Part shown: piece after piece, positions 1 to 64,000 of the stretch | How the letters are laid out: the number at the start of each line of letters is the position of its first letter | Numbering within the stretch: position 1 is the first letter of the stretch | Source of the DNA: Monocercomonoides exilis PA203 | Taxonomy: Eukaryota > Protista > Preaxostyla | Length of the DNA: 64,000 nucleotides | Assembly: GCA_001643675.2 (NCBI GenBank) | Contig: LSRY02000040.1 | Location: 914,992 to 978,991 of the forward strand | Direction: 5' to 3' | The notes under the pieces: model-generated | Seen by the model: the letters and a program-made list of their open reading frames with translations, nothing else | What the model was told of the DNA's origin: nothing | The model's database searches: none | Translations under genes and position numbers: made by a program

Positions 1-510
1 TGCAAGCTTTAAATATCAGAGAGAACAGACGTGAGAAATTCAATGTTTAAAGAAGAAGGAATAAAACTTGATGCAAGACTGATAACTTTAGAGACACGCA
101 ATGAGATTGCTGTTCCATATTTATCAGAGTTTCTTTTGATTTGTCCTGCATTCGCAATTAAGACATTGTGGGATAGAGTTCAACAAGCCAACCCAAACAC
201 AAACAGTCTGCTCCTTAATACAAACACATTTGCTCCATTTAAAGCAGGAGGGAATCGGAGAATTGCCGAGGAAGCGCTGCTCAACGCAGGGAAACCAGAA
301 ACATATTCTCCATTCTCAATCATGGCAGCATCGATTTCGGCTTTGACAATGGCAGGTTTTCCTCCAGCTCAGATTACAAATGCAGATTTAGCCTCATTAA
401 TGGGCAAGGTGATTGCTATTTCAGGAGAAGGATTGACAAAGCAGGCACAACACGCTGAAGAAGAGGAAAAGCGAGGAAAAGAAGTGTGCAATTGTGAAAA
501 AGCAGTGTGA
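1..510 (+). pseudogene. Degenerate C-terminal fragment of a DIRS-type tyrosine recombinase
   Basis: FKEEGIKLDARLITLETRNEIAVPYLSEFLLICPAFAIKTLWDRVQQANPNTNSLLLNT aligns by eye with FEEEGVYLDTKLKTSNTRTEIAVPFLPELSLICPASAIQELWKKVQEKNSHTDKLLLNT of the YR at 59961-61259. Upstream in frame it reads C-K-L-stop where the other copy has CRFT. The expected HxxR position reads FSIM. Confidence 0.8.
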
Positions 511-1322
511 CATTTGGAAAAGAAATGACAGAAACCAAGTGATAGACGACTCCCAAACAACAATGCCTTCGATGATTGAAGAACCAAAGGAAGATGAGAA
601 AGAGGATTCAGAATATGACAAAAGGTTCATTATTCGAGAAAGAGTACAACAAAGGAAAGAAAAAATTCAGAAGGAATGGATAATATTAAAAGCTGCGGTT
701 ATGATGGAATCAGAAACCCTCAACAAACATGTGATCTCAATAAAAGAGAAGGAATTGAATAAATTTGTTTTTTTCAAATTAAAGTCACATCAAATTATAG
801 AAAAAAGATTGAATGGCAATAAAACAAAAAACTGCGAGAAATGAAGGAAATAATAAAATAGAATTATATAATGATAATCAAAACAAAAGAAAGAAAACAT
901 ACGATGATCAAATCTTATATTTAATCTTGGAACAACCTTATATTGCGATGGGACAATACATAAATCTGTTGGAAGAGAAAATTAAGGAGAAATTATTTTA
1001 ATTTGAAAATTATAATTTCCAAGAATAAATATATAATTAAGAAAATCATAAGATAATTAAAAAAATTAAAAAAAAAATGAATAAAAATGATTAAAAATAA
1101 CGAAATTATTTCGAAAAATTTATAATGAAATAATCAAGTTGTAATTGAATAAAAAAAAATTAACAGATAAAAAAACAATCTCCTTCCCTTCTCTCCTTTT
1201 TCTGCACACATTTGAGATCTTCATGAGATGAATTTGAAGCCACTCTCACGTTCCACCTCCATTTCCCTTCGTCCAACACCTCCCCCACAAAGCAACTGGA
1301 ATTCCCTGTTTTGAGCGCTTTC

Positions 1323-3309
1323 TCAGAGAGAGAAGAGAGAAGAATGTGCTTCCCAGGAAGGATAGAAGAACTCGTCGCGGAGAGGAAGAGGAGGAGGAGG
1401 GAGAGAGAAGGAGAGCGAACGAAGGGAAAGAGAAGATGAAAAGGATGATGAAAAGGGGGAAGAAGTTGCTATTGATGAAGATGAAGATGAAGAAAAAGAT
1501 GTTGATAAATTATTTCTTTTTGTTTGGTTAAAAAGAGGAGTAAATGATGTACATAAAGATGGAATTTGTGTGGAAGAAGAATGTGACGAAGAAGAAGACA
1601 GTGATGAAATACATATTGGAGAAGAAGAAGAAGACGAAGAAGATGATGATGAAATGGGAATAAGTGGATTTCTCTCAACAGAATCAGCTGAATCAGTTAA
1701 TTTACAGAAGAAAGGAATAACATCTGAAGAAGAAGAAGAAGAAGAAGAAGAAGAAGAAGAAGATGGTGGTGGTGGTGGTGATGATGATGAAATTTGAAGA
1801 GGAGAATGCATATTTGTTGATTCATGGATATTCTTTGAGTGCTGAAGAGGAGAAGATAATGAGTTGTTTCGCGAGCGATGAGAAAAAGAAGCAGAACGCG
1901 CAGAAATGAACGAGGGAGGAGGAGGAGAAGAGAAGAGGAGAGGAATTGGAGAAGAAGAAGAAGAAGAAGAGAAGAAGAAGAAGAAGAAGAAGTTGGAGTT
2001 GAAGTTAGAGGCGGTGATGATGATGAGAAAGAAGAAGATGTTGTATTTGTTGATATCAAATTCTGTTTTTCTGTCAAAACACATTTTTCATGAAGTTCTT
2101 CGCTTGTATCAAACATGTCAGCGTTTTGCTCAACAACAGTGTTTATTCTTCCATCTTCTTCTTCTCTTCCTCTTTTTCTTTCTCTTTCTTCTCCTTCTCT
2201 TTCTTCACCTTCTCTTCCTTCATCTTCTCTTCCCCCCATCAACATCTTCCTCATCTCCTCCACTTCATATCGCAGTTGATAGTTTTCTCTCCTTATCCCA
2301 TCCTCTTCAACTACCAACCTTCTGTTCTCTTCCCAAAACTTCTTCTTCTCTTCCTCAAATTTCTAGTTTCTCCTCTCTGAATCTCTCAACATCTTCTTCA
2401 TCTTCATCCATTTCATGTCTTTCTCTTCAAGAAGTTCAAGAAGGCTTCGGCATCCTTCACACAAAATACGAGAAAAATCACTTTTATGAAGATATAACAC
2501 AATTTCTTTTTCTTTTTCTTTTTCTTTTTCTCTCGCACTTTCTTTATCTTTATCTTCGTTTTCTTTCTTCAGCAATTGAGTATTTTCTTCATCTTTTCTG
2601 ATAATTTTCTCTTTCTCTTTCTCTTTCTCCTTCTCCTTCTTTTCCATCTTTTCCATCTTTTCCTTCATTATCTCTTCTTTTTCTAATTTTTCTTCATCCA
2701 ATTTGAGTTTCACTTTCTTTTTCACTTCTTTTATTAACGTCAATTCTTCATTCACATATTTCTTTTCTTCAGAAAAAGAAGAAGAAGAAGAAGAAGAAGA
2801 AGAAGAAATAACATTTTTCTTTCTTTCTTTTTCCCCATTCCATAAGCATCACAAATTCCCTCTTTTTGTTTCTGTCTAAACTTTTCTTCCTTTTCTTCCT
2901 TTTCTTCCTTTTCTTCCTTTTCTTCCTTTTCTTCCTTTTCTTCCTTTTCTTCCTTTTCTTCTTTTTCTTCTTTATCTTCTTTATCTTCTTTCTCTTCTTC
3001 ATTTTTTCGTATTTTTTTGTATTTTTCTATTTTTCTGAGCCTCTTCCAATCGGAGAGCCATCAAATGGGCAGAAGAAATAAAATTCCTGTTGAACGAAAA
3101 AGGAGAAAGAAAAGAAGAAGAAGAATTCATAGAAGAAGAAGTTGAAAGAGAAGACGAAGGCAAAGCTGAAGAAGACGAAAGAGAACGATTTCTTGTTTGA
3201 ATGCGAAGGAGATTGGAGGAAGAGCAATAGGGAGATTGTGCCTGAAGAGGAGGAGGAGGAAGAGGAGGAGATGGTTGTAGAGAAGAAGAAGAAGAAGAAG
3301 AAACATCAA
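1323..3309 (-). pseudogene. Disrupted low-complexity (poly-Ser / Glu-Lys coiled-coil) gene
   Basis: ORFs 2363-2755 and 1697-2317 are in the same frame and separated by a single TAG at 2363-2365. Further frame breaks lie near homopolymers at ~2830 and ~3000. Composition resembles the giant gene at 12882-28570. Confidence 0.4.
2881..2962. repeat. Tandem 9-mer (CTTTTCTTC)n, reading (EEK)n on the minus strand
   Basis: About 9 direct copies are visible. Confidence 0.85.
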
Positions 3310-3708
3310 TTATTCTTTCTTTCTTTTTTCTCTCTCATGTTTTGTTGAATTGTTTGAAATTGCTTGAGGAAATAAAAGATAGCGTTTTGAAGATAAGGCA
3401 AAGATAATGAAGAAGATGGTTGAGTGCATTTGAAAAGAATAATAGTTCCACTTTCTATCAGCAAAGGTTGGAGTAATTCTTTTCAGAAGGTTATTTCCAA
3501 AGAAAAAATCATGATTGTGCAAACTTATTGCTCTTCTTTTTGATTTGCATTTCATTATTTTCAGAAGTTTTGAAAAATAGTCTTTCAAACAAAACAATTC
3601 AATGGTTTGCTTTCAATTTTGTGAAATGACAGCTTAAAAAATTAAAATAAAAATAAATATTTTTAAATAAATATTTTTGAATTTCAATGCACAATTCGTT
3701 TCATTTCC

Positions 3709-5161
3709 TTAAGCATTCACAAAATAATCAGAAATATTCAATGATAAGCCATCATAGTATTTTCTGTTCAAAAAATCAAAGATTTTATGAAAACTCTCAA
3801 TGCAATCTTCAAATTCTTCTTCCTCCATCTTTTCAAATATCCTTCTTTTCAATTCTTTTCGTTTTGTTTCGTCCGTTTCTTCATCCTCCTTTTCTTTCAA
3901 TCTTTCTGAAATGCTCAAAAAGAAAAGCAAGCCATTCCACATAATATCATCATCCAAAGTTGATTGATTCATTTCTTCTGAAAACGCAACTATTGTGCCT
4001 TCCTTTAGTAAAACATCAATTTTCACATTTCTCTTTTCTGCTGCACTTTTTAAAGTAAAAATGCAATCACGGCTTATATCTGGGTAATTATCTCTTGATG
4101 CTCGAAACACTTGAACAATGCAGCTGATAAGTCCTACAAGTTCTTCATTCCACAATTCGCAGAAGTAAAAGTAATCATAAATTGCATCAAGCCATCTCCA
4201 GATTATTTTCACTTCTTTCACTTCCTTTCCTCTTTCTCCTTTTCTCTTCCAGTCAATACATCTCATCAACTCTTCCAATTCCCTTCTTGCCTCTCTTGTA
4301 AAATGCAGCTCATTCACTATCACTTCTTCCAAGCTTTTGTCGTTGGAAAATCTGTTTATCAAAAAGTTCCAAGCGCGCTGATAGGAAAGCTGAGTGAGGT
4401 TGTGATGCTCCTGATGATATTTGATGATTTCTGTTATCCCGTTCAAATACAGTTCTTGTTTTATTTCCTTATTAAAATCAGAAAAAAATGCAAAGGTATC
4501 AAAAAGGAAATAGAAGCGAACATACGCAAAATTTGCTAATGTGACTTAAAGCCAGTAAAGCTATTTCCACTTCTTTTTGAGTCTCCTCGTTTTCCTCCTT
4601 GTTCAATGCAACTTTCAGAAGGCAAGGTACGATGTTTGAAAGCAATTCATCAGGAATGCATTTATCGCAAAGCAAAAGATAACATTCGCAAAGATCAACC
4701 AAAAGCCTTTCGTTCTTTTCTTCTATTCTCCTTTCTTCTTCAATTATCATCCCTGGCATTCTTTTACTCAATGATGAATCATCAAAAGAATAACAAAAAA
4801 AGCTTTTCAATTCCTTGCGATATCCAGCTTGCTTCAACAACAAGATTGCGTTTCTCCAAGATAATGTCTTTTCTTTAATCATTTGGTGTATTTTATTGAA
4901 TAGTTCTTCTGTGAAAACAGTTATGAATTCTTCTTCATCCATTTCATTAATAATTTCATTCATTTCCCTGATTTTCTGCATCTGTTCCTCCTCATCGCAC
5001 TCTTCAAGTCCATCAAACAATTCTATAATCGGAGTTCAAAAACCAAAAAAAAAATCTTTAAAAACCATTTTTTCCAAATTATTGAGCAAACTTGAAAACT
5101 TTTCATTCAAAGGCATCTCTTTCTTTCTGCAATGAAGCTCATTGTCACAAGACGATTTCAT
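3709..5161 (-). CDS. Helical-repeat-like multigene family, copy A (441 aa; exons 5161-5092, 5022-4526, 4467-3709)
   Basis: Two GT-AG introns (5023-5091 GTTTG..ATAG; 4468-4525 GTATG..TAAG) join the ORFs in frame. Shares family motifs LCECYL, VPCLLKVAL..EE.EETQKEVE.ALLAL and ELHF..EA.RELEEL...DWK. Confidence 0.85.
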
Positions 5162-8100
5162 CTGTTTTAAAATTTATAACTCTCTATTTGTCAAAACTGG
5201 TTTTTATCATCAAAATTTGAGATAAACACAAACATTGTTGATTATCTTGCAGTTTTAAAACGATCGCTTTCAAATTGTTTTGTTTTTGCTTTATAAAAAG
5301 AAGAGCAAAAGAAATTGCGAAGGAGCAGCAAGGATTGCTGTATGATGCAAGAAATGAGAATCTTTTGTTTCTTTTTGATCAAACCAAAAGATATTTCAGA
5401 TGAAGAAATAGATTTCGATTTTCTTTCACATTTTGTTAGTTGAGTTCGTTTTTTATTGGTATGAAATTGGGTATGCTTGTTACACAGAAATTGAGATTTT
5501 CAGAAAAAAAAAAGAAAAAAAGCAATTTAATTTCATAATAGAATATCATTTTTCGACTGTTTTCAAACAATGTTCAGATTGATAATAATGACTACAAATA
5601 ATTGCATGCTCAATGAATTCTATTTTATTATTTTCTTATTTTTCAATTTTCAGTTTTCATTCAAGATGATTCATCAGATTTGTGAAGGAAAAAAAAAGGC
5701 GAAAAACCAAAAAATATGAAAGAAATTGTCGACTCAATTCGAAAATCAGTCAAACAGCAGAAGAACATGGCAAAATGGTTTTGAAGCGAAATGAGCAAAT
5801 AATGAAAATTCTTGAAGGTTCATCTTTAACATCAAGGATAGCAGGACAAATGATTGATGGAAAACTAACAATGAATAAAGATGACATTTTTCTTTTGTTT
5901 TCATCAAACACTTTGGGAAATCAAAAATCCTTATGACTTGGATTGAAAGGAGATCAGATGAGAAATGTTGTGAAGGCAGCTGTTCCATGAGAAGCATTCA
6001 TGAAGCATTTCAATTCAACAACACCTTCAATAGTTCATCAAAACTCCAGAAGAAATGAATCAGAGAGTTCTGCTGCTAAGCCAAATGAATGAAGAGAGCT
6101 AAAGGGAAATCGTGTTCTTTGTCTGAATTCCATTTTGCACACACTTTTCTCTTTTTTGGAGCAAGCCAGAAACTCTTCATTGGACTTCAATGGCTAATGA
6201 GAATGAATGGATATCCCTTTTTGAATCTCTCTTCAACCCTGCCTTTTTCTCTTTTTCCTCAGCGAAAAACACACTCAGTGAAAGAAGAAACACCTGTCTC
6301 TTCACTCATTTCTCATCTGACATTCTCAGGATGTTTCATCTTCTGCATTGGCTTCTCTGCAAAAAACATCTCTTGTCAAATCATCCTCCTTTGTGGTTGC
6401 TGAACATGCTGAAATGACACGATAAACAACAACAGCAAGTTCAGTGGTGATTGAAAGACAGTTGAGCAGGCTTTGGGTGAATCAAAAGAAAGAAGTCTTT
6501 TTTGATGTGTTTTTTGAATTCTGTATGAAATGATGATGATTGTCCGAAGAATTTCTCCTCATCATCAATTTCTTTCTTTTTCTTCCTCTCCTTTCCAAAC
6601 AATCTTCCTCATTGCTTCTACTTTCTTCGCTTGGATTTCTTGAAACCTGTTAACCAAATTGTTTTTTGGATACTGTTGCCTTCCTTGTTGGGTCATCCAA
6701 ATAAGGAGGAGAAAAAGAAAAAGAAAAAGAAGAACATTTCGAAACAATTGTTGTTGATGAAGAAGGAGAAAAGAAATATGAATTTCATCTGTTTTGAATG
6801 TTCAGCTTGAATGAAGAAGAAGAAACAGAAAAGGACTTCCTTTGTCTTTTTTCTTTCTTCTTCATTGTTTCCTTCAAAACAAAATTATAAAATCTCATTT
6901 AAAGATTTTAGAAAGAATAACATCGCTCCCCCAATTTTCAGAGGAAGAAAAAAATATATTATTTAATATTCTCACATTTTGTTTAATGTAGACAGTGATG
7001 CAAAAGAAGAGGAAGACGTTAATGTTAATGTTGAAGCCTGTGTCAATCTGTCTGAATGAAGTGCAAATATGACATTTTTTTCGAATAAATACCTTCATTC
7101 GTAACATTCTCTTATTTTTCTTCCTTCTTTCTCAGCTCGTTTCTGCCTTCATCTCAGATTCTCCCTTTCTCTTTGATTCATTCATAACAACCATCTCCGT
7201 TCATTCAACGTCCCATTCTCCTCTTTTCTTCAATGCAAACATTCCACGTTGTTCATCTCATTATCAGATTTGTCTTTCCTCTTCCAAATGAGCAATCGCA
7301 CATTCAACATCCAACAACTCATCCATTTTGTGTGCTCTTGAGACAGAGTTTTATTCCATTCTGTCTGAAATATGGTTATCGTCTGTTGATTGATCAAAAC
7401 TCACCAATGGCTTGGTTCTGTTGATTTTGCACTTTCATTCTTTGAGGATGCTCAGATGAAATGAATGAAGCTGTTTCTTCGAAGAAACAAGAAACATCAT
7501 TGAAGATGGTTGTGTGTTGTCTGATCGTGTGCAAACTGTTTGGCTTGATGAAGTGCATCAATTGCCAAAATTCAACAGAAATGTGGAAGAAGAAGATGTT
7601 TGTCACAAATGAAATGAAATGAGTCACAAGAACTCTTCACTGGAAGATGAATGGCAAAGGCGAGGAAGAAGTCTCGTTGTGAACAAATGGTCTTTCATTT
7701 GACCACGTTGCATAAGGAAAAAGCAATGAGCGAAAGAACTGAATGTGATAAAGAAAAAAAAAATGGCTTTCATTCAAGATGGTGAGTTAAAAAAAGGGAG
7801 AGTTGCATTGTTGAGTGGTTGAAAATAAGAAGCAGTTCTTCATTAAAAAAAACGCCCAATCCAATCAATCGAATTGAACAAAAAAGGGAAATGAGGTACT
7901 TTTATAAACATCATACACGTTATTTGAATCCCAATAAGCAACAAAAAACTTGTCAAACTCGCTCCATGTTGCAACATGAGAATATGATGGTGATTGCATT
8001 CGGCCTTTTTGTTCAACAATTCCCTTTCACGAAGCAATTGTTCTTCTCTTCTGCCAAGATATTAAAAAATATCGTCAATGAATATTTCAAAAAAGAGTGA

Positions 8101-9166
8101 GAAAAAATCACATAATCTGCGAAAATGCTGCTTGATATGGATTGTTCCAGAAAATGATGCACAACATGAAAAAAAAGCTGTTCTTTGAAATGGAAGTGAA
8201 AAGACATAAAATAAAAATAATTGGTTTTGCATTTTTAATGAAAACTCTTCAAAAAAACACACATGCCCTTTCTATAGCAAATGGAGAAGATTGTTCAATC
8301 ACTGATGCTGTCAATCTCCTTTTCCATTGTTTCCCAGTGCTCCTTTCTCCATCATCCATTTTCCCCCACATAAATGTCCTGCTTTTGATATTTCCATCCA
8401 CGTTTTTTTCTGAAAAAAATATCACCGAATTTAATTCTTTCCAAGTGCTGTCCAATTGTTGGCATTCTTTTTTTTTTTTTTTTTTCTAGTCCAATTGCTT
8501 TGAAATCAAATTTGTTTTCATCAACTGCTCCAAATGAAAACAAAAAAATATGCATTTCCCATCTGATGGTCGTTTCTTACCATCCAACTCGCTTCTCATG
8601 TTCAGCTCAGAAAAATAAAGGAATGAACATTTATGTTATTAATAAGATTCTTGGGCTCTGAAAAAATGATTTATAAAAATATCTTCTCAATGAACAAGAG
8701 CTGTAAAAAAGCAAACGCTTAAAACATTTTCTTTCAACTACCGAACTGCTGCATTTCCTTCCATGATTTTTTTTTTTTAAAAATCATCTCTCTCAATTCC
8801 ATCATTAATTCCCAGCTGTCGCTGTCTCATTCGACCATGCAAAATAATATCCCATATTCCAAAAGATATATTTATTGAGAAACTCTCATCTTGTGAAAAA
8901 GAATTTCCATTAGTGTTCAAAGATAAGAGTCTGATCAAAGAATCCATAACAACAACAAACCAACAAGGATAAAGTGTTCTTTTTCTCTGCAATACCTTGC
9001 CAAAAGTTCTTGCAAAAAAAAGAGTGGAATGAGGAAAGGCATTTTACAGATTGTTTTGAAAATATTATATTTGTTATTATTTCTCTACCTCGATTATTCT
9101 TTTCATTTGGATTGATAAAAATGTTGATGTCTTCCGAATGATGCGTTTTGCAAAAAGTCGAAGAAA

Positions 9167-10581
9167 ATGAGCGTCACCGAAAAGTTCACTGGTTTGCATC
9201 CATTGTTGCGTTTTAATTTTTGGGAATTGCATTTCTATCTTTCTTTATAATTTTGAAGCATTGTTTGATGGACTTGGAGAGTGCGATGAGGAGGAACAAG
9301 TGCAGAAAATAGAGGAAATGAATGAAATGATCAATGAAATGAATGAAGGAGAATTCAAATCAGTTTTCACAGAAGAACTGTTCGATAAAATTCTCCAAAT
9401 GATTGAAAAAAATTCATTGTCATTGGAAAAGGCAATTGTGCTGTTGAAGCATGTTGGTTCTTGCAAGGAATTGAAAAGCTTTTTTTGTTATTCTTTTGAT
9501 AAATCATCGTTGAGCAAAAAAATGCCATCGATGATAATTGATGAAAATGAAAAGATAAAGGATGAAAAGGATGAAATGCTTCTTATTGAACTGTGTGAAT
9601 GCTTTGCTTGGCTGAATGAAGATTTTATTTCAAAGGAATTGTTTTCAGTCATTGTTCCTCGCCTTCTGAAAGTTGCCTCGAAGAAAGAAGAAAACGAGGA
9701 AACTCAAAAAGAAGTGGAAATGGCTTTGCTGGCTTTTAGTCACATTAGCCAATTTTGCGTATGTTCGCTTCTATTTCCTTTTTGATATAATTGATTTTTT
9801 TCCCTTGTTTTTTGATTAGGATGTTCCAAAAGAACTGTATTTGAGTGAACTCAAAGAAATCATCAAATATCACCAGGAACATTCCAGCCTGACGCATCTT
9901 ATCTATCAGTATATTTGGCAGTTTTTGATTTATAGATTTTCCAACGACGAAAGTTTGGAAAAAATGATTGTGAATGAACTGCATTTTGTGGGGGAAGCAA
10001 GAAGAGAATTAGAAGAGCTTTCAAAATGCATCGACTGGAAGAGAAAAGAAGAAGGAGGAGTTAAAGAAGTGAAAGAAGTGAAAATAATTGGGAGATGGCT
10101 TCTTGTTATTGATGATTTCTTAAACTGGTGCAGATCATGGAACGAAGAACTTGCTGGACTTATCAGCTGCATTGCTCAGGTGTTTCGAGCATCAAGAGAT
10201 AATCTCAAAGATATTCGCAATGGATGCCTTTCTTCATTAAGAAGAGCAGTGGAAAAGAGAAATGTGAAAATTGATGACTTTTTGAAAAGTGGAGTTATTG
10301 ATCTCTATTTGGAGGAAATGAAGCAATCAACTTTGGATGATAAAATTATGTCTGATTGCTTGTATTTCTTTTTGAATATTTCAAAAAGATTGAAAGAAAA
10401 GGAGGATGATGAAGATGAAAAAGGAAAAAGGAAAGAAATGAAAAGAAAGATATTTGATAAGATGGAAGAAGAAGGATACGTAGATTTCATCGAAAGTTTT
10501 CGTGAAATGATTGATTTTTTGAACAAAAATGGTTATCGTGAATTATCAAAAAATACTTCTGATTATTTTGTGAATATTTAA
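9167..10581 (+). CDS. Helical-repeat-like multigene family, copy B (428 aa; exons 9167-9191, 9259-9758, 9820-10581)
   Basis: Introns 9192-9258 (GTTTG..GAAG) and 9759-9819 (GTATG..TTAG) keep the frame. Homologous to copy A. Exon 1 is shorter because of an upstream in-frame TGA at 9125. Confidence 0.85.
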
Positions 10582-11484
10582 CCAAATTCTTTTCAATAAA
10601 AATAGAAACTCCAAAATTACTACTTTTTCATTTATGTTCTTGCACAAAATGGAGAACATTCATTTTAGGCTTTTCAATATCCATTTTTTTTATAACTTCA
10701 AAATGATGAAGTGAAGATGTGAAAGCAAAGCAAAGATTTGAAACAATAATTTTTCGTATCTTCTCAATTTTATTTATTTCTTTTTTGGAAATATTCATAG
10801 AATGGATTTTTTTATGTGGTCTTTGTCAAAAAGACCCTTTTTGAAATAAAACTGCCTTATCTATAATTTCCAAATGCCTTTCCTCCTATTCAATTGCAAT
10901 TCTGGTAAAGTGGAACTTATTGGGTCCGAAAATTCTCATAGAAATCATCTTGAATTATTTCTTAAATATACTTCATTGTTAAAAATTCGATTAATAAATG
11001 AACAATTAAGTTTCAGCAATTAACAAATTTGTTGTGAATTTCAGTTTCATTACCAAAAATTTAACCAGAATTTTTGAATATTTGTCGAAACATAATAATT
11101 TTTCTTCATTCTCCCGTATTTACTTCTTAATTTAACTTTAATCAAAAAATCTTCAAATAAAATTGTTTTTGAAAACAGAATCTGTATATATTTCCTCATC
11201 TAAAAAGTTTTCTTTTCAATATCCAGAAAAAATTTTTGTATGGATCTGTTCCACGATTTGAGTGGCAATGATTTAAAAATAATGTTCTGATAGGATTTTT
11301 CAATAAAAATCATAATTTTTCAGAACAAAAAATATCATTCGATGAATGATGATATTCAAATATGTCAGAATTTGGTGAAATATTGATTATTATTCACAAT
11401 GAAAATCGGAAACCAATATGTTGCATCTTACCCAGTCTGTTTCCAATTATTATTGGAATTAATATTATTAGTAGGGGGACCGTT

Positions 11485-11735
11485 CTTTCAAGCTTTTTTT
11501 GTGCAAGGTTTTGATAAATTGCTTCACTCATAGCTTTATTTCACTTTATTAGATTTTAAAATAAATCTGATTTTATATCCTTAAACATGCATCGTTGAAA
11601 TCAAAACATAAAGTTTTCCAACATTTCACTAATATCAAAAAATGTTCCTTCATTTATAATGTTTTTTGATCTCAAAAAGTCAATGAAAAGTGCATAATTT
11701 CTCAATGAAAATGCTTGAAGTTAAATATTTTGTCC
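11485..11735 (+). repeat. Dispersed ~250-bp non-coding repeat, copy 1
   Basis: Direct, highly similar copy at ~29935-30185, with shared blocks such as AATTGCTTCACTCATAGCTTTATTTCACTTTAT and GCATCGTTGAAATCAAAACATAAAGTTTTCC. Confidence 0.85.
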
Positions 11736-12881
11736 CATGTGCTTATTATAAAATAAAAAAAATCATTTCCCAACTGCTACAAAATAGACCGATGCCATTC
11801 CGTGATAAAAACTCGCAACAGCAATCAGTCAAGAAAACACGAACGAAACATTGATCGAAAAATAAAAGTTTCGAGTTTTCGAACAGTTTTTTAGAGATCG
11901 TTTTCAAAAAATATTTTTCTGAGTGCAGCTTTATTTTATATGTTTATTGTTCTTATGTTATGAAACAGATTTATGAGCTTTAATGAAATGAAGATGATGA
12001 ATACAATTTTTGGTTTCAATAAAAATACTGGTACCAATATAAATACTCACTTACGAAAATCTGTCATTTCACATATTGGAAAAAACAAGAGCAGGAATCG
12101 TAGTTGTGGCTTGATATTCAGTAGGCTATCCATAAATGCGAAAATAACATCAAGTGCAATCTGTTTTCAAGAAAGAAAAAAATAAGATTAACTCCAAAAT
12201 AAGTTTTTGCTCCAATTTGTTGCATTTTTTGGAAGCTTCTTTTATTTTGATTTTCAAATTTTATTTTTCGAATCTGAATGAAAAAAAATGAGCATCAAAA
12301 CGAGTCTAATATTCTTTGAAACAAAAACTTTCAGAACCGAAGCATCGACAACAAAAAGTCTCAAATCATTATAAAAGAATTTACAGACCAATTACATAAT
12401 AATAACACACTCAAAGATCAAACAAGCATTCTCAATCATCTCATTTTCTGATGAGAAAATGCACGCCAAAAAGATACATCATTTTTAACAAATTTGACAA
12501 AAGCAGACAATCTTCAAAATGAATGAGCAAAAACATCAACACTTTTGCCACAATCAAAAATTCATATTTCTGAATAACAAAAAATCATGAATGTGGAACC
12601 TGTCAAACATTACAGCTGTACAGTTTTCACTTTATCTTTGACCAAGCCAGAAATAAAATTTATCTTCACAAGCAATTCAAACCAAATCAAATATAGTGAA
12701 ACAAAAATTATCAAAAAACAAATCTTTCCATTTCCCCCACTTATTTTTCATTTTGTGCTTTTCATTTTTTTGAAAAAAATTTATTTTTTTAGATTTTTAT
12801 TTTTTATTTCCCAAGATATCCATCGATCAATCCTCCATCAAGACGAAAAATCGAATGTTTGCGTTCAAATACAAATGCCTT

Positions 12882-15014
12882 CTAAACATTAGCCAGCAAC
12901 CACTTCTCCTCCACTGCATATCTCACTGCCGACGCAAACTCCAGCGCCAAATCCAAACATCCAAACTTCACCACGAAAAACTGCTTCTCATCGCTCCCAA
13001 ACTCCACATAATTCACTCTCACACACAGCTCGTCTCCTTTCACTCCCTCAACAGCACAATGCGTACAACATAACTTCTTCCCTGCTTTTCCTTCTCCTGT
13101 CAATCCCCCTTTCTTTTCATTCTGCTCTTTTCTGCTCTTTTCTCCTCCATTCACTGTGGATGAACCTTTCTCCGATTCAGCTTCTCCTTCTCCTTCTCCT
13201 TCTGCTTCTGCTTCTGCTTCCAAGCATGCCTTTTCATAGGCGACAAGTGAAGAAATGGAGTATGACGCATCGACTGAGGCAAAGAGACGGTCATCGCTGC
13301 TGAGAGCAGACTTCAGAGAGGAAATGGAGTTCAGAAGAGCATTTGATGAGGTAGATGCAGACTTTGATGATGAAAATGAGGAGGTAGAGGAAGAAGAAGA
13401 AGATAATGATGATGAAGCAGAAGCAGAAACAGAAGCAGTGGAATTCGAATGAGGTCCGAATCTTTTCTGAGAGGTGAAGTGTTCGGCAATGCGGAATCTG
13501 GAGACGGTGATGATGTGTCTTGTCCACTCAGCCCCCTTCCCGTCCACCGAGTGGAAGCACATGCACTGGAAGAACGGCCTCTCTCCAAAGGGAAGCGTAA
13601 ACCGCACGGGAATGCCCCTCACCAGCGGCTTCATCCGCATTAGAAGAGGGATCTCGTGTCCAGACACTTCGGCCTCTTCCTCCCTCTCCACACACCAGTT
13701 GTAGATGCTCAGCTCAGCAGAGCTGTCCACATATGCTGGCACAAAAGAAGAGGAAGAGGAAGAGGAAGAGAAGGAGGAAGCAGATGAAGGAGGAGAAGAA
13801 GAAGAATCATTGGTGATGGGAACTCTGCCTGAAATGACAGAAGAAGGCAGATTGCACATGGAACATAAAGGAATAGCAGTGTTTGGAGAGACAGCGTAGC
13901 AGAGAGAAAGAGGAGAAGAAGGAAGAGAAGCCTTCACAGCAGACGAGGCGATGTCCATGAGGGCGTTGCGTATGCGAGTCATGCGATAGACAGAAGCAGT
14001 GGAAAAGCTGAGTAAAGGAGCTGAAGGATCAGCAGTAGAAATGCCGATGATTTGGCAGCTGCATCGGAAGGGGTGGACAAAGTGGAGTTTGGAGATGTGT
14101 CTGTTGTCGATGCAGCAGAGGAGGCGCAGACGAGAGGCAGAAGAAAGATAGAGAGAGGAGAAGGAGAGGGAGAGGGAAGAAGAGGAAGAGGAAGAGGAAA
14201 TGGAAGAAAAAGAAGAAGATGACGATGATGAAGGTGACTGTGATGATAAAGTGGAAAACGGTTGGGAAGATAAGACATTCCAGTTTTTGTTGTGCATGAA
14301 GATGGCTGAGTGCTTTGCGGCTTCAGTCATTTCTGCCTCACCCAATGCAAGTGGATGTGTCTTCAGCTCTTTCTTCCACTCGTTCATCATCTCCACCTCC
14401 AGCTTCGTGGCTGAAGGAGGCAGATATTCCCTTTCCAGGTCGATTCCGTTCTCAAACACCCCAATCATCACCTTCTCCGCTGTGATCTTGTCCTTCATCT
14501 CTTCCGTCATGTTGTTCCGCTTTGCCATTTTGCCTGCTCCCATGTTCCCTTTCTGGCTCAATCCAGACTCTGCCTGCGAAGCCATTGAAGGAATAGGAGA
14601 TGTCTTGTTCGATTCTTCCACCCCTTTCTCTCCGCCTTGTTTCTGCTGCATCTTCAGCTGTTGTCTCTCTCTCCTTGCGCTCCCAGGCATCAGCAGCTTG
14701 ATCTGCCCTTTCTCCTTCGCATTCTTCGGGTAAGTGTCCGCCAGCTGGAAGAAGAGGGTGTGTGTGGTGGTGATGGCACAGAAGCCAAACAGCATCTGCT
14801 TGTTGAGACAGACCACGCCGAAGGAGCTGGCGAGGAGGTGGCTGCGAAGGAGGATGAGGGAAATGGGAGAGAGTGAAGAGGAAGGAGAAGGAGAAGGAGA
14901 AGAAGAAGAAGAAGAAGAAGAAAGGGAAGCCTGAGAATGTTCATTTGGCAAAGGAGTAGGAGGAAGAGGGATTGGTGGTGGTGATAATGGAGAAAGAGAA
15001 TGAGAAGAAGAATG

Positions 15015-15050
<36 letters not shown>

Positions 15051-18000
15051 CAAAGAAGAGTTAATCCTATCCATATTTTCACTCTTCTTTGCTTCTATCA
15101 GTTCCATCTGTGTATCTTCCATGCAATTCTTCTTTTCTCCTCCTTCCTCTTTCTCCCTCGCCAGCACACAAATAATCTCCCTCTCAGCCAATGCGTATGC
15201 CAAAGTGTCTGTGATTGACTTGTCTAATCTGACTGATGCTAAATCATCAGCCAAGCAGAGGTAGCCCAACACTGCTTTCTTCATGTGAGGAACGATGCTA
15301 AGCCATTCAGACACAAAATGGAGTATTTTGTGTGCTGCTCCTTCGCTTCCACGCTGGCAGCTCTCTTTGGCTGCATCTCGCATAGACTGCATGTACTCTC
15401 GCGGGCGGGCTTTGCGGCGGATGTCTCGAAGAGAGAGAGAAGAAAGAGGAGAAGAAGAAGAATTTGAAGAGGAAGAGGAAGAAGAGAGAGAAGAAGAATT
15501 CATATTTGAGTGAGTTTGTTTGGAAGATTGAGGTGCAGTTGGTGTTGGTTGAGTGGATTGAGAAGGGAAAGCAAGGGAATTGCTGAGAGAAGAAGGAGGA
15601 GAAGGAGATGGAGGAGATGGAGAAGAGGAAGAAGAAGAGGAAGAGGAGGAAGAAGAAGAATGATTAGCATTCACCTTCTTTGATGAAGATATAATTAGAG
15701 GAAGAGGTTTTGCTTTGTTGTTGATGGAAAAGGGAGAGAAGAGAGAGGAATTGAAAGAGGAATTCAGATGAATATATTTCCATTGGAGGAGATGGAGGAA
15801 CATCTGAATGAGAGGCAGAGGAAAGAGATGGAGAACAACAGAACGAAGAAGAAGATTGTGCTGATGAGAAGGAGAAATAGAAGAAGAGGAAGAGGAAGAA
15901 GAAGAAGAAGAAGAAGAATTTGATGATGAAGGAGAGGAAGAAAAATTAAATGAAGAAGAATTAAATGAAGATGAAGATGAGGATGAACTCATTAAGAGGT
16001 TGTGGAGAGGAAGAAGAGGAATATTTCTCAATAAGAGAAGGATGTTGAGTGAGCAATCAACAACAGATTCGATGATGGCATTGCAACACTCATAAGGAAG
16101 ATCAAAGAAGGATTTATTGAATGAAGGAGAACAAGATGGAGAAGAAGATGGAGAAACAGAAGAAGAAGAAGATGGAGAAATAGAAGAAGAAGAAGAGGAG
16201 GAGCAGGAGGAAAGAGAAGGAGAAGGAGAATAAAATGAAGAAGATGAATGAGTGTTGATGTGTTTGTAGAGTGCCCAAGGTGAATGAGGCAGACGAGAAA
16301 GAAGAAGAATTGGAAAGGGAAGGAAATTAAGAGAAGAAGAAGAAGAAGAAGAAGATGATGATGATGATGATGATGAGAAAGAAGAAAGAGATGAAGAAGG
16401 AGAATTAATTGAAGGAGGAGGGGTGGGAGGAGGAGGAGGAGGTGGTGGTGGTGGTGAAGAAGAAGGTATTTGTTGTTCTGTAATTTCAATTGATTGATCT
16501 GAAGAAGAAGAAGAAAGAGAAGAAGGAGGTGAAAGAGTGTATTTTGTATTGTCAGTCTGTTTGGAATAGGTAATATACACAAATGTGTCATTGGCTGTGT
16601 CTGTTTGAATGGAAGAAGAAGAAGAAGAAGAAGAATTAGAAGAAGATGATGATGACGATGAATTCTTTTCTTCAAATAAACTTGAAATTTTTCTGACTTT
16701 TCTGTTTTCTTGTGCCAATCCCACAATCAACTCTGCATAGAAAGGGCACAAAAGCTGATGAGTTATGCAAATAAGTTGAATGTTTGATGCAATCCCATTA
16801 AAAACTTTAGAAAATTTGGTGGAAAGCGGAATATTAGTTCCTAATTTGGCATCGTCGAACATCAAATCTGAGTCAGAAATTTTATTTTCTTCCAAAATTT
16901 GAAGTTCGAAAGGAGAAAGACGGAGAAGAGGAGAGAGGAGGAAGAGAGAACGTAGAGAGAGAACTCTTTGTGTGTGGGAGAGGAAGAGGAAAGGGGAAGA
17001 AGAATTTGATGAGGAAGAATTAGAATTAAATGAAGAAGAAGAAGAGGAGGAGGAGGAAGAAGAAGAAGAAGAAGAAGAAGTATAACTCTTTCTCTTTTTA
17101 TTAGCTTTTACAGCGTTCAGAAGAGAAGAGAAGAAGAAAGGCGAGCGAAGGAAATTTCTGTATTCTCTTTTTGAGTCATGAGAAAGAGTCCAAAGATGAT
17201 AGGAAAGAATACGAAGGAGCAATTCGATGCAGAAAGAAGGAGAAAAAGAAGAGGAAGAGGAAGAAGAAAGAGAAAGAGAAGAAGAAAGAGAAAGAGAAGA
17301 AGAAGAAGATGATGATGATGTTTGAGGCATAAATGAATAAAATGGTGAAGAAGGGGAGGAAATATTGATGTTTCTATTTATTTCTTCTTCTTCTTCATTT
17401 TCTTCTTCTTCTTCTTCATTATTCAATGCATTTTTCATCATATTTGCTATTCTTTCTTCGAATTGCTCATCTGAATGAGAAAACACAAAAAATGTTCCTT
17501 TTTCTTCTCTTTCTTCTTCTCTTTCTTCTTCTCTTTCTTCTTCTCTTTCTTCTTCTCTTTCTTCTTCTTTCTTTCTTTCTTTCTCTTCTTCTTCATTGAA
17601 ATTCAATTGATTTGATGAATTGTTCAACATATTTGGAGAAAGAAGAGAGAAAAGAGAAGAAAGAGAAGAAGAAGAAGAAGAAGAATTAATGTTATCATTT
17701 GCATTCACATTTTCTTCCCTTCTTTTTCCTCCTCTTTTTTCTCTTCTAATTCCTCTTCCATTCAACACACATGCTGTAATTTCTTTTAATTCTTCTTCTC
17801 TTCTTCTCTTTGATTCTCTTCTTATCTCTTCTACATTCATTTTCTTCTCTTTCTTTTCTTCTTTCTTTTTTCTTTCTCCTCTTTCTTCTCCTTCTTTTCC
17901 TTCTTCTTTCTCTATTTTTCTGTTATTTTTGAATGAATTTGCATGTTTTTCAGCAGAAGTCAAAAAGAACAAGTTGAAAGTGATCAGAAGAAGTTCACAC

Positions 18001-21000
18001 GAAATAACACTCAAACAATCAGAAGAGGAAGAGGAAGATGGAGAAAGAGATGAAGAAGAAGAAGAGGAGGAGGAGGAGGAAGAAAGAGAAGGAGGTGGAG
18101 GAGAAGGAGATGATGATATTGATGATGAAGATGAAGGAGAAGGAGGAGGAGGAATTGGAAGAGGAGGAAGAGGAGGAGGAGCAGAAGAAGAAGAAGAAGA
18201 AGAAGGATTTATTTGAGAGAGAGAAAGAGAAGGAGGAGGAGGAAGAGGATGATTAGATGAAGAAGAAGAGGAAGAAGAAAGAGAAGAAGAGGAGGAGGAA
18301 GAGGAAGAAGAAGATAAAGAAAGAGAAGAAGGAGGCAGAGGAGTAGCAGGAAGAGGAGTGGTAATGTTAGAAGCCATCACAAGAGACAATTCAAACATCG
18401 AAGAAGAAGAAGAAGACATTGAAGATGAAAAAGAAGAGGAAGAGAAACGGAATGAAGATGTTGATTTCATTGAATTTCCTTCTTTTGTATCTTCTTCTCC
18501 TCCTTCTTTGTCCTCCTTATCATAACGATTGTTTATTGAATCTGTTGTCTTTGATACATTCTTCTCTTCCAATTGAGAAGAAGAAGAGGAAGAAGAGGAA
18601 GAGGAAGAAGAGGAAGAGGAAGAAGAAGAGGAAGGAGGAGGAGGAGGAGGAGAAGGCATTTGTGTGGTAAATGAACGTTTTTGCCTTGTTGATAAGGAAG
18701 AAGAAGAAGAAGAAGAAGAAGAAGAAGAATTATTTTGTTGTTGAAGTGAAGTTGAGAAGAGAGCGAGAGAAAGAGAAGGTTGTGGAGCTTTTGGAACATT
18801 TAATTGAGAAGAAGAAGAAGAAGAAGAAGAAGAAATTTCTTTCTTTCTTTCTTTCTCTTTCTTCTTCTCCTTCTTTTCATCCTCTTCTCCTTCTCCTTCT
18901 TCTTTCTCTTCTTTCTCTTCATCTTCTTTCTCTTCATCATTACCTTCATCGATAAATTCATCATCTGACAGAAACATAACTTTCTCTTCTAATTCCTTCC
19001 TCTTCTTCTCCTTCGCCTTCTCCATCTCAATTTCTCTCTCTGCTTCTTTCTTCAAATCAGGCAAATCACTCAAAAATGGTGATATCCAATTGATAAATGG
19101 AACATTGTTTTCTTCTTCTTCATTTTCTTCATCTTTTTCTTCATCTTCTTTGTTTTCTATTCTTTCTTCTTTTCTAACTTTATCTTGATCTTCTCCTTTT
19201 TCATCTTTCTCACAAGAAGAAGAAGAATATTCAGAATCGCACAAACATTTCCTTCCTCTTCCTCTCTTCCATCGCAATGCCAACGGATTCAATTCACAAA
19301 AACCGCTTTTGACTCCACTTTGTTTCAGAAACAGAGCAAAGAAAAAGAGAGAAAGAGGAGAAGAAGCGAAAAGAGGGGGAAGATTAAGCAAAGAAGCAAA
19401 GACAACAAATGGATGGTTGAGGACAAGAGGAAGAAGTTCTACTCTAAACATGCTTTTTCCTCTTCCTCCTCTTCCTCCTCTTCTTCCTCCATCTCCTCCT
19501 CCATTCATCCTCTCATTCAGCAGAGCTTGCACAAAGAGATGGGACGAGAGAGGGAGAAAGAGAGAAGAAGCCTCCATCCACAGAGAAGAAGGCATGGCTG
19601 TTATTTGAGTGTGCATCTGCCTCATAATCTTTCGGGCTGTTGATTGGAATTGCTCTTCTTTTGAGAGCAGAGAACGGAAGAAGTTGAAGACAGCTCCCCA
19701 AAGAAGAGGATTCTGCTGAAGGGGGAGAGGGAAGAGAGGAGATGAGGCAAGGGGAATGAGGGAAGGATGAGGGGAGGAGGGGGAAGAAGAGGGGGGAGAA
19801 GAAGAGGAGGAGGAGGATAATGAGGAAGGAGTTGTAAGGAAAGGATTATGATCAAATACAATTTGATTGAGCATTTGATCAGCAAATGAATTATTAAGAA
19901 GATCTCTTAACATTTTATTCTTCTCTTTTTCTTCCTCTTTTCCTTCTCTTTCTCCTCCTTCTTTCCCTTCCTTTCTCCTCCTCTTCATTCCGTTCTTGTA
20001 TTCCATGATGATATCTGCTATTGTAATTGGCTTAACTCTTTCCTTCCTCATGCTCATCCTCTGCTTAATCTCATCCAAATATGCTTCTTTTCCCTTTGCC
20101 ATCTCACCAAACAAATCTTCTTCTTCAAACCCTCCTTCTTCTCCTCTTTCTCCTCTTTCTCCTCTTTCTCCTCTTTCTCCTCTTTCTCCTCTTCCTTCTC
20201 CTTCTCCTTCTTTCTCCTCATCCATCTTGATATCCAAGAAATAATCTCTGTTTCCTTCTCTTCGTGTGTTTATCTCCAAAACAGACAGAACAAGAGGAAT
20301 AGCTTGTTTGAAGAAGGAGAGAGAAAGATGATGGCATTTCAGCTCCTTTTCAGCTGTGGTTGAGGAAGAGAGAGAAGAAGAAGGGGAAGAAGAGGAAGAA
20401 AGAGAAGAAGAATTATTAGTATTATTATTATTTGTATAATTAATGATATTTTGAGCAATGTGTTTGTTGAGGTGATGAGAAGAGGATGAATAGAGCAAGA
20501 TGTCTGCATTCTGAATGGTGCGTGTGAGGGCAGAGAGACACACAACAAGAACAGGATCAGACAAGAGAGAGAAATAAAGGAGAGAAGAAGAGGAAGAGGA
20601 GGAGAAGACGGAGAAAGAGGAAGAATGAGAAGAAGAATGAGAAGAAGAAGAAAGAGAAGAAGAAATATCATTTGAGATTTTATTGTTTTCATTGTGAATA
20701 TTCACAAATGCATCATCGTTTTCCTCAACAGAAGGAGATTTGAATGAAGAAAGCAAAGAGAGAGAAGAGGAAAGGGAAGAGAAGATGAATTGCTGATTGT
20801 TTGGGAAAGAGCATAAGGAAGGGAAGGTGAGGAGGAGTTGATGCACTTTGGATTGCAGAGGGTGGAGGAAGAAGATGGGAGAGACAGAATAAGAGGAGGA
20901 GGAGGAGGAGGAGGAGGAGGAGGAGGAAGAAGAAGAAGAAGAAGAAGAAGAAGAAGAAGAATTTAATCTTTCATTTTCTTCATTCTTTATTTCTTCTTCT

Positions 21001-24000
21001 TCTTCTTCTTCTTCTTCTTCTTCTTCATTATTTGAGTTATTGTTTCTAACAACAGGCATAAGAAGATGGAAGACAAAGCAAGAGCATCTGTTTAAGATGA
21101 TTGTGTGTTTGTCTATTTGAAGATGAGACACAAAGAGAAGATTTTGAATGAGGCGGAGGAGAGAAGAGGAGAAGAAGAGGATGAAGAGAGATGGGGAAGA
21201 GGAGGAGGTGGAGAGAGAAAAAGGACTGAAGGGAGAACAAGATGATGAAGAAGATGATGAAGGAGAAGGAGAAGGAGAATGAGAATGAGAAAGAGAAGAA
21301 GAAATTGATTTATTTTTCATCCTTTTATTTCCTCCTTTCTCTTCCTTTGCTCTTGTTACAATCTCCCCGAATTCAAACAAACCTTCACAGAAGTTTGTGT
21401 CAAACAAGAAGATTTCCAATCCATTTTTAAAAGCAGACGTTCTTTCAGAGAAAGAGAGGAAGAGGATGAGGGAACAACAACAGACTGAAAGCAAGAGGAG
21501 AGTGTTGTTGAGGGAAGAAGAGCATTCAGAGAGATAGAGAGAGGAGAAAGAAGAGAAAGAGGAGAGAGAAGAAAGAGGGGAAAGAGAAGAAGAGAATGAA
21601 GGAGAAGAGAGAGAAGAAGAAGAAGTTTCATTAATGTGATTATTATTGTTGTTTTTTGATGAGATATCATCATTTAGAGTGATATTTGAGAATTTATTGT
21701 ATTCTTCATTGAAGACATGATTATGATTGCACAAGATAACTCTTTCTATCAGCTCCTTCTCTTTCATCATCCTTTCATTCTCTTCTTCTTTTTCTTTTTC
21801 TTTTTCTTTTTCTTCTTCTTTCTTTTCATCACTTCCCTTCTTCTTTTCCTTCTTCATTGAATTGAAATGTTCTTCCATCATCTCTTCCATCTCTTCTCTT
21901 CTTGTCTGATACGAATACCTCTTCACTACAAGTTTAGCTTCATCATTCCTCCTCTTTCTTTCTCTTTCTCTTTTTCCTTCTTCTCTTTTATTTCCTTCTT
22001 CTTCTTCTTTTTCTTCCTTTCCTCTCCCCAATCTCTTCACAATCCTTGTAATTGCCTTTATTCCCTGATTATCCACACAGCATGCATTGAACAGAGCAGA
22101 AATGGCCGAAGAAGAAGGAGTGGTGAAGGAGATGTTGAGTGTGGAAGAGAGGAGAAGGCAGAGGAGAGAGAAAGAAGAGGAGAGGAGAGGAGAGAGAAGA
22201 GGGGAGAGTGCGAAGAAGGGAAGAGAAGAAGAAGAAGAGGAAGAAGATGATGATGATGATGAATTATTTTGTGATATTTGATTGTTATTTACTTCTTTCT
22301 CCTTCTCTTTCTCTTTCCTTTCTTCTTCTTCTTCTTCTTCTTCTTCAGCATTTGTGGCGATGTTGATGAAAGAGAGGAGAGAAGAATAAACTTTGCTGTT
22401 GATACATTCAGTTGTGAAACAGGATGATTTCATACTCAATGAAGATGAAAGGGAAGGAGAAGGAGAAGGAGAAGAAAGAGAAGAAGAAGAAGATAAAGAA
22501 GAAGAGGAGGAGGAGGAAGAAGAAGAGGAGGAAGAAGAAGAAGAAGAATTAGAATGTTTATTAGATGGATGGGATATAAGTAATAAAGCCAAAGTGAATA
22601 AATGTCCAAATGAAATGAACATTCTGCTGATGTTTTCTATTTCAATTTCAGATGAATCTATTTGGTTGGTTGATGTATTGTCATTTGATGAGGAAGAAAG
22701 AGAAGAAGATGAAAGAGGAAAGGAAGAGGAAGAAGAATTTGAAGAAGAAGAAGAAGAAGATGATGATGATGATATATTTGTTTGTTTCTTCCATAAAGAT
22801 TTCCAATGTTTCAGAATATTTGAAGTTATTTCACTGGATTTATCAATAAGACATATGAGAAGATGAAGAAATGAAGAAGAAGAAGAGGAAGAAGTAGAAG
22901 AATAAATTGAAGAAGGAATTTTTGAATCGCAAAGAAGAAGAAGAAAATCCGGAGAAGAACATAAATGTGTGAGTAAAGCAAGAGAATTAAGAAGTTCATG
23001 AGAAATTTGTGGAAGAGAAGAAGAAGAAAATGAAGAAGAAGAAGAAGAAGAAGATAAAATAGAAGAAGAGAGAGACAAGAAATGAGGGAGAAGAAGAGAA
23101 AGGAGAGAAGAGAGAGAAGGAAGAAGAGAAGGAGGAGGATGGAAGATGAGAAGCAAGGAAAGACAAATTGGTTTGTATTTGATGGAATCAGAAGAAGAAG
23201 AAGATGATGATGATGATGATGATAAAGTGTGATTATTCTCAATAGAATTCTTTGATTTATCACTTTCATTGGAAAGAGATGAAAGTGAATAAATCTTCAT
23301 CAAATGGCAAAGCAACGGCAGAAAATGAAACTTCGGAGAAATTGGAAGAATACCCTCAACCACAATATTTTCCAAATCCTTCTTTTTCAATTCTATTTCT
23401 CCGGACTTTTTTGCTGGCAGCCCGAAAATTCCGCTTTTTGCTTTGTTTTCTCTTTTTCCTGCTTCTTCTCTTTCTCTTCTGATTTCTTCTGTCTCTTCAT
23501 TCAACAAACAATTCATTAAATTAGTTTGTTCTCTTTCTCTTTCTCTTTCTCTTTCTTTGTCTTTATCTTTATCTTCATTTGAAGAAGAAGAAGAAGAAGA
23601 AGAAGAAGAAAGAGAAGAAGAAGAATTTGAAGAAGAAAGAGGAAGAATGTTATTTCTGGCAGAAGCGACAGAAAGAGCACGAGACATTCTTCTGTTTCTG
23701 AGGCCAGGGGGAAGATGAGAGAGAGAAGAGGCAAAAGAAGAGAGAGGAGAAAGAGGAGAAGATGATGATGAAAGAGAAGAAGAGGAAGAGGAAGAAGAAG
23801 AAGATAATGATGAAGAAGATGGAATTAAATATGAATAAGCAGAGAAGGAAGAAGAAATAGAAATGACAGAAGGAAGAGAAGAAGAAGAAGAAGAAGAAGA
23901 AGAAGAGCAATTAGAGATGAAAAGAGAAGCAACATTTAACATTTGTTTCCAATCATCTTCATTGAATGGAAGAGGAATAGCATCTTTGTTCTCAAATGAA

Positions 24001-27000
24001 GAAGAAGAGGAAGAAGAAGAAGAAGAAAGAGAAGAAGAGGAAGAGGAGGAAGAGGAAGAAGAGGAGGAGGAAGAAGAAGGATATGATAAGCCAAGCAATC
24101 TTCTTCTTTCTTTGCCTGCACGTGGATACACACAAACATCTCTATTTATTTCTCTTTCTCCTCTTTCTCTTTCTTCTTCTTCTCTTTCTTTTCTTCTTTT
24201 ATTATTATTATTATTATTTATTCTTCTTCTTCTTCTTCTCCATTTGTTTATTTCTCTCTCGTATTCTTCCTCTTCCTCTTCTTCTTCTTCTGTTATGTTT
24301 CCATTCTCTTTCTTTTGAATAAGAGAAGACAAAATGTTATCAGAGAAAGAAGAAGAAATCGCACGAAGGAGAGAGAAAGAGAGGAAAGAGGAAGAAGAAG
24401 AGAGAGAAGAGAGAGGAGAAAAGGGAGAGAAAGAAGAAGAAGAAGAAGAAGAAAGAGAAAGGGGAGAAGAAGAAGAAGAAGAAAAGATGAAGATATCAGA
24501 AGAATTGAATGAGATGGCAGAAGAAGAAGAGAAAAGAGGATGAGAAGAAATGGTTGAAGCAAAACGATATCCAAATGAAGAGGAAGAGGAGAAGAGAGAA
24601 GAAGAAGAAAGAGAAGAGGAAGAGGAAGAAGAAGAAGAAGAAGAAAGAAATGAATTTTCATCGATTAAGCAGAGAAGGGCAATGATAAGAAGAGGGAGAG
24701 AAGAAGGAGAAGAAGACAAAGAATAAAATGGATGAAGATTGGAAGAGAGAGAAGAGAGAGAAGAAATAAAGGAAGATAAATTAGAAGAAGAAGAAGAGGA
24801 GGAGGAGGAGGAGGAAGAAGAAGAAGAAGAAGAAGAAGAAGAAGATAATTTCTGATGAGAGAGTAGAGAATAAGAGAGGATGAAAGGGAAGAGATGGCAG
24901 AGAAGAAGAAGAGAAGAAGCAACCATTTGGATGTCTTTGTCTGTTGAAGAAGAAAGGCTGAATCCTTTGAGAGAGAGAGGAGAAGAAGAAGAAGGAGAAG
25001 AAGAAGAAGAAGAAGGAGAAGAAGGAAAAGAAGGAGAAGGAGAAGGAGAAGAAAGAGGAAGGAGAGGAAGGAGATGTTTGAGGAGGAGAGAGAGAATGAC
25101 AGACACACGAACACATCTCTCTTCATCACACAAATCAATCTTTTTGAATGAAAAGAGAGGAGGAGAAGAAGAAGAAGAATTTGAAGAGGAAGAAAGATGA
25201 GAAGAGGAAGAAGAAGATGAAGAAGATGATGATGATGATGAAGGAGAGGGAGAAGAAAGAAGAGAAGAAGAAGAAGAAGAAGAAATAGAAACTTTTGATT
25301 CATCAGCATTATCATCATTAAATGTATTGTTTTCTTCGTTTTTCATATTTTCCTCTTTCATTTCCGTGTTTGGCACTTCCAAATTAAGCATCTGACAGCA
25401 TTCTTTGATGAAGAAGAAGTCAATAATTCCTTCTTCTTCTCTCTCTTTCAACAAATTCTTCATTCTTCTGATTTCTTCTTCTTCTTCTTCTTTCTTCTCT
25501 TTCTCTTTCTCTTTCTCTTTCTCTCCTACTTTTTCTTTCATCTTTTTCTCCTTTTCTTTCTCCTTTTCTTTCTCCTTTTCTTCTTCCATTTTACTCTTCT
25601 TCCTCTCTTCTTCTTCTGCTTTTGCTTTTGCTTCTAACATCTTTCTCTCTTTCTCTTCTCTTTCTCTTTCTCTTTCTCTTTCTCTTTCTTCTTCCAATTC
25701 TCTTCTTCTTCTCTCTTCTTCTTCTCTCTTCTTTCTCCTCTCCTCTTCTTCTTTCTTCCTTCTTTCTTCTTCTTCTTTCTCTTCTCTTTCTCTTCTTCTG
25801 TTCTCTTCTATTTGTCTTTCTAACTCTTTCTGTAATTTTTCCTCTTCTTTCTTCCTTTCTTCTTCTCTTTTCTTTCTTTCCTCTTCTTCCTTTCTCCTTC
25901 TCTCCTCTTCCTCTTTCCTTCTCCTCTCCTCCTCTTCTCTCATCTTTCTTTCTTCTTCCTCTTTCTTCTTCTTCTCTTCTTCTCTTCTCTTCCTTTCTTC
26001 CTCCATCTTCTTCTTCTCTTCTTCCTCTTTCTTCTTCCTCTCTTCTTCTCTCTTCTTCCTCTCTTCTTCCATCTTTCTCATTTCTTCTTCTGCTTTCCTC
26101 TTCATCTCAATGCTTGCTGCTAATTTTGCTTGCTCTTCTAATTCTCTTCTTCTCTTCTCTTCTTCTTCTCTCTTCTTCTTCTCTTCTTCTTCCCTTTTTA
26201 TTCTCTCTTCTTCTCTTCTTCTTTCCTCTTCTTTCCTTCTTTTTCCCTCTTCCTCTTCTTTCTTCTTTCTTTCTTCTTCCAACCTCTTTCTCTCTTCTTC
26301 TTTCCTTTTTTCTTCTTCTCTTCTCTTCTCCTCTTCCTCTCTCTTCTTTCTCTCTTCTTCCATTCTCTTTCTCTTTTGTTCTTCTAATTGCCTTTTAAGT
26401 TCTTCTTCTTCTTTTCTTCTTCTCTCTTTCTCTTCCTCCCTCTTCTTCCTTTCTTCTTCTTCTCTTTTTCTTCTTTCTTCTTCCTCTTTCTTCCTCTTTT
26501 CCTCTTCCTCTTTTCTTAATCTTTCCTCTTCTTCTCTCTTCTTCTTTTCTTCTTCTTCTCTTCTCTTTCTTTCCTCTTCTTCCCTTTTTCTTCTCTCTTC
26601 TTCTTTTCGTTTTCTCTCTTCTTCTTCTTCTTCTCTTCTCTTCCTTTCCTCTTCTTCTTTTCTCCTTCTTTCTTCCTCTTCTCTCTTTTTTCTTTCTTCC
26701 TCTTCCTTTCTCTTCTTCTCTTCTTCTTCTCTTTTCTTTCTTTCCTCTTCCTCTCTTCTCTTCCTTTCTTCCTCTTCTCTCTTTTTTATTTCTTCCTCTT
26801 CTTCTTTCCTTTTCCTTTCCTCTTCTTCTCTCTTCTTTCTTTCCTCTTCCATCTTTCTCATTTCTTCTTCTGCTTTCCTTTTCATCTCAAGATCTGTTGC
26901 CATTTTCGCTTGTTCTTCTAATTCTCTTCTTCTCTTCTCTTCTTCTTCTCTTCTTAATCTTTCTTCCTCTTCCCTTTTCTTTCTTTCTTCCTCTTCCTTT

Positions 27001-27543
27001 CTCCTTCTCTCCTCTTCCTCTTTCCTTCTTCTCTCCTCCTCTTCCTTTCTCATTCTTTCTTCTTCCTCTTTCTTCCTCTTCTCTTCCTCTTCTCGTTTCG
27101 CTCTCTCTTCCTCTTCTTTCTTCTTCCTTTCCTCCTCCTCCTTTCTTAATCTATCTTTTTCTTCTTCTTCTTTTCGCTTTCTTTCCTCTTCTTCTCTTTC
27201 AATTCGTTCTTCTTCCTCCTTCTTCTTCCTCTCCTCCTCGGCTTTTCTTTCTGCTTTTTCAATTTTCTCCTTCTCCTTCTCCTTCTCTTCTTCTTCCTTC
27301 TTCTTTTTATCTTCTTCTTTCTCTTTTTCTTTTTCTTTTTCTTCCTTCTCTTTCTCCTTCTCTTTCTCCTTCTCCTTCTCCTTCTCCTCAGATACTGTTG
27401 ATGCTGTTGTAACAAGCCCAGAAAATGCACTCGGAGTGTTCAAACTGACTGTTGCTTTGACAGTCGTGAAGACAGAACTCTCTCTTCCACTCTGCATTTC
27501 ACTTGATAATGAAGAAGAAGAAGAAGAAGAAGAAGAAGAAGAA

Positions 27544-27579
<36 letters not shown>

Positions 27580-28570
27580 GAGTCAGAAGAGCTTATTTCT
27601 CCTTCTCTCACGTAGCGCATCTTCTCCTCTGGCTTCTTCTTCCAATTTTTGCTCACTTTCTCTCCGTTCAGCTTGCTCAGCTTTCCCTTCAGAAAGCAAC
27701 CAAAGAAAAGATGATGTTGCCACAGTCCATCCGGATATGAGTCAAAAAAGGGGTTTCCTGTCAAATCGAGTGCTGTTAGCACTTTGAACTGGGCAAGGAC
27801 AGCGAAGACTTCCTCAAACTCTTCCAGATCCCAGTCGAATTCGTTGTATGACAGATCCAACGCAATCAATTTTGGAGCGGTGGGGAAGAGAGGGGCAAGA
27901 GATCCAGAAATAGCGTTATGAGAAAAATTCAAGATGGTGATGTTTTTAAAGGCATCAAAGCGAGGAAATGCTGGGATCTGGTGTCAAACATTTGGTAAAA
28001 ATATTTCGCAATCATATTTGATTTTTTTTCAAATGTGATATGTTATTCATTGAATTAAGAAAAGTTTCCAAGTAAAAAAGAAATGGCAAACTCTGTTGTG
28101 TTGTGCATATAGTTCTTCCAATGAGGGAACCCCGTCAATGTCAAGATCCGATATTTCATTGCGATCAATCCACATTCTGCGAAGCTTCTCAAATCCAGCT
28201 TTTGTTCCAACTTGATCTCTGCTTGCTTCTCGAATAGAAAATCGTGAAACTTTGTTCCCTCTTTTGTCAATTTGTTAAATAAATGGTAATAATTCTGAAG
28301 AATATTCATTTTTGAAATTTCAAACCCAATGTCAATTTCTTTTACAAAACCAACCGGAACAACCATTCCCAGGCCTTCTACTGAATTGATCATAAATTGA
28401 CCTTTTCCTTTTTGCTGACAATCGTTGTTAAAGCAAAGGTATATTGGATATTTTTTCATTAGATGTTTGTTCTTTGAAACAAGTTCTTTCAAAGTTTCTA
28501 AGTCCAACTGAAGTACAGTTGTTCCAGTAAGTTTAATGCATGAATGCTTATGATTGCTTCGATCACTCAT
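12882..28570 (-). CDS. Giant (~5,169 aa) N-terminal LRR protein with a long E/R/K single-alpha-helix rod and poly-Ser inserts (exons 28570-28326, 28260-28092, 27977-12882)
   Basis: Splicing introns 28261-28325 and 27978-28091 (both GTTTG..AG) gives continuous LRRs: VKEIDIGGNKVS, LRRMWIDRNEIS, LEELYAQHNRIP, ITILNFSHNAIS, LIALDLSYNEF and LTALDLTGNPF. The last exon is 15.1 kb with no stop. Confidence 0.85.
25430..27390 (-). repeat. Coding low-complexity E/R/K repeat (e.g. EEERKKR)n with an internal ~40-codon duplication
   Basis: RRRELEEQAK(M/L)A....EMKRKAEEEMRKMEEERKKREEE occurs twice, at ~26825-26945 and ~26045-26165. Confidence 0.85.
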
Positions 28571-28688
28571 TGTAGTGAAATGTCAAAAACAGAATAAAAA
28601 AAACCCTCTTCAATTAAAAAAAGAAAAGAAAATTTCTTATTCTTGTAAGAAAGGGTAGGATCAAACTACTGTTGAAGAAAAAAAAAAC
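28571..28688. promoter_or_regulatory. Putative bidirectional promoter
   Basis: Only 118 bp separate the divergent ATGs at 28570 (-) and 28689 (+). Confidence 0.55.
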
Positions 28689-29444
28689 ATGATTCTTTTG
28701 ATATTGTTTACTGTTGCGTTTTCTTTTGGCCACGATGGTGCTCTTGTTAATTCTGAGTTAAATGCTTTGCGATATGGCATTGATATTTCTTCTTGGCAAA
28801 GTACATTTGATGGATCTAAAGCCAAAGCTAATGGAGTGAAGTTAGTTATTTGCAGAGCTGGGCATGCATTAAACAAGGATAAATGCTGGGAAGCATTCAC
28901 AGCATCTGCGTTGAAAAATGGACTTGAACTTGGAGCATATCATTTTGCCACTTTTCATTTTACTGATGTTTCGAAAGATTATACCACTGCTCTTGCAAAT
29001 GCAAAAAATCAGGCGAATTGGTTTTTAAGTATTCTGAAAACAGCAAAAATTAATTCATATGTTGCACTTGATTTCGAAATGGAAAATGGTCATTCCATGA
29101 ATCTTAATGCTGCCCAAGCAACCGAGTGCATTTTGGCTTATATGAATATTATTAAAAATGCAGGATACAAGCCAATTCTATACAGTGGTGCAAGCATGCT
29201 GTATTCATCTGTTAATGTTACAAAAATTATGCAGCAATATCCATTGTGGTGTGCATACTACTTTAAATACGGAACGGCAATGGACTTCCCGATGTGGGAT
29301 GGCTCGTTCCCAAACACAACCTGGGGTAAAAGGATGCAAGCATGGAAGAGCAGCATCAAAATGTGGCAATTTACTTCTGAAGGATATGCCAAAAAGTATG
29401 GATGCGGAGGTACAAATTTGGATAAAGACTATTTGTACTTTTAA
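28689..29444 (+). CDS. Secreted glycoside hydrolase family 25 lysozyme (muramidase), 251 aa, intronless
   Basis: Hydrophobic signal peptide MILLILFTVAFS. GH25 motifs GIDISSWQ, GAYHF, ALDFE (DxE), PILYS, LWCAYY, MWQFTS.G and a terminal LDKD. Confidence 0.92.
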   Translation: MILLILFTVAFSFGHDGALVNSELNALRYGIDISSWQSTFDGSKAKANGVKLVICRAGHALNKDKCWEAFTASALKNGLELGAYHFATFHFTDVSKDYTTALANAKNQANWFLSILKTAKINSYVALDFEMENGHSMNLNAAQATECILAYMNIIKNAGYKPILYSGASMLYSSVNVTKIMQQYPLWCAYYFKYGTAMDFPMWDGSFPNTTWGKRMQAWKSSIKMWQFTSEGYAKKYGCGGTNLDKDYLYF

Positions 29445-29934
29445 ACTTTTTTGAGATTTCTCGAAAAATATTGATGTATCGTATTTCGAATGTATATAAT
29501 TTCCACTGTAATGTTAGTTATCAAATGTTATCAAATTTTGTTTAAAATTAATCTTATTTTTGAAAAGTTGAAATAATTCATGAGTGCTTTTAAGGTTTAT
29601 TTTTTTATTTTTGTTTTGAATTGTTTTTTGCAAAAGAGGAAAATGGGTATTTTTTACCCGTGAATAACAATTTGCTTTATTTTATGACTAAAGTGAATAT
29701 CTTTATTTTAAATATGTTTGTTCAAAAAATCATGTCGTACAAATTACTCCTTGTTGAAATATAAAAAGATCAAAAAAATTTTTTTCTTTACAAATAAAAA
29801 CGATGATTTATTCCAAACTTTTTCTTCTTTCAAATTGTTGCTAGTATTTTTTTATTTTCAAAATTTTTCAAAAATTTTCAAAAAACATCTTTATACTAAA
29901 TAAGTTTCAATAATGATTTGGGGGAAAATACGAT

Positions 29935-30185
29935 CTTTCAAGCTTTTTTTGCACAAGGTTATGAATAATTGCTTCACTCATAGCTTTATTTCACTTTATC
30001 AGATTTCAAAATAAATTTGACTTTCATATCCGTAAATATGCATCGTTGAAATCAAAACATAAAGTTTTCCTTCATTTCACGAATATCAAAAAATTTACCA
30101 ATTATTATTGTGTTTTTTGAAATGAAAAAGTCAACGAAAAGTGCATAATTTTTCGATGAAAATGCCTGAAGTGAAATATTTTTCC
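29935..30185 (+). repeat. Dispersed ~250-bp non-coding repeat, copy 2
   Basis: Direct copy of 11485-11735. Confidence 0.85.
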
Positions 30186-32539
30186 ACATTTGATAACAAA
30201 ATTCAAAAGGAAAAAAAGAATCCTCCCATATGAATGATTATTTTTGTAGTCATAACTTTTTTTCGGGGAATTGATAAATCAAAGGTTGTTCATCTTTGAC
30301 TTAAAATATTTTTTTTTTAAAAAATGAAAAATGTTTTCCATTCTTTTTAAGAGCCAATGTTTGAGATTTATTCGTAGCAAATTTTACAGCAATTGGAAGA
30401 TAATATTTTGGTATTCATATAATTACACACAATGCAGATTTTTTTCTAAAAAAAAATATTTTTCGAAAAAACATGATATCAAAAATAATCACACATATTC
30501 AAAAAAACAAAAGAATAAATAAACAAAGCAAAAGATATTTTTGTGCTCGTTTCGCAAAAATATTTTCATGTTCGAAAAGAATAAATATAAATTTGAAATA
30601 TGAATAACTTGTATTTTGTGTTTGTAATACTTGTTTTTAATGTCTCGCAATAACAGTTAGTTCATCAATATTATCCAAAAATGATGAAATCATATCGAAT
30701 ATGACCCATAAAGTTCATTGTCATATTTTTTGTGCATGAACATTTTTTGTTTTTATTCTATTTATTTTCAATCAAACATAATTACATGGAGAATTATGCA
30801 TAATCACTTTATTAATTTTCATTGATTGATTTTTTTCAATAGAAAAATCGATTTTTGATCAATCAATTCAATTTTTCGAATTTTCAGAAATATGTTGAAG
30901 AAAATCTAAATGATGTGAATTTATGATAAATATAGTTTTCACTTCGGAATAACGAGTTTTTGTGAGAATTTTCCGAAAACAGAAAATTTCACACATTTTT
31001 TGCTTATTTATTATTAATTATTTATTTCTTCTGAGAGGAATAAAATATTGTGCATTTTTTGCAATCGGATATGCGTGATTGTTAAAAAAAACACTTTTTT
31101 TCTATCAAAATTTTCTGGTTGAATATGCATTTTCAATGTCTGTTAATGAACACTGAAAAGTGAAGACTGCGTTGAATATCACATCTGCTTTTTTTTCATA
31201 TCAAACTTTAGCATTTGTAATTATTCTGAAACATAAATCATCCGAAAGGAATTTATTTTGAAATTGATTAAAAACCTTTTTGAAAACAATACACTTAAAA
31301 ATGTTGTGATTTAAAAAAAAAAATTCCCGCATTGTCTCGGAAAGTTGTTCAAAGACTGATGTGATTTTTTATGAATTGGACTGTATTTCATAAAAGATGA
31401 GTTTTTCATTATCAAGAAAAACAATTTGCAATTGTGCAAAAACTCGTTTGGAAGAGATTTAACTTTTTCAAAAGTCTTCATTGAAAGGAGTATGAATTTA
31501 TCAGTGTTTATTATCAAAATTCAAAGTAAATTCTCAAACCGAAATTTATGATAGAAAAAATTTGATTTCAAAAATTTTCACACGCATGAAACAGAGTGAT
31601 ATTCTTCTAAAAAAACTTTTGCAAACTTTGCTATCAATTGATTTTCAAATATGTGCTCATATTTTTTGTTGAAATGTGATTGCAGAAGCAACAGGAAGTT
31701 ATATTTCAAGTGTCAATGATCATAATTGTGATATTTTTTCAAAAAGTTTTCGTTGTTAAATATGAAGTTTTATAAAAAATGAACATTTTTTTATTTTTGC
31801 TGCACATCATTCAAAATTTCACCACAGTGTCATGAATCTCACGTTCAAAAAGTTTGCGCATTTTTATATAAGCTGTGGAAAAATTAGGTGTTGATGGGAA
31901 AGCTGATCGTTAATGAGATGATCAGATTAAACCAAGAATAAAACATTCGCGGTTTTTTTAAAAATAAGAAAAGAACATTCTGAAGTTATTTTACACATCT
32001 ATTTCGTCGATCCACTTCATGATTCGAATATTTTTATCTCACCTGTATTTGAGATTGAATAAAAGCGGATTTGTGTCAAAATGAAATTATCAAAAACTAA
32101 TAACAGTTTTGCTTTTATTTCTGACAAAAGTTCCAACAAAAATTTTGAAGTCAAAAAGAATCACAAATATTGAAAAAAAAAACAAAACTGCCTCATCCTT
32201 TTTTCGAATGATTTTTTTCATTTTGAATGCTGTTATCAAAGGTTATTTGAAAGAAACATTATGAAAAAATAAAAAAATTTTCTTTTTAGTTCGAGGAAAT
32301 AAGGTTCTTTGTAATTTGGGAAGTTTTAACAACAACAAAAATTGCATAACTTTTATGTATTAGTATTCCACATTTTTTGATGCTTTATTATTCTGAAATA
32401 TAGCAAAAACTGCACTTTCAATTTTAATCTTCATTGCAATAGTGAACTTGCATCAAACCATTTGGATTAAACATTCATTGAATGACATAAAGTTTTTTTA
32501 TTTAATTTAATTTCATTAATTTTGTTAATCAATCAATTA

Positions 32540-32682
32540 ATTATTTTATTTTATTTTATTTTATTTTATTTTATTTTATTTTATTTTATTTTATTTTTAT
32601 TTTATTTTTTTATTTTATTTTTCATTTTTTATTTTTTATTTTTTATTTTTTTATTTTTATTTTTATTTATTTTTTTTTTTTT
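32540..32682. repeat. (TTTTA)n microsatellite / poly-T tract
   Basis: Visible pentamer array decaying into poly-T. Confidence 0.85.
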
Positions 32683-32976
32683 GATGCAAATGGAAATGAA
32701 GATATTTGATCTTGAGAAAAAAATATCAAAAAAAAATACTTAAAAAAATTGAAAGAAATAAAAATACTTAAAAATTAAATATTCAATTGATCAAAAATAC
32801 CAATAAAAGATAATCTGTGGGAGAATAAGGCAATTTTCTTGTTCTTTCTGGCTTTTTTTTCGTAAACCTATTCCAACAGCACTACGCGTGTGAATTATTA
32901 AACACTACTCAATTTTTTTGTTTCATAGTTTCCAAATGCAGGCGATTCAGATTGAATAAAACAAACAACAAACAAA

Positions 32977-34460
32977 ATGTGTTCAAGTTGCCTTTTTGAA
33001 GCAGAAAATGGATCAGAAGAGACATTGGCGTTAAAATTGTTTGAAGGTTCAGCATTTGTTCATGCGATAAAATTTTCATTCTTTCTCTTTCTCATTTTGG
33101 TTTTTCAAAAGAAATGCTTTTCAAACTAGAGGATTGTACAGCTGAAGATCAGCAAAAAATTATTGAGAAAATTTTTGAAATTATGTGGGACTTGAATGAG
33201 GAAGGAATGCGTTCTGTTTTTTCTGAAGAGAATTTCGAAAAATTGAACAAAATGATAAAAAAGAAGATATTATCTTTGGACAATGCGCTTTTGTTGATGA
33301 AGAGCATCGGATATTGCAAAGTGTTAAAAATGTTTCGGAGTGTAAAATTTGTTGAATCTTCTCTGTGCTCGGACTTGGAGTCAATGATAATTTGTGAAGA
33401 AAAGAATGAAAAAGAAGAAAGCGAACGTGGAGCAAACATCAAAGAGAGGAACGGAAAGTTGCTGACTGACCTTTGCGAATGCTATCTGATGGTTAACAAC
33501 CTCTTTTCAATCGAATTGTTATCGATTTGTGTGCCTTGCCTTTTGAAAGTTGCATTGAAGAAAGAGGAAAGTCAGGAAACAAGTGAAGAGGTGGAGATGG
33601 CTTTGCTGGCTTTGAGCAATATTGAATATAGTGTATGTTTATTACTATTTCGTTTTTGACGTTATTGAATTGTTATTTCCTCCTTTTTTGGATAGGAATT
33701 GAAAATAGAACTGTATATGAATGAGATCAAAGCGATCATTGAACATCATCAGGAGCGTCACAACCTCACTCGACTTGCCTATCACTCGGCTTGGCAGTTT
33801 TTGATAAGCAAACCTTATTTTGAGAAGGAATTTGAAGATTTGATCACAAACGATCTTCATTTTGTGAAAGAGGCAACACGAGAACTGGACGAGCTGATGA
33901 AATGCGTGGATTGGAAGAAGACAGAAAAGGACTTAAATAAATCGAAAGAGGTGCAGATAATATGGAAGTATCTGAAGACAGCTTGGAAATATTTTTCAAA
34001 ATGTCAAGCATGCTGTGAGCGGATACAATTCAATGAGTTTGCTGAAGGAGTTGTCAAACTTTTCAAAGCAGCAAAGGAGTGTGAAAGAAGTTTACAGACA
34101 GAATGCGCTTTCCTGCTGATGCAGATGACATTGGGCAAAGCAGAAAAAATCGATATTTTTGTGAGGAGTGGAGCAGCAGGATGCATTGTGGAGGAGATGA
34201 GGCAGCAGACATTGGGAGATCGCTCAATTGTCATATGCATCGCAGCATTTGAAGCACTTTCAGAAAGATTGAGCAAAAAGACCGACAACACATTCAAGAA
34301 AGCGAAATGGAAGATGATCAAAAGAGAGATATTTGACAAGTTTGAAGAAGAAGGATATGAAGATATCATTACGAGCTTTCAGGAGATGATGAGCGCTCTG
34401 AAAGAAAGATGTTGGTTCAGACTGTCCGAAAATTTGTCAGGCTATTTAATCCATATTTGA
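32977..34460 (+). CDS. Helical-repeat-like multigene family, divergent copy C (451 aa; exons 32977-33046, 33112-33632, 33696-34460)
   Basis: Same intron positions and phases as the other copies (33047-33111; 33633-33695). Motifs LCECYL and VPCLLKVALKKEES.ET.EEVEMALLAL. Confidence 0.85.
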
Positions 34461-35084
34461 ATCAAATGCTTCTCTTTATTATGAACATCTTCGCCATCAC
34501 CACCATTTCCCTTCTTTCCATCAGTTTATTCTTCTTCTCCAACTTCTTTGAAACATCAAGCGAGGAAGCCAACAGAATCATATGAATAAATTGGTTTATA
34601 GGTTTCAAGAAATGCAAGTGAAGAAAGCGAAGACAACAAGCAACATTATTTTGTTAACAGAAGAAGAAGAATAAATAAAAAGATGCTGTTTTTGTCATTC
34701 AAAAACATACACACAAGTTTCAGACACTTTGATTCTGATGCCAAACAATAAACTTTTTTGAAATTGTGTTTCTTTTTGTTTTTCGTTTCAATTTTATCAG
34801 ACTCATTCATTTTGTTTGTTTCCTTTCCTTTCTTTTTTGCTCATATTTTTATTGATAAATACTCTTTTGAGAATGGTTGTGAGGTTATTTGAATTTCAAT
34901 CAGAAGAACGAACTCAAACTGAGTTGAAAGTTTATTTCTCTGAATTAGTTTTATTTGCTTATTTGTTCATTCATTTGTTTGTTTTTAATTTTTCCAATGA
35001 TTTTTCATCGATTGCAATTACCAATCAGCAATTCTTTTGTGAAGTGATTTCTGCAGTTGAGGAAGTTTGATGGATTTGAATCTA

Positions 35085-35565
35085 TTTGAATGGAATGAAA
35101 GGCATCATTGACAGAAAAATGTTCGGTTTGCAAACATTGTTTCACTCGAATTCTTGATGACTATTTTATTTCTTTCCTGTTTATTTTTTCTTTTTCAGTT
35201 TTTTTGAAGAATTGCATCATAATCTCGATCGATGAGCTGGAGCGAAGCCAAAGAAGAAAATGGAAGAAACAAACGGGATATGTCAAAAACTTAAAGAAGA
35301 AGAAATCGATTCTGTATTTTCTGAAGGATTATTCAACATGATAGGAAAAATGGTTGAAGAAGAGAACTTGTCAGCTCTGAATTTCGTCACTCCACTGAAG
35401 CTTTTGGGATAACAATGAATTGGCAAACTTGTGAAGCATTTGCCGTTTTTCAAAAAATATGACAGTTTATTATGTGCTAGCTTGAGGAAATGAGATTCAT
35501 TCCATTATGTAACTCCAAAATGGTATCTATTTCTTTTTCATCATTTCACAGAATGACCACAAACC
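35085..35565 (+). pseudogene. Internally deleted relic of the multigene family (5' part plus 3' flank)
   Basis: A GTTTGC..TTGAAG intron-1-like segment is followed by ..KMEETNG..EEEIDSVFSEGLFNMIGKMVEEENLS..LKLLG-stop. Next comes a 52-bp block (35512-35563) that is the exact reverse complement of 48470-48521, in the 3' flank of minus-strand copy E. Confidence 0.65.
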
Positions 35566-36359
35566 CAGGCATTTGAAGTTTTTGTGAAAAAATGCTTGTT
35601 TTGTTTGCCCACTCATTCAAAATGAAGTGGAGCAACAACAAAAGAAGAAGTCAGCTACTCTTATTTTGAGAAGTTCATTTGAATGAAAGTGTTTTGGAAT
35701 GGAAGAAGAAATGCTCAAATGAAAAAGGAAGAATTTCAAATGACAACCGAGTGAATGAAGAGAATCATCAGAAGATATTCTTTTCTGACAAAAAACAAGT
35801 GAAATGATTGGGAGAGCTTTTGATGCTGATTGGAAGAATGGACAAACAGGTGAATAAAAGGGAAAAAGAATTCATTTTTGATTGACAACTTCAGAGAAAA
35901 ATATTATGAATGATTTTATCATGCTTCTTCTCCTTCATCAATTTGTTTGCTTCTTTATTCTGCAATTTCAATATTTTCAACTGGTTCCTTCAGCAAACAA
36001 TTCTTTCTTCATTTCTTTTGGATTCTTCTCCAACATCTTTTCTTTTTCATTGAAAATATAATCAGAAAGAGAATAAGCAAAGGAGAGCAGAGGATTCAAG
36101 AGGCAAAAACTGAACAATTGAACACATTGTTCAAAATGAATCTTGTTGATGAAGATGGAGGGCAATAATCAATTCAACGAAGATTCTTGATGGAATTTTT
36201 TAAAAAGAAAAGAATTTCTTATTTTCATTTTTTAAAAAAGGGAAATAAAAACCATATTTTAATTCATTCAATTCTTGTTTTCCTCCCATTTTGTGAAATG
36301 AATAAAAAAGAAAAGAAAATATTATTTTAGAGTCACAATTATCATTGAAAAGAATTTGG

Positions 36360-37811
36360 TTAAACGTTAATAAAATAATCAGAAGTATTTTTTGATAAAC
36401 CATCATAGTATTTTCTATCCAGAAAATCAAAGATTTTATGAAAACTCTCAATACAATCTTCATGTCCTTCTTCTTCCATCTTTTCAAATATCTTTCTTTT
36501 CTTTTCTTTTCTTTCCTCCTCTTCCTTTTCATCTTTATTCTTTTCTTTCAGTCTTTCTGAAATATTCAAAAAGAAATAACAACAATTCTTTATCAAATCA
36601 TCATTAATTGTTGGCTGCTGAATCTCCTCCAAAACAGCACCAACAGCTCCGCTTTTCAACAATTCATCAATTTCCACATTTCTATTTTCTGCTGCATGCC
36701 TAAGTGTATATAGGCATCCATTTAGAATTTCTTTGTAATTTTCCCTTGATGCTCGAAATACCTGAACAAAGCTGTAAAGAAGTCCAGCAATTTCTTCTTT
36801 CCACAATTCGCACGAGGAAAAGTAATTATCAATAACATTAAGCCATCTCCTTAAAATAGACACTTCTATTCTTTCATTTTCTTCTTCTTTCTTCTTCCAG
36901 TCGATACATCTTGTCAGTTCTTCCAATTCTCTTGTAGCTTCTCTTGCGAAATGCAATTCATTCACAATCACTTCTTCCAAGCTTTTGTCGTTGTAAAATC
37001 TGTTTATCAAAAACTGCCAAGCTGATTGATAGGAAAGCTGAGTGAGGTTGTGATGCTCCTGATGATATTTGATGATTTCTGTTATCCCGTTCAAATACAG
37101 TTCTTGTTTTATTTCCTTATTAAAATCAGAAAAAAATGCAAAGGTATCAAAAAGGAAATAGAAGCGAACATACGCAAAATTTGCTAATGTGATTTAAAGC
37201 CAGCAAAGCCATTTCCACTTCTTTTTGAGTTTCCTCGTTTTCTTCTTTCTTCAAGGCAACTTTCAGAAGGCGAGGCATAATGACTGAAAACAATTCCTTT
37301 GAAATAAAATCTTCATTCAGCCAAGCAAAGCATTCACACAGTTCAATAAGAAGCATTTCATCCTTTTCATCCTTTGTCTTCTCATTTTCATCAATTATCA
37401 TCTCTTTCATACTATCGCTCAATAATGAATCATCAAAAGATTCTAAGTAAATTATTTTCAGCTCTCTGTAATACCCAACATGCTTCAACAGCAAGATTGC
37501 GCTTTCCAATGATAATGTCTTTTTCTCAATCATTTGGTGAATTTTATCGAACAGTTCTTCCGTGAAAACTGATTTGAATTCTTTTTTTTCCATTTCATCA
37601 ATTAATCCATTCATCTCTTCGATTTTCTGCTTTTTCTCATCTTCTGTGCGATGCTCCAGTTCATGGAGCAATTCTGCAAAGGTTATTCAATAAAAACAAA
37701 AATTTTGTTCAGAATTGTTCAATCCAAACAAAAGAACAAACTTGAAAACTTCTTGGTTCTGGTCATAGCTTGAACTCCTTTTTCACATTTATCATCATCG
37801 CACACATTCAT
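36360..37811 (-). CDS. Helical-repeat-like multigene family, copy D (441 aa; exons 37811-37742, 37673-37174, 37115-36360)
   Basis: GT-AG introns 37674-37741 and 37116-37173 keep the frame. Family motifs are present. Confidence 0.87.
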
Positions 37812-40443
37812 TCTGCTTGTTATTAAAAATATTCAAAAAGAGGTGCAAAGCCTGGTAAATAAAAAAATAAAAGATAAATACAAACATAACTGATTATCTT
37901 GCAAAATAAAAACGTTCGCAATACAAACAGTTAAATTTTTGCTTAATAAAAAGAATTGTAAAAGAAAGTGCAAAAAATCCACAAGAATTGGCTGTATGAA
38001 GAAAGAAATGGAAATTTTTTGTTTCTTTTTGATCAAACCAATAAATTATTTAAAGAATGATTTTTATTAAATAAAAAATCATTAACTATTTGAATCACAT
38101 CTTTTTGTCCAATGGAATTAATAGCAAATACTTTAGCAAAGAGGAAAAGAAATCTGGCAGATTGAATGAGCGAACGGAAGATGTTTTTAGTTGTTTTTTG
38201 TGGAGAAGAATGAGTCTGAAAACAAGAACAGATGGTTGTTGATGGTTTGACATATTTTGTGGATTGTGTCATTTTGAGCTCATTTGTCAATGGATCATTG
38301 GGTTGCGAAAGATGATAAGAAATGAAAATCTGAAAATCATCACAAATCGTATGAACAAAAGAAAAGAAAAGAACATGATTTTGAACATGGAGAACATGCT
38401 TGAAGTGAAGAAGAAGATCAAGGCTCCAATGCACCAATTGCCAAATAATCTTGTGCCATGAAGAAAAACAATGAAGATCTGCTCCAATAGAAAAAATGGA
38501 GATTCTTCTGTTTATTGAGAGTGAAACATCAAAAGGAAATTTATTCATTTGATTGGATGTTAAAAACAGATTTGTTCATTCAAGGCCGTTTTCATTTCAG
38601 TTGAAATGAGATTTGGAAGAAGGAGGAAGACAACTTTTCCATGAGATACACTCCAGCAACGTTATTCCTCTGCAAATGAAAGGAAGAATGGGATTTTGGA
38701 GGAAAGAAAGAAATTCAATCAAATATCAGTTTCTTTGGAATGAAGAGAACAGCTTCCTTTTTGAACAAAACACAGGAAATTATTTTGTATGCTGCAATCA
38801 ACCGTTGGTGAGTTTGGATGTTTTCAATTCATCTTCAACAACATCTGCTAAACATAGAGGGGTCAGTTATAAATGCAGCTGCTGAAACACCACATCAATT
38901 CATTATCTTTCAACGATCGGTTCCGATTCAAATAGGAATTTCTATTTGCATTTGATTTCTTCGCTCCGTCTTGATGAAACGTTTTATTCAAGTGAGCGTT
39001 GAAACGGTCTATTTGCTCATCATATGATATGAAATGAGACACTGATAGCTCAGCTTCCCGAATAATAAAGAAACAAATACTTCTTTTTCCATGAAGAGCA
39101 GTTTACATCGAAAAGGCTCAGAATCATCCCAGGCATCACCTGCAATGTCGTCATCATCTTCCTATTTTTCTTCTATTGCATAATCATTATTGCTATCACA
39201 ATTTCTGTTGTCATTCTTTTCATCAGTTTCTTCTTCCTCTCCTCCGCCGCGATCAAATTCTTCTTCGAATTCTTCATTGCATCCAACTTCTGCATCTTTG
39301 CTGGATCATTCAACAGAGAAGACAACTAAATGCTCAAAACATATCACTATATAGGCTTCAGGAAATGAAAACAAAGAAATTGACAAAATGATAATGAAAA
39401 TTTGGAAGGAAGGAAAAAGAATAGGTCAGAAACAGAAATAGAAGAGTGTGATGAAGACGATGATTTAATAGATTGAAAAGGATTGAAAAGGGAGATATTT
39501 GAATTGTTTCAGGAAGACGAACAAGGAGGTTGCGTTTGGAGGATTGCGACATTGCATCGTTAAAGGATAAATTTATTAATTTTTTAATATTTTTTAATAT
39601 TTAATTTTATTTCATTTTTAAAGAAAAATTGCTCAATCTTTTAAGAGCCCAAAATAAAAATTATTTTAGCTTCAAACAAGCAAATTGAATTATGCGCGTA
39701 TTCAGTGAAATGAAATGAAAAAATAAATAAATAAATAAATAAAACCATTCATATAAAACACAAAACTCAAAGCAATTAATAAATATTGGTGATCGAAAAG
39801 AGATTTACAACAATTAAAAGATTTTTATCATTTATGCTTTTTGCATAATTGAAATAAAACAGCGAAAGCTAAAAAGAAATACTTTGGATAAAAAATGACA
39901 TTAAAAAAGAAGAAAAGAAGAATCATAAACATAAAAAGAAAGCAAATCAAAATGAAAATTTGTTGTTAAAAAGCGAGAATTCTTGATTCTCTTTCAAAGA
40001 AATACAAATAAATGAAAATCGTCAAGTTTTGAGCGAACGAAATCGAGCAAAGCTTTCAATGAAGATAAACAAATATCACTTCAGAAAACAAAAGTCTCAC
40101 AAATAAACAAACACGTAACACATACAAAAATTAAAGAGGCATAAATCAAGTTAAAAAACAAGTTCTCTCTCAGATGCTTATCATGAGAAGTACAAATTAT
40201 TCCATAGAAAAAACGAGCTTCTGAGGAACAAAATAAAAAAAAAATAAAATAAAAATAAAAAATAAAATAAAATAAAAAATCAAAAAATAAATGAATAATA
40301 AAAAAATTATGAGAGAGAACTTCAGTTTTTATTTTTCGACTTTTAAAAAAAAAATGCCTCAAAAACGGCCAATCCTTTGCGGCCAAAAAATCTGGGCGAA
40401 GAAGACTTTATATACACAAAAAGAGAATTACAACATATCACAC

Positions 40444-43400
40444 TTACAGATCGTCATTATTATCATTATTGTCATTATTATCATTGTTATCATTTTTTGT
40501 GCCATTCATATCCGTCCCGTAGACGGCATCTGCAAATGTGATATCTTCATCCGTGAAGTGCATATCAAACAGCGAAACCAGCTTCCTCTTCCCTACTGCC
40601 CTCACTGCAGCATTCTTTGAGCGTATCTGGTCGCCAATCAGCGTCAGCCGCTGCCTCAACAGCAAATGCTCTCTCTTGTGCTTCTCTATCCCCTCGTAAT
40701 TTCTCGCTGTCATTTCTCTCTCCTCCTCGTTGAACACAGCAAATGCAGTCGACGAAAGCTGGTAGAAAGCAGATACAATTGCTTCATATTGCTCGTTCTG
40801 ATTGATTGATGTCAGCAGTTGCTGCGCGTTGTCGAGAATTGCCTCTCTTCCTTTGTCGAATGAGTCGTGCCCTGTCACCATCGATGACATCATCACAATC
40901 TCCTTCTCGCCTTCTTTGATCGGCAGCAGAGCTAACAGCTTCCCAGACACATTTTCGATGAACGCAATCTGCCCTACCCACACCAGCCCGTTGGCAAACA
41001 TTGAAACAAGAAACAAGACGCAAAATACCACAATAACAGCAACCAGAATAGTTACGGATTCCTGCACCTCTTCCTTTCCTGAGGTCAAAATCATGTTCGT
41101 CATCTTGTTTATACCTGCAACAATATCATTTCTGAGTCCATTCAGAATGAATCTTGCTTCCGGGGTAAGAAACGTGATGTTCTCAACTTCCATCTTTGAA
41201 ATTCTCTGCAAATTTATTCTCATCCTTGACAGCAGAGCTGCGAGACCAGAAATGGTCCCGGTCAATCCATATATCCGCATTGGATCCACCTGAGAGCAGT
41301 CATCAGATTCCGCAAGGAAGCATTCTGTATCGTCCAGCAACGTCACTTGATTAAAGTCACTCTTCATCCGCGACACAGTCACTGAATCGTATGTGACATC
41401 GTCTGCGTGCGAATACTCTGAATCTCCGAAGTGGCACCCCAAATGCACCGCCTCGAAGTATTTGGACATCGGAACCAGCATGTTGCGTGCAATGAGTGGA
41501 TCACCAGAGCAATGGGACGAGTTGTGCATGACCGGATTGTTTGCTCTAGGAAACGTGATTGATTGGTCTGTCTTCAGCAGCGGAAGAGGCTGAAGAATTG
41601 ACGTAAGCAGAAACTGGATCTGGAACAGAATTGAAGCACGCATTCCAGAAAGAATGATGTTAGCACAGGTTGGCTTGTAATTGCTAACATATACACACAC
41701 CAAAGCAATTGTCACTCCAACCGCAATAACACCAAGAATCGAAGACAGAACTGTTGCAATCCTGATTCTTGCGTTGATCGGACTTGGAAGCTGCTTGTAT
41801 GCTGCTTCGTGCTTCTCTATCTCCTTTTCCATTTGCTCTTCCCAAGTTGCATCCTCAACTGCATTCCTGATCAGTCCCATCAGCTTGTTTTTTTCAGATT
41901 CGTCGCTGTCATCGTCATCATACAGGTATTTTGTGTCAACAATGCCAATTTGCCGGATTGGCTGTGTCTGCTCAGGAGTCACATTAATATCCGATGCGTT
42001 TTGTTCTGCTTTTGTTGGTGCTTCATTCACAGCAGGCATCGGGGGAGGCACATCAATCTGTGGAAGCGATGGGTTTTGGCCAAACATCATTGGATTTTTC
42101 TGTTGATATAAATTTGTTGGTGACAACGGGGGCATTATCTGCGTCGAGTTGAAAATAGACCCCGTTTCGTATTCAGACATCGTGTGCTGGATGGAGAACG
42201 AGGCTGTGGACATCAGCCCAAAGTGGGGCTGGTTATTATTTCCATTGTTGTTAAGGTTTCCGCCTCCGTTATTTGAAAAGAGCTGTGGCATGAGAAGAGG
42301 AGTTTGTGACATGTTGTTCATGTCATCGTCCTGGTTGATGGCAAGCGGTTTGCTCATTTGCACCCCACCAAATGTATTTCCACCAAACATCGGAGACAAT
42401 TGCCCCTTAGACATATTTCCAGCTTGAGCGATGTTTAACCCAAATAGCCCAGCATCTTCTTCTGCATTCTTTGCCATTCCTGTCACTTCGGGCTCAATTT
42501 TCGGCTTTCCAAAAGAAGGATCAATATTCGACAGCAATGGGTGCGTTGATTTTATTGTTCCATTTCCTTGTTCATTCATTTGTGCTCCCTTTGCGTTCTC
42601 CTCGCTGACTGTTGGCATTTGCAATTGCAATCCAGCAGTGGAAGGAATCGGCGTAAGATGATCTGCAAACAGTGAATGAGAAGATGAAAGCGAAAACGGA
42701 GAATCCCCAATTGAATCCATCGAAGGACCCGCACCTGAAAGCATGGAAGTTGCAGATTTTTCATTAGAAAGCTCTATTTCGGGTGAGTTTTGTTTCAGAG
42801 AAGCTTTCCTTTTCTGCTGTGATTCCATCAATGTTTGTGAAACAAACATTGGATGCGCATTGATTTCACCCAGTCCTTTGCCACTCAGATGAGATGCCTG
42901 CAGAGAATTGCACACAATTTTCGATTGACTGTCTCCTTGCCCACTTTCACCTCCTCCTTCTTGCAAAGCAGATGCACCAGGATCTTCCAAGAACTCTCCA
43001 TTGTGGTTGTTATCACCGTTGTGCATGTCGTTGTTGTCCAAGTAGTTGTCGTATGTCTTCGTCTCCATGCTCTCCCCCATCTCAATGTTGATCGTAAAGT
43101 CGTCCTCTTCGTCTTCACCTCTCAGAAGTCTGCGAATGACACTCTGCATCTTGTTCTTCGGCATGTCCAGCATGGTCTGATACGCCCTCATCCGGTTCTT
43201 CACTGCGGATCTGTTGAATTTTAGAAAGAGAATAAGCTGGATGATTGTAAGAGGAATAAGAAAAACAGCGATTATAACAGAAAAGACAATGATGATCTGG
43301 TTGCATTGTGTGTACATAAGGTTGAAGTAATAAATGATGACTCTTTTCGCTCCTTCCAAGATCGGCACAGGGCAATTGAATACCAAATATTGTATATTTG

Positions 43401-46223
43401 ACATGTATTCGGGGTCATCAGGACGGGAAGATATGTTCGAAAGATACAAATGGTGAGTGATCTGCGAAACAGTCGCAAGCACCTCCAACATCGACGATGA
43501 GCGGAGCGTCTGCCTTTTGATGTCTATCACCTCCGTTGTCTCTCCGTCCTGTTCCTCTTCCTTTGTGGTCATCGTGAAGAAATACGTGCTGACGTCTGCT
43601 GTCTCCCACACCTCCAAGTTTGTGGTTGACTGGTGGATTCTGCCGAGCATAGAGGCCAGGCTTTCTGATGTATCATCCATCATCTTCAGCAGATCTTTCT
43701 TCTGAATCATTCCTGATGGCCACTTATCTGAAGAAGTCGGGGTTGTGAAGTTGTACCTTTTGTCGTACACAAAGAAGTTGTACCCGATTGTGGCTGAACG
43801 CGCTGAATGATATGACAAGTCGCACACATTCCGCAGCGTTTGCAGGTTGCTCTGATACGAATTCGTCATAATGATATACACAACCAGGGCTGCCACAAGC
43901 ACACCAACGTTGATGAAATTCAATGCGATAACTGTGCATTTCAGTGCTGCAATGTTGCTTTCATGATTCCCGTGCTCGCCGTGCCCTCCCATCACCAGAT
44001 CGACAATCGCTGCTTCTTTCTTCTTTTTCTTTCTCCTCCTCCGATTTGTTGTGCGATGCCTTCTCATCCCACTCGAAGACTGCTGCCATTGCGCCTCGCT
44101 TCTCGCAAGAGATTCGCGATCTCCTTCCAAATTCTGCGCTTCCAATGAAGAACCCTCTGCTCCTTTGTCTCCATTGGTGCCATCCTTAACGCTCCCTGTA
44201 TTCACCTCAAAGCTTCCCCGCCTCACAACGCGAGGCATATTCGCCTCATGCTCTGCACCCGTCCTGTCTCCCCCTGCGCTTCTCCTCCCGCTCATCTCGT
44301 ATGCCTCTCCCATCCCAAACGACCCATCGTGGAAGCCTCCAGCGTGTGTATGTGCCATCGACTCGCTGGATCCGTAGTCCTCTTCAATCTGCTCTGCCCG
44401 GTTCAGAATCATCTCTGCCTCATCTTCGTCGTCGTATATGTCCAGCAGCAGCCGAGCATAGCTCCGCAGCACACCTGTGTTCTGTCCATGCGAAGCAATC
44501 AGCTCTTCGTAGCTTTTTCTAGCAACACTCTCGTCCTTCACAATCGAATTCAACAGAACAGGAATCGCCTTGTAGTCTGGCTGGATAGCTGTCGCGTTCT
44601 CAAAGAAGTCCTTCATCGCACTCACAGCCTGCTCGTGGTGCTTCTCTGCCTTTGCCAGCAGCGTCGTGAAGGCAAACGAGTTCATGTTGCCTGCCCCGTT
44701 CCCGCCGTTTTGCCCATTTGCGCGCCCTCCGTTCTCTTTTGCCTTGCAGAACAGCACAAAGTTCAGAAACATGCCCGGAGAAAGCGACCGGGCTTTTTGG
44801 ATGAGCGTGTTTGACTTCATGTAGTTTTTGCGGTAGGCAGACAGAAACGTCGCATACTGGAAGCACAGCATGCTGTTGTTCGTGTTCGTCTTCAGTGCTT
44901 GAGTGTACACGTAATCCGCAAATGTCAAATACATCATCGAATCATATTCTTTCTGTTGTATAAAGCGAAGGGATGGCTCCACTCTTTCTGGATTCCTCAA
45001 AGGAGGCAGAGCCAAAGAAGGATTTTTCATGCAAATATCGGACAGCTGGTTGCCAAAGGCTGTTAAAAGATACTTTTTCTCTCTCATCTTTCGGCCAATC
45101 TTGGGCAACAGCACTGCACAAGCAACAATTCCCGCTATTAGTCCAACAACTTGAAGCACAATAGTAATAATCCAGTTGTCTGTTGCTCCTTCAATTGCAT
45201 ACAGAATTTCGTCTATAAGTCTCAAACATCCAAATATGCACCATTTACTGCCCATAAGCAGATTTCCATTCAGTTTGTATATCGGCTGAATATACACAAA
45301 ATACACCATCATCACCAGAGAAGATCCAACAGTTACCACTCCGCGCCAGAATGGCCATTCAATCAGTGTTCTCATCGCAAACACACATCCAAACACAAGT
45401 GACGAGTCCACCGCTTGCCACAGCCCACTTGGCGATGACCATAGCCCACCATGCTTCGGATTATGGTTGAAAATCATGTTGTTTATAAATATTGAAGATA
45501 TTAGAAGAACAATAAGAACCAGCATTGACACAATAAATCCCAAAAACGATAACAATGAACCCGAGCAACTGCCTTCAAATCCCCGATGGACCATTTGTCC
45601 TTCGGATTTATAGCAATCAAATATAGTTATGCATATCGAAGTCAATGGGATAAACAAGATGGTGTATGTAAAGTTCACAAGCCAGCGCAAAAGTGAAATG
45701 ACCCACGGCTGCGAGCCAGAAATAACGCCTTGAAAAATCGCTGTAACCGCTATGTATATAATGAGCAATGCCAAATATCCTGCGCATCCTATTATTACAA
45801 ACGAAACGTAATTTCCTGCTAAATATCCAAGAGACGTTCCATCTGGAAAGCCAACGCACTAACAGTCGCATGAATAAAAAATTTAACCCCAAAAAATATG
45901 CATTCATCAAGTTCAGGATTGCGGAATGATAAATAAATCACAATGGAAAAAATACAAAGATGAAAATCGCAAACCAAAGAAACTGTATTCACTTTTTGCG
46001 TGGAAACGTCAACTCGAAAGAAACTGAGTGTAATCATCTGAAGCACTGTGAATGCCCATACGAAAATTTCCCATGTTTTGCTCGGATGTTTCGGTTGATG
46101 GTAAATAGGTGAAAAAAATGAAAATCCAACTGTTTCCAGTTTACTGAAACCTTCTGCTTGAGCATATTCATTCGTCATCCCACTTGATGTCGAACACATC
46201 GACATGCTCTCTTCGCTGGCCAT
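40444..46223 (-). CDS. TmcB/TmcC-like multi-pass membrane protein with a TPR-like region and a C-terminal hemerythrin-like domain (~1,887 aa; exons 46223-45975, 45858-40444)
   Basis: Intron 45859-45974 (GTTTG..TTAG) joins the ORFs in frame. There is an N-terminal block of about 9-10 hydrophobic helices and a TPR-like YEELIASH.QNTGVLRSYARLLLDIYDDEDEAEMILNRAEQIEE typical of TmcB/C. Two further TM-loop-TM modules follow. The C-terminus has TGHDSFD...FNEEEREM...Y....HKREH...HFTDED, which is hemerythrin spacing. Confidence 0.8.
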
Positions 46224-48907
46224 TTTTTTTGACCTCTCTTAAAATAATAAACAAAAATTTAACGAATGGTTTTTATGATGATCAGTATCCATATTTTTTG
46301 TTTTTCTTTTTTTATTATTTGAAAAATTTTCCGTTTCATCATATTATGCATCTTTTATTATTCAAAACAGAAATATGTTATAAGAAAAAGAAAGACTTTT
46401 TATTTAAAAGAAAAAAAGAAAAATATCATTAACTCTTTTTGTTTCAATTGCAGATTGTGCAAAAAATTTTGAACAAGATCGATCTCTCAACAACCACAAG
46501 AAGAATTATTCTGAAAATATCATTCGAAATCCTATTTCTGTTAGATTTCAATTTATTTTTAAACAATATTCAGTCGAAACAAAAATGAAAGTCTAGGATG
46601 CCAATTGAGTTGGTGATGAAAATATGTTTTTTGAAGAAAAATATCAGAAATTTCCCTCTTGTTTTTATTGAGAAAGCAATCTTGTATTCAATTTTGTGAC
46701 ATGTCAAGTGTTTATTGTTCCATCTGTTATGAAACATGAAAAAAAACTTTTCCATAAAAAAAGGAACAAGGAATGATTTTTGCATTAATTAATAAAACAA
46801 ATTCAAACGACAGTTATGTTAGTTAAAAATTCATCTTAAAAAATAGATTTTTTTTTTTTTTTCAATCAAAAAATTCCGCAACTATGTTTGTTATATCAAT
46901 ATTTGATCTTTTTAATTGAAAGACTGACACTTTTTGTAATCACACTTTCGTATTATTCTTGATATAAAATATCTTCTCAGTTCGATTTTTGTCAAAATAT
47001 GTTTCTGCAATCATAATATCAAAAACAATAAGAGTTCCCAAAAATAAATTATTTTTGAAATAATCCAAAAAAGAAAAATATTTTGATCAAAACTAGAACG
47101 AAAGTATGATTTCAAAAAGGATCAGCCATATTAGCATTTCAATGAAATTTATCACAAAATGGCAAAATTCTTGGTAAAGTTTTTTTGTTTAATTTTCAAA
47201 TAGAATAAAAATGTCATGTTTCGATCTAATTTCTGTTCCCAATCATGAAAATTCACAAAAATGGAAATAGTAACATTGTTGAGATATTGTTTTCATAATG
47301 GCAAAGTTTGGTGAGTTGGTACAGAATTTTTATCGAAATTTAAAATTTTTTCTTTATTTGATAATTTAACAAAAGGAACATTACAAAAAAATTTTGACAA
47401 ATATTATCCAAAACAAAAAGAGAATAAAAAATGGAATTTAATGGATAGCAATTCATTTTAAACAACAACGTGGGAAGTATTTAAATAAACCGTTCAAATA
47501 ATTAATGAATGCGTTTTATTCACTTGGTGTTTTTTGAGTTTTGCAAAAAATTTTTTTGAAGTTTTCCCATTGACAAAAAATTTTCAAAAATGATTGCTTT
47601 TCATTCAGTCAAAACGAGCAAACTGCAGAAAATGAAAAATAACTAAAATAGTTCTTTCCATAGAAAAAATATGCGCTATGCACAAAAGAGGCTGATGATA
47701 ACTTAACGTAGTCACTGAGAACATTTTTTAAATCTATTTATTTATTTATGTTGTGTATTAAATGATAAATAAAAAAACAAATATATTCGATAATAAAGAA
47801 TATTTCAAATATTTTTCAACTTATTTTTTATTAAAAACATCTTAAATACTTTTTAATTTTAATAAATAAAAATATAAAAATTTTATTATCCCGAAGTCTT
47901 CAAAGTTGAATCTTGTTTTAAAATCTAAATTTATTAATATATCTTTCATTTTATTATATGTGTTGTTAAATAAAACTTAAATGCGAAACATCCTTTTTTT
48001 TATAATTTCAAAAATTGATTGCTCCCGCAATATTTAACTTTATTATTGGTTTTTTTTCAAAAAAAATGTAATGTTAAAAACCAAAATTTCGATTCCAAAC
48101 GTGATTTATTTTTTCTATTTAATCACGTTTTATTAATGTTTCAAAATTTTGTGAACATCTCAACGACTACGAAAAGTTATCAGATACCACAAAAGACAAA
48201 TTGAATCGTTTTGTTAAGATATAAAAATTCATCAAAAGTCAGTTTTTCTGAAATGAAAAAGATTTATTTCAAAAAACATTCAACACCGCAATTAAAAATT
48301 TGTGTATGAATAGATGTCATATATGCTAATATACAAGTGTGCAAATTGCTGGAAATTGATATTGAATATTTATTGAGATATTTTAATTTTAAATTTTTGT
48401 CCTGATAAAAACAAGTCCGGATAAAAAACCACCCTAAGCATTTTTTCACAAAAATTTCAAATACCTTATTTTGTGGTCATTCTGTGAAATGATGAAAAAG
48501 AAATAGATACCATTTTGGAGTAACAAATACAAATACAAAAGCATCAATTTTTGAGTTAAAATTTAAATATGATTCTCTTTTTCTCAAACATTAACAACAT
48601 GAGCTGATAATTCATCACGCAATTTAACAAAAATTATCATTGAAAAAGGATGCAAACAACCATTTGCTGATAAAGGGTATAATCAAAAAAGAAAAAACAA
48701 GCACAATGATAATCATTATGTGAAGAATCTCATTTCTTCAAACATTTACCGAACAGTAAGAAGCAGATAACACAGAAAAAAAAATTATTGTTTTTTTAAC
48801 AAAAAACGGTCAAAGTCTTGTTGGATCATAAATCAATCAAATCAAAAATAAATAATCAAATAAAAGAAAATAATTAAATATTTGTGAACAAAGTGAGTTT
48901 CTTTTTC

Positions 48908-50360
48908 TCAAACATTTACAAAATAATCTGAAATAATCAATAACAAAGCATCATTATATTTTCCATTGAGAAAAAAAACATTTTATGAAAACTCTCAATG
49001 CAATCTTCACAACCTTCTTCCTCCATCTTTTCAAATATCTTTCTTTTCGTTGTCTTTCTTTCAATTTCTTCCAATTTATTATCCGTCTTTTCTTTCAATC
49101 TTTCTGAAATTTTTCTTAACAAAGACAAACTTTGCACTATTGAAAAATTAACCAAAGTTGATTGCTTCATTTCCTCCAAAAAGATTCCAATAGCTCCGCT
49201 TTTCAAAAAGTTATCAGTTTTCACATCTTTATTTTCTGCTGCTTCTCTTAACGAATTAAGGCATTGTAATTGAATTCCAAAGTAATTATCTCTTGATGCT
49301 CTATACACTTGACAAATGCTTCTGATAAGCTCAGAGTATTCTTCATTCCATGATTTGCAATTGTGAAAATAAATCTCCAACATTTTGAGCCATCTCTTTA
49401 AAACAAGCTCATCTTCAGTTTTTTTTTCTCTTTCTTCTTCTTTTCTCTTCCAATCCACACTCTTTGACAGATCTTCCAGCTCTCTTGCTGCCTCTTTCGA
49501 AAAATGAAGTTCATTTGTAATCACTTCTTCCGAGCTTTCATCGTTGTTAAATCTATATATCATAAACCTCCAAGCTGATTGATATGCAAGTCGTGTCAGA
49601 TTCTGATGTTCCTGATGATATTTGATGATTTCTGTGATTTCATTCAAATACAGTTCTTGTTCAATTTCCTATGCAAAAAAGGAAGAAAATGCAATTTAAC
49701 AATATCAAAATGGTAAAAAGGTTCTCAAACCAAATTTCCAATATTGCCCAAAGCCAGCAACGCCATTTCAACTTCCTTCTGAGCTTCATCGGTCTCGTCT
49801 TTCTTCAATGCAACTTTCAGAAGACAAGGCACAATGATTGAATCCATTTCAGATGAAGGCCATCTGTTCAACAACAAATAGCATTCACAGAGGTCAATCA
49901 GACGCTTTTCGTTCTTTTCTTCTTTCTTCTTCTCATTTTCATCAATTATCATCTCTTTCATTCTTTTGCTCAATGATGAATAATCAAAAGAATAAAATGG
50001 AATCTTTTTCAGCACTTTGCAAAATCCAGCATGCTTCAACAGCAAGATTGCGTTTCCCCACGATAATGTCTTTTCTCCAATCATTTGGTGAATTTTATCG
50101 AACAGTTCTTCCGTGAAAACTGATTTGAATTCTTTTTTTTCCATTTCATCAATTAATCCATTCATCTCTTCAATTTTCTGCATTTGTTCAACTTCTCTGC
50201 AACGTTCCACTTCACAAAACAATTCTGCAATAGAATTTAAAAAAACAAAAATTATGTTCAGAATTGTTCAATCCAAATTAAAGAACAAACTTGAAAACTG
50301 TTCTGTTCTGGCCGTAGTCAGAATTTCATCTTCAAAATTATAATCATCAAACAAACTCAT
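48908..50360 (-). CDS. Helical-repeat-like multigene family, copy E (exons 50360-50291, 50224-49731, 49668-48908), with a 1-nt frameshift near the 3' end
   Basis: Introns 50225-50290 and 49669-49730. The ORF ends at 48937, but the family C-terminus (..LNGKYNDALLLIISDYFVNV-stop at 48908) continues in another frame after the A run at ~48971. Confidence 0.8.
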
Positions 50361-51065
50361 TCTGTTTGTAATAAAAAATATCCAAAAAGAGGGGCAACGT
50401 GCAATAAGAAATAAAATAAAACACAAATACACACATCGTTGATTATCTTGCGGTTCAAAAATGTTCGCAACACAAACGGTTTTGTTATTGCTAAATAAAA
50501 AGAAGTGAAAAATAAAGCGTAAAGAATCCGCAAGGATTGGTTGTCTAAGCACAAAAAATGAAATCTTTTTCTTATATCTGATCGAGCCCACAATAATTTA
50601 TTCCAAGGATCTGGATTAAATTTCGATGAATAGTCGAACAAATTGAAAAATATCCCACATGTATGGAATTGAATATTAAAAAAAATCTGTTTCAACATTC
50701 AGAGTTGAACAAAGAAGGGAAAATTTGGTGCTTTTTTGAAGTTTACAAAAAAGTGATAAAAAAAGCAACAATTTGCACATTAAACTGTGCATTTAAACAT
50801 TATTGCAAATTAAAATCCAAACGTTTGAAGTTATTTTTTTTTGATGATTTCCTTTGGAGTTATTTGGAAGCTTTGAATCATCGAAATGATTTTTTCTGTT
50901 ATTTCAAGGTGTTTGCTGGTTTCAGTGGATGTTTCAAATTTAATATGTTGAGAAAAGTTTTGAGATATCAGGATGATTTTGTTATTTGTTCGTTTCTTGA
51001 GTGGGTCATACAGGCTGAATGAAAATTAATGGAAGTGAATCAAGCTTTCAACAATTTACATTTTT

Positions 51066-52140
51066 TTGATGATTGGGCTCACGATAATTGAACGCATGAG
51101 AGACCTAATCAAGGCAACAATGGACAACATTGTTAATCGAGCATTGAAAGTGATTTTATTCCGAAAGGCTTTGAGGCTGAGCGAAGATGAAAGAATTCGA
51201 GATGGCGAAGAAAGATTAATGCAATATGCAGAACCAAGCAGATGCAGAATTTTGAGAACATTCAATCATATCAATCATTTAATGGTGTTGCCGCTTGACG
51301 TGTATTTATCTGAAAAGACGCTTGTTGAATTTTGTTGAAAGTCATCATTTTTGGTTGCTTTGATGGTTATAATTGATTCTCCAATATCAGCTTGGATTTC
51401 GATGCAAACACAGAAACAATACGATCGATGCCGAAGCGGATCTTCCAAGGCAGAACAAACAACAATTGAAGTGTTTGATCAAATTATGTGTGCAATTCGT
51501 TAGATGTTACATTTATGCATTTTTTATTTAAATAAGAAAGAAAGAAAGAAATTATATAAAAATTCAAAAATTGCTCATTCTTTTCAGTCAATAATAATTT
51601 CATGTTTTATATTTCCAATAAACTTTTTCTTTTTTCTTTCTGTTTTGGTGCAACATTAATGTTCTTTTGAAATTAGTTAATAATAATAAATGGCTGGGAA
51701 GAAATGATAAAAGACAAGCTGCTTCAATCAGGAAGACGACAAGATGAACTCATTCGCAAAGGAGTATTGTTTTATAATTGTGAATTCTTGATTGAACTTT
51801 TCCTGTTTTTCTTTTTTTTCCTTCTTTTCAATCATTTTGATATTTTTTGTTAACTTCTTTGAAATTTCACTCAAAAACTGATTCTTGCAACAGGTCCTCT
51901 TCAACACCATCTGTGACATCCTCCAGTCGCTTGTTGAGACACTCACCCTCATCTGCTTGTTGGCCTGTGTTTCTGGCAGCATCTGCCTCTGAAGGCGTCT
52001 ACGCTGTTTCCTTCCATCCGAATCATTGAATCACTCAGAACATCGCTAGATGGTATTCCGTTGATGTTGAATAGCATCCGGCTGGACAAGGCAGACATTG
52101 AGAGAATGGAGATGCTGCTGCAGTCAGTTGAGTCCTGACA
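51066..52140 (+). pseudogene. ABCC (MRP-type) ABC transporter transmembrane-domain pseudogene fragment
   Basis: Pieces follow ABCC TMD1 order: LKVILFRKALRLS..ER; HL.VLP; SPISAWIS...Q; TTIEVFDQI; NGWEEMIKDKL...R; SLRTSLDGIPLMLNSI....DIERMEMLL. They are broken by stops and frameshifts, and no Walker A motif follows. Confidence 0.65.
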
Positions 52141-54727
52141 GATGCGAAGAGGGAGGAGGAGGAGGAGGGGGAGAAGAAGAAGAAGAAGAAGAAGAAGAAG
52201 AGAAAGAAAGAGATAAAGAAGATAAAAGAGAAGAGAAAGAAGAAGAAATTTGGAAGCATTCAAAAAAAGGCGTATCATAACATTCAACTTCGGAGAAAAG
52301 AGTTAGACAAATGAATGAACCTCAGCATCATCATCGGCATCGGAGTAATAATTCTGCTTTATCTTCTTCTTCTTCTTCTTCCTCTTCCTCTTCCTCTTCC
52401 TCTTCTTCGACAACTTCATTGATTGCCTTATATAGCCATCGCAAAGGACAAATGAAAAAGAGGCTGACGCAGAACAAAAATGAACATTTTGCGAAGATGT
52501 TAAAGAGGACAAATGCATAATCACTCCAGAATAGAGAAGCTGGAAAAGGAAAAAATGGCTTCACTTCGTTTCAGATCGAAAGCGACAAAGAATGCGATTC
52601 ATTGAATGGAATGCACTGAACCTCTTTCTACTCGTTAACAAACTTCCTCTTCATATTCTTCATTTTAACTTCCTCTTCTTTCTCCTTTTGTTCCAAATCC
52701 TTTTCTGTTTTATCCTTCTCTGCATTCGCCTGTTCTTGTTTGAATTCACTTGATACTTTATTTGATGGCAATAGATGAGAAAAGGAAGCTATTAGCTCTA
52801 AAGTGGATGCAATAACTTTGAAATTGGTGGAATAGAATCTTAACATACAGCTGAACAAGAGGAAATGGATGAAGATGAAAAAAAAAAGAGGAAAAAAAAG
52901 AAGAATAGGAAAATGATAGAAAACCCTAATCAGATAAAAAAACAATGAATAAGTTGAGAGCATGTTTGCAGATTGAAGCTGTTGAATTTGATAAGCGTTG
53001 CCATATAAATCCGTTTTATTCAGATCGGTGATGATCCTAACAAAATGAGGCGAATACTTCAGAGACGAATAGGTGGAATATTCAGAGCTTAAAGAGAAAG
53101 AATTTATTAATGAAGCATCAGAGTCAAATACAGTCACAGCGATAAGCTTATGGTACTCAGTTTATGAAGCGCTTCTATTCTGTTGAAGCTCAAACGAGTT
53201 TAGAAATTCATTTCTTCTTCTTCTTTTTTTTTTTTTTTTTTTGAGTTCATTGAACCATCGCCTTCTTCTTCCCATCCAGATGTTCAACTTACCATTCTTT
53301 CAATCTTCGCTGGAGCTAATTTTCCGAATGACATTTTGATATCTTCTTCTTCAATAATCTTATAAAAGATTTATCAATAGTTTTGTTCCAACTTTCAGAA
53401 CAGTTTTTTTTCCAGTGAAAATTCCGAAACTCAGTCGAAAACAGACTTGTCATGCGGAAGTGAAATGAAGCGTGCGAAATCGATCGAAGAAGCACACGCA
53501 AAGCAGCAAATGTGAAGAAGAAGGGGAATGAAGGAGAAGATAAAGAGAAAAGAAAGGCAAAAAAGTGAAAGAAGAAGTTTTCATTTGAAAATTGAATCAA
53601 AGTTGGCAGTTTAATGAGAATTTAACAACCATTTTTCAATCAAGCAGTTTTGTGGCTTCAAAACCTGTTTCATCACAAACTAAATCATTAGATGCTTCAA
53701 TTTTTAAAAAAATTCAATTGCATCTTCTGAAATTCTTTAACATTTCATTCATCAACAGGTTCCACCATTGCTTTTCTCTTTTCCAATTGTCTCACAGAGA
53801 TAATATCGTTTTCAAGAGAATATTTCTCATATTTTCTCAAATTCATCGCATTGCATCAATAATCCGTATGAAAAGCATCATTTGTTGCTTTTCTTCCTTC
53901 TCATTCACATCTATCATCACTTTCAATGGAAGAGCTTGAATCACAATCAGAATGTAGGCTCATTTGACTTCTGAGTTAATCAGTTTGGCTTTATCTCTGC
54001 TCCGTGAACGAATTTGTGCTGTTTGAGGAATATTTAGCTGTTGAAGGATGATGAAAAATACAAATGAAATCCTTTGGACAGAAAACACTAATCAGTCAAG
54101 AGAATGTTATTTCTTTGTATTCGTCGTTTCTTGATTTCTTTATTTCTCTTGCTCATTGGGAATTGGGTGAGGATATCATATTTTTGATGAGCATTTTGCA
54201 AAGCAAGTTGGACTGAAATACAGAAAGAAAAAGCAAGAATGAGGAAATGTCTGCGATGAGAAGCTTCAATAAACACACAAACGACCAAAAGAAGAACGCT
54301 ATCTTTCCATTCAAATTCATCATACAAATCCTCAATTTTTTGAGGAGTTTTTATTTCTCTTTTTCAGTTCGATGAAATCTGAAGGAACGTGGAAAAACAA
54401 AGAAAGAAGTGAGAGGAACACAAAACTGCTGAAAAGAACAGAGGAGAAGATTTCAAAAATGATGAATGAACAAGTGAATACTGATTTTTAACGTATTTTT
54501 TCTTAAAGTTGACAATTCGTTCAACAAAGATTCTTGATGAAAAGAAAAGAAAAGAATGGAATTTTTGATTTTTCTTTTTTTATTCTCCAAAAAGAAAGCA
54601 AAAACTTGATTTAAATGATCCATTTATTTATTTATTAATTTTTTCATTTTGTGAAATGAATAAAAAAGAATAAAAAATTTCGGAGTTACAAAATCAAATA
54701 AAAAAAAAAAAAATGAGTTTCATTTTT

Positions 54728-56161
54728 TCAAATATTTATAAAATAATCATAAATATTCAATGATAAACCACAAAAATATTTAAAGTCTAGAAAAGAAACT
54801 ACATCGTGAAAGCCAGCTATAACATCTTCGTATCCTTCTTCTTCCATCTTTTCAAACATTTCCATTTTTGTTGCATTTCTTTTCACTTCTTCAGATTCTT
54901 CATCCTTCTCTTTCAATCTTTCTGAAATATTCAAAAAGAAATACAAGCAATCATACATAATTCCATCATCCAAAGTTGATTGCTTCATTTCCTCCAAATA
55001 GAGACCAACAGCTCCACTTTTCAAAAAGTCATCAATTTTCACATTTCTCTTTTCTACTGCTCTTCTAAAAGTAAAAATGCTATCACGGCTTATATCTGGG
55101 TAATTATCTCTTGATGCTCGAAACACTTGAACAATGCAGCTGATAAGTCCTACAAGTTCTTCATTCCACAATTCGCAGAAGTAAAAGTAATCATAAATTG
55201 CATCAAGCCATCTCCAGATTATTTTCACTTCTTTCACTTCTTTAACTCCTCCTTCTTCTTTTCTCTTCCAATCTACACTCTTTGACAGATTTTCGATTTC
55301 TCTTCTTGCCTCTCTTGCAAAATGCAGCTCATTCACAATCACTTCTTCCAGGATTTTGCACCAGAAAAATCTTTTTGTCAAAAAGTTCCAAGTGGACTGA
55401 TAGGCAAGCTGTGTCGGATTCTGATTTTCCTGCTGATATTGAATAATATCTGTTATCCCATTCAAATATAGTTTTTGTTCAATTTTCTAATTAAAAATCG
55501 AAAAATATGCAAAAATATCAAAATGGAAATTGAAATGCTCATGCAGTTCCATCATCAATGCAACTTAACGCAAACAAAGACATTTCCACTTCTTTTTTGT
55601 TCTCCTCGCTTTCCTCTTTCTTCAAGGCAACTTTCAGTAGACAGGGCACACAAATAGACAGCAATTTTGATAAAAATGAATAGTTGAGAAAAAGATAGCA
55701 TTCGCAAATGTCAACAAAAAGTTTTTCGTTCTTTTTATCTTTTATCTGCCGTTCTTCCATGTACTTTTCCCTTCTTTTGCTTAACATTGATTCTTTAAAG
55801 CTTCAAATGAAAAATTTTTTCTTCACATAGAAACGACAAATGCGCTTTAGGAATACGAATGCATTTTCCAAAGTCAATTTCTTTTTTTTAATCATATCAT
55901 CTATTTTATTGAACAGTTTTATTGATAAAATGGATTCAATTTCTTCATTATTCATTTTCTCCATAGTTTTATTCATTTCAAGGATTTTCTTTCTCTGCTC
56001 AATTTCATACCTATTTTCCAGTTCAGAAAACAATTCTTCCAAAATAATGCAAACATATCAAATGTAATGTTTCAAAGTTTAATAATAATTCGCAAACTAT
56101 AAAAGTTATATGTATATGACAGCTCCTGAACATCATCATTAGATTTAGTAATATTGCACAT
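54728..56161 (-). pseudogene. Helical-repeat-like multigene family, copy F, probable pseudogene (exons 56161-56098, 56035-55545, 55486-54728)
   Basis: In-frame TGA at 55803-55805 in exon 2. The intron-2 donor is GCATGA instead of GT. Exon 3 is intact. Confidence 0.75.
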
Positions 56162-57661
56162 TTCTATTTTGTTTGCTGTACGAATGGTCAATTTGCGCGA
56201 AACATCATATTAAAAACAAAATAACAAAAAATAAAGAATTGATGATTGTTGACAAAACAATGATAAAGGCCAAACTTAATTCCTTTGATTAGTTAAAAAA
56301 ATCAGTGTTAAAAAAGATGTCACAAAGAAGGTAACGGTTCAGGTTATTTTAAGTCATAAACGAAAAAGTTAAATTTCTGTCAGATCAGATTATCAATAAT
56401 TTGTTCCAAGGATCTCGATGGAATTTCGAATGAAAACTTGAACGAATTGAGAAATAGCCCACATATATGGAAATGAATGCTTCAGCCATTAAAAAAAATA
56501 TATCGATAGTTGAAAACCTTGATTTATTTTTTTTCATAGAAAACAGTTGTTGAAAAATGATATGGAGCAAAATTCTTTGATTTATGAATAAAACAATTTT
56601 TTTGTTCCAAACTTTTTCTGCTTTCATTTCATAAAAAGATAATCAAAGCCTGGGTGATTGATTGAAAAATTGATAGAAACGTCAGTTTGCTAAATTTTTT
56701 CTCGTCAGTGGAAAGTTACAATTTAACTCTTGATTTTGGATAATAAGACATAATGTTCATTACAATAAATATTTTCAGCTGTATTCAATAATGATTTAAG
56801 AACTTTATCATATTTCTTTTCAAGAAAAGATTATGAATCATAACAATTACACTTAATTTGAAAAATGATTTTATTTCAGTTTCACATTCACATTGAATGA
56901 TGGTTGTTCAGTGTGCATATTGTTGTATAACCTAATAACTGCGTGTGTTATTCTTTCAGGGCAGCAGGCGGAAAAGGAAGAAAAAAAGCTCAAAATGGAA
57001 TAATTTTTTATCCAGGATCAATATCGAATTAAGAAAGCGAATTCAGACAGAAACTTTGCAGAAAAAATGGATTTGGATGTGAAATTGAAGAATCAACTTC
57101 ATAAACACTTGAAAAAGTAAGTGATTATGAATTTTTGTTGAAAAAACTGTTCATTTTGAAACAAAACATTGAAATAATTCTCAATATATGTTCGTTTTAT
57201 GTTCAAAGTTTTTTTTGAAGAAATTATTATTAATTTGTTTCATTCAGTCACTGAAGGAACCGTAGATTTTTAAAATTTTCGGAAGAAAAGTGCGGAAAGA
57301 AAATGACAAATCGAAGAAAGTCAAGATATTTCGAAGATGATCTCATTTGGATTTGACGTGGATTATTTTCGAAGAAAGATCATTTTTGTGAGAGAAGAAA
57401 ATTGAAAGATGAAGAGATGGAACATTAAAGGGATTGCATGTGTTTTCCATTGGAAATGGAATGAAGAATTTGTTCGAGTGAATTGTGCAATGGATTTGGA
57501 GGTTTCTACACAAGAAGAATACAGAAGCAAAAGATAATTGCCTAAAAATGAGAATGTTAAAAAAAGTGCATAAGCACCTTTATTGTCAAGAAAATCTTCA
57601 ATCAATTCCTTCTCTTATAATTGAGAACCACGATCTATGGGTAGTCGCCACGATCGGATCA

Positions 57662-58585
57662 ATGATGCAATCACCATTTTTCCCGCAGACAACTGGACTT
57701 ACACCGGCAACCGAAGCAGCCTCACTGCCAGGTGGGGTGCAAAGCCAGCTTGGGGTCCAAACGCTCCTTCCACCAATTCCTTCTTCTGCGTCGGTATCTT
57801 CACAATCAAGTCTTCCAGATACAGCGGCAAGAGCAACCGAAGAAAAGAGCACAGAAGAAGAAACAGACTCAGACTTGCACGAAAGGGCTGCTGACGTTTT
57901 TAATAGCATTTTCGGTCAGGAACCAAATAGATCCATTTTTGATCTTCAACTTCCTGCCTTTTCAATAGAAAGTATTGAACAAGAATACGCGCTTCAGGAT
58001 CTAAGCCCAGTATTGCAGCCAGCGCCTCCCCCCTTCCAAAAATCGGCCAATTGGTTTAATAATTCGTTGGATTCTCTGGGATAAAGAATAGAGATGTGTT
58101 TGTATCAGGCTTTCAAGGCTCAGCTTCTGAGCTTGGCTGACTCAGACCCTCATCGGGAAAGTGCACAAAGGGGAGCTGACGCGTTACTGCTTATTGCGAA
58201 GGCATTGCAGGAGGCGAGAACAACCAGGCTGCAAGGAAGATTTGGTTTTCGGATGGTGGAGCAAATGAAATCAGAAAATGTGACGGGATTATTAACCGAA
58301 CGCCAGGAGCAGATTTCAAAGGAGACAAGATTAGCGACAAGCTCCTCAACCCCCGTTAAAGTTACGAGCAGAAAGTCAACAAGTTCCTTATGGTCTAAAG
58401 GAGAGAGGAGCTCTGCAACACAGGGGCTTCCAAGAAGAAATTACACTGGCCCAAGAAAGATCTGGGGCTCACAGTTTTTTCGGAGAGGACCCCGCTCACA
58501 GGCAACACGAGAAGGAAAACGGCAGAGAGATGGATGGACCACAACGAACTGGAGATACTACAGCCGAAGTCGGGGTCAACAATAG
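57662..58585 (+). pseudogene. gag-like ORF1 of the DIRS element, with one in-frame TAA at 58082-58084
   Basis: ORFs 57485-58084 and 58094-58585 are in the same frame. The product has a basic R/G/S-rich C-terminus and lies upstream of pol. Confidence 0.65.
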
Positions 58586-60585
58586 AGAGGGGAGATGGAG
58601 CGAGGAAAGGAGTCATGGGCAGGACAAGGATTGGAGGAAGAACGGAGTTTTTCATAGAGGCTTGGGAAAGAATTGGTGGTGCCAAGTTGATAAAACAGGG
58701 CGTGCAGGCGATGTGGAAAAGCAAACATATGAGAAGGAAGCTAAGGGATATGCCGTTCAGAGATGGAGCCGTTCACTCAAACGAAGATCAAAGAAAGGTG
58801 TTCGCAGATCTTCTGCAGGAACAGATAGAGATAGGAATTGTGGAGGAGATAAGGTCAGAGGAAGTGAGGCACAGGAACAACGTGTTTATGATCAGAAAGA
58901 AATCGGGAGCATGGAGGCAGATACTGGATTGCCGGAGATTGAACGCTGCCTTGATAAAGACGCACTTCAAATGCGACAACGAAAAGACAGTGGAGCGTGT
59001 TCTGAGAGGACAAGATTACGCAGTTACAGTGGATTTGCAACAGGCCTACTATCTGCTTCCGGTGTCCAAAGACCTAAGACCATATTTGGCTTTCAGATTT
59101 TCTGGAAAAGACTACACATTCAGAGGAATGCCGTTTGGTTTCGTAGACGCCCCAAGAATTTTCACGCACGTGATGAGGAAGGTGACTTCAGAAATCAGGA
59201 AACGATGGGATGTTCGTGTGATCGCATATTTGGACGATTTCCTTATATTACACGAGAACAAGGAATACTTAGCACAGGCCGCCAAAGAGATTATCAGGTT
59301 TCTGGAGGAATTAGGTCTTTTGGTAAATCAGGAGAAAAGCCAGTTGAGACCAAGAAGAAGGTTTTCTTTCCTTGGCTTCGAGTGGGACTCGTCGAAGATG
59401 AAGGTTCGGCTTGCGAGAGACAGAAAAGAAGCACTGACTCGCTTGTGTCGCAGATGGGAAAAGGAGTGCGTAAAAGCAAGAATTGTGAAAGTGAAAGATC
59501 TGGCTTCCTTTATTGGAAAACTCAACGCTGTTCGGTTTGTTCAGCCAGACGCTTCTCTATGGCTTCACTCCATGCATCGTATGCTTCAGAAAGGAATAAA
59601 GGAAAGAGGATGGAAAGGCAAATTGAGGTTGAATGCGTCAATCCTGCAACAGATTCGGCAATGGATATCGAAGTTGAGAGCACACCCAAGACGCAGACTT
59701 ATCCCAGTATTTTCCCCGGATGCAACTCTTACAACAGATGTATCGGAGACGGCTTGGGGAGCATCTCTTCTCTTGAATAACCAGCTCCTTGATAACCACA
59801 ATCCATTCCCCCACAGAGTGAAATAGCAATCGTCCAATTTCAGGGAACTAATGGCAGTATTTCTTGCTCTGAGCCACTTCTCACCAATCCTTCAGGAACA
59901 TCACGTGTCCTTTCTTCACCTAAGATCGGACAATACATCCGTGGTGTTCAACATAAACAGATGGAATGCAGGGAAGAAGCTTCGACCAGTGCTGAGGAAA
60001 TTATGGAGACTAAAACAAGATCTAGGCATAGAGTTGAGAGCGTCACATGTTCCAGGTGTACTGAACACAAGAGCAGATGCGTTATCACGACTGGAGAGAG
60101 CAGGAGACTACGAGGTGCAGGACGAAGAATGGGAAAAGATAATGACGAAACTAAACATTGCTCCAACGCTGGACGCGTTTGCAGCGCAACACAATCGCAA
60201 AGTGGGAAGATGGTGCGGAATAGGAAGTCAGCTTGCAGAAGACGGACTGATGTTTCCCTGGAAGAACGAAGTCGTGTTAGCTCATCCACCGATCCCGCTT
60301 GTGATTCCGACGATCCAGAAAGCACGACAGGAGAGAGCACAAGTGATATTACTCCTGCCGAATTGGAAGGGACAGAATTGGGAGAGCTTGTTAAGGTCCA
60401 TTCCCCATTTGGAATGGACTTGGAAGAATCAGAAGGAGGTTCTGCGGAAGGGTCCATCGATGCAATGGACAGGTGCGAGTCTTCCACCAGGTCGATTGAG
60501 GATAATCTGGCTGAATGCACCTTATGCGATGAGGAACAATGGTGGAAGAATGCATTGGAACAAAAATCAATCCCTTTCTCGTTAG
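58534..60585 (+). pseudogene. DIRS pol: reverse transcriptase, RNase H and Dam-like adenine methyltransferase domain, with one in-frame TAG at 59824-59826
   Basis: RT motifs: WRQILDCRRLN, VDLQQAY, MPFG...APRIFT, YLDD, FLG. RNase H motifs: TDVSETAWGA, SSNFRELMAV, SDNTSVV, HVPGVLNTRADALSR. MT motifs: DAFA..HN.K, DGL..PW, AHPPIPL, LLPNW..Q.W. Confidence 0.92.
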
Positions 60586-61259
60586 CAGAAGAGTGCAGAG
60601 CAGGCATATCCAGGAGCACATGGCGAGGGTATCTGTATGGATTTGCTCATTTTGGAAAACAATGGAGAGAGTGTGGACATGGAAGAATACCGGAGTCTAT
60701 TCAAGAGTGGGCCGCATGTTGTGCAAATGTGTTTCTATCGCTTAGGAACGGTGGCATGAAGTTAACTTGCCTTCAATTGACAAGGGCAGCAGTATCGCTT
60801 TACTCCAATATTGTATTCTCTTCCTTCCTTGGAGACATCCCTATTATTCGTACCCTTTTTAGATCGTTCCGAAGGACGGACAAGTCAAGAAAGAAGAAGA
60901 CAGGAGACATTTGGAATCCTCGAATAGTGCTTGAGTTCTTTTCTGGCCTGGGACCAAATGAAGGGTTAAGCTTTAAACAGCTCACTATGAAAGTGATTGT
61001 TCTAACGATGTTGTTTTCAGCTTGTAGATTCACGGAGCTCGAGAGGATCAATATGTTGGAAAGCAGGTTTGAGGAGGAAGGCGTGTATTTGGACACAAAG
61101 TTGAAGACCTCAAACACACGCACGGAGATTGCTGTTCCGTTCTTACCAGAACTGAGTTTGATTTGTCCCGCATCAGCGATCCAGGAATTGTGGAAAAAAG
61201 TCCAAGAGAAAAACAGTCACACAGACAAATTGCTTCTTAACACAGAGAAACTAGGTTAG
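59796..61259 (+). CDS. DIRS tyrosine recombinase ORF overlapping pol in another frame, truncated before the HxxR/Tyr catalytic residues
   Basis: Core-binding region STWRGY...F..F, then IWNP.IVL, LSFKQLTMKVIVL, SACRFTEL (catalytic Arg), KLKT (Lys) and ICPASAI. The stop codon is supplied by the first telomere repeat. Confidence 0.88.
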   Translation, partial: PQSIPPQSEIAIVQFQGTNGSISCSEPLLTNPSGTSRVLSSPKIGQYIRGVQHKQMECREEASTSAEEIMETKTRSRHRVESVTCSRCTEHKSRCVITTGESRRLRGAGRRMGKDNDETKHCSNAGRVCSATQSQSGKMVRNRKSACRRRTDVSLEERSRVSSSTDPACDSDDPESTTGESTSDITPAELEGTELGELVKVHSPFGMDLEESEGGSAEGSIDAMDRCESSTRSIEDNLAECTLCDEEQWWKNALEQKSIPFSLAEECRAGISRSTWRGYLYGFAHFGKQWRECGHGRIPESIQEWAACCANVFLSLRNGGMKLTCLQLTRAAVSLYSNIVFSSFLGDIPIIRTLFRSFRRTDKSRKKKTGDIWNPRIVLEFFSGLGPNEGLSFKQLTMKVIVLTMLFSACRFTELERINMLESRFEEEGVYLDTKLKTSNTRTEIAVPFLPELSLICPASAIQELWKKVQEKNSHTDKLLLNTEKLG

Positions 61260-63893
61260 GGTTAGGGTTAGGGTTAGGTTAGGGTTAGGGTTAGGGTTAG
61301 GGTTAGGGTTAGGGTTAGGGTTAGGGTTAGGGTTAGGGTTAGGGTTAGGGTTAGGGTTAGGGTTAGGGTTAGGGTTAGGGTTAGGGTTAGGGTTAGGGTT
61401 AGGGTTAGGGTTAGGGTTAGGGTTAGGGTTAGGGTTCAAACTAGGTTAGGGTTAGGGTTAGGGTTAGGGTTAGGGTTAGGGTTAGGGTTAGGGTTAGGGT
61501 TAGGGTTAGGGTTAGGGTTAGGTTAGGGTTAGGGTTAGGGTTAGGGTTAGGGTTAGGGTTAGGGTTAGGTTAGGGTTAGGGTTAGGGTTAGGGTTAGGGT
61601 TAGGGTTAGGGTTAGGGTTAGGGTTAGGGTTAGGGTTAGGTTAGGTTAGGTTAGGTTAGGGTTAGGGTTAGGGTTAGGGTTAGGGTTAGGGTTAGGGTTA
61701 GGGTTAGGGTTAGGGTTAGGGTTAGGGTTAGGGTTAGGGTTAGGGTTAGGGTTAGGGTTAGGGTTAGGGTTAGGGTTAGGGTTAGGGTTAGGGTTAGGGT
61801 TAGGGTTAGGTTAGGTTAGGTTAGGTTAGGGTTAGGGTTAGGGTTAGGGTTAGGTTAGGGTTAGGGTTAGGGTTAGGGTTAGGTTAGGGTTAGGGTTAGG
61901 GTTAGGGTTAGGGTTAGGGTTAGGGTTAGGGTTAGGGTTAGGGTTAGGGTTAGGGTTAGGTTAGGGTTAGGTTAGGGTTAGGGTTAGGTTAGGGTTAGGG
62001 TTAGGTTAGGGTTAGGGTTAGGGTTAGGGTTAGGGTTAGGGTTAGGGTTAGGGTTAGGGTTAGGTTAGGGTTAGGGTTAGGGTTAGGGTTAGGGTTAGGG
62101 TTAGGGTTAGGGTTAGGGTTAGGTTAGGGTTAGGTTAGGGTTAGGGTTAGGTTAGGGTTAGGGTTAGGGTTAGGGTTAGGGTTAGGGTTAGGGTTAGGGT
62201 TAGGGTTAGGGTTAGGGTTAGGGTTAGGGTTAGGGTTAGGGTTAGGGTTAGGGTTAGGGTTAGGGTTAGGGTTAGGGTTAGGGTTAGGGTTAGGGTTAGG
62301 GTTAGGGTTAGGTTAGGGTTAGGGTTAGGGTTAGGGTTAGGGTTAGGGTTAGGGTTAGGGTTAGGGTTAGGGTTAGGGTTAGGGTTAGGGTTAGGGTTAG
62401 GGTTAGGGTTAGGGTTAGGGTTAGGGTTAGGGGTTAGGGTTAGGTTAGGGTTAGGGTTAGGGTTAGGGTTAGGGTTAGGGTTAGGGTTAGGGTTAGGGTT
62501 AGGGTTAGGGTTAGGGTTAGGGTTAGGGTTAGGGTTAGGGTTAGGGTTAGGGTTAGGGTTAGGTTAGGGTTAGGGTTAGGGTTAGGGTTAGGGTTAGGGT
62601 TAGGGTTAGGGTTAGGGTTAGGGTTAGGGTTAGGGTTAGGGTTAGGGTTAGGGTTAGGGTTAGGGTTAGGGTTAGGGTTAGGGTTAGGGTTAGGGTTAGG
62701 GTTAGGGTTAGGGTTAGGTTAGGGTTAGGGTTAGGTTAGGGTTAGGGTTAGGGTTAGGTTAGGGTTAGGGTTAGGGTTAGGGTTAGGGTTAGGGTTAGGG
62801 TTAGGGTTAGGGTTAGGGTTAGGGTTAGGGTTAGGGTTAGGGTTAGGGTTAGGGTTAGGTTAGGGTTAGGTTAGGGTTAGGGTTAGGGTTAGGGTTAGGT
62901 TAGGGTTAGGGTTAGGGTTAGGGTTAGGGTTAGGGTTAGGTTAGGGTTAGGGTTAGGGGTTAGGGTTAGGGTTAGGGTTAGGGTTAGGGTTAGGGTTAGG
63001 GTTAGGTTAGGGTTAGGTTAGGGTTAGGGGTTAGGGTTAGGGTTAGGGGTTAGGGTTAGGGTTAGGGTTAGGGTTAGGGTTAGGGTTAGGGTTAGGGTTA
63101 GGGTTAGGGTTAGGGTTAGGTTAGGTTAGGGTTAGGGGTTAGGGTTAGGGTTAGGTTAGGGTTAGGGTTAGGGTTAGGTTAGGGTTAGGGTTAGGGGTTA
63201 GGGTTAGGGTTAGGGTTAGGTTAGGGTTAGGGTTAGTTAGGGTTAGGGTTAGGGTTAGGGTTAGGGTTAGGGTTAGGTTAGGGTTAGGGTTAGGGTTAGG
63301 GGTTAGGGGTTCAAGCTAGGTTAGGGTTAGGGTTAGGGTTAGGGTTAGGGTTAGGGTTAGGGTTAGGTTAGGGTTAGGGTTAGGGTTAGGGTTAGGGTTA
63401 GGGTTAGGGTTCAAAGGAAACTTGGATTGAATTGGGATTGGGTTGGGGTTGGGGTTGGGGTAAGGGGTTTGAGGTTTAGGTTAGGGTTAGGGTTAGGGTT
63501 AGGGTTAGGGTTAGGGTTAGGGTTAGAGGTTAGGGTTAGGGTTAGGGTTAGGGTTAGGGGTTAGGGTTAGGGTTAGGGTTAGGGTTAGGGTTAGGGTTAG
63601 GGTTAGGGTTAGGGTTAGGTTAGGGTTAGGGTTAGGGTTAGGGTTAGGGTTAGTAGGGTTAGGGTTAGGGTTAGGGTTAGGGTTAGGGTTAGGGTTAGGG
63701 TTAGGGTTAGGGTTAGGTTAGGGTTAGGGTTAGGGTTAGGGTTAGGGTTAGGGTTAGGGTTAGGGTTAGGTTAGGGTTAGGTTAGGGTTGGGGTTGGGTT
63801 GGGTTAGGGTTAGGGTTGGGTTGAGGGTTAGGGTTAGGGTTAGGGTTAGGGTTAGGGTTAGGGTTAGGGTTAGGGTTAGGGTTAGGGTTAGGG

Positions 63894-63934
<41 letters not shown>

Positions 63935-64000
63935 GGTTAGGGTTAGGGTTAGGTTAGGGTTAGGGTTAGGGTTAAGGGTTAGGGTTAGGGTTGGGGTTGC
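61252..64000 (+). repeat. Telomeric array (TTAGGG)n with TTAGG and TTAGGGG variants
   Basis: About 2.75 kb of G-strand repeats run to the end of the window. Confidence 0.99.

What the first reader, a model, noticed from the sequence alone, without database searches (positions are those of the whole stretch)
3709..56161. Subtelomeric gene family whose copies are mosaics of one another: candidate gene-conversion diversification system
Seen: six three-exon paralogs are divergent overall, yet different pairs share short identical blocks. A 4055-4224 matches F 55071-55240 (170 bp, 1 mismatch). A 4379-4544 matches D 37027-37192 (166 bp, including all of intron 2). B 9557-9653 matches D 37279-37375 (97 bp, opposite strand). 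D 37527-37620 matches E 50078-50171 (94 bp). At protein level A and B share KELKSFFCYSFD, B and F share DWKRKEEGGVKEVKEVKII and RRAVEKRNVKIDDFLKSG, A and D share EDCIESFHKIFDFL.RKYYDGLS, and B and D share SKNTSDYF. No single duplication tree explains this. Known: segmental gene conversion diversifies subtelomeric VSG and var repertoires, with pseudogenes as donors for VSG. Inference: these proteins have no signal peptide or TM segment and look like ARM/HEAT-type solenoids. This would then be an intracellular shuffled repertoire (e.g. recognition or adaptor proteins), not a surface antigen.
Basis: partly seen in the sequence, partly recalled or inferred. Interest (0 to 1): 0.85.

Follow-up and report, generated by a model that had tools for sequence, protein, structure and literature searches.

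The report
Mosaic ARM-repeat gene family, Monocercomonoides
Six neighbouring genes near a chromosome end of the protist Monocercomonoides exilis are true patchworks of one another, but they belong to a genome-wide family of several hundred armadillo-like repeat proteins whose copies swap short DNA stretches by ordinary recombination repair, mostly with nearby copies, and not by a dedicated telomere-linked variation system.

Summary
The window is the telomeric end of M. exilis contig C37. It holds six three-exon paralogs and one relic fragment. All four reported identical blocks are exact: 170 bp with 1 mismatch, and 166, 97 and 94 bp with none. The backgrounds around them are 66-77% identical.

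Recombination tests are decisive. PHI gives z = -16.9. Shared runs reach 56-112 polymorphic sites, against at most 32 in 2000 permutations. Segment trees conflict with 91-100% support. The A-D block contains all of intron 2. The A-D and A-F blocks are pair-specific genome-wide. An RNA contig from a separate study crosses one boundary.

- The family is not subtelomere-specific. There are at least 34 copies along C37 and many on other contigs, 275 annotated proteins and 333 clusters at 50% identity.
- Shared blocks also occur at internal loci, and their frequency falls with distance: 35% of pairs under 60 kb apart, 0.9% of pairs on different contigs.
- Tracts lie anywhere in the gene, including introns and flanks.

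The proteins are acidic armadillo-like solenoids (pLDDT 82) under purifying selection (dN/dS 0.4), with hypervariable helix faces in three C-terminal repeats.

Best reading: generic ectopic gene conversion in a monoploid organism reported to lack end joining. This scan's first readers noted similar mosaics in other families of this genome; I did not check them.

The parts
3709..5161 (-). Copy A = MONOS_12071 (P0001, 441 aa). Exons 5161-5092, 5022-4526, 4467-3709; introns 5091-5023 (69 nt) and 4525-4468 (58 nt, GTATGT..AG).
   Evidence: Local translation of the exons equals P0001. The intron 1 joint 5022->5092 is seen in RNA contig X5. RNA contigs cover 3916-4186 and 4599-5183.
9167..10581 (+). 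Copy B = MONOS_12070 (P0012, 428 aa), head-to-head with A.
   Evidence: tblastn of P0012 gives 100% on 9820-10578 and 99.4% on 9252-9758. ORFs. RNA contigs at 9594-9688.
33075..34460 (+). Copy C, the divergent member (57-61% DNA identity to the others). It shares no significant block with them.
35206..35487 (+). Short relic fragment of a seventh family member.
   Evidence: tblastn of family proteins
36360..37811 (-). Copy D. Reading frames of exons 1-3 look intact. No protein identical to D was among the listed database proteins.
48937..50360 (-). Copy E. The C-terminal ~15 residues are out of register with the family (indel near aa 420-435).
54728..56161 (-). Copy F, a probable pseudogene. 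It has an in-frame TGA at 55803-55805 (family aa ~101), and no GT is seen at the expected intron 2 donor.
4055..4224 (.). A-F conversion tract (= F 55071-55240). 170 bp, 1 mismatch. Covers aa ~271-327, including the hypervariable helix 273-291.
   Evidence: Genome-wide, only A and F are at 99-100%; the next copy is at 87%. RNA contig 4019-4186 crosses the left boundary with 0 differences.
4379..4544 (.). A-D conversion tract (= D 37027-37192). 166 bp, identical. Contains all of intron 2 plus 19 nt of exon 2 and 89 nt of exon 3.
   Evidence: Genome-wide, only A and D are at 100%; the next copy is at 90%.
9557..9653 (.). B-D conversion tract (= reverse complement of D 37279-37375). 97 bp identical, inside a ~240-bp stretch of 95-100% identity. 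D is the likely donor.
   Evidence: The nearest third party of the block is L005 (89.7%), which is also the nearest relative of D's flanks.
37527..37620 (.). D-E conversion tract (= E 50078-50171). 94 bp, identical, in exon 2.
61100..64000 (+). TTAGGG-type telomeric repeat tract that ends the contig. This is context only; it was not sent to any search tool. The start coordinate is approximate and taken from repeat-family coordinates; only 62800-64000 was read.
   Evidence: The window is C37:914992-978991 of a 978,991-bp contig.

Best explanation
The six genes belong to a very large, so far undescribed Monocercomonoides exilis family. Members are acidic proteins of about 430-445 aa built of armadillo-like helical repeats, and no signal peptide was detected. 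There are at least ~300 gene models, spread over many chromosomes.

The family evolves by duplication, divergence and occasional decay, under overall purifying selection. It has a conserved scaffold and hypervariable exposed helix faces in three consecutive C-terminal repeats.

The patchwork comes from non-allelic (interlocus) gene conversion. A break in one copy is repaired by homologous recombination from a paralog, which pastes in about 95-250 bp of donor DNA. The transfer includes introns and silent sites. The template is usually a copy on the same chromosome and preferably within tens of kb.

Shown here: the mosaic, its statistical significance, its pair specificity, its dependence on distance, the fold, the selection regime and transcription of A.

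Inferred: the repair mechanism. M. exilis is reported to be monoploid and to lack non-homologous end joining while keeping a full homologous-recombination set (PMC6759080). Paralogs are then the only templates available before replication. On this reading, new combinations of variable segments are a by-product, not the output of a dedicated machine.
For: Mosaic and significance.

DNA-level transfer, not constraint. The A-D block includes the whole intron 2 and all silent sites. Background dS is 0.45-0.8. The blocks are pair-specific in the whole genome, with next-best copies at 90% and 87%.

Not subtelomere-specific. There are at least 34 exon-3 matches along C37 and many on other contigs. Internal pairs share exact runs of 125-173 bp.

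Proximity dependence at equal background identity of about 71%. Exact runs of 60 bp or more occur in 12/34 pairs under 60 kb apart, 9/124 more distant same-contig pairs and 2/223 pairs on different contigs. Fisher p = 1e-4 and 4e-7.

Tract starts are spread from the 5' flank to the 3' flank.

Fold. The AF2 model has pLDDT 82.4 and pTM 0.78 and is all helical. Foldseek hits are designed armadillo proteins and beta-catenin. Atlas TM-scores are 0.6-0.68 to SPAG6, ARMC3/4 and importin-alpha.

Selection. Median dN/dS is 0.40, and 4 of 32 copies have stops in exons 2-3. Scaffold helices are at 0.11-0.3 and variable helices at 0.6-0.74.

Reality of the sequence. An RNA contig from a separate study spans 4019-4186 with no difference and shows the intron 1 splice. 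P0012 (B) has the same sequence in the eukprot and NCBI sets.

Repair background. NHEJ is reported absent, HR complete and cells monoploid (PMC6759080).
Against: - Homologous recombination between sequences only 70-77% identical is normally strongly suppressed. A relaxed or special mechanism is therefore not excluded.
- The 32 copies analysed were chosen by similarity to copy A and are enriched for contig C37. Pairs are also not independent, so the distance effect is robust in size but its p-values are approximate.
- Donor and acceptor polarity is unresolved for all but one tract.
- Hypervariable helix faces with a post-hoc dN/dS of 1.9 would fit selection for diversity.
- No biochemical function is known, and there is no Pfam or PDB sequence match.
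Confidence: 0.72

Rival explanations
1. A programmed diversification system of the VSG/var type. A repertoire, with pseudogene donors at chromosome ends, is deliberately shuffled to vary an intracellular recognition protein, possibly with exclusive expression.
For: - Short recent tracts occur between strongly diverged copies.
- A copy with a premature TGA (F) shares tracts with the transcribed copy A and with B.
- Hypervariable helix-face positions in three consecutive repeats have a post-hoc dN/dS of 1.9.
- The family is very large.
Against: - The family and its mosaics are genome-wide, not subtelomeric.
- Tracts are not focused on the variable region. They include introns and flanks.
- Frequency follows physical distance.
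- Most copies are intact and under purifying selection, so they are not a silent archive.
- RNA contigs of both A and B are in bulk culture.
- No expression site or tract-associated motif was seen.
- A rough, inferred estimate of about 1e-6 events per gene per generation would be enough to explain the five recent tracts.
Confidence: 0.1
2. Assembly or polishing artefact. The identical blocks were written into the Nanopore assembly by mis-mapped short reads during Pilon polishing.
For: - The assembly was polished with Nanopolish and Pilon (PMC8767320).
- One base next to a block (9656) differs from all read sets.
Against: - Reads from a copy 25-30% different do not map, so they cannot overwrite 95-170 bp. 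The blocks have sharp ends inside otherwise divergent genes.
- An RNA contig from an independent 2024 study covers 4019-4186 with 0 differences and crosses the A-specific/shared boundary at 4055.
- Contigs of the 2016 DNA runs cover the region.
- Protein B is identical in the eukprot and NCBI sets.
- The same pattern is seen in many other pairs.
Confidence: 0.03
3. The shared blocks are segments under strong purifying selection, or chimeras from single unequal crossovers, and not conversion tracts.
For: Some short runs (about 59-81 bp at alignment column 725) are shared by several copies. These may reflect conservation or an older shared origin.
Against: - The four main blocks are pair-specific genome-wide.
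- They include an entire intron and every silent site.
- They lie in different gene regions for different pairs.
- They are internal, with divergent sequence on both sides, so there are two breakpoints. A single crossover would give one.
Confidence: 0.03

Closest known systems
Interlocus (ectopic) gene conversion in clustered multigene families, such as plant NLR clusters, MHC genes, primate segmental duplicates and yeast subtelomeric families (own knowledge)
   Same: Tracts are short and have two breakpoints. Introns and silent sites are transferred. Trees conflict along the gene. Frequency falls with distance and is higher within than between chromosomes. The family shows birth and death with some pseudogenes.
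   Different: The partners are unusually diverged (about 70-77% identity). The host is a monoploid metamonad reported to lack end joining. The family itself is undescribed.
Mosaic formation in Trypanosoma brucei VSG and Plasmodium falciparum var genes
   Same: Segmental conversion between diverged paralogs creates new mosaics. A broken copy takes part in exchanges.
   Different: No signal peptide or membrane anchor was detected by a crude hydropathy scan. The family is not confined to subtelomeres or to an expression site. Most copies are intact and constrained. Nothing points to exclusive expression or to immune pressure.
Armadillo-repeat proteins (importin-alpha, beta-catenin, SPAG6/PF16, ARMC3/4; designed armadillo repeat proteins)
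   Same: The predicted right-handed alpha-solenoid has about 40-45-aa helical repeats. Foldseek probability is 1.0 and TM-scores are 0.6-0.68.
   Different: There is no significant match to the Arm/HEAT Pfam models or to any PDB sequence. There are no accessory domains. All 120 named hits listed are from M. exilis.
Large lineage-specific families of metamonads: M. exilis tyrosine-kinase-like kinases (332 genes, called the largest family in PMC6759080), Trichomonas BspA-like proteins and Giardia 21.1 ankyrin proteins (the last two from own knowledge)
   Same: It is a massive lineage-specific expansion of a repeat or scaffold protein. It probably contributes to the 35% 'unclassified repeats' of the assembly (PMC8767320).
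   Different: The fold differs, and the family is unnamed because no Pfam model matches. By cluster count (333 at 50% identity) it rivals the kinase family. That count may include entries from two annotation versions and fragments.

Membership tests
Armadillo/HEAT-like alpha-solenoid (ARM-type fold) | Tandem ~40-45-aa helical repeats stacked into a superhelix | tested here: met
   The AF2 model has pLDDT 82.4 with 22 helices in a regular series. Foldseek PDB E-values are 7e-5 to 1e-3 against designed armadillo proteins and beta-catenin. Atlas TM-scores are 0.6-0.68 to SPAG6, ARMC3/4 and importin-alpha.
Armadillo/HEAT-like alpha-solenoid (ARM-type fold) | Sequence match to the Pfam Arm/HEAT models above their thresholds | tested here: not met
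   No family reaches its cut-off. The best sub-threshold hits are Rcd1 and TPR_TRIP12_N, both helical-repeat families. The profile found no PDB sequence hit.
Armadillo/HEAT-like alpha-solenoid (ARM-type fold) | Ligand-binding groove lined by the third helix of each repeat | not testable with these tools
Only helix periodicity of the hypervariable sites in helices 273-291, 318-333 and 362-382 could be shown.
Antigenic-variation type conversion systems (VSG, var) | Segmental conversion producing mosaic genes | tested here: met
Antigenic-variation type conversion systems (VSG, var) | Product exposed on the cell surface (signal peptide, membrane anchor) | tested here: not met
   In 60 members the N-termini are mostly hydrophilic (median 0.16). 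The median maximum 19-residue hydropathy is 1.45, with a maximum of 1.87 in some members. Net charge of A is -28. This is a crude hydropathy test only.
Antigenic-variation type conversion systems (VSG, var) | Repertoire concentrated at subtelomeres or at an expression site | tested here: not met
   Copies lie along the whole of C37 and on more than 30 other contigs. Internal pairs are equally mosaic.
Antigenic-variation type conversion systems (VSG, var) | One copy expressed per cell | tested here: inconclusive
   RNA contigs match both A and B in bulk-culture libraries. Contigs cannot show per-cell expression.
Antigenic-variation type conversion systems (VSG, var) | Pseudogenes serve as donors | tested here: inconclusive
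   F has an in-frame TGA and shares tracts with A and B. Polarity could not be resolved.
Multigene family with generic interlocus gene conversion and birth-and-death | Conversion frequency falls with physical distance and is higher within than between chromosomes | tested here: met
   35% of pairs under 60 kb apart, 7% of more distant same-contig pairs and 0.9% of pairs on different contigs share exact runs of 60 bp or more, at equal background identity. The sample is biased toward C37.
Multigene family with generic interlocus gene conversion and birth-and-death | Tracts ignore coding structure (introns, silent sites and flanks included) | tested here: met
   The A-D tract holds all of intron 2. 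Runs start at alignment columns from 131 (5' region) to 1639 (3' flank).
Multigene family with generic interlocus gene conversion and birth-and-death | Mostly intact copies under purifying selection, with some decayed ones | tested here: met
   Median dN/dS is 0.40. 4 of 32 copies have stops in exons 2-3. There is a relic fragment in the window.

The most novel reading that the evidence does not exclude
The family is an intracellular recognition or adaptor repertoire. It would have a constant module (conserved repeats, aa ~150-260) and a variable groove (helices 273-291, 318-333, 362-382). In a monoploid cell without end joining, break repair templated by paralogs keeps reshuffling the variable segments among neighbouring genes. 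Selection would keep the family clustered so that this by-product works as a diversity generator. That would be a non-surface, non-immune-evasion counterpart of var/VSG mosaicism.
Probability: 0.15. Interest if true: 0.7.

Novelty: new member of a known kind. Interest (0 to 1): 0.42.

Why it matters
- It names and delimits a very large protein family of the amitochondriate model protist M. exilis that had gone unnoticed. By cluster count it is comparable to the kinases described as the largest family. It likely explains part of the 35% 'unclassified repeats' of the assembly.
- It gives a clean, quantifiable case of short-tract interlocus gene conversion between strongly diverged paralogs, in an organism reported to be monoploid and to lack end joining. 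This makes it a natural system for asking how break repair works when only homologous recombination and only paralogous templates are available.
- The constant-scaffold, variable-face pattern offers a testable lead to function.
- It is not, on present evidence, a new kind of diversification machine.

Tried and rejected
- Pfam on the exon ORFs of A, B and C gave nothing above threshold.
- A profile of 60 members against PDB sequences gave nothing.
- Donor/acceptor polarity by third-party similarity was ambiguous, except that D is the likely donor to B.
Copy positions therefore rest, and the 32-copy sample is biased toward relatives of A.
- The supplementary tables of PMC6759080 are not held. 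No paper links Monocercomonoides with armadillo proteins of this kind or with gene conversion.
- Taxonomic range could not be set. Only the best 120 to 150 hits are listed, and all the named ones are M. exilis.
- Logan contigs are short unitigs. They could not bridge most tract boundaries or show the intron 2 splice.
- No self-joined spliced model was sent to any search tool. Exons were searched by reference, and full-length work used the database's own records (P0001 and others). A's exons were joined only inside a local script, to check identity with P0001.
- The TTAGGG tract was read once and sent to no search tool.
- Explanations rejected: selective constraint, single unequal crossover and a polishing artefact (see rivals).

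Full report
**Where the window lies.** The last ~2.9 kb of the window are TTAGGG-type repeats (only 62800-64000 was read). The genome tool places the window at C37:914992-978991 of an 82.3-Mb, 101-contig assembly. The best protein match to copy A is 'MONOS_12071 [Monocercomonoides exilis]', on a contig of 978,991 bp. The window is therefore the telomeric end of an M. exilis contig from the ONT assembly of Treitli et al. 2021 (PMC8767320). An earlier first-reader note had guessed an oxymonad, and one search confirms it. I sent no telomeric letters to any search tool.

**The observation.**
- A self-BLAST with copy A finds five further copies. Six-frame translation shows the same two long reading frames in each. 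tblastn with family proteins finds exactly six full copies and a ~280-bp relic at 35206-35487.
- The four reported blocks are exact: 170 bp with 1 mismatch, and 166, 97 and 94 bp with none.
- Whole-gene identity is only 66-77% among A, B, D, E and F, and 57-61% to C.
- A sliding-window table shows the patchwork. D matches E at 95-100% in columns 240-330. B matches D at 95-100% in 480-700. A matches D at 100% in 690-840. A matches F at 100% in 1020-1200. B matches F at 93-95% in 1230-1340.

**Is it more than chance?**
- The PHI statistic is 0.353 against 0.435 +/- 0.005 in permutations, z = -16.9.
- Runs of agreement at consecutive polymorphic sites reach 112 (A-F), 93 (A-D), 61 (B-D) and 56 (D-E). 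The largest run in 2000 permutations was 32.
- Maximum-likelihood trees of five gene segments support five different sister pairs, at 91-100%.

**Conversion, not constraint or artefact.**
- Gene A's structure was fixed by matching the local translation to the database protein P0001. The exons are 5161-5092, 5022-4526 and 4467-3709, with introns of 69 and 58 nt.
- The A-D block (4379-4544) contains the whole of intron 2. Silent-site divergence elsewhere is 0.45-0.8.
- Searching the whole genome with the A-D and A-F blocks finds only the two partners at 99-100%. The next copies are at 90% and 87%. The blocks are therefore recent pairwise DNA transfers.
- They are internal, with divergent sequence on both sides. 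That excludes a single unequal crossover.
- Against a polishing artefact, reads 25-30% different would not map. An RNA contig from a separate 2024 study covers 4019-4186 without a difference and so crosses the A-specific/shared boundary at 4055. The same data show the intron 1 splice (5022->5092, GT..AG on the minus strand).
- Protein B has the same sequence in the eukprot and NCBI sets.
- Logan contigs are short unitigs, so most other boundaries could not be bridged. Raw long reads remain the clean test.

**What the family is.**
- Exon 3 of A finds 140 scored places in the genome out of 2005 first-look candidates. At least 34 lie along C37, from 55 kb to 970 kb, and many are at internal positions of Mb-sized contigs. 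A DNA search gives the same picture.
- The protein database holds 275 matches, and all 120 listed are 'uncharacterized protein' of M. exilis.
- A profile of 60 full-length members finds 333 clusters at 50% identity among 1.84 billion representatives. 285 of them are below 1e-30.
- The published description calls the tyrosine kinases (332 genes) the largest family. It suggests that part of the 35% 'unclassified repeats' are expanded protein families. This family is of similar size by cluster count and has no name because no Pfam model matches. I found no paper on it.

**Fold.**
- AlphaFold2 with the 60-sequence alignment gives pLDDT 82.4 and pTM 0.78, with 22 helices in a regular series.
- Foldseek against the PDB returns designed armadillo-repeat proteins and beta-catenin.
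- The ESM Atlas returns SPAG6, ARMC3/4, importin-alpha and related armadillo proteins at TM 0.6-0.68.
- The proteins are acidic (net charge -28 for A). A crude hydropathy scan found no hydrophobic N-terminus typical of a signal peptide in most members. The median maximum 19-residue hydropathy is 1.45, below the usual TM threshold, though some members reach 1.87.
Membership by sequence model is not met.

**Selection.**
- Across 32 genomic copies, the median pairwise dN/dS of exons 2-3 is 0.40. Only 4 copies have in-frame stops there, among them F (TGA at 55803-55805). E has a disturbed C-terminus.
- Scaffold helices have dN/dS of 0.11-0.3. Helices 273-291, 318-333 and 362-382 have 0.6-0.74.
- In those three helices, which are about 45 residues apart, the most variable positions follow an i, i+3/4, i+7 pattern opposite nearly invariant positions (W281, C324, F371/F372).
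- Fourteen such sites give dN/dS of 1.9. They were picked for variability, so this is suggestive only.
- I infer, but could not show without coordinates, that these are the third helices of consecutive repeats and form a variable surface beside a conserved module.

**Is it a subtelomeric diversification system?**
- In an alignment of 32 copies, long exact runs are common at internal loci too: 173 bp for L016-L027, 170 bp for L004-L013, 145 bp for L013-L016, 137 bp for L010-L016 and 129 bp for L012-L026.
- At equal background identity (about 71%), runs of 60 bp or more occur in 12/34 pairs less than 60 kb apart, 9/124 more distant pairs on the same contig and 2/223 pairs on different contigs. 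Fisher p = 1e-4 and 4e-7.
- Pairs are not independent and the sample is biased toward relatives of A, but the effect is large.
- Tract starts are spread over the whole unit, from the 5' region to beyond the stop codon.
- RNA contigs match both A and B.
- None of this points to a telomere-linked or targeted process. It is the expected signature of interlocus gene conversion during homologous repair.

**A mechanistic rationale from the literature.** M. exilis is reported to lack non-homologous end joining, to have a comparatively complete homologous-recombination set, and to be monoploid (PMC6759080). Before replication, a broken copy then has only paralogs as templates. This is inference. It predicts that other M. 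exilis families are mosaic as well. Two unchecked first-reader notes on other pieces of this genome report that for receptor and beta-helix families.

A rough estimate, also inferred, shows that no elevated rate is needed. Five mismatch-free tracts among six genes require on the order of 1e-6 events per gene per generation, if a 100-170-bp block stays clean for about 1e5-1e6 generations.

**What remains unusual.** The partners are only 70-77% identical, a divergence at which recombination is usually strongly suppressed. The family combines a conserved scaffold with hypervariable faces. A selected role for the shuffling therefore cannot be excluded, and I give it about 15%.

**Verdict.** 'Subtelomeric' and 'system' are not supported. 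The finding is a new, very large ARM-like family showing a known evolutionary process. Its interest is moderate.

Noticed in passing
window 28689-29444 (+): A 251-aa ORF matches glycosyl hydrolase family 25 (lysozyme/muramidase; E = 7e-27, above cut-off). It is a bacterial-wall-degrading enzyme gene in the subtelomere of a bacterivorous flagellate.
   Followed up: partly
window 12882-27932 (-): An uninterrupted ORF of 5016 codons runs through a GAA/GAG-rich (Glu-rich) low-complexity region. It was not analysed.
   Followed up: no
window 40444-45774 (-): A 1776-aa ORF has a TPR_TmcB match (E = 1e-16).
   Followed up: partly
L014 and L020 (G000:C37:~106.2 kb and ~109.6 kb): Two family copies lie in inverted orientation 3.3 kb apart. 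They are 93% identical overall and share a 1185-bp identical run. This is either a very recent inverted duplication or a long conversion tract.
   Followed up: no
window 9656: The assembly has T. All contigs of two DNA runs and two RNA runs read A here, 3 nt beyond the B-D block. This is either a residual assembly error or contigs of copy D laid on B.
   Followed up: no
window ~63410-63470: The TTAGGG tract is interrupted by a short non-telomeric stretch with GGGTT/GGGGTT variants before canonical repeats resume.
   Followed up: no
window 35508-35597 and 48436-48525: A 90-nt inverted repeat, 93% complementary, lies in intergenic DNA next to copies C/D and E and outside the gene units.
   Followed up: no
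P0001 in the ESM Atlas: Fourteen 'hypothetical protein' clusters without recorded taxa score about 0.95 by language-model features. These could be relatives in metagenomes, for example gut oxymonads. They could not be retrieved.
   Followed up: no

What the first reader, a model, noticed from the sequence alone, without database searches (positions are those of the whole stretch)
40515..40890. Membrane receptor-like protein ending in a hemerythrin domain that lost exactly the O2-binding iron's histidines
Seen: the C-terminus reads TGHDSFDKG-R-EAIL...AFA-V-FNE-E-EREM...NYEGIEK-H-KRE-H...DM-H-FTDE-D. Known: in hemerythrin, Fe1 is bound by His73/His77/His101, the O2-binding Fe2 by His25/His54, and Glu58/Asp106 bridge the two. 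Here the His25 and His54 equivalents are Arg and Val, while all three Fe1 histidines and both carboxylates are kept. Inference: loss of only one metal site suggests a repurposed mononuclear metal/redox/NO sensor rather than decay. It is fused to a TmcB/TmcC-like scaffold, a family usually paired with PAS or cyclase domains. This may be an undescribed gas- or metal-sensing receptor in a probable anaerobe.
Basis: partly seen in the sequence, partly recalled or inferred. Interest (0 to 1): 0.8.

Follow-up and report, generated by a model that had tools for sequence, protein, structure and literature searches.

The report
Membrane protein with half-site hemerythrin tail
A transcribed gene of the mitochondrion-less gut protist Monocercomonoides exilis encodes a large membrane protein whose inner tail is a true hemerythrin fold. 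It keeps the ligands of one iron but has lost both histidines of the oxygen-binding iron. It is one copy of a large oxymonad gene family that may sense metal or redox state; this function is untested.

Summary
Window 40516-40908 (-) encodes the C-terminal 131-aa domain of a two-exon, 1887-aa TmcB-type polytopic membrane protein of Monocercomonoides exilis, about 21 kb from a telomere.

The domain is a real hemerythrin relative:
- A profile of 12 paralogue tails hits canonical bacterial hemerythrins at E 1e-7 to 1e-4 in 1.8 billion proteins.

The His25 and His54 equivalents are Arg and Val. Glu58, His73, His77, His101 and Asp106 are kept.

This is not decay:
- dN/dS is about 0.12.
- RNA contigs cover the tail.
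- In 59 unique relatives from three oxymonad genera, the five kept ligands rank 2, 3, 6, 7 and 9 of 131 columns for conservation. Arg is 95% conserved. The His54 position is almost free.

The same genome also holds TmcB proteins with complete seven-ligand hemerythrin tails. At least 45 of 69 TmcB loci carry such a tail, so this gene is a derived variant of a family architecture.

Metal content and sensing are inference only. The scan has already reported this family from other parts of the same genome (42 notes). I found no paper describing it, although relatives carry hemerythrin labels in public databases.

The parts
45975..46223 (-). Exon 1 (83 codons, ATG at 46223): N-terminal cytosolic stretch and first hydrophobic segment
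   Evidence: tblastn of paralogue N-termini gives 94% identity to MONOS_15451. Sequence read.
45859..45974 (-). 116-nt GT..AG intron
   Evidence: Sequence read. RNA-library contigs of four runs (one study) join 45858 to 45975 with ends CT..AC on the + strand. Three of the four joint contigs carry paralogue-like differences at 46013 and 46034. The X4 contig has no differences there, but only 18 of its letters lie on the shorter side of the joint.
40447..45858 (-). Exon 2 (1804 codons): rest of the TmcB-type membrane protein, ending in TAA at 40444-40446
   Evidence: Open frame. An exact RNA contig at 40345-40666 runs through the stop without splicing.
44377..44694 (-). TPR_TmcB domain (PF25474)
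   Evidence: Pfam E 1.3e-16, 61.1 bits against a cut-off of 27.
40993..41049 (-). Last predicted transmembrane helix (ILVAVIVVFCVLFLVSMFA), 28 residues before the tail domain
   Evidence: Kyte-Doolittle window score 3.22. The positive-inside pattern places the tail in the cytosol.
40516..40908 (-). Hemerythrin-derived four-helix-bundle tail (131 aa), the subject of the finding
40846..40848 (-). Arg codon (AGA) at the His25 (Fe2 ligand) position
   Evidence: Arg in 56 and His in 3 of 59 unique relatives.
40735..40737 (-). Val codon (GTG) at the His54 (Fe2 ligand) position
   Evidence: The column is nearly unconstrained (V/I/A/T/Q/Y/E/S, His once), rank 82 of 131.
40723..40725 (-). Glu at the bridging Glu58 position
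   Evidence: 58 of 59 relatives, rank 7 of 131.
40666..40680 (-). HKREH: His73 and His77 equivalents (Fe1 ligands)
   Evidence: Both invariant in 59 of 59, ranks 2 and 3.
40543..40560 (-). HFTDED: His101 (Fe1) and bridging Asp106 equivalents
   Evidence: His in 58 of 59, Asp in 58 of 58; ranks 9 and 6.

Best explanation
The gene encodes a TmcB-type polytopic membrane protein: about 10 predicted membrane helices, a cytosolic TPR_TmcB domain and two TM-loop-TM modules. Its cytosolic C-terminal tail descends from a bacterial-type hemerythrin domain.

Shown:
- The fold and the homology.
- Replacement of both Fe2 (O2-binding iron) histidines by Arg and Val.
- Strict retention of the three Fe1 histidines and the two bridging carboxylates across three oxymonad genera.
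- Purifying selection, transcription, and complete-site paralogues in the same genome.

Inferred:
- The tail can no longer form the classical di-iron O2-binding centre.
- It most likely holds a single metal ion at the retained 3-His/2-carboxylate site. The conserved Arg side chain would reach into and neutralise the vacated Fe2 position.
- Metal occupancy or redox state would alter the N-terminal loop of the bundle. That loop changes with redox state in DcrH-Hr (PMC9388753) and here lies only 28 residues after the last membrane helix. The change could thereby regulate the membrane protein or a partner bound to the clade-specific RQRLT surface of helix C.
For: Homology and fold:
- The A1 profile hits 190 proteins at E <= 1e-3 in 1.8 billion. 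These include about 100 canonical 130-140-aa hemerythrins with all seven ligands.
- The best PDB sequence hit is bacteriohemerythrin 4xpw, E 0.008, with Arg and Val aligned to its two His.

Selection:
- Median dN/dS is 0.12 among 18 close copies, with saturated dS.
- The tail is 69% identical among paralogues, against 33-37% in the low-complexity linkers.
- The five retained ligands rank 2, 3, 6, 7 and 9 of 131 columns; Arg ranks 14; the His54 position ranks 82.

Family context:
- The tail profile gives at least 38 matches in this genome.
- Canonical seven-ligand tails occur on TmcB paralogues.
- 45 of 69 TPR_TmcB loci have a detected tail. Four of four 'unpaired' loci that I checked by eye also have one.
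- His54 was lost in at least two separate clades.

Expression and model: exact RNA contigs and a spliced joint.

Chemistry (published): Fe1 has three His, Fe2 has two His, Glu and Asp bridge, and O2 binds at Fe2 (PMC9388753).
Against: - There are no metal, spectroscopic or functional data.
- Pfam Hemerythrin is below its cut-off for this sequence.
- No signalling output domain was found, so 'receptor' is an assumption.
- The RNA evidence is contigs from one study, and close paralogues could contribute to the 5' part.
- A hemerythrin-like subdomain without metal is known (BTSL2 H2; PMC12022348).
Confidence: 0.5

Rival explanations
1. Metal-free module. The bundle has lost metal binding altogether. 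It serves as a structural, dimerisation or partner-binding tail. The conserved His, Glu, Asp and Arg form a buried hydrogen-bond and salt-bridge network in place of the metal centre.
For: BTSL2 carries a hemerythrin-like subdomain with no di-iron centre (PMC12022348). Arg at the His25 position could pair with the two carboxylates (inference). A clade-specific, fully conserved surface motif (R85, Q86, R87, L88, T89) suggests a protein-contact role.
Against: Three histidines and two carboxylates that exactly match one metal site are the most conserved positions of the domain across three genera. A purely structural network would be expected to tolerate His-to-Gln or His-to-Asn swaps. Such swaps are common in altered bacterial hemerythrins (PMC2556348).
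Confidence: 0.25
2. Still dinuclear. A second metal is held by the bridging Glu and Asp plus water or nearby carboxylates (E61, E63, E65). This would give an open, more reactive Fe2 (or Mn or Zn) site suited to H2O2, NO or redox chemistry rather than reversible O2 binding.
For: E63 and E65 are invariant in the 12 close paralogue tails and E61 is nearly so. E63 stays 97% conserved across the 59 wider relatives. Hemerythrin-like proteins with non-canonical ligand sets still bind two metals, for example FBXL5, RIC/YtfE and mycobacterial HLPs (my own knowledge, plus the titles and abstracts listed).
Against: The EExEM motif is also present in canonical hemerythrins, so it is not a compensating change. 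The His54 position is unconstrained and often aliphatic. A cationic Arg fixed at the His25 position argues against a second cation there (inference).
Confidence: 0.15
3. Chance resemblance, or a decaying remnant of a hemerythrin domain without function.
For: The Pfam score is below the cut-off. Two ligands are missing.
Against: Profile E-values down to 1e-7 against canonical hemerythrins. dN/dS of 0.12. Ligand columns are the most conserved. The gene is transcribed.
Confidence: 0.02

Closest known systems
DcrH of Desulfovibrio vulgaris (methyl-accepting chemotaxis protein with a C-terminal hemerythrin domain; PDB 2avk, 2awc, 3whn)
   Different: DcrH has all seven ligands, a di-iron centre and an MCP signalling domain (PMC9388753). 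The window protein lacks both Fe2 histidines, is eukaryotic, has a TmcB scaffold and has no recognised output domain.
Methylococcus capsulatus bacteriohemerythrin (PDB 4xpx, 4xpw)
   Different: It is a stand-alone 131-aa O2-binding protein with the full H-HxxxE-HxxxH-HxxxxD motif.
Complete-site TmcB-hemerythrin paralogues of M. exilis (for example MONOS_2049 = L041, and L042-L044)
   Same: Same architecture: TPR_TmcB plus a C-terminal hemerythrin placed after the last membrane helix. Same genome.
   Different: They keep all seven ligands and pass or nearly pass the Pfam Hemerythrin cut-off (22.5-36.3 bits). They form a separate clade (SH-aLRT 95).
Altered-ligand bacterial hemerythrins (Bailly et al. 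2008, PMC2556348)
   Same: These are hemerythrin domains with substituted iron ligands, of unknown function. 18% of bacterial sequences fall in this class.
   Different: In bacteria most alterations are in helix C, which carries Fe1 ligands (45 of 71). Here helix C is invariant and only helices A and B, which carry the Fe2 ligands, are altered.
Eukaryotic hemerythrin-like iron sensors (FBXL5; plant BTS and BTSL2)
   Same: These are eukaryotic regulatory proteins that use hemerythrin-like bundles as sensors. BTSL2 has one metal-less subdomain (PMC12022348).
   Different: They are soluble E3 ligases with different ligand sets. They did not appear among the sequence or fold hits here.

Membership tests
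Hemerythrin / HHE cation-binding domain (PF01814) | [quoted passage not shown] | tested here: met
Hemerythrin / HHE cation-binding domain (PF01814) | Significant sequence similarity to the family | tested here: met
   The single sequence is below the Pfam cut-off (19.8 against 25.3 bits). The 12-sequence profile reaches canonical hemerythrins at E 9e-8 to 4e-4 in 1.8 billion proteins, and 4xpw at E 0.008.
Hemerythrin / HHE cation-binding domain (PF01814) | Signature H-HxxxE-HxxxH-HxxxxD (five His, one Glu, one Asp) | tested here: not met
   The window reads R-VxxxE-HxxxH-HxxxxD, which is five of seven ligands.
Hemerythrin / HHE cation-binding domain (PF01814) | Binds a di-iron centre and O2 at Fe2 | not testable with these tools
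   Needs metal analysis and spectroscopy.
TmcB/TmcC family (PF25474 TPR_TmcB) | TPR_TmcB domain above the curated cut-off | tested here: met
   61.1 bits against 27, E 1.3e-16.
TmcB/TmcC family (PF25474 TPR_TmcB) | Multi-pass membrane protein | tested here: met
   Ten to eleven hydrophobic segments by Kyte-Doolittle. This is hydropathy only, not a trained predictor.
Bacterial hemerythrin-domain sensors (DcrH, Bhr-DGC, Bhr-HD-GYP) | Hemerythrin domain fused to a recognised signalling output (MCP, GGDEF, HD-GYP) | tested here: not met
   Pfam finds only TPR_TmcB and the weak hemerythrin match.
Bacterial hemerythrin-domain sensors (DcrH, Bhr-DGC, Bhr-HD-GYP) | Complete di-iron ligand set | tested here: not met
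   Both Fe2 histidines are replaced.

The most novel reading that the evidence does not exclude
The Fe2-less tail is a new functional class of hemerythrin. It would be a mononuclear 3-His/2-carboxylate metal site with a conserved Arg filling the second metal position. It would serve as the cytosolic sensing or gating module of an oxymonad-specific family of about 60 membrane proteins, and so be a main way in which these mitochondrion-less anaerobes read metal or redox state. Complete-site and half-site paralogues would cover different signals.
Probability: 0.3. Interest if true: 0.75.

Novelty: new variant of a known kind. Interest (0 to 1): 0.6.

Why it matters
Hemerythrin domains are the known non-haem O2 and redox sensors of bacteria. 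In eukaryotes they are known mainly as soluble iron sensors (FBXL5, BTS) or O2 carriers.

M. exilis is famous for having no mitochondrion. Every hemerythrin domain detected in its genome lies at or near the end of a long open frame; most are TmcB-type membrane proteins, apart from a few truncated or broken copies. Many copies have specifically given up the O2-binding iron's ligands while guarding the other site.

If the half site binds one metal, this would be a natural experiment in converting a di-iron O2 site into a mononuclear sensor. It would also give the poorly understood TmcB family a testable regulatory module. Canonical and half-site paralogues in one genome offer matched controls for biochemistry.

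Tried and rejected
- Literature searches. 'TmcB' gave only unrelated acronyms. 'Tiny macrocysts' gave one irrelevant paper. Hemerythrin plus Preaxostyla or Monocercomonoides gave only a passing mention of hemerythrin as an O2-stress gene acquired by lateral transfer (PMC6759080). Its table S9 is not held, so I could not tell which gene was meant.
- A word search with a canonical paralogue tail found only that protein itself. A word search with the N-terminal 500 aa found only M. exilis and Streblomastix. Neither result says anything about distant eukaryotes.
- A broad HMM read-out of the ligands had shifted columns, so I discarded those ligand strings. I replaced them with a motif-anchored table and the A1-column table. 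In one search the regular expression mis-anchored 'DSFDKGR' copies, reporting 'D'. I read those by eye as Arg.
- Model coordinates are not exposed. The idea that Arg occupies the Fe2 site could therefore not be checked.
- Subtelomeric enrichment of the family was considered and dropped. About 15 of 69 loci lie within 130 kb of a contig start, against about 11 expected.
- A possible intron at the GTAAGT that overlaps the stop codon is rejected. An exact RNA contig runs through it, and the paralogues end at the same place.
- Joined spliced protein: all database searches and the fold were run by reference on exon 2 or parts of it. The joined 1887-aa model was used only inside scripts, for numbering, hydropathy and an identity profile. 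It was never sent to a search tool.

Full report
**What is there**

The window is the end of contig C37 of the 82-Mb, 101-contig Monocercomonoides exilis assembly. A (TTAGGG)n tract runs from 61254 to 63998. The finding lies in a long minus-strand open frame, 40444-45774 in the ORF list. That frame is open for 1804 codons.

tblastn with paralogue N-termini, together with the sequence itself, gives a two-exon model:
- exon 1 at 46223-45975 (83 codons)
- a 116-nt GT..AG intron at 45974-45859
- exon 2 at 45858-40447
- a TAA stop at 40446-40444

The product is 1887 aa.

Contigs from four RNA libraries of one study support the model:
- They join 45858 to 45975.
- They lie without mismatch on 40345-40666, which runs through the stop. 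The GTAAGT overlapping the stop is therefore not used as a splice donor there.
- They lie without mismatch on 40657-40864 and 40899-41095, inside the tail.

Three of the four junction contigs carry two paralogue-like differences, so they may come from the near-identical 5' end of MONOS_15451. The X4 contig has no differences there, but only 18 of its letters lie on the shorter side of the joint.

**Checking the observation**

Pfam finds TPR_TmcB clearly (61.1 bits). It finds Hemerythrin only below its cut-off: 14.8 bits on the whole frame, and 19.8 against 25.3 on the last 200 aa.

I therefore built a profile from the window tail and 11 M. exilis paralogue tails (57-82% identical by BLASTP).
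- Against PDB sequences, the best hit is Methylococcus bacteriohemerythrin (E 0.008). Domain Arg21 lies under its His22, and Val58 lies under the His of HFKSEE. DcrH-Hr follows over nearly the full length of the domain (E about 0.6).
- Against 1.8 billion representative proteins, the profile finds 190 proteins at E <= 1e-3. The top hits are long oxymonad proteins and fragments. From about E 1e-7 downward come some 100 ordinary 130-140-aa hemerythrins.
- Aligned to the profile, these read H,H,E,H,H,H,D at columns 21, 58, 62, 77, 81, 117 and 122. The window reads R,V,E,H,H,H,D.

The AlphaFold model is confident (pLDDT 85.7, pTM 0.80) and forms a four-helix bundle with an N-terminal loop.
- Foldseek ranks DcrH-Hr first (TM 0.82, rmsd 2.5 A over 130 columns).

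That the first two His of the motif are the Fe2 ligands is textbook knowledge. I did not find it spelled out in a held paper.

**Not decay**

- Among 18 close genomic copies, the tail has a median dN/dS of 0.12 with synonymous sites near saturation. Window-against-paralogue values are 0.03-0.24.
- The tail (69% mean identity to 12 paralogues) and the TPR region (71%) are the best-conserved parts of the protein. The low-complexity linkers are at 33-37%.
- I compared 59 unique sequences of this clade from M. exilis, Blattamonas nauphoetae, Streblomastix strix and metagenome fragments.
  - The five retained ligands rank 2, 3, 6, 7 and 9 of 131 columns by conservation.
  - Arg at the His25 position is 95% conserved; the rest are His.
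  - The His54 position ranks 82nd (V/I/A/T/Q/Y/E/S, His once).

The Fe1-type site is therefore the most strongly guarded feature of the domain. One Fe2 position has been fixed as Arg and the other released.

**Family context**

- The tail profile matches at least 38 places in the genome, nearly all of them at or near the ends of open frames of 1600-3600 codons.
- Pfam Hemerythrin finds 16 places, 13 over its cut-off, again mostly in long frames.
- Several of these tails have the complete canonical motif set (W..D.AH, HF.DEE, AHKAAH, W..HI...D). Their full frames carry TPR_TmcB as well. One is the annotated MONOS_2049.
- Of 69 TPR_TmcB loci, 45 have a detected tail 1.5-12 kb downstream on the same strand.
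- All four 'unpaired' loci that I read by eye also end in a hemerythrin-like domain with further ligand variants: Asn/Gln, His/Asn and His/His.
- No stand-alone hemerythrin gene appeared in the six-frame search.

A quick maximum-likelihood tree of the domain gives three groups:
- The Arg clade is one group (SH-aLRT 99). Three copies with His at the first position (L025-L027) are nested inside it.
- The complete-site copies form another group (SH-aLRT 95).
- A third group keeps His25 but has lost His54 (L035, L051, L052, L054).

His54 was therefore lost at least twice. One Blattamonas protein (P0064) has Arg with His54 retained, so the order of the two changes is unsettled. This tree uses a short domain and a quick search, so only the starred branches should be trusted.

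Bailly et al. counted altered ligands in 18% of bacterial hemerythrins, mostly in helix C, which carries Fe1 ligands (45 of 71 alterations; PMC2556348). The oxymonad family shows the opposite bias.

**Architecture and likely mechanism**

Hydropathy gives the following layout:
- about six N-terminal membrane helices
- the cytosolic TPR_TmcB domain
- two TM-loop-TM modules of about 200 aa each, separated by long low-complexity regions; the second loop is Cys-rich
- a last helix at 40993-41049
- 28 residues further on, the tail

Lys/Arg clusters flanking the helices place the TPR, the linkers and the tail on the same side, taken to be cytosolic. No output domain is recognised.

My reading is that the tail is a regulatory or sensing module that can no longer form the di-iron O2 site. 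The first part of that is shown only in outline; the rest is inference.
- It most likely holds one metal at the 3-His/2-carboxylate site.
- Arg would compensate for the charge at the empty Fe2 position.
- In DcrH-Hr the N-terminal loop orders and disorders with redox state (PMC9388753). Here that loop is tethered closely to the last membrane helix, which gives a plausible route for coupling.
- A clade-specific, fully conserved R-Q-R-L-T stretch on helix C suggests a partner or intramolecular contact.

The rivals are a metal-free interaction module and a still-dinuclear site with water or carboxylate ligands. The precedent for the first is BTSL2 H2 (PMC12022348). Decay or chance similarity is excluded.

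**Comparison with what is known, and novelty**

The tail works most like the C-terminal hemerythrin of the chemoreceptor DcrH. It fails the ligand signature and lacks any known output domain, so I do not file it as a member of that sensor class. It is a hemerythrin-fold homologue with five of seven ligands on a TmcB scaffold.

The only paper I found that links M. exilis and hemerythrin mentions it in one sentence as an O2-stress gene (PMC6759080). Public databases already label some relatives: 'putative hemerythrin' in Blattamonas, 'Hemerythrin-like domain-containing protein' in Streblomastix and 'hemerythrin' in JGI fragments.

This scan has already reported the same family from other parts of this genome: 42 notes, with follow-ups reaching the same half-site reading and counts of about 56-60 genes. 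My results agree and were obtained independently before that look-up.

I rate it a new variant of a known kind. It is of moderate to high interest as a family. This particular copy adds little beyond being a clean, transcribed, subtelomeric example.

**Limits**

- There are no metal data and no model coordinates.
- Topology rests on hydropathy only.
- The RNA evidence is contigs from one study.
- Eukaryotes outside the oxymonads could not be searched systematically.
- The joined two-exon protein was never sent to a search or fold tool. Those ran on exon 2 or its parts, by reference.

Noticed in passing
window 12882-27932 (-): A single open frame of 5016 codons with no Pfam family in either half. 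A giant uncharacterised protein lies next to the chromosome end.
   Followed up: partly
window 28689-29444 (+): A 251-aa ORF with a clear glycoside hydrolase family 25 (lysozyme-type) domain, E 7e-27. It is possibly a bacterial-type gene in this protist.
   Followed up: no
window 61254-63998: About 2.7 kb of (TTAGGG)n telomeric repeat at the contig end. The TmcB-hemerythrin gene ends 20.8 kb from it.
   Followed up: yes
window 44000-46223 (-) compared with P0002 (MONOS_15451; loci L008 and L009 on the same contig): The first 600 or so residues are 96-100% identical to MONOS_15451. Identity then falls to about 70-85% toward the 3' end, and the tail is 82% identical. The gradient suggests gene conversion or a partial recent duplication. 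L008 and L009 have identical tails.
   Followed up: partly
P0012 (MONOS_12628) compared with locus L011 (G000:C7:1766361-1766753): The public protein model ends in the middle of the tail with unrelated residues. The genome locus encodes an intact tail. The model is probably mis-built or comes from an older assembly.
   Followed up: partly
L033 (G000:C47:219035-219370) and L045 (G000:C25:860558-860764): These hemerythrin-tail copies have in-frame stops and short frames. They are probably pseudogenes of the family.
   Followed up: no
L025, L026, L027 (G000:C2:90960, C58:1199955, C58:1644283): Three copies have His, not Arg, at the His25 position. They are nested inside the Arg clade, next to the Arg-bearing L023 and L024. 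This is either retention or an Arg-to-His reversal.
   Followed up: partly
L056 (G000:C14, TPR at 903833) and L058 (G000:C10, TPR at 166482): TmcB genes that the tail profile missed still end in hemerythrin-like domains with other Fe2-position variants: Asn/Gln and His/Asn. The family-wide count of tails is therefore a lower bound.
   Followed up: partly
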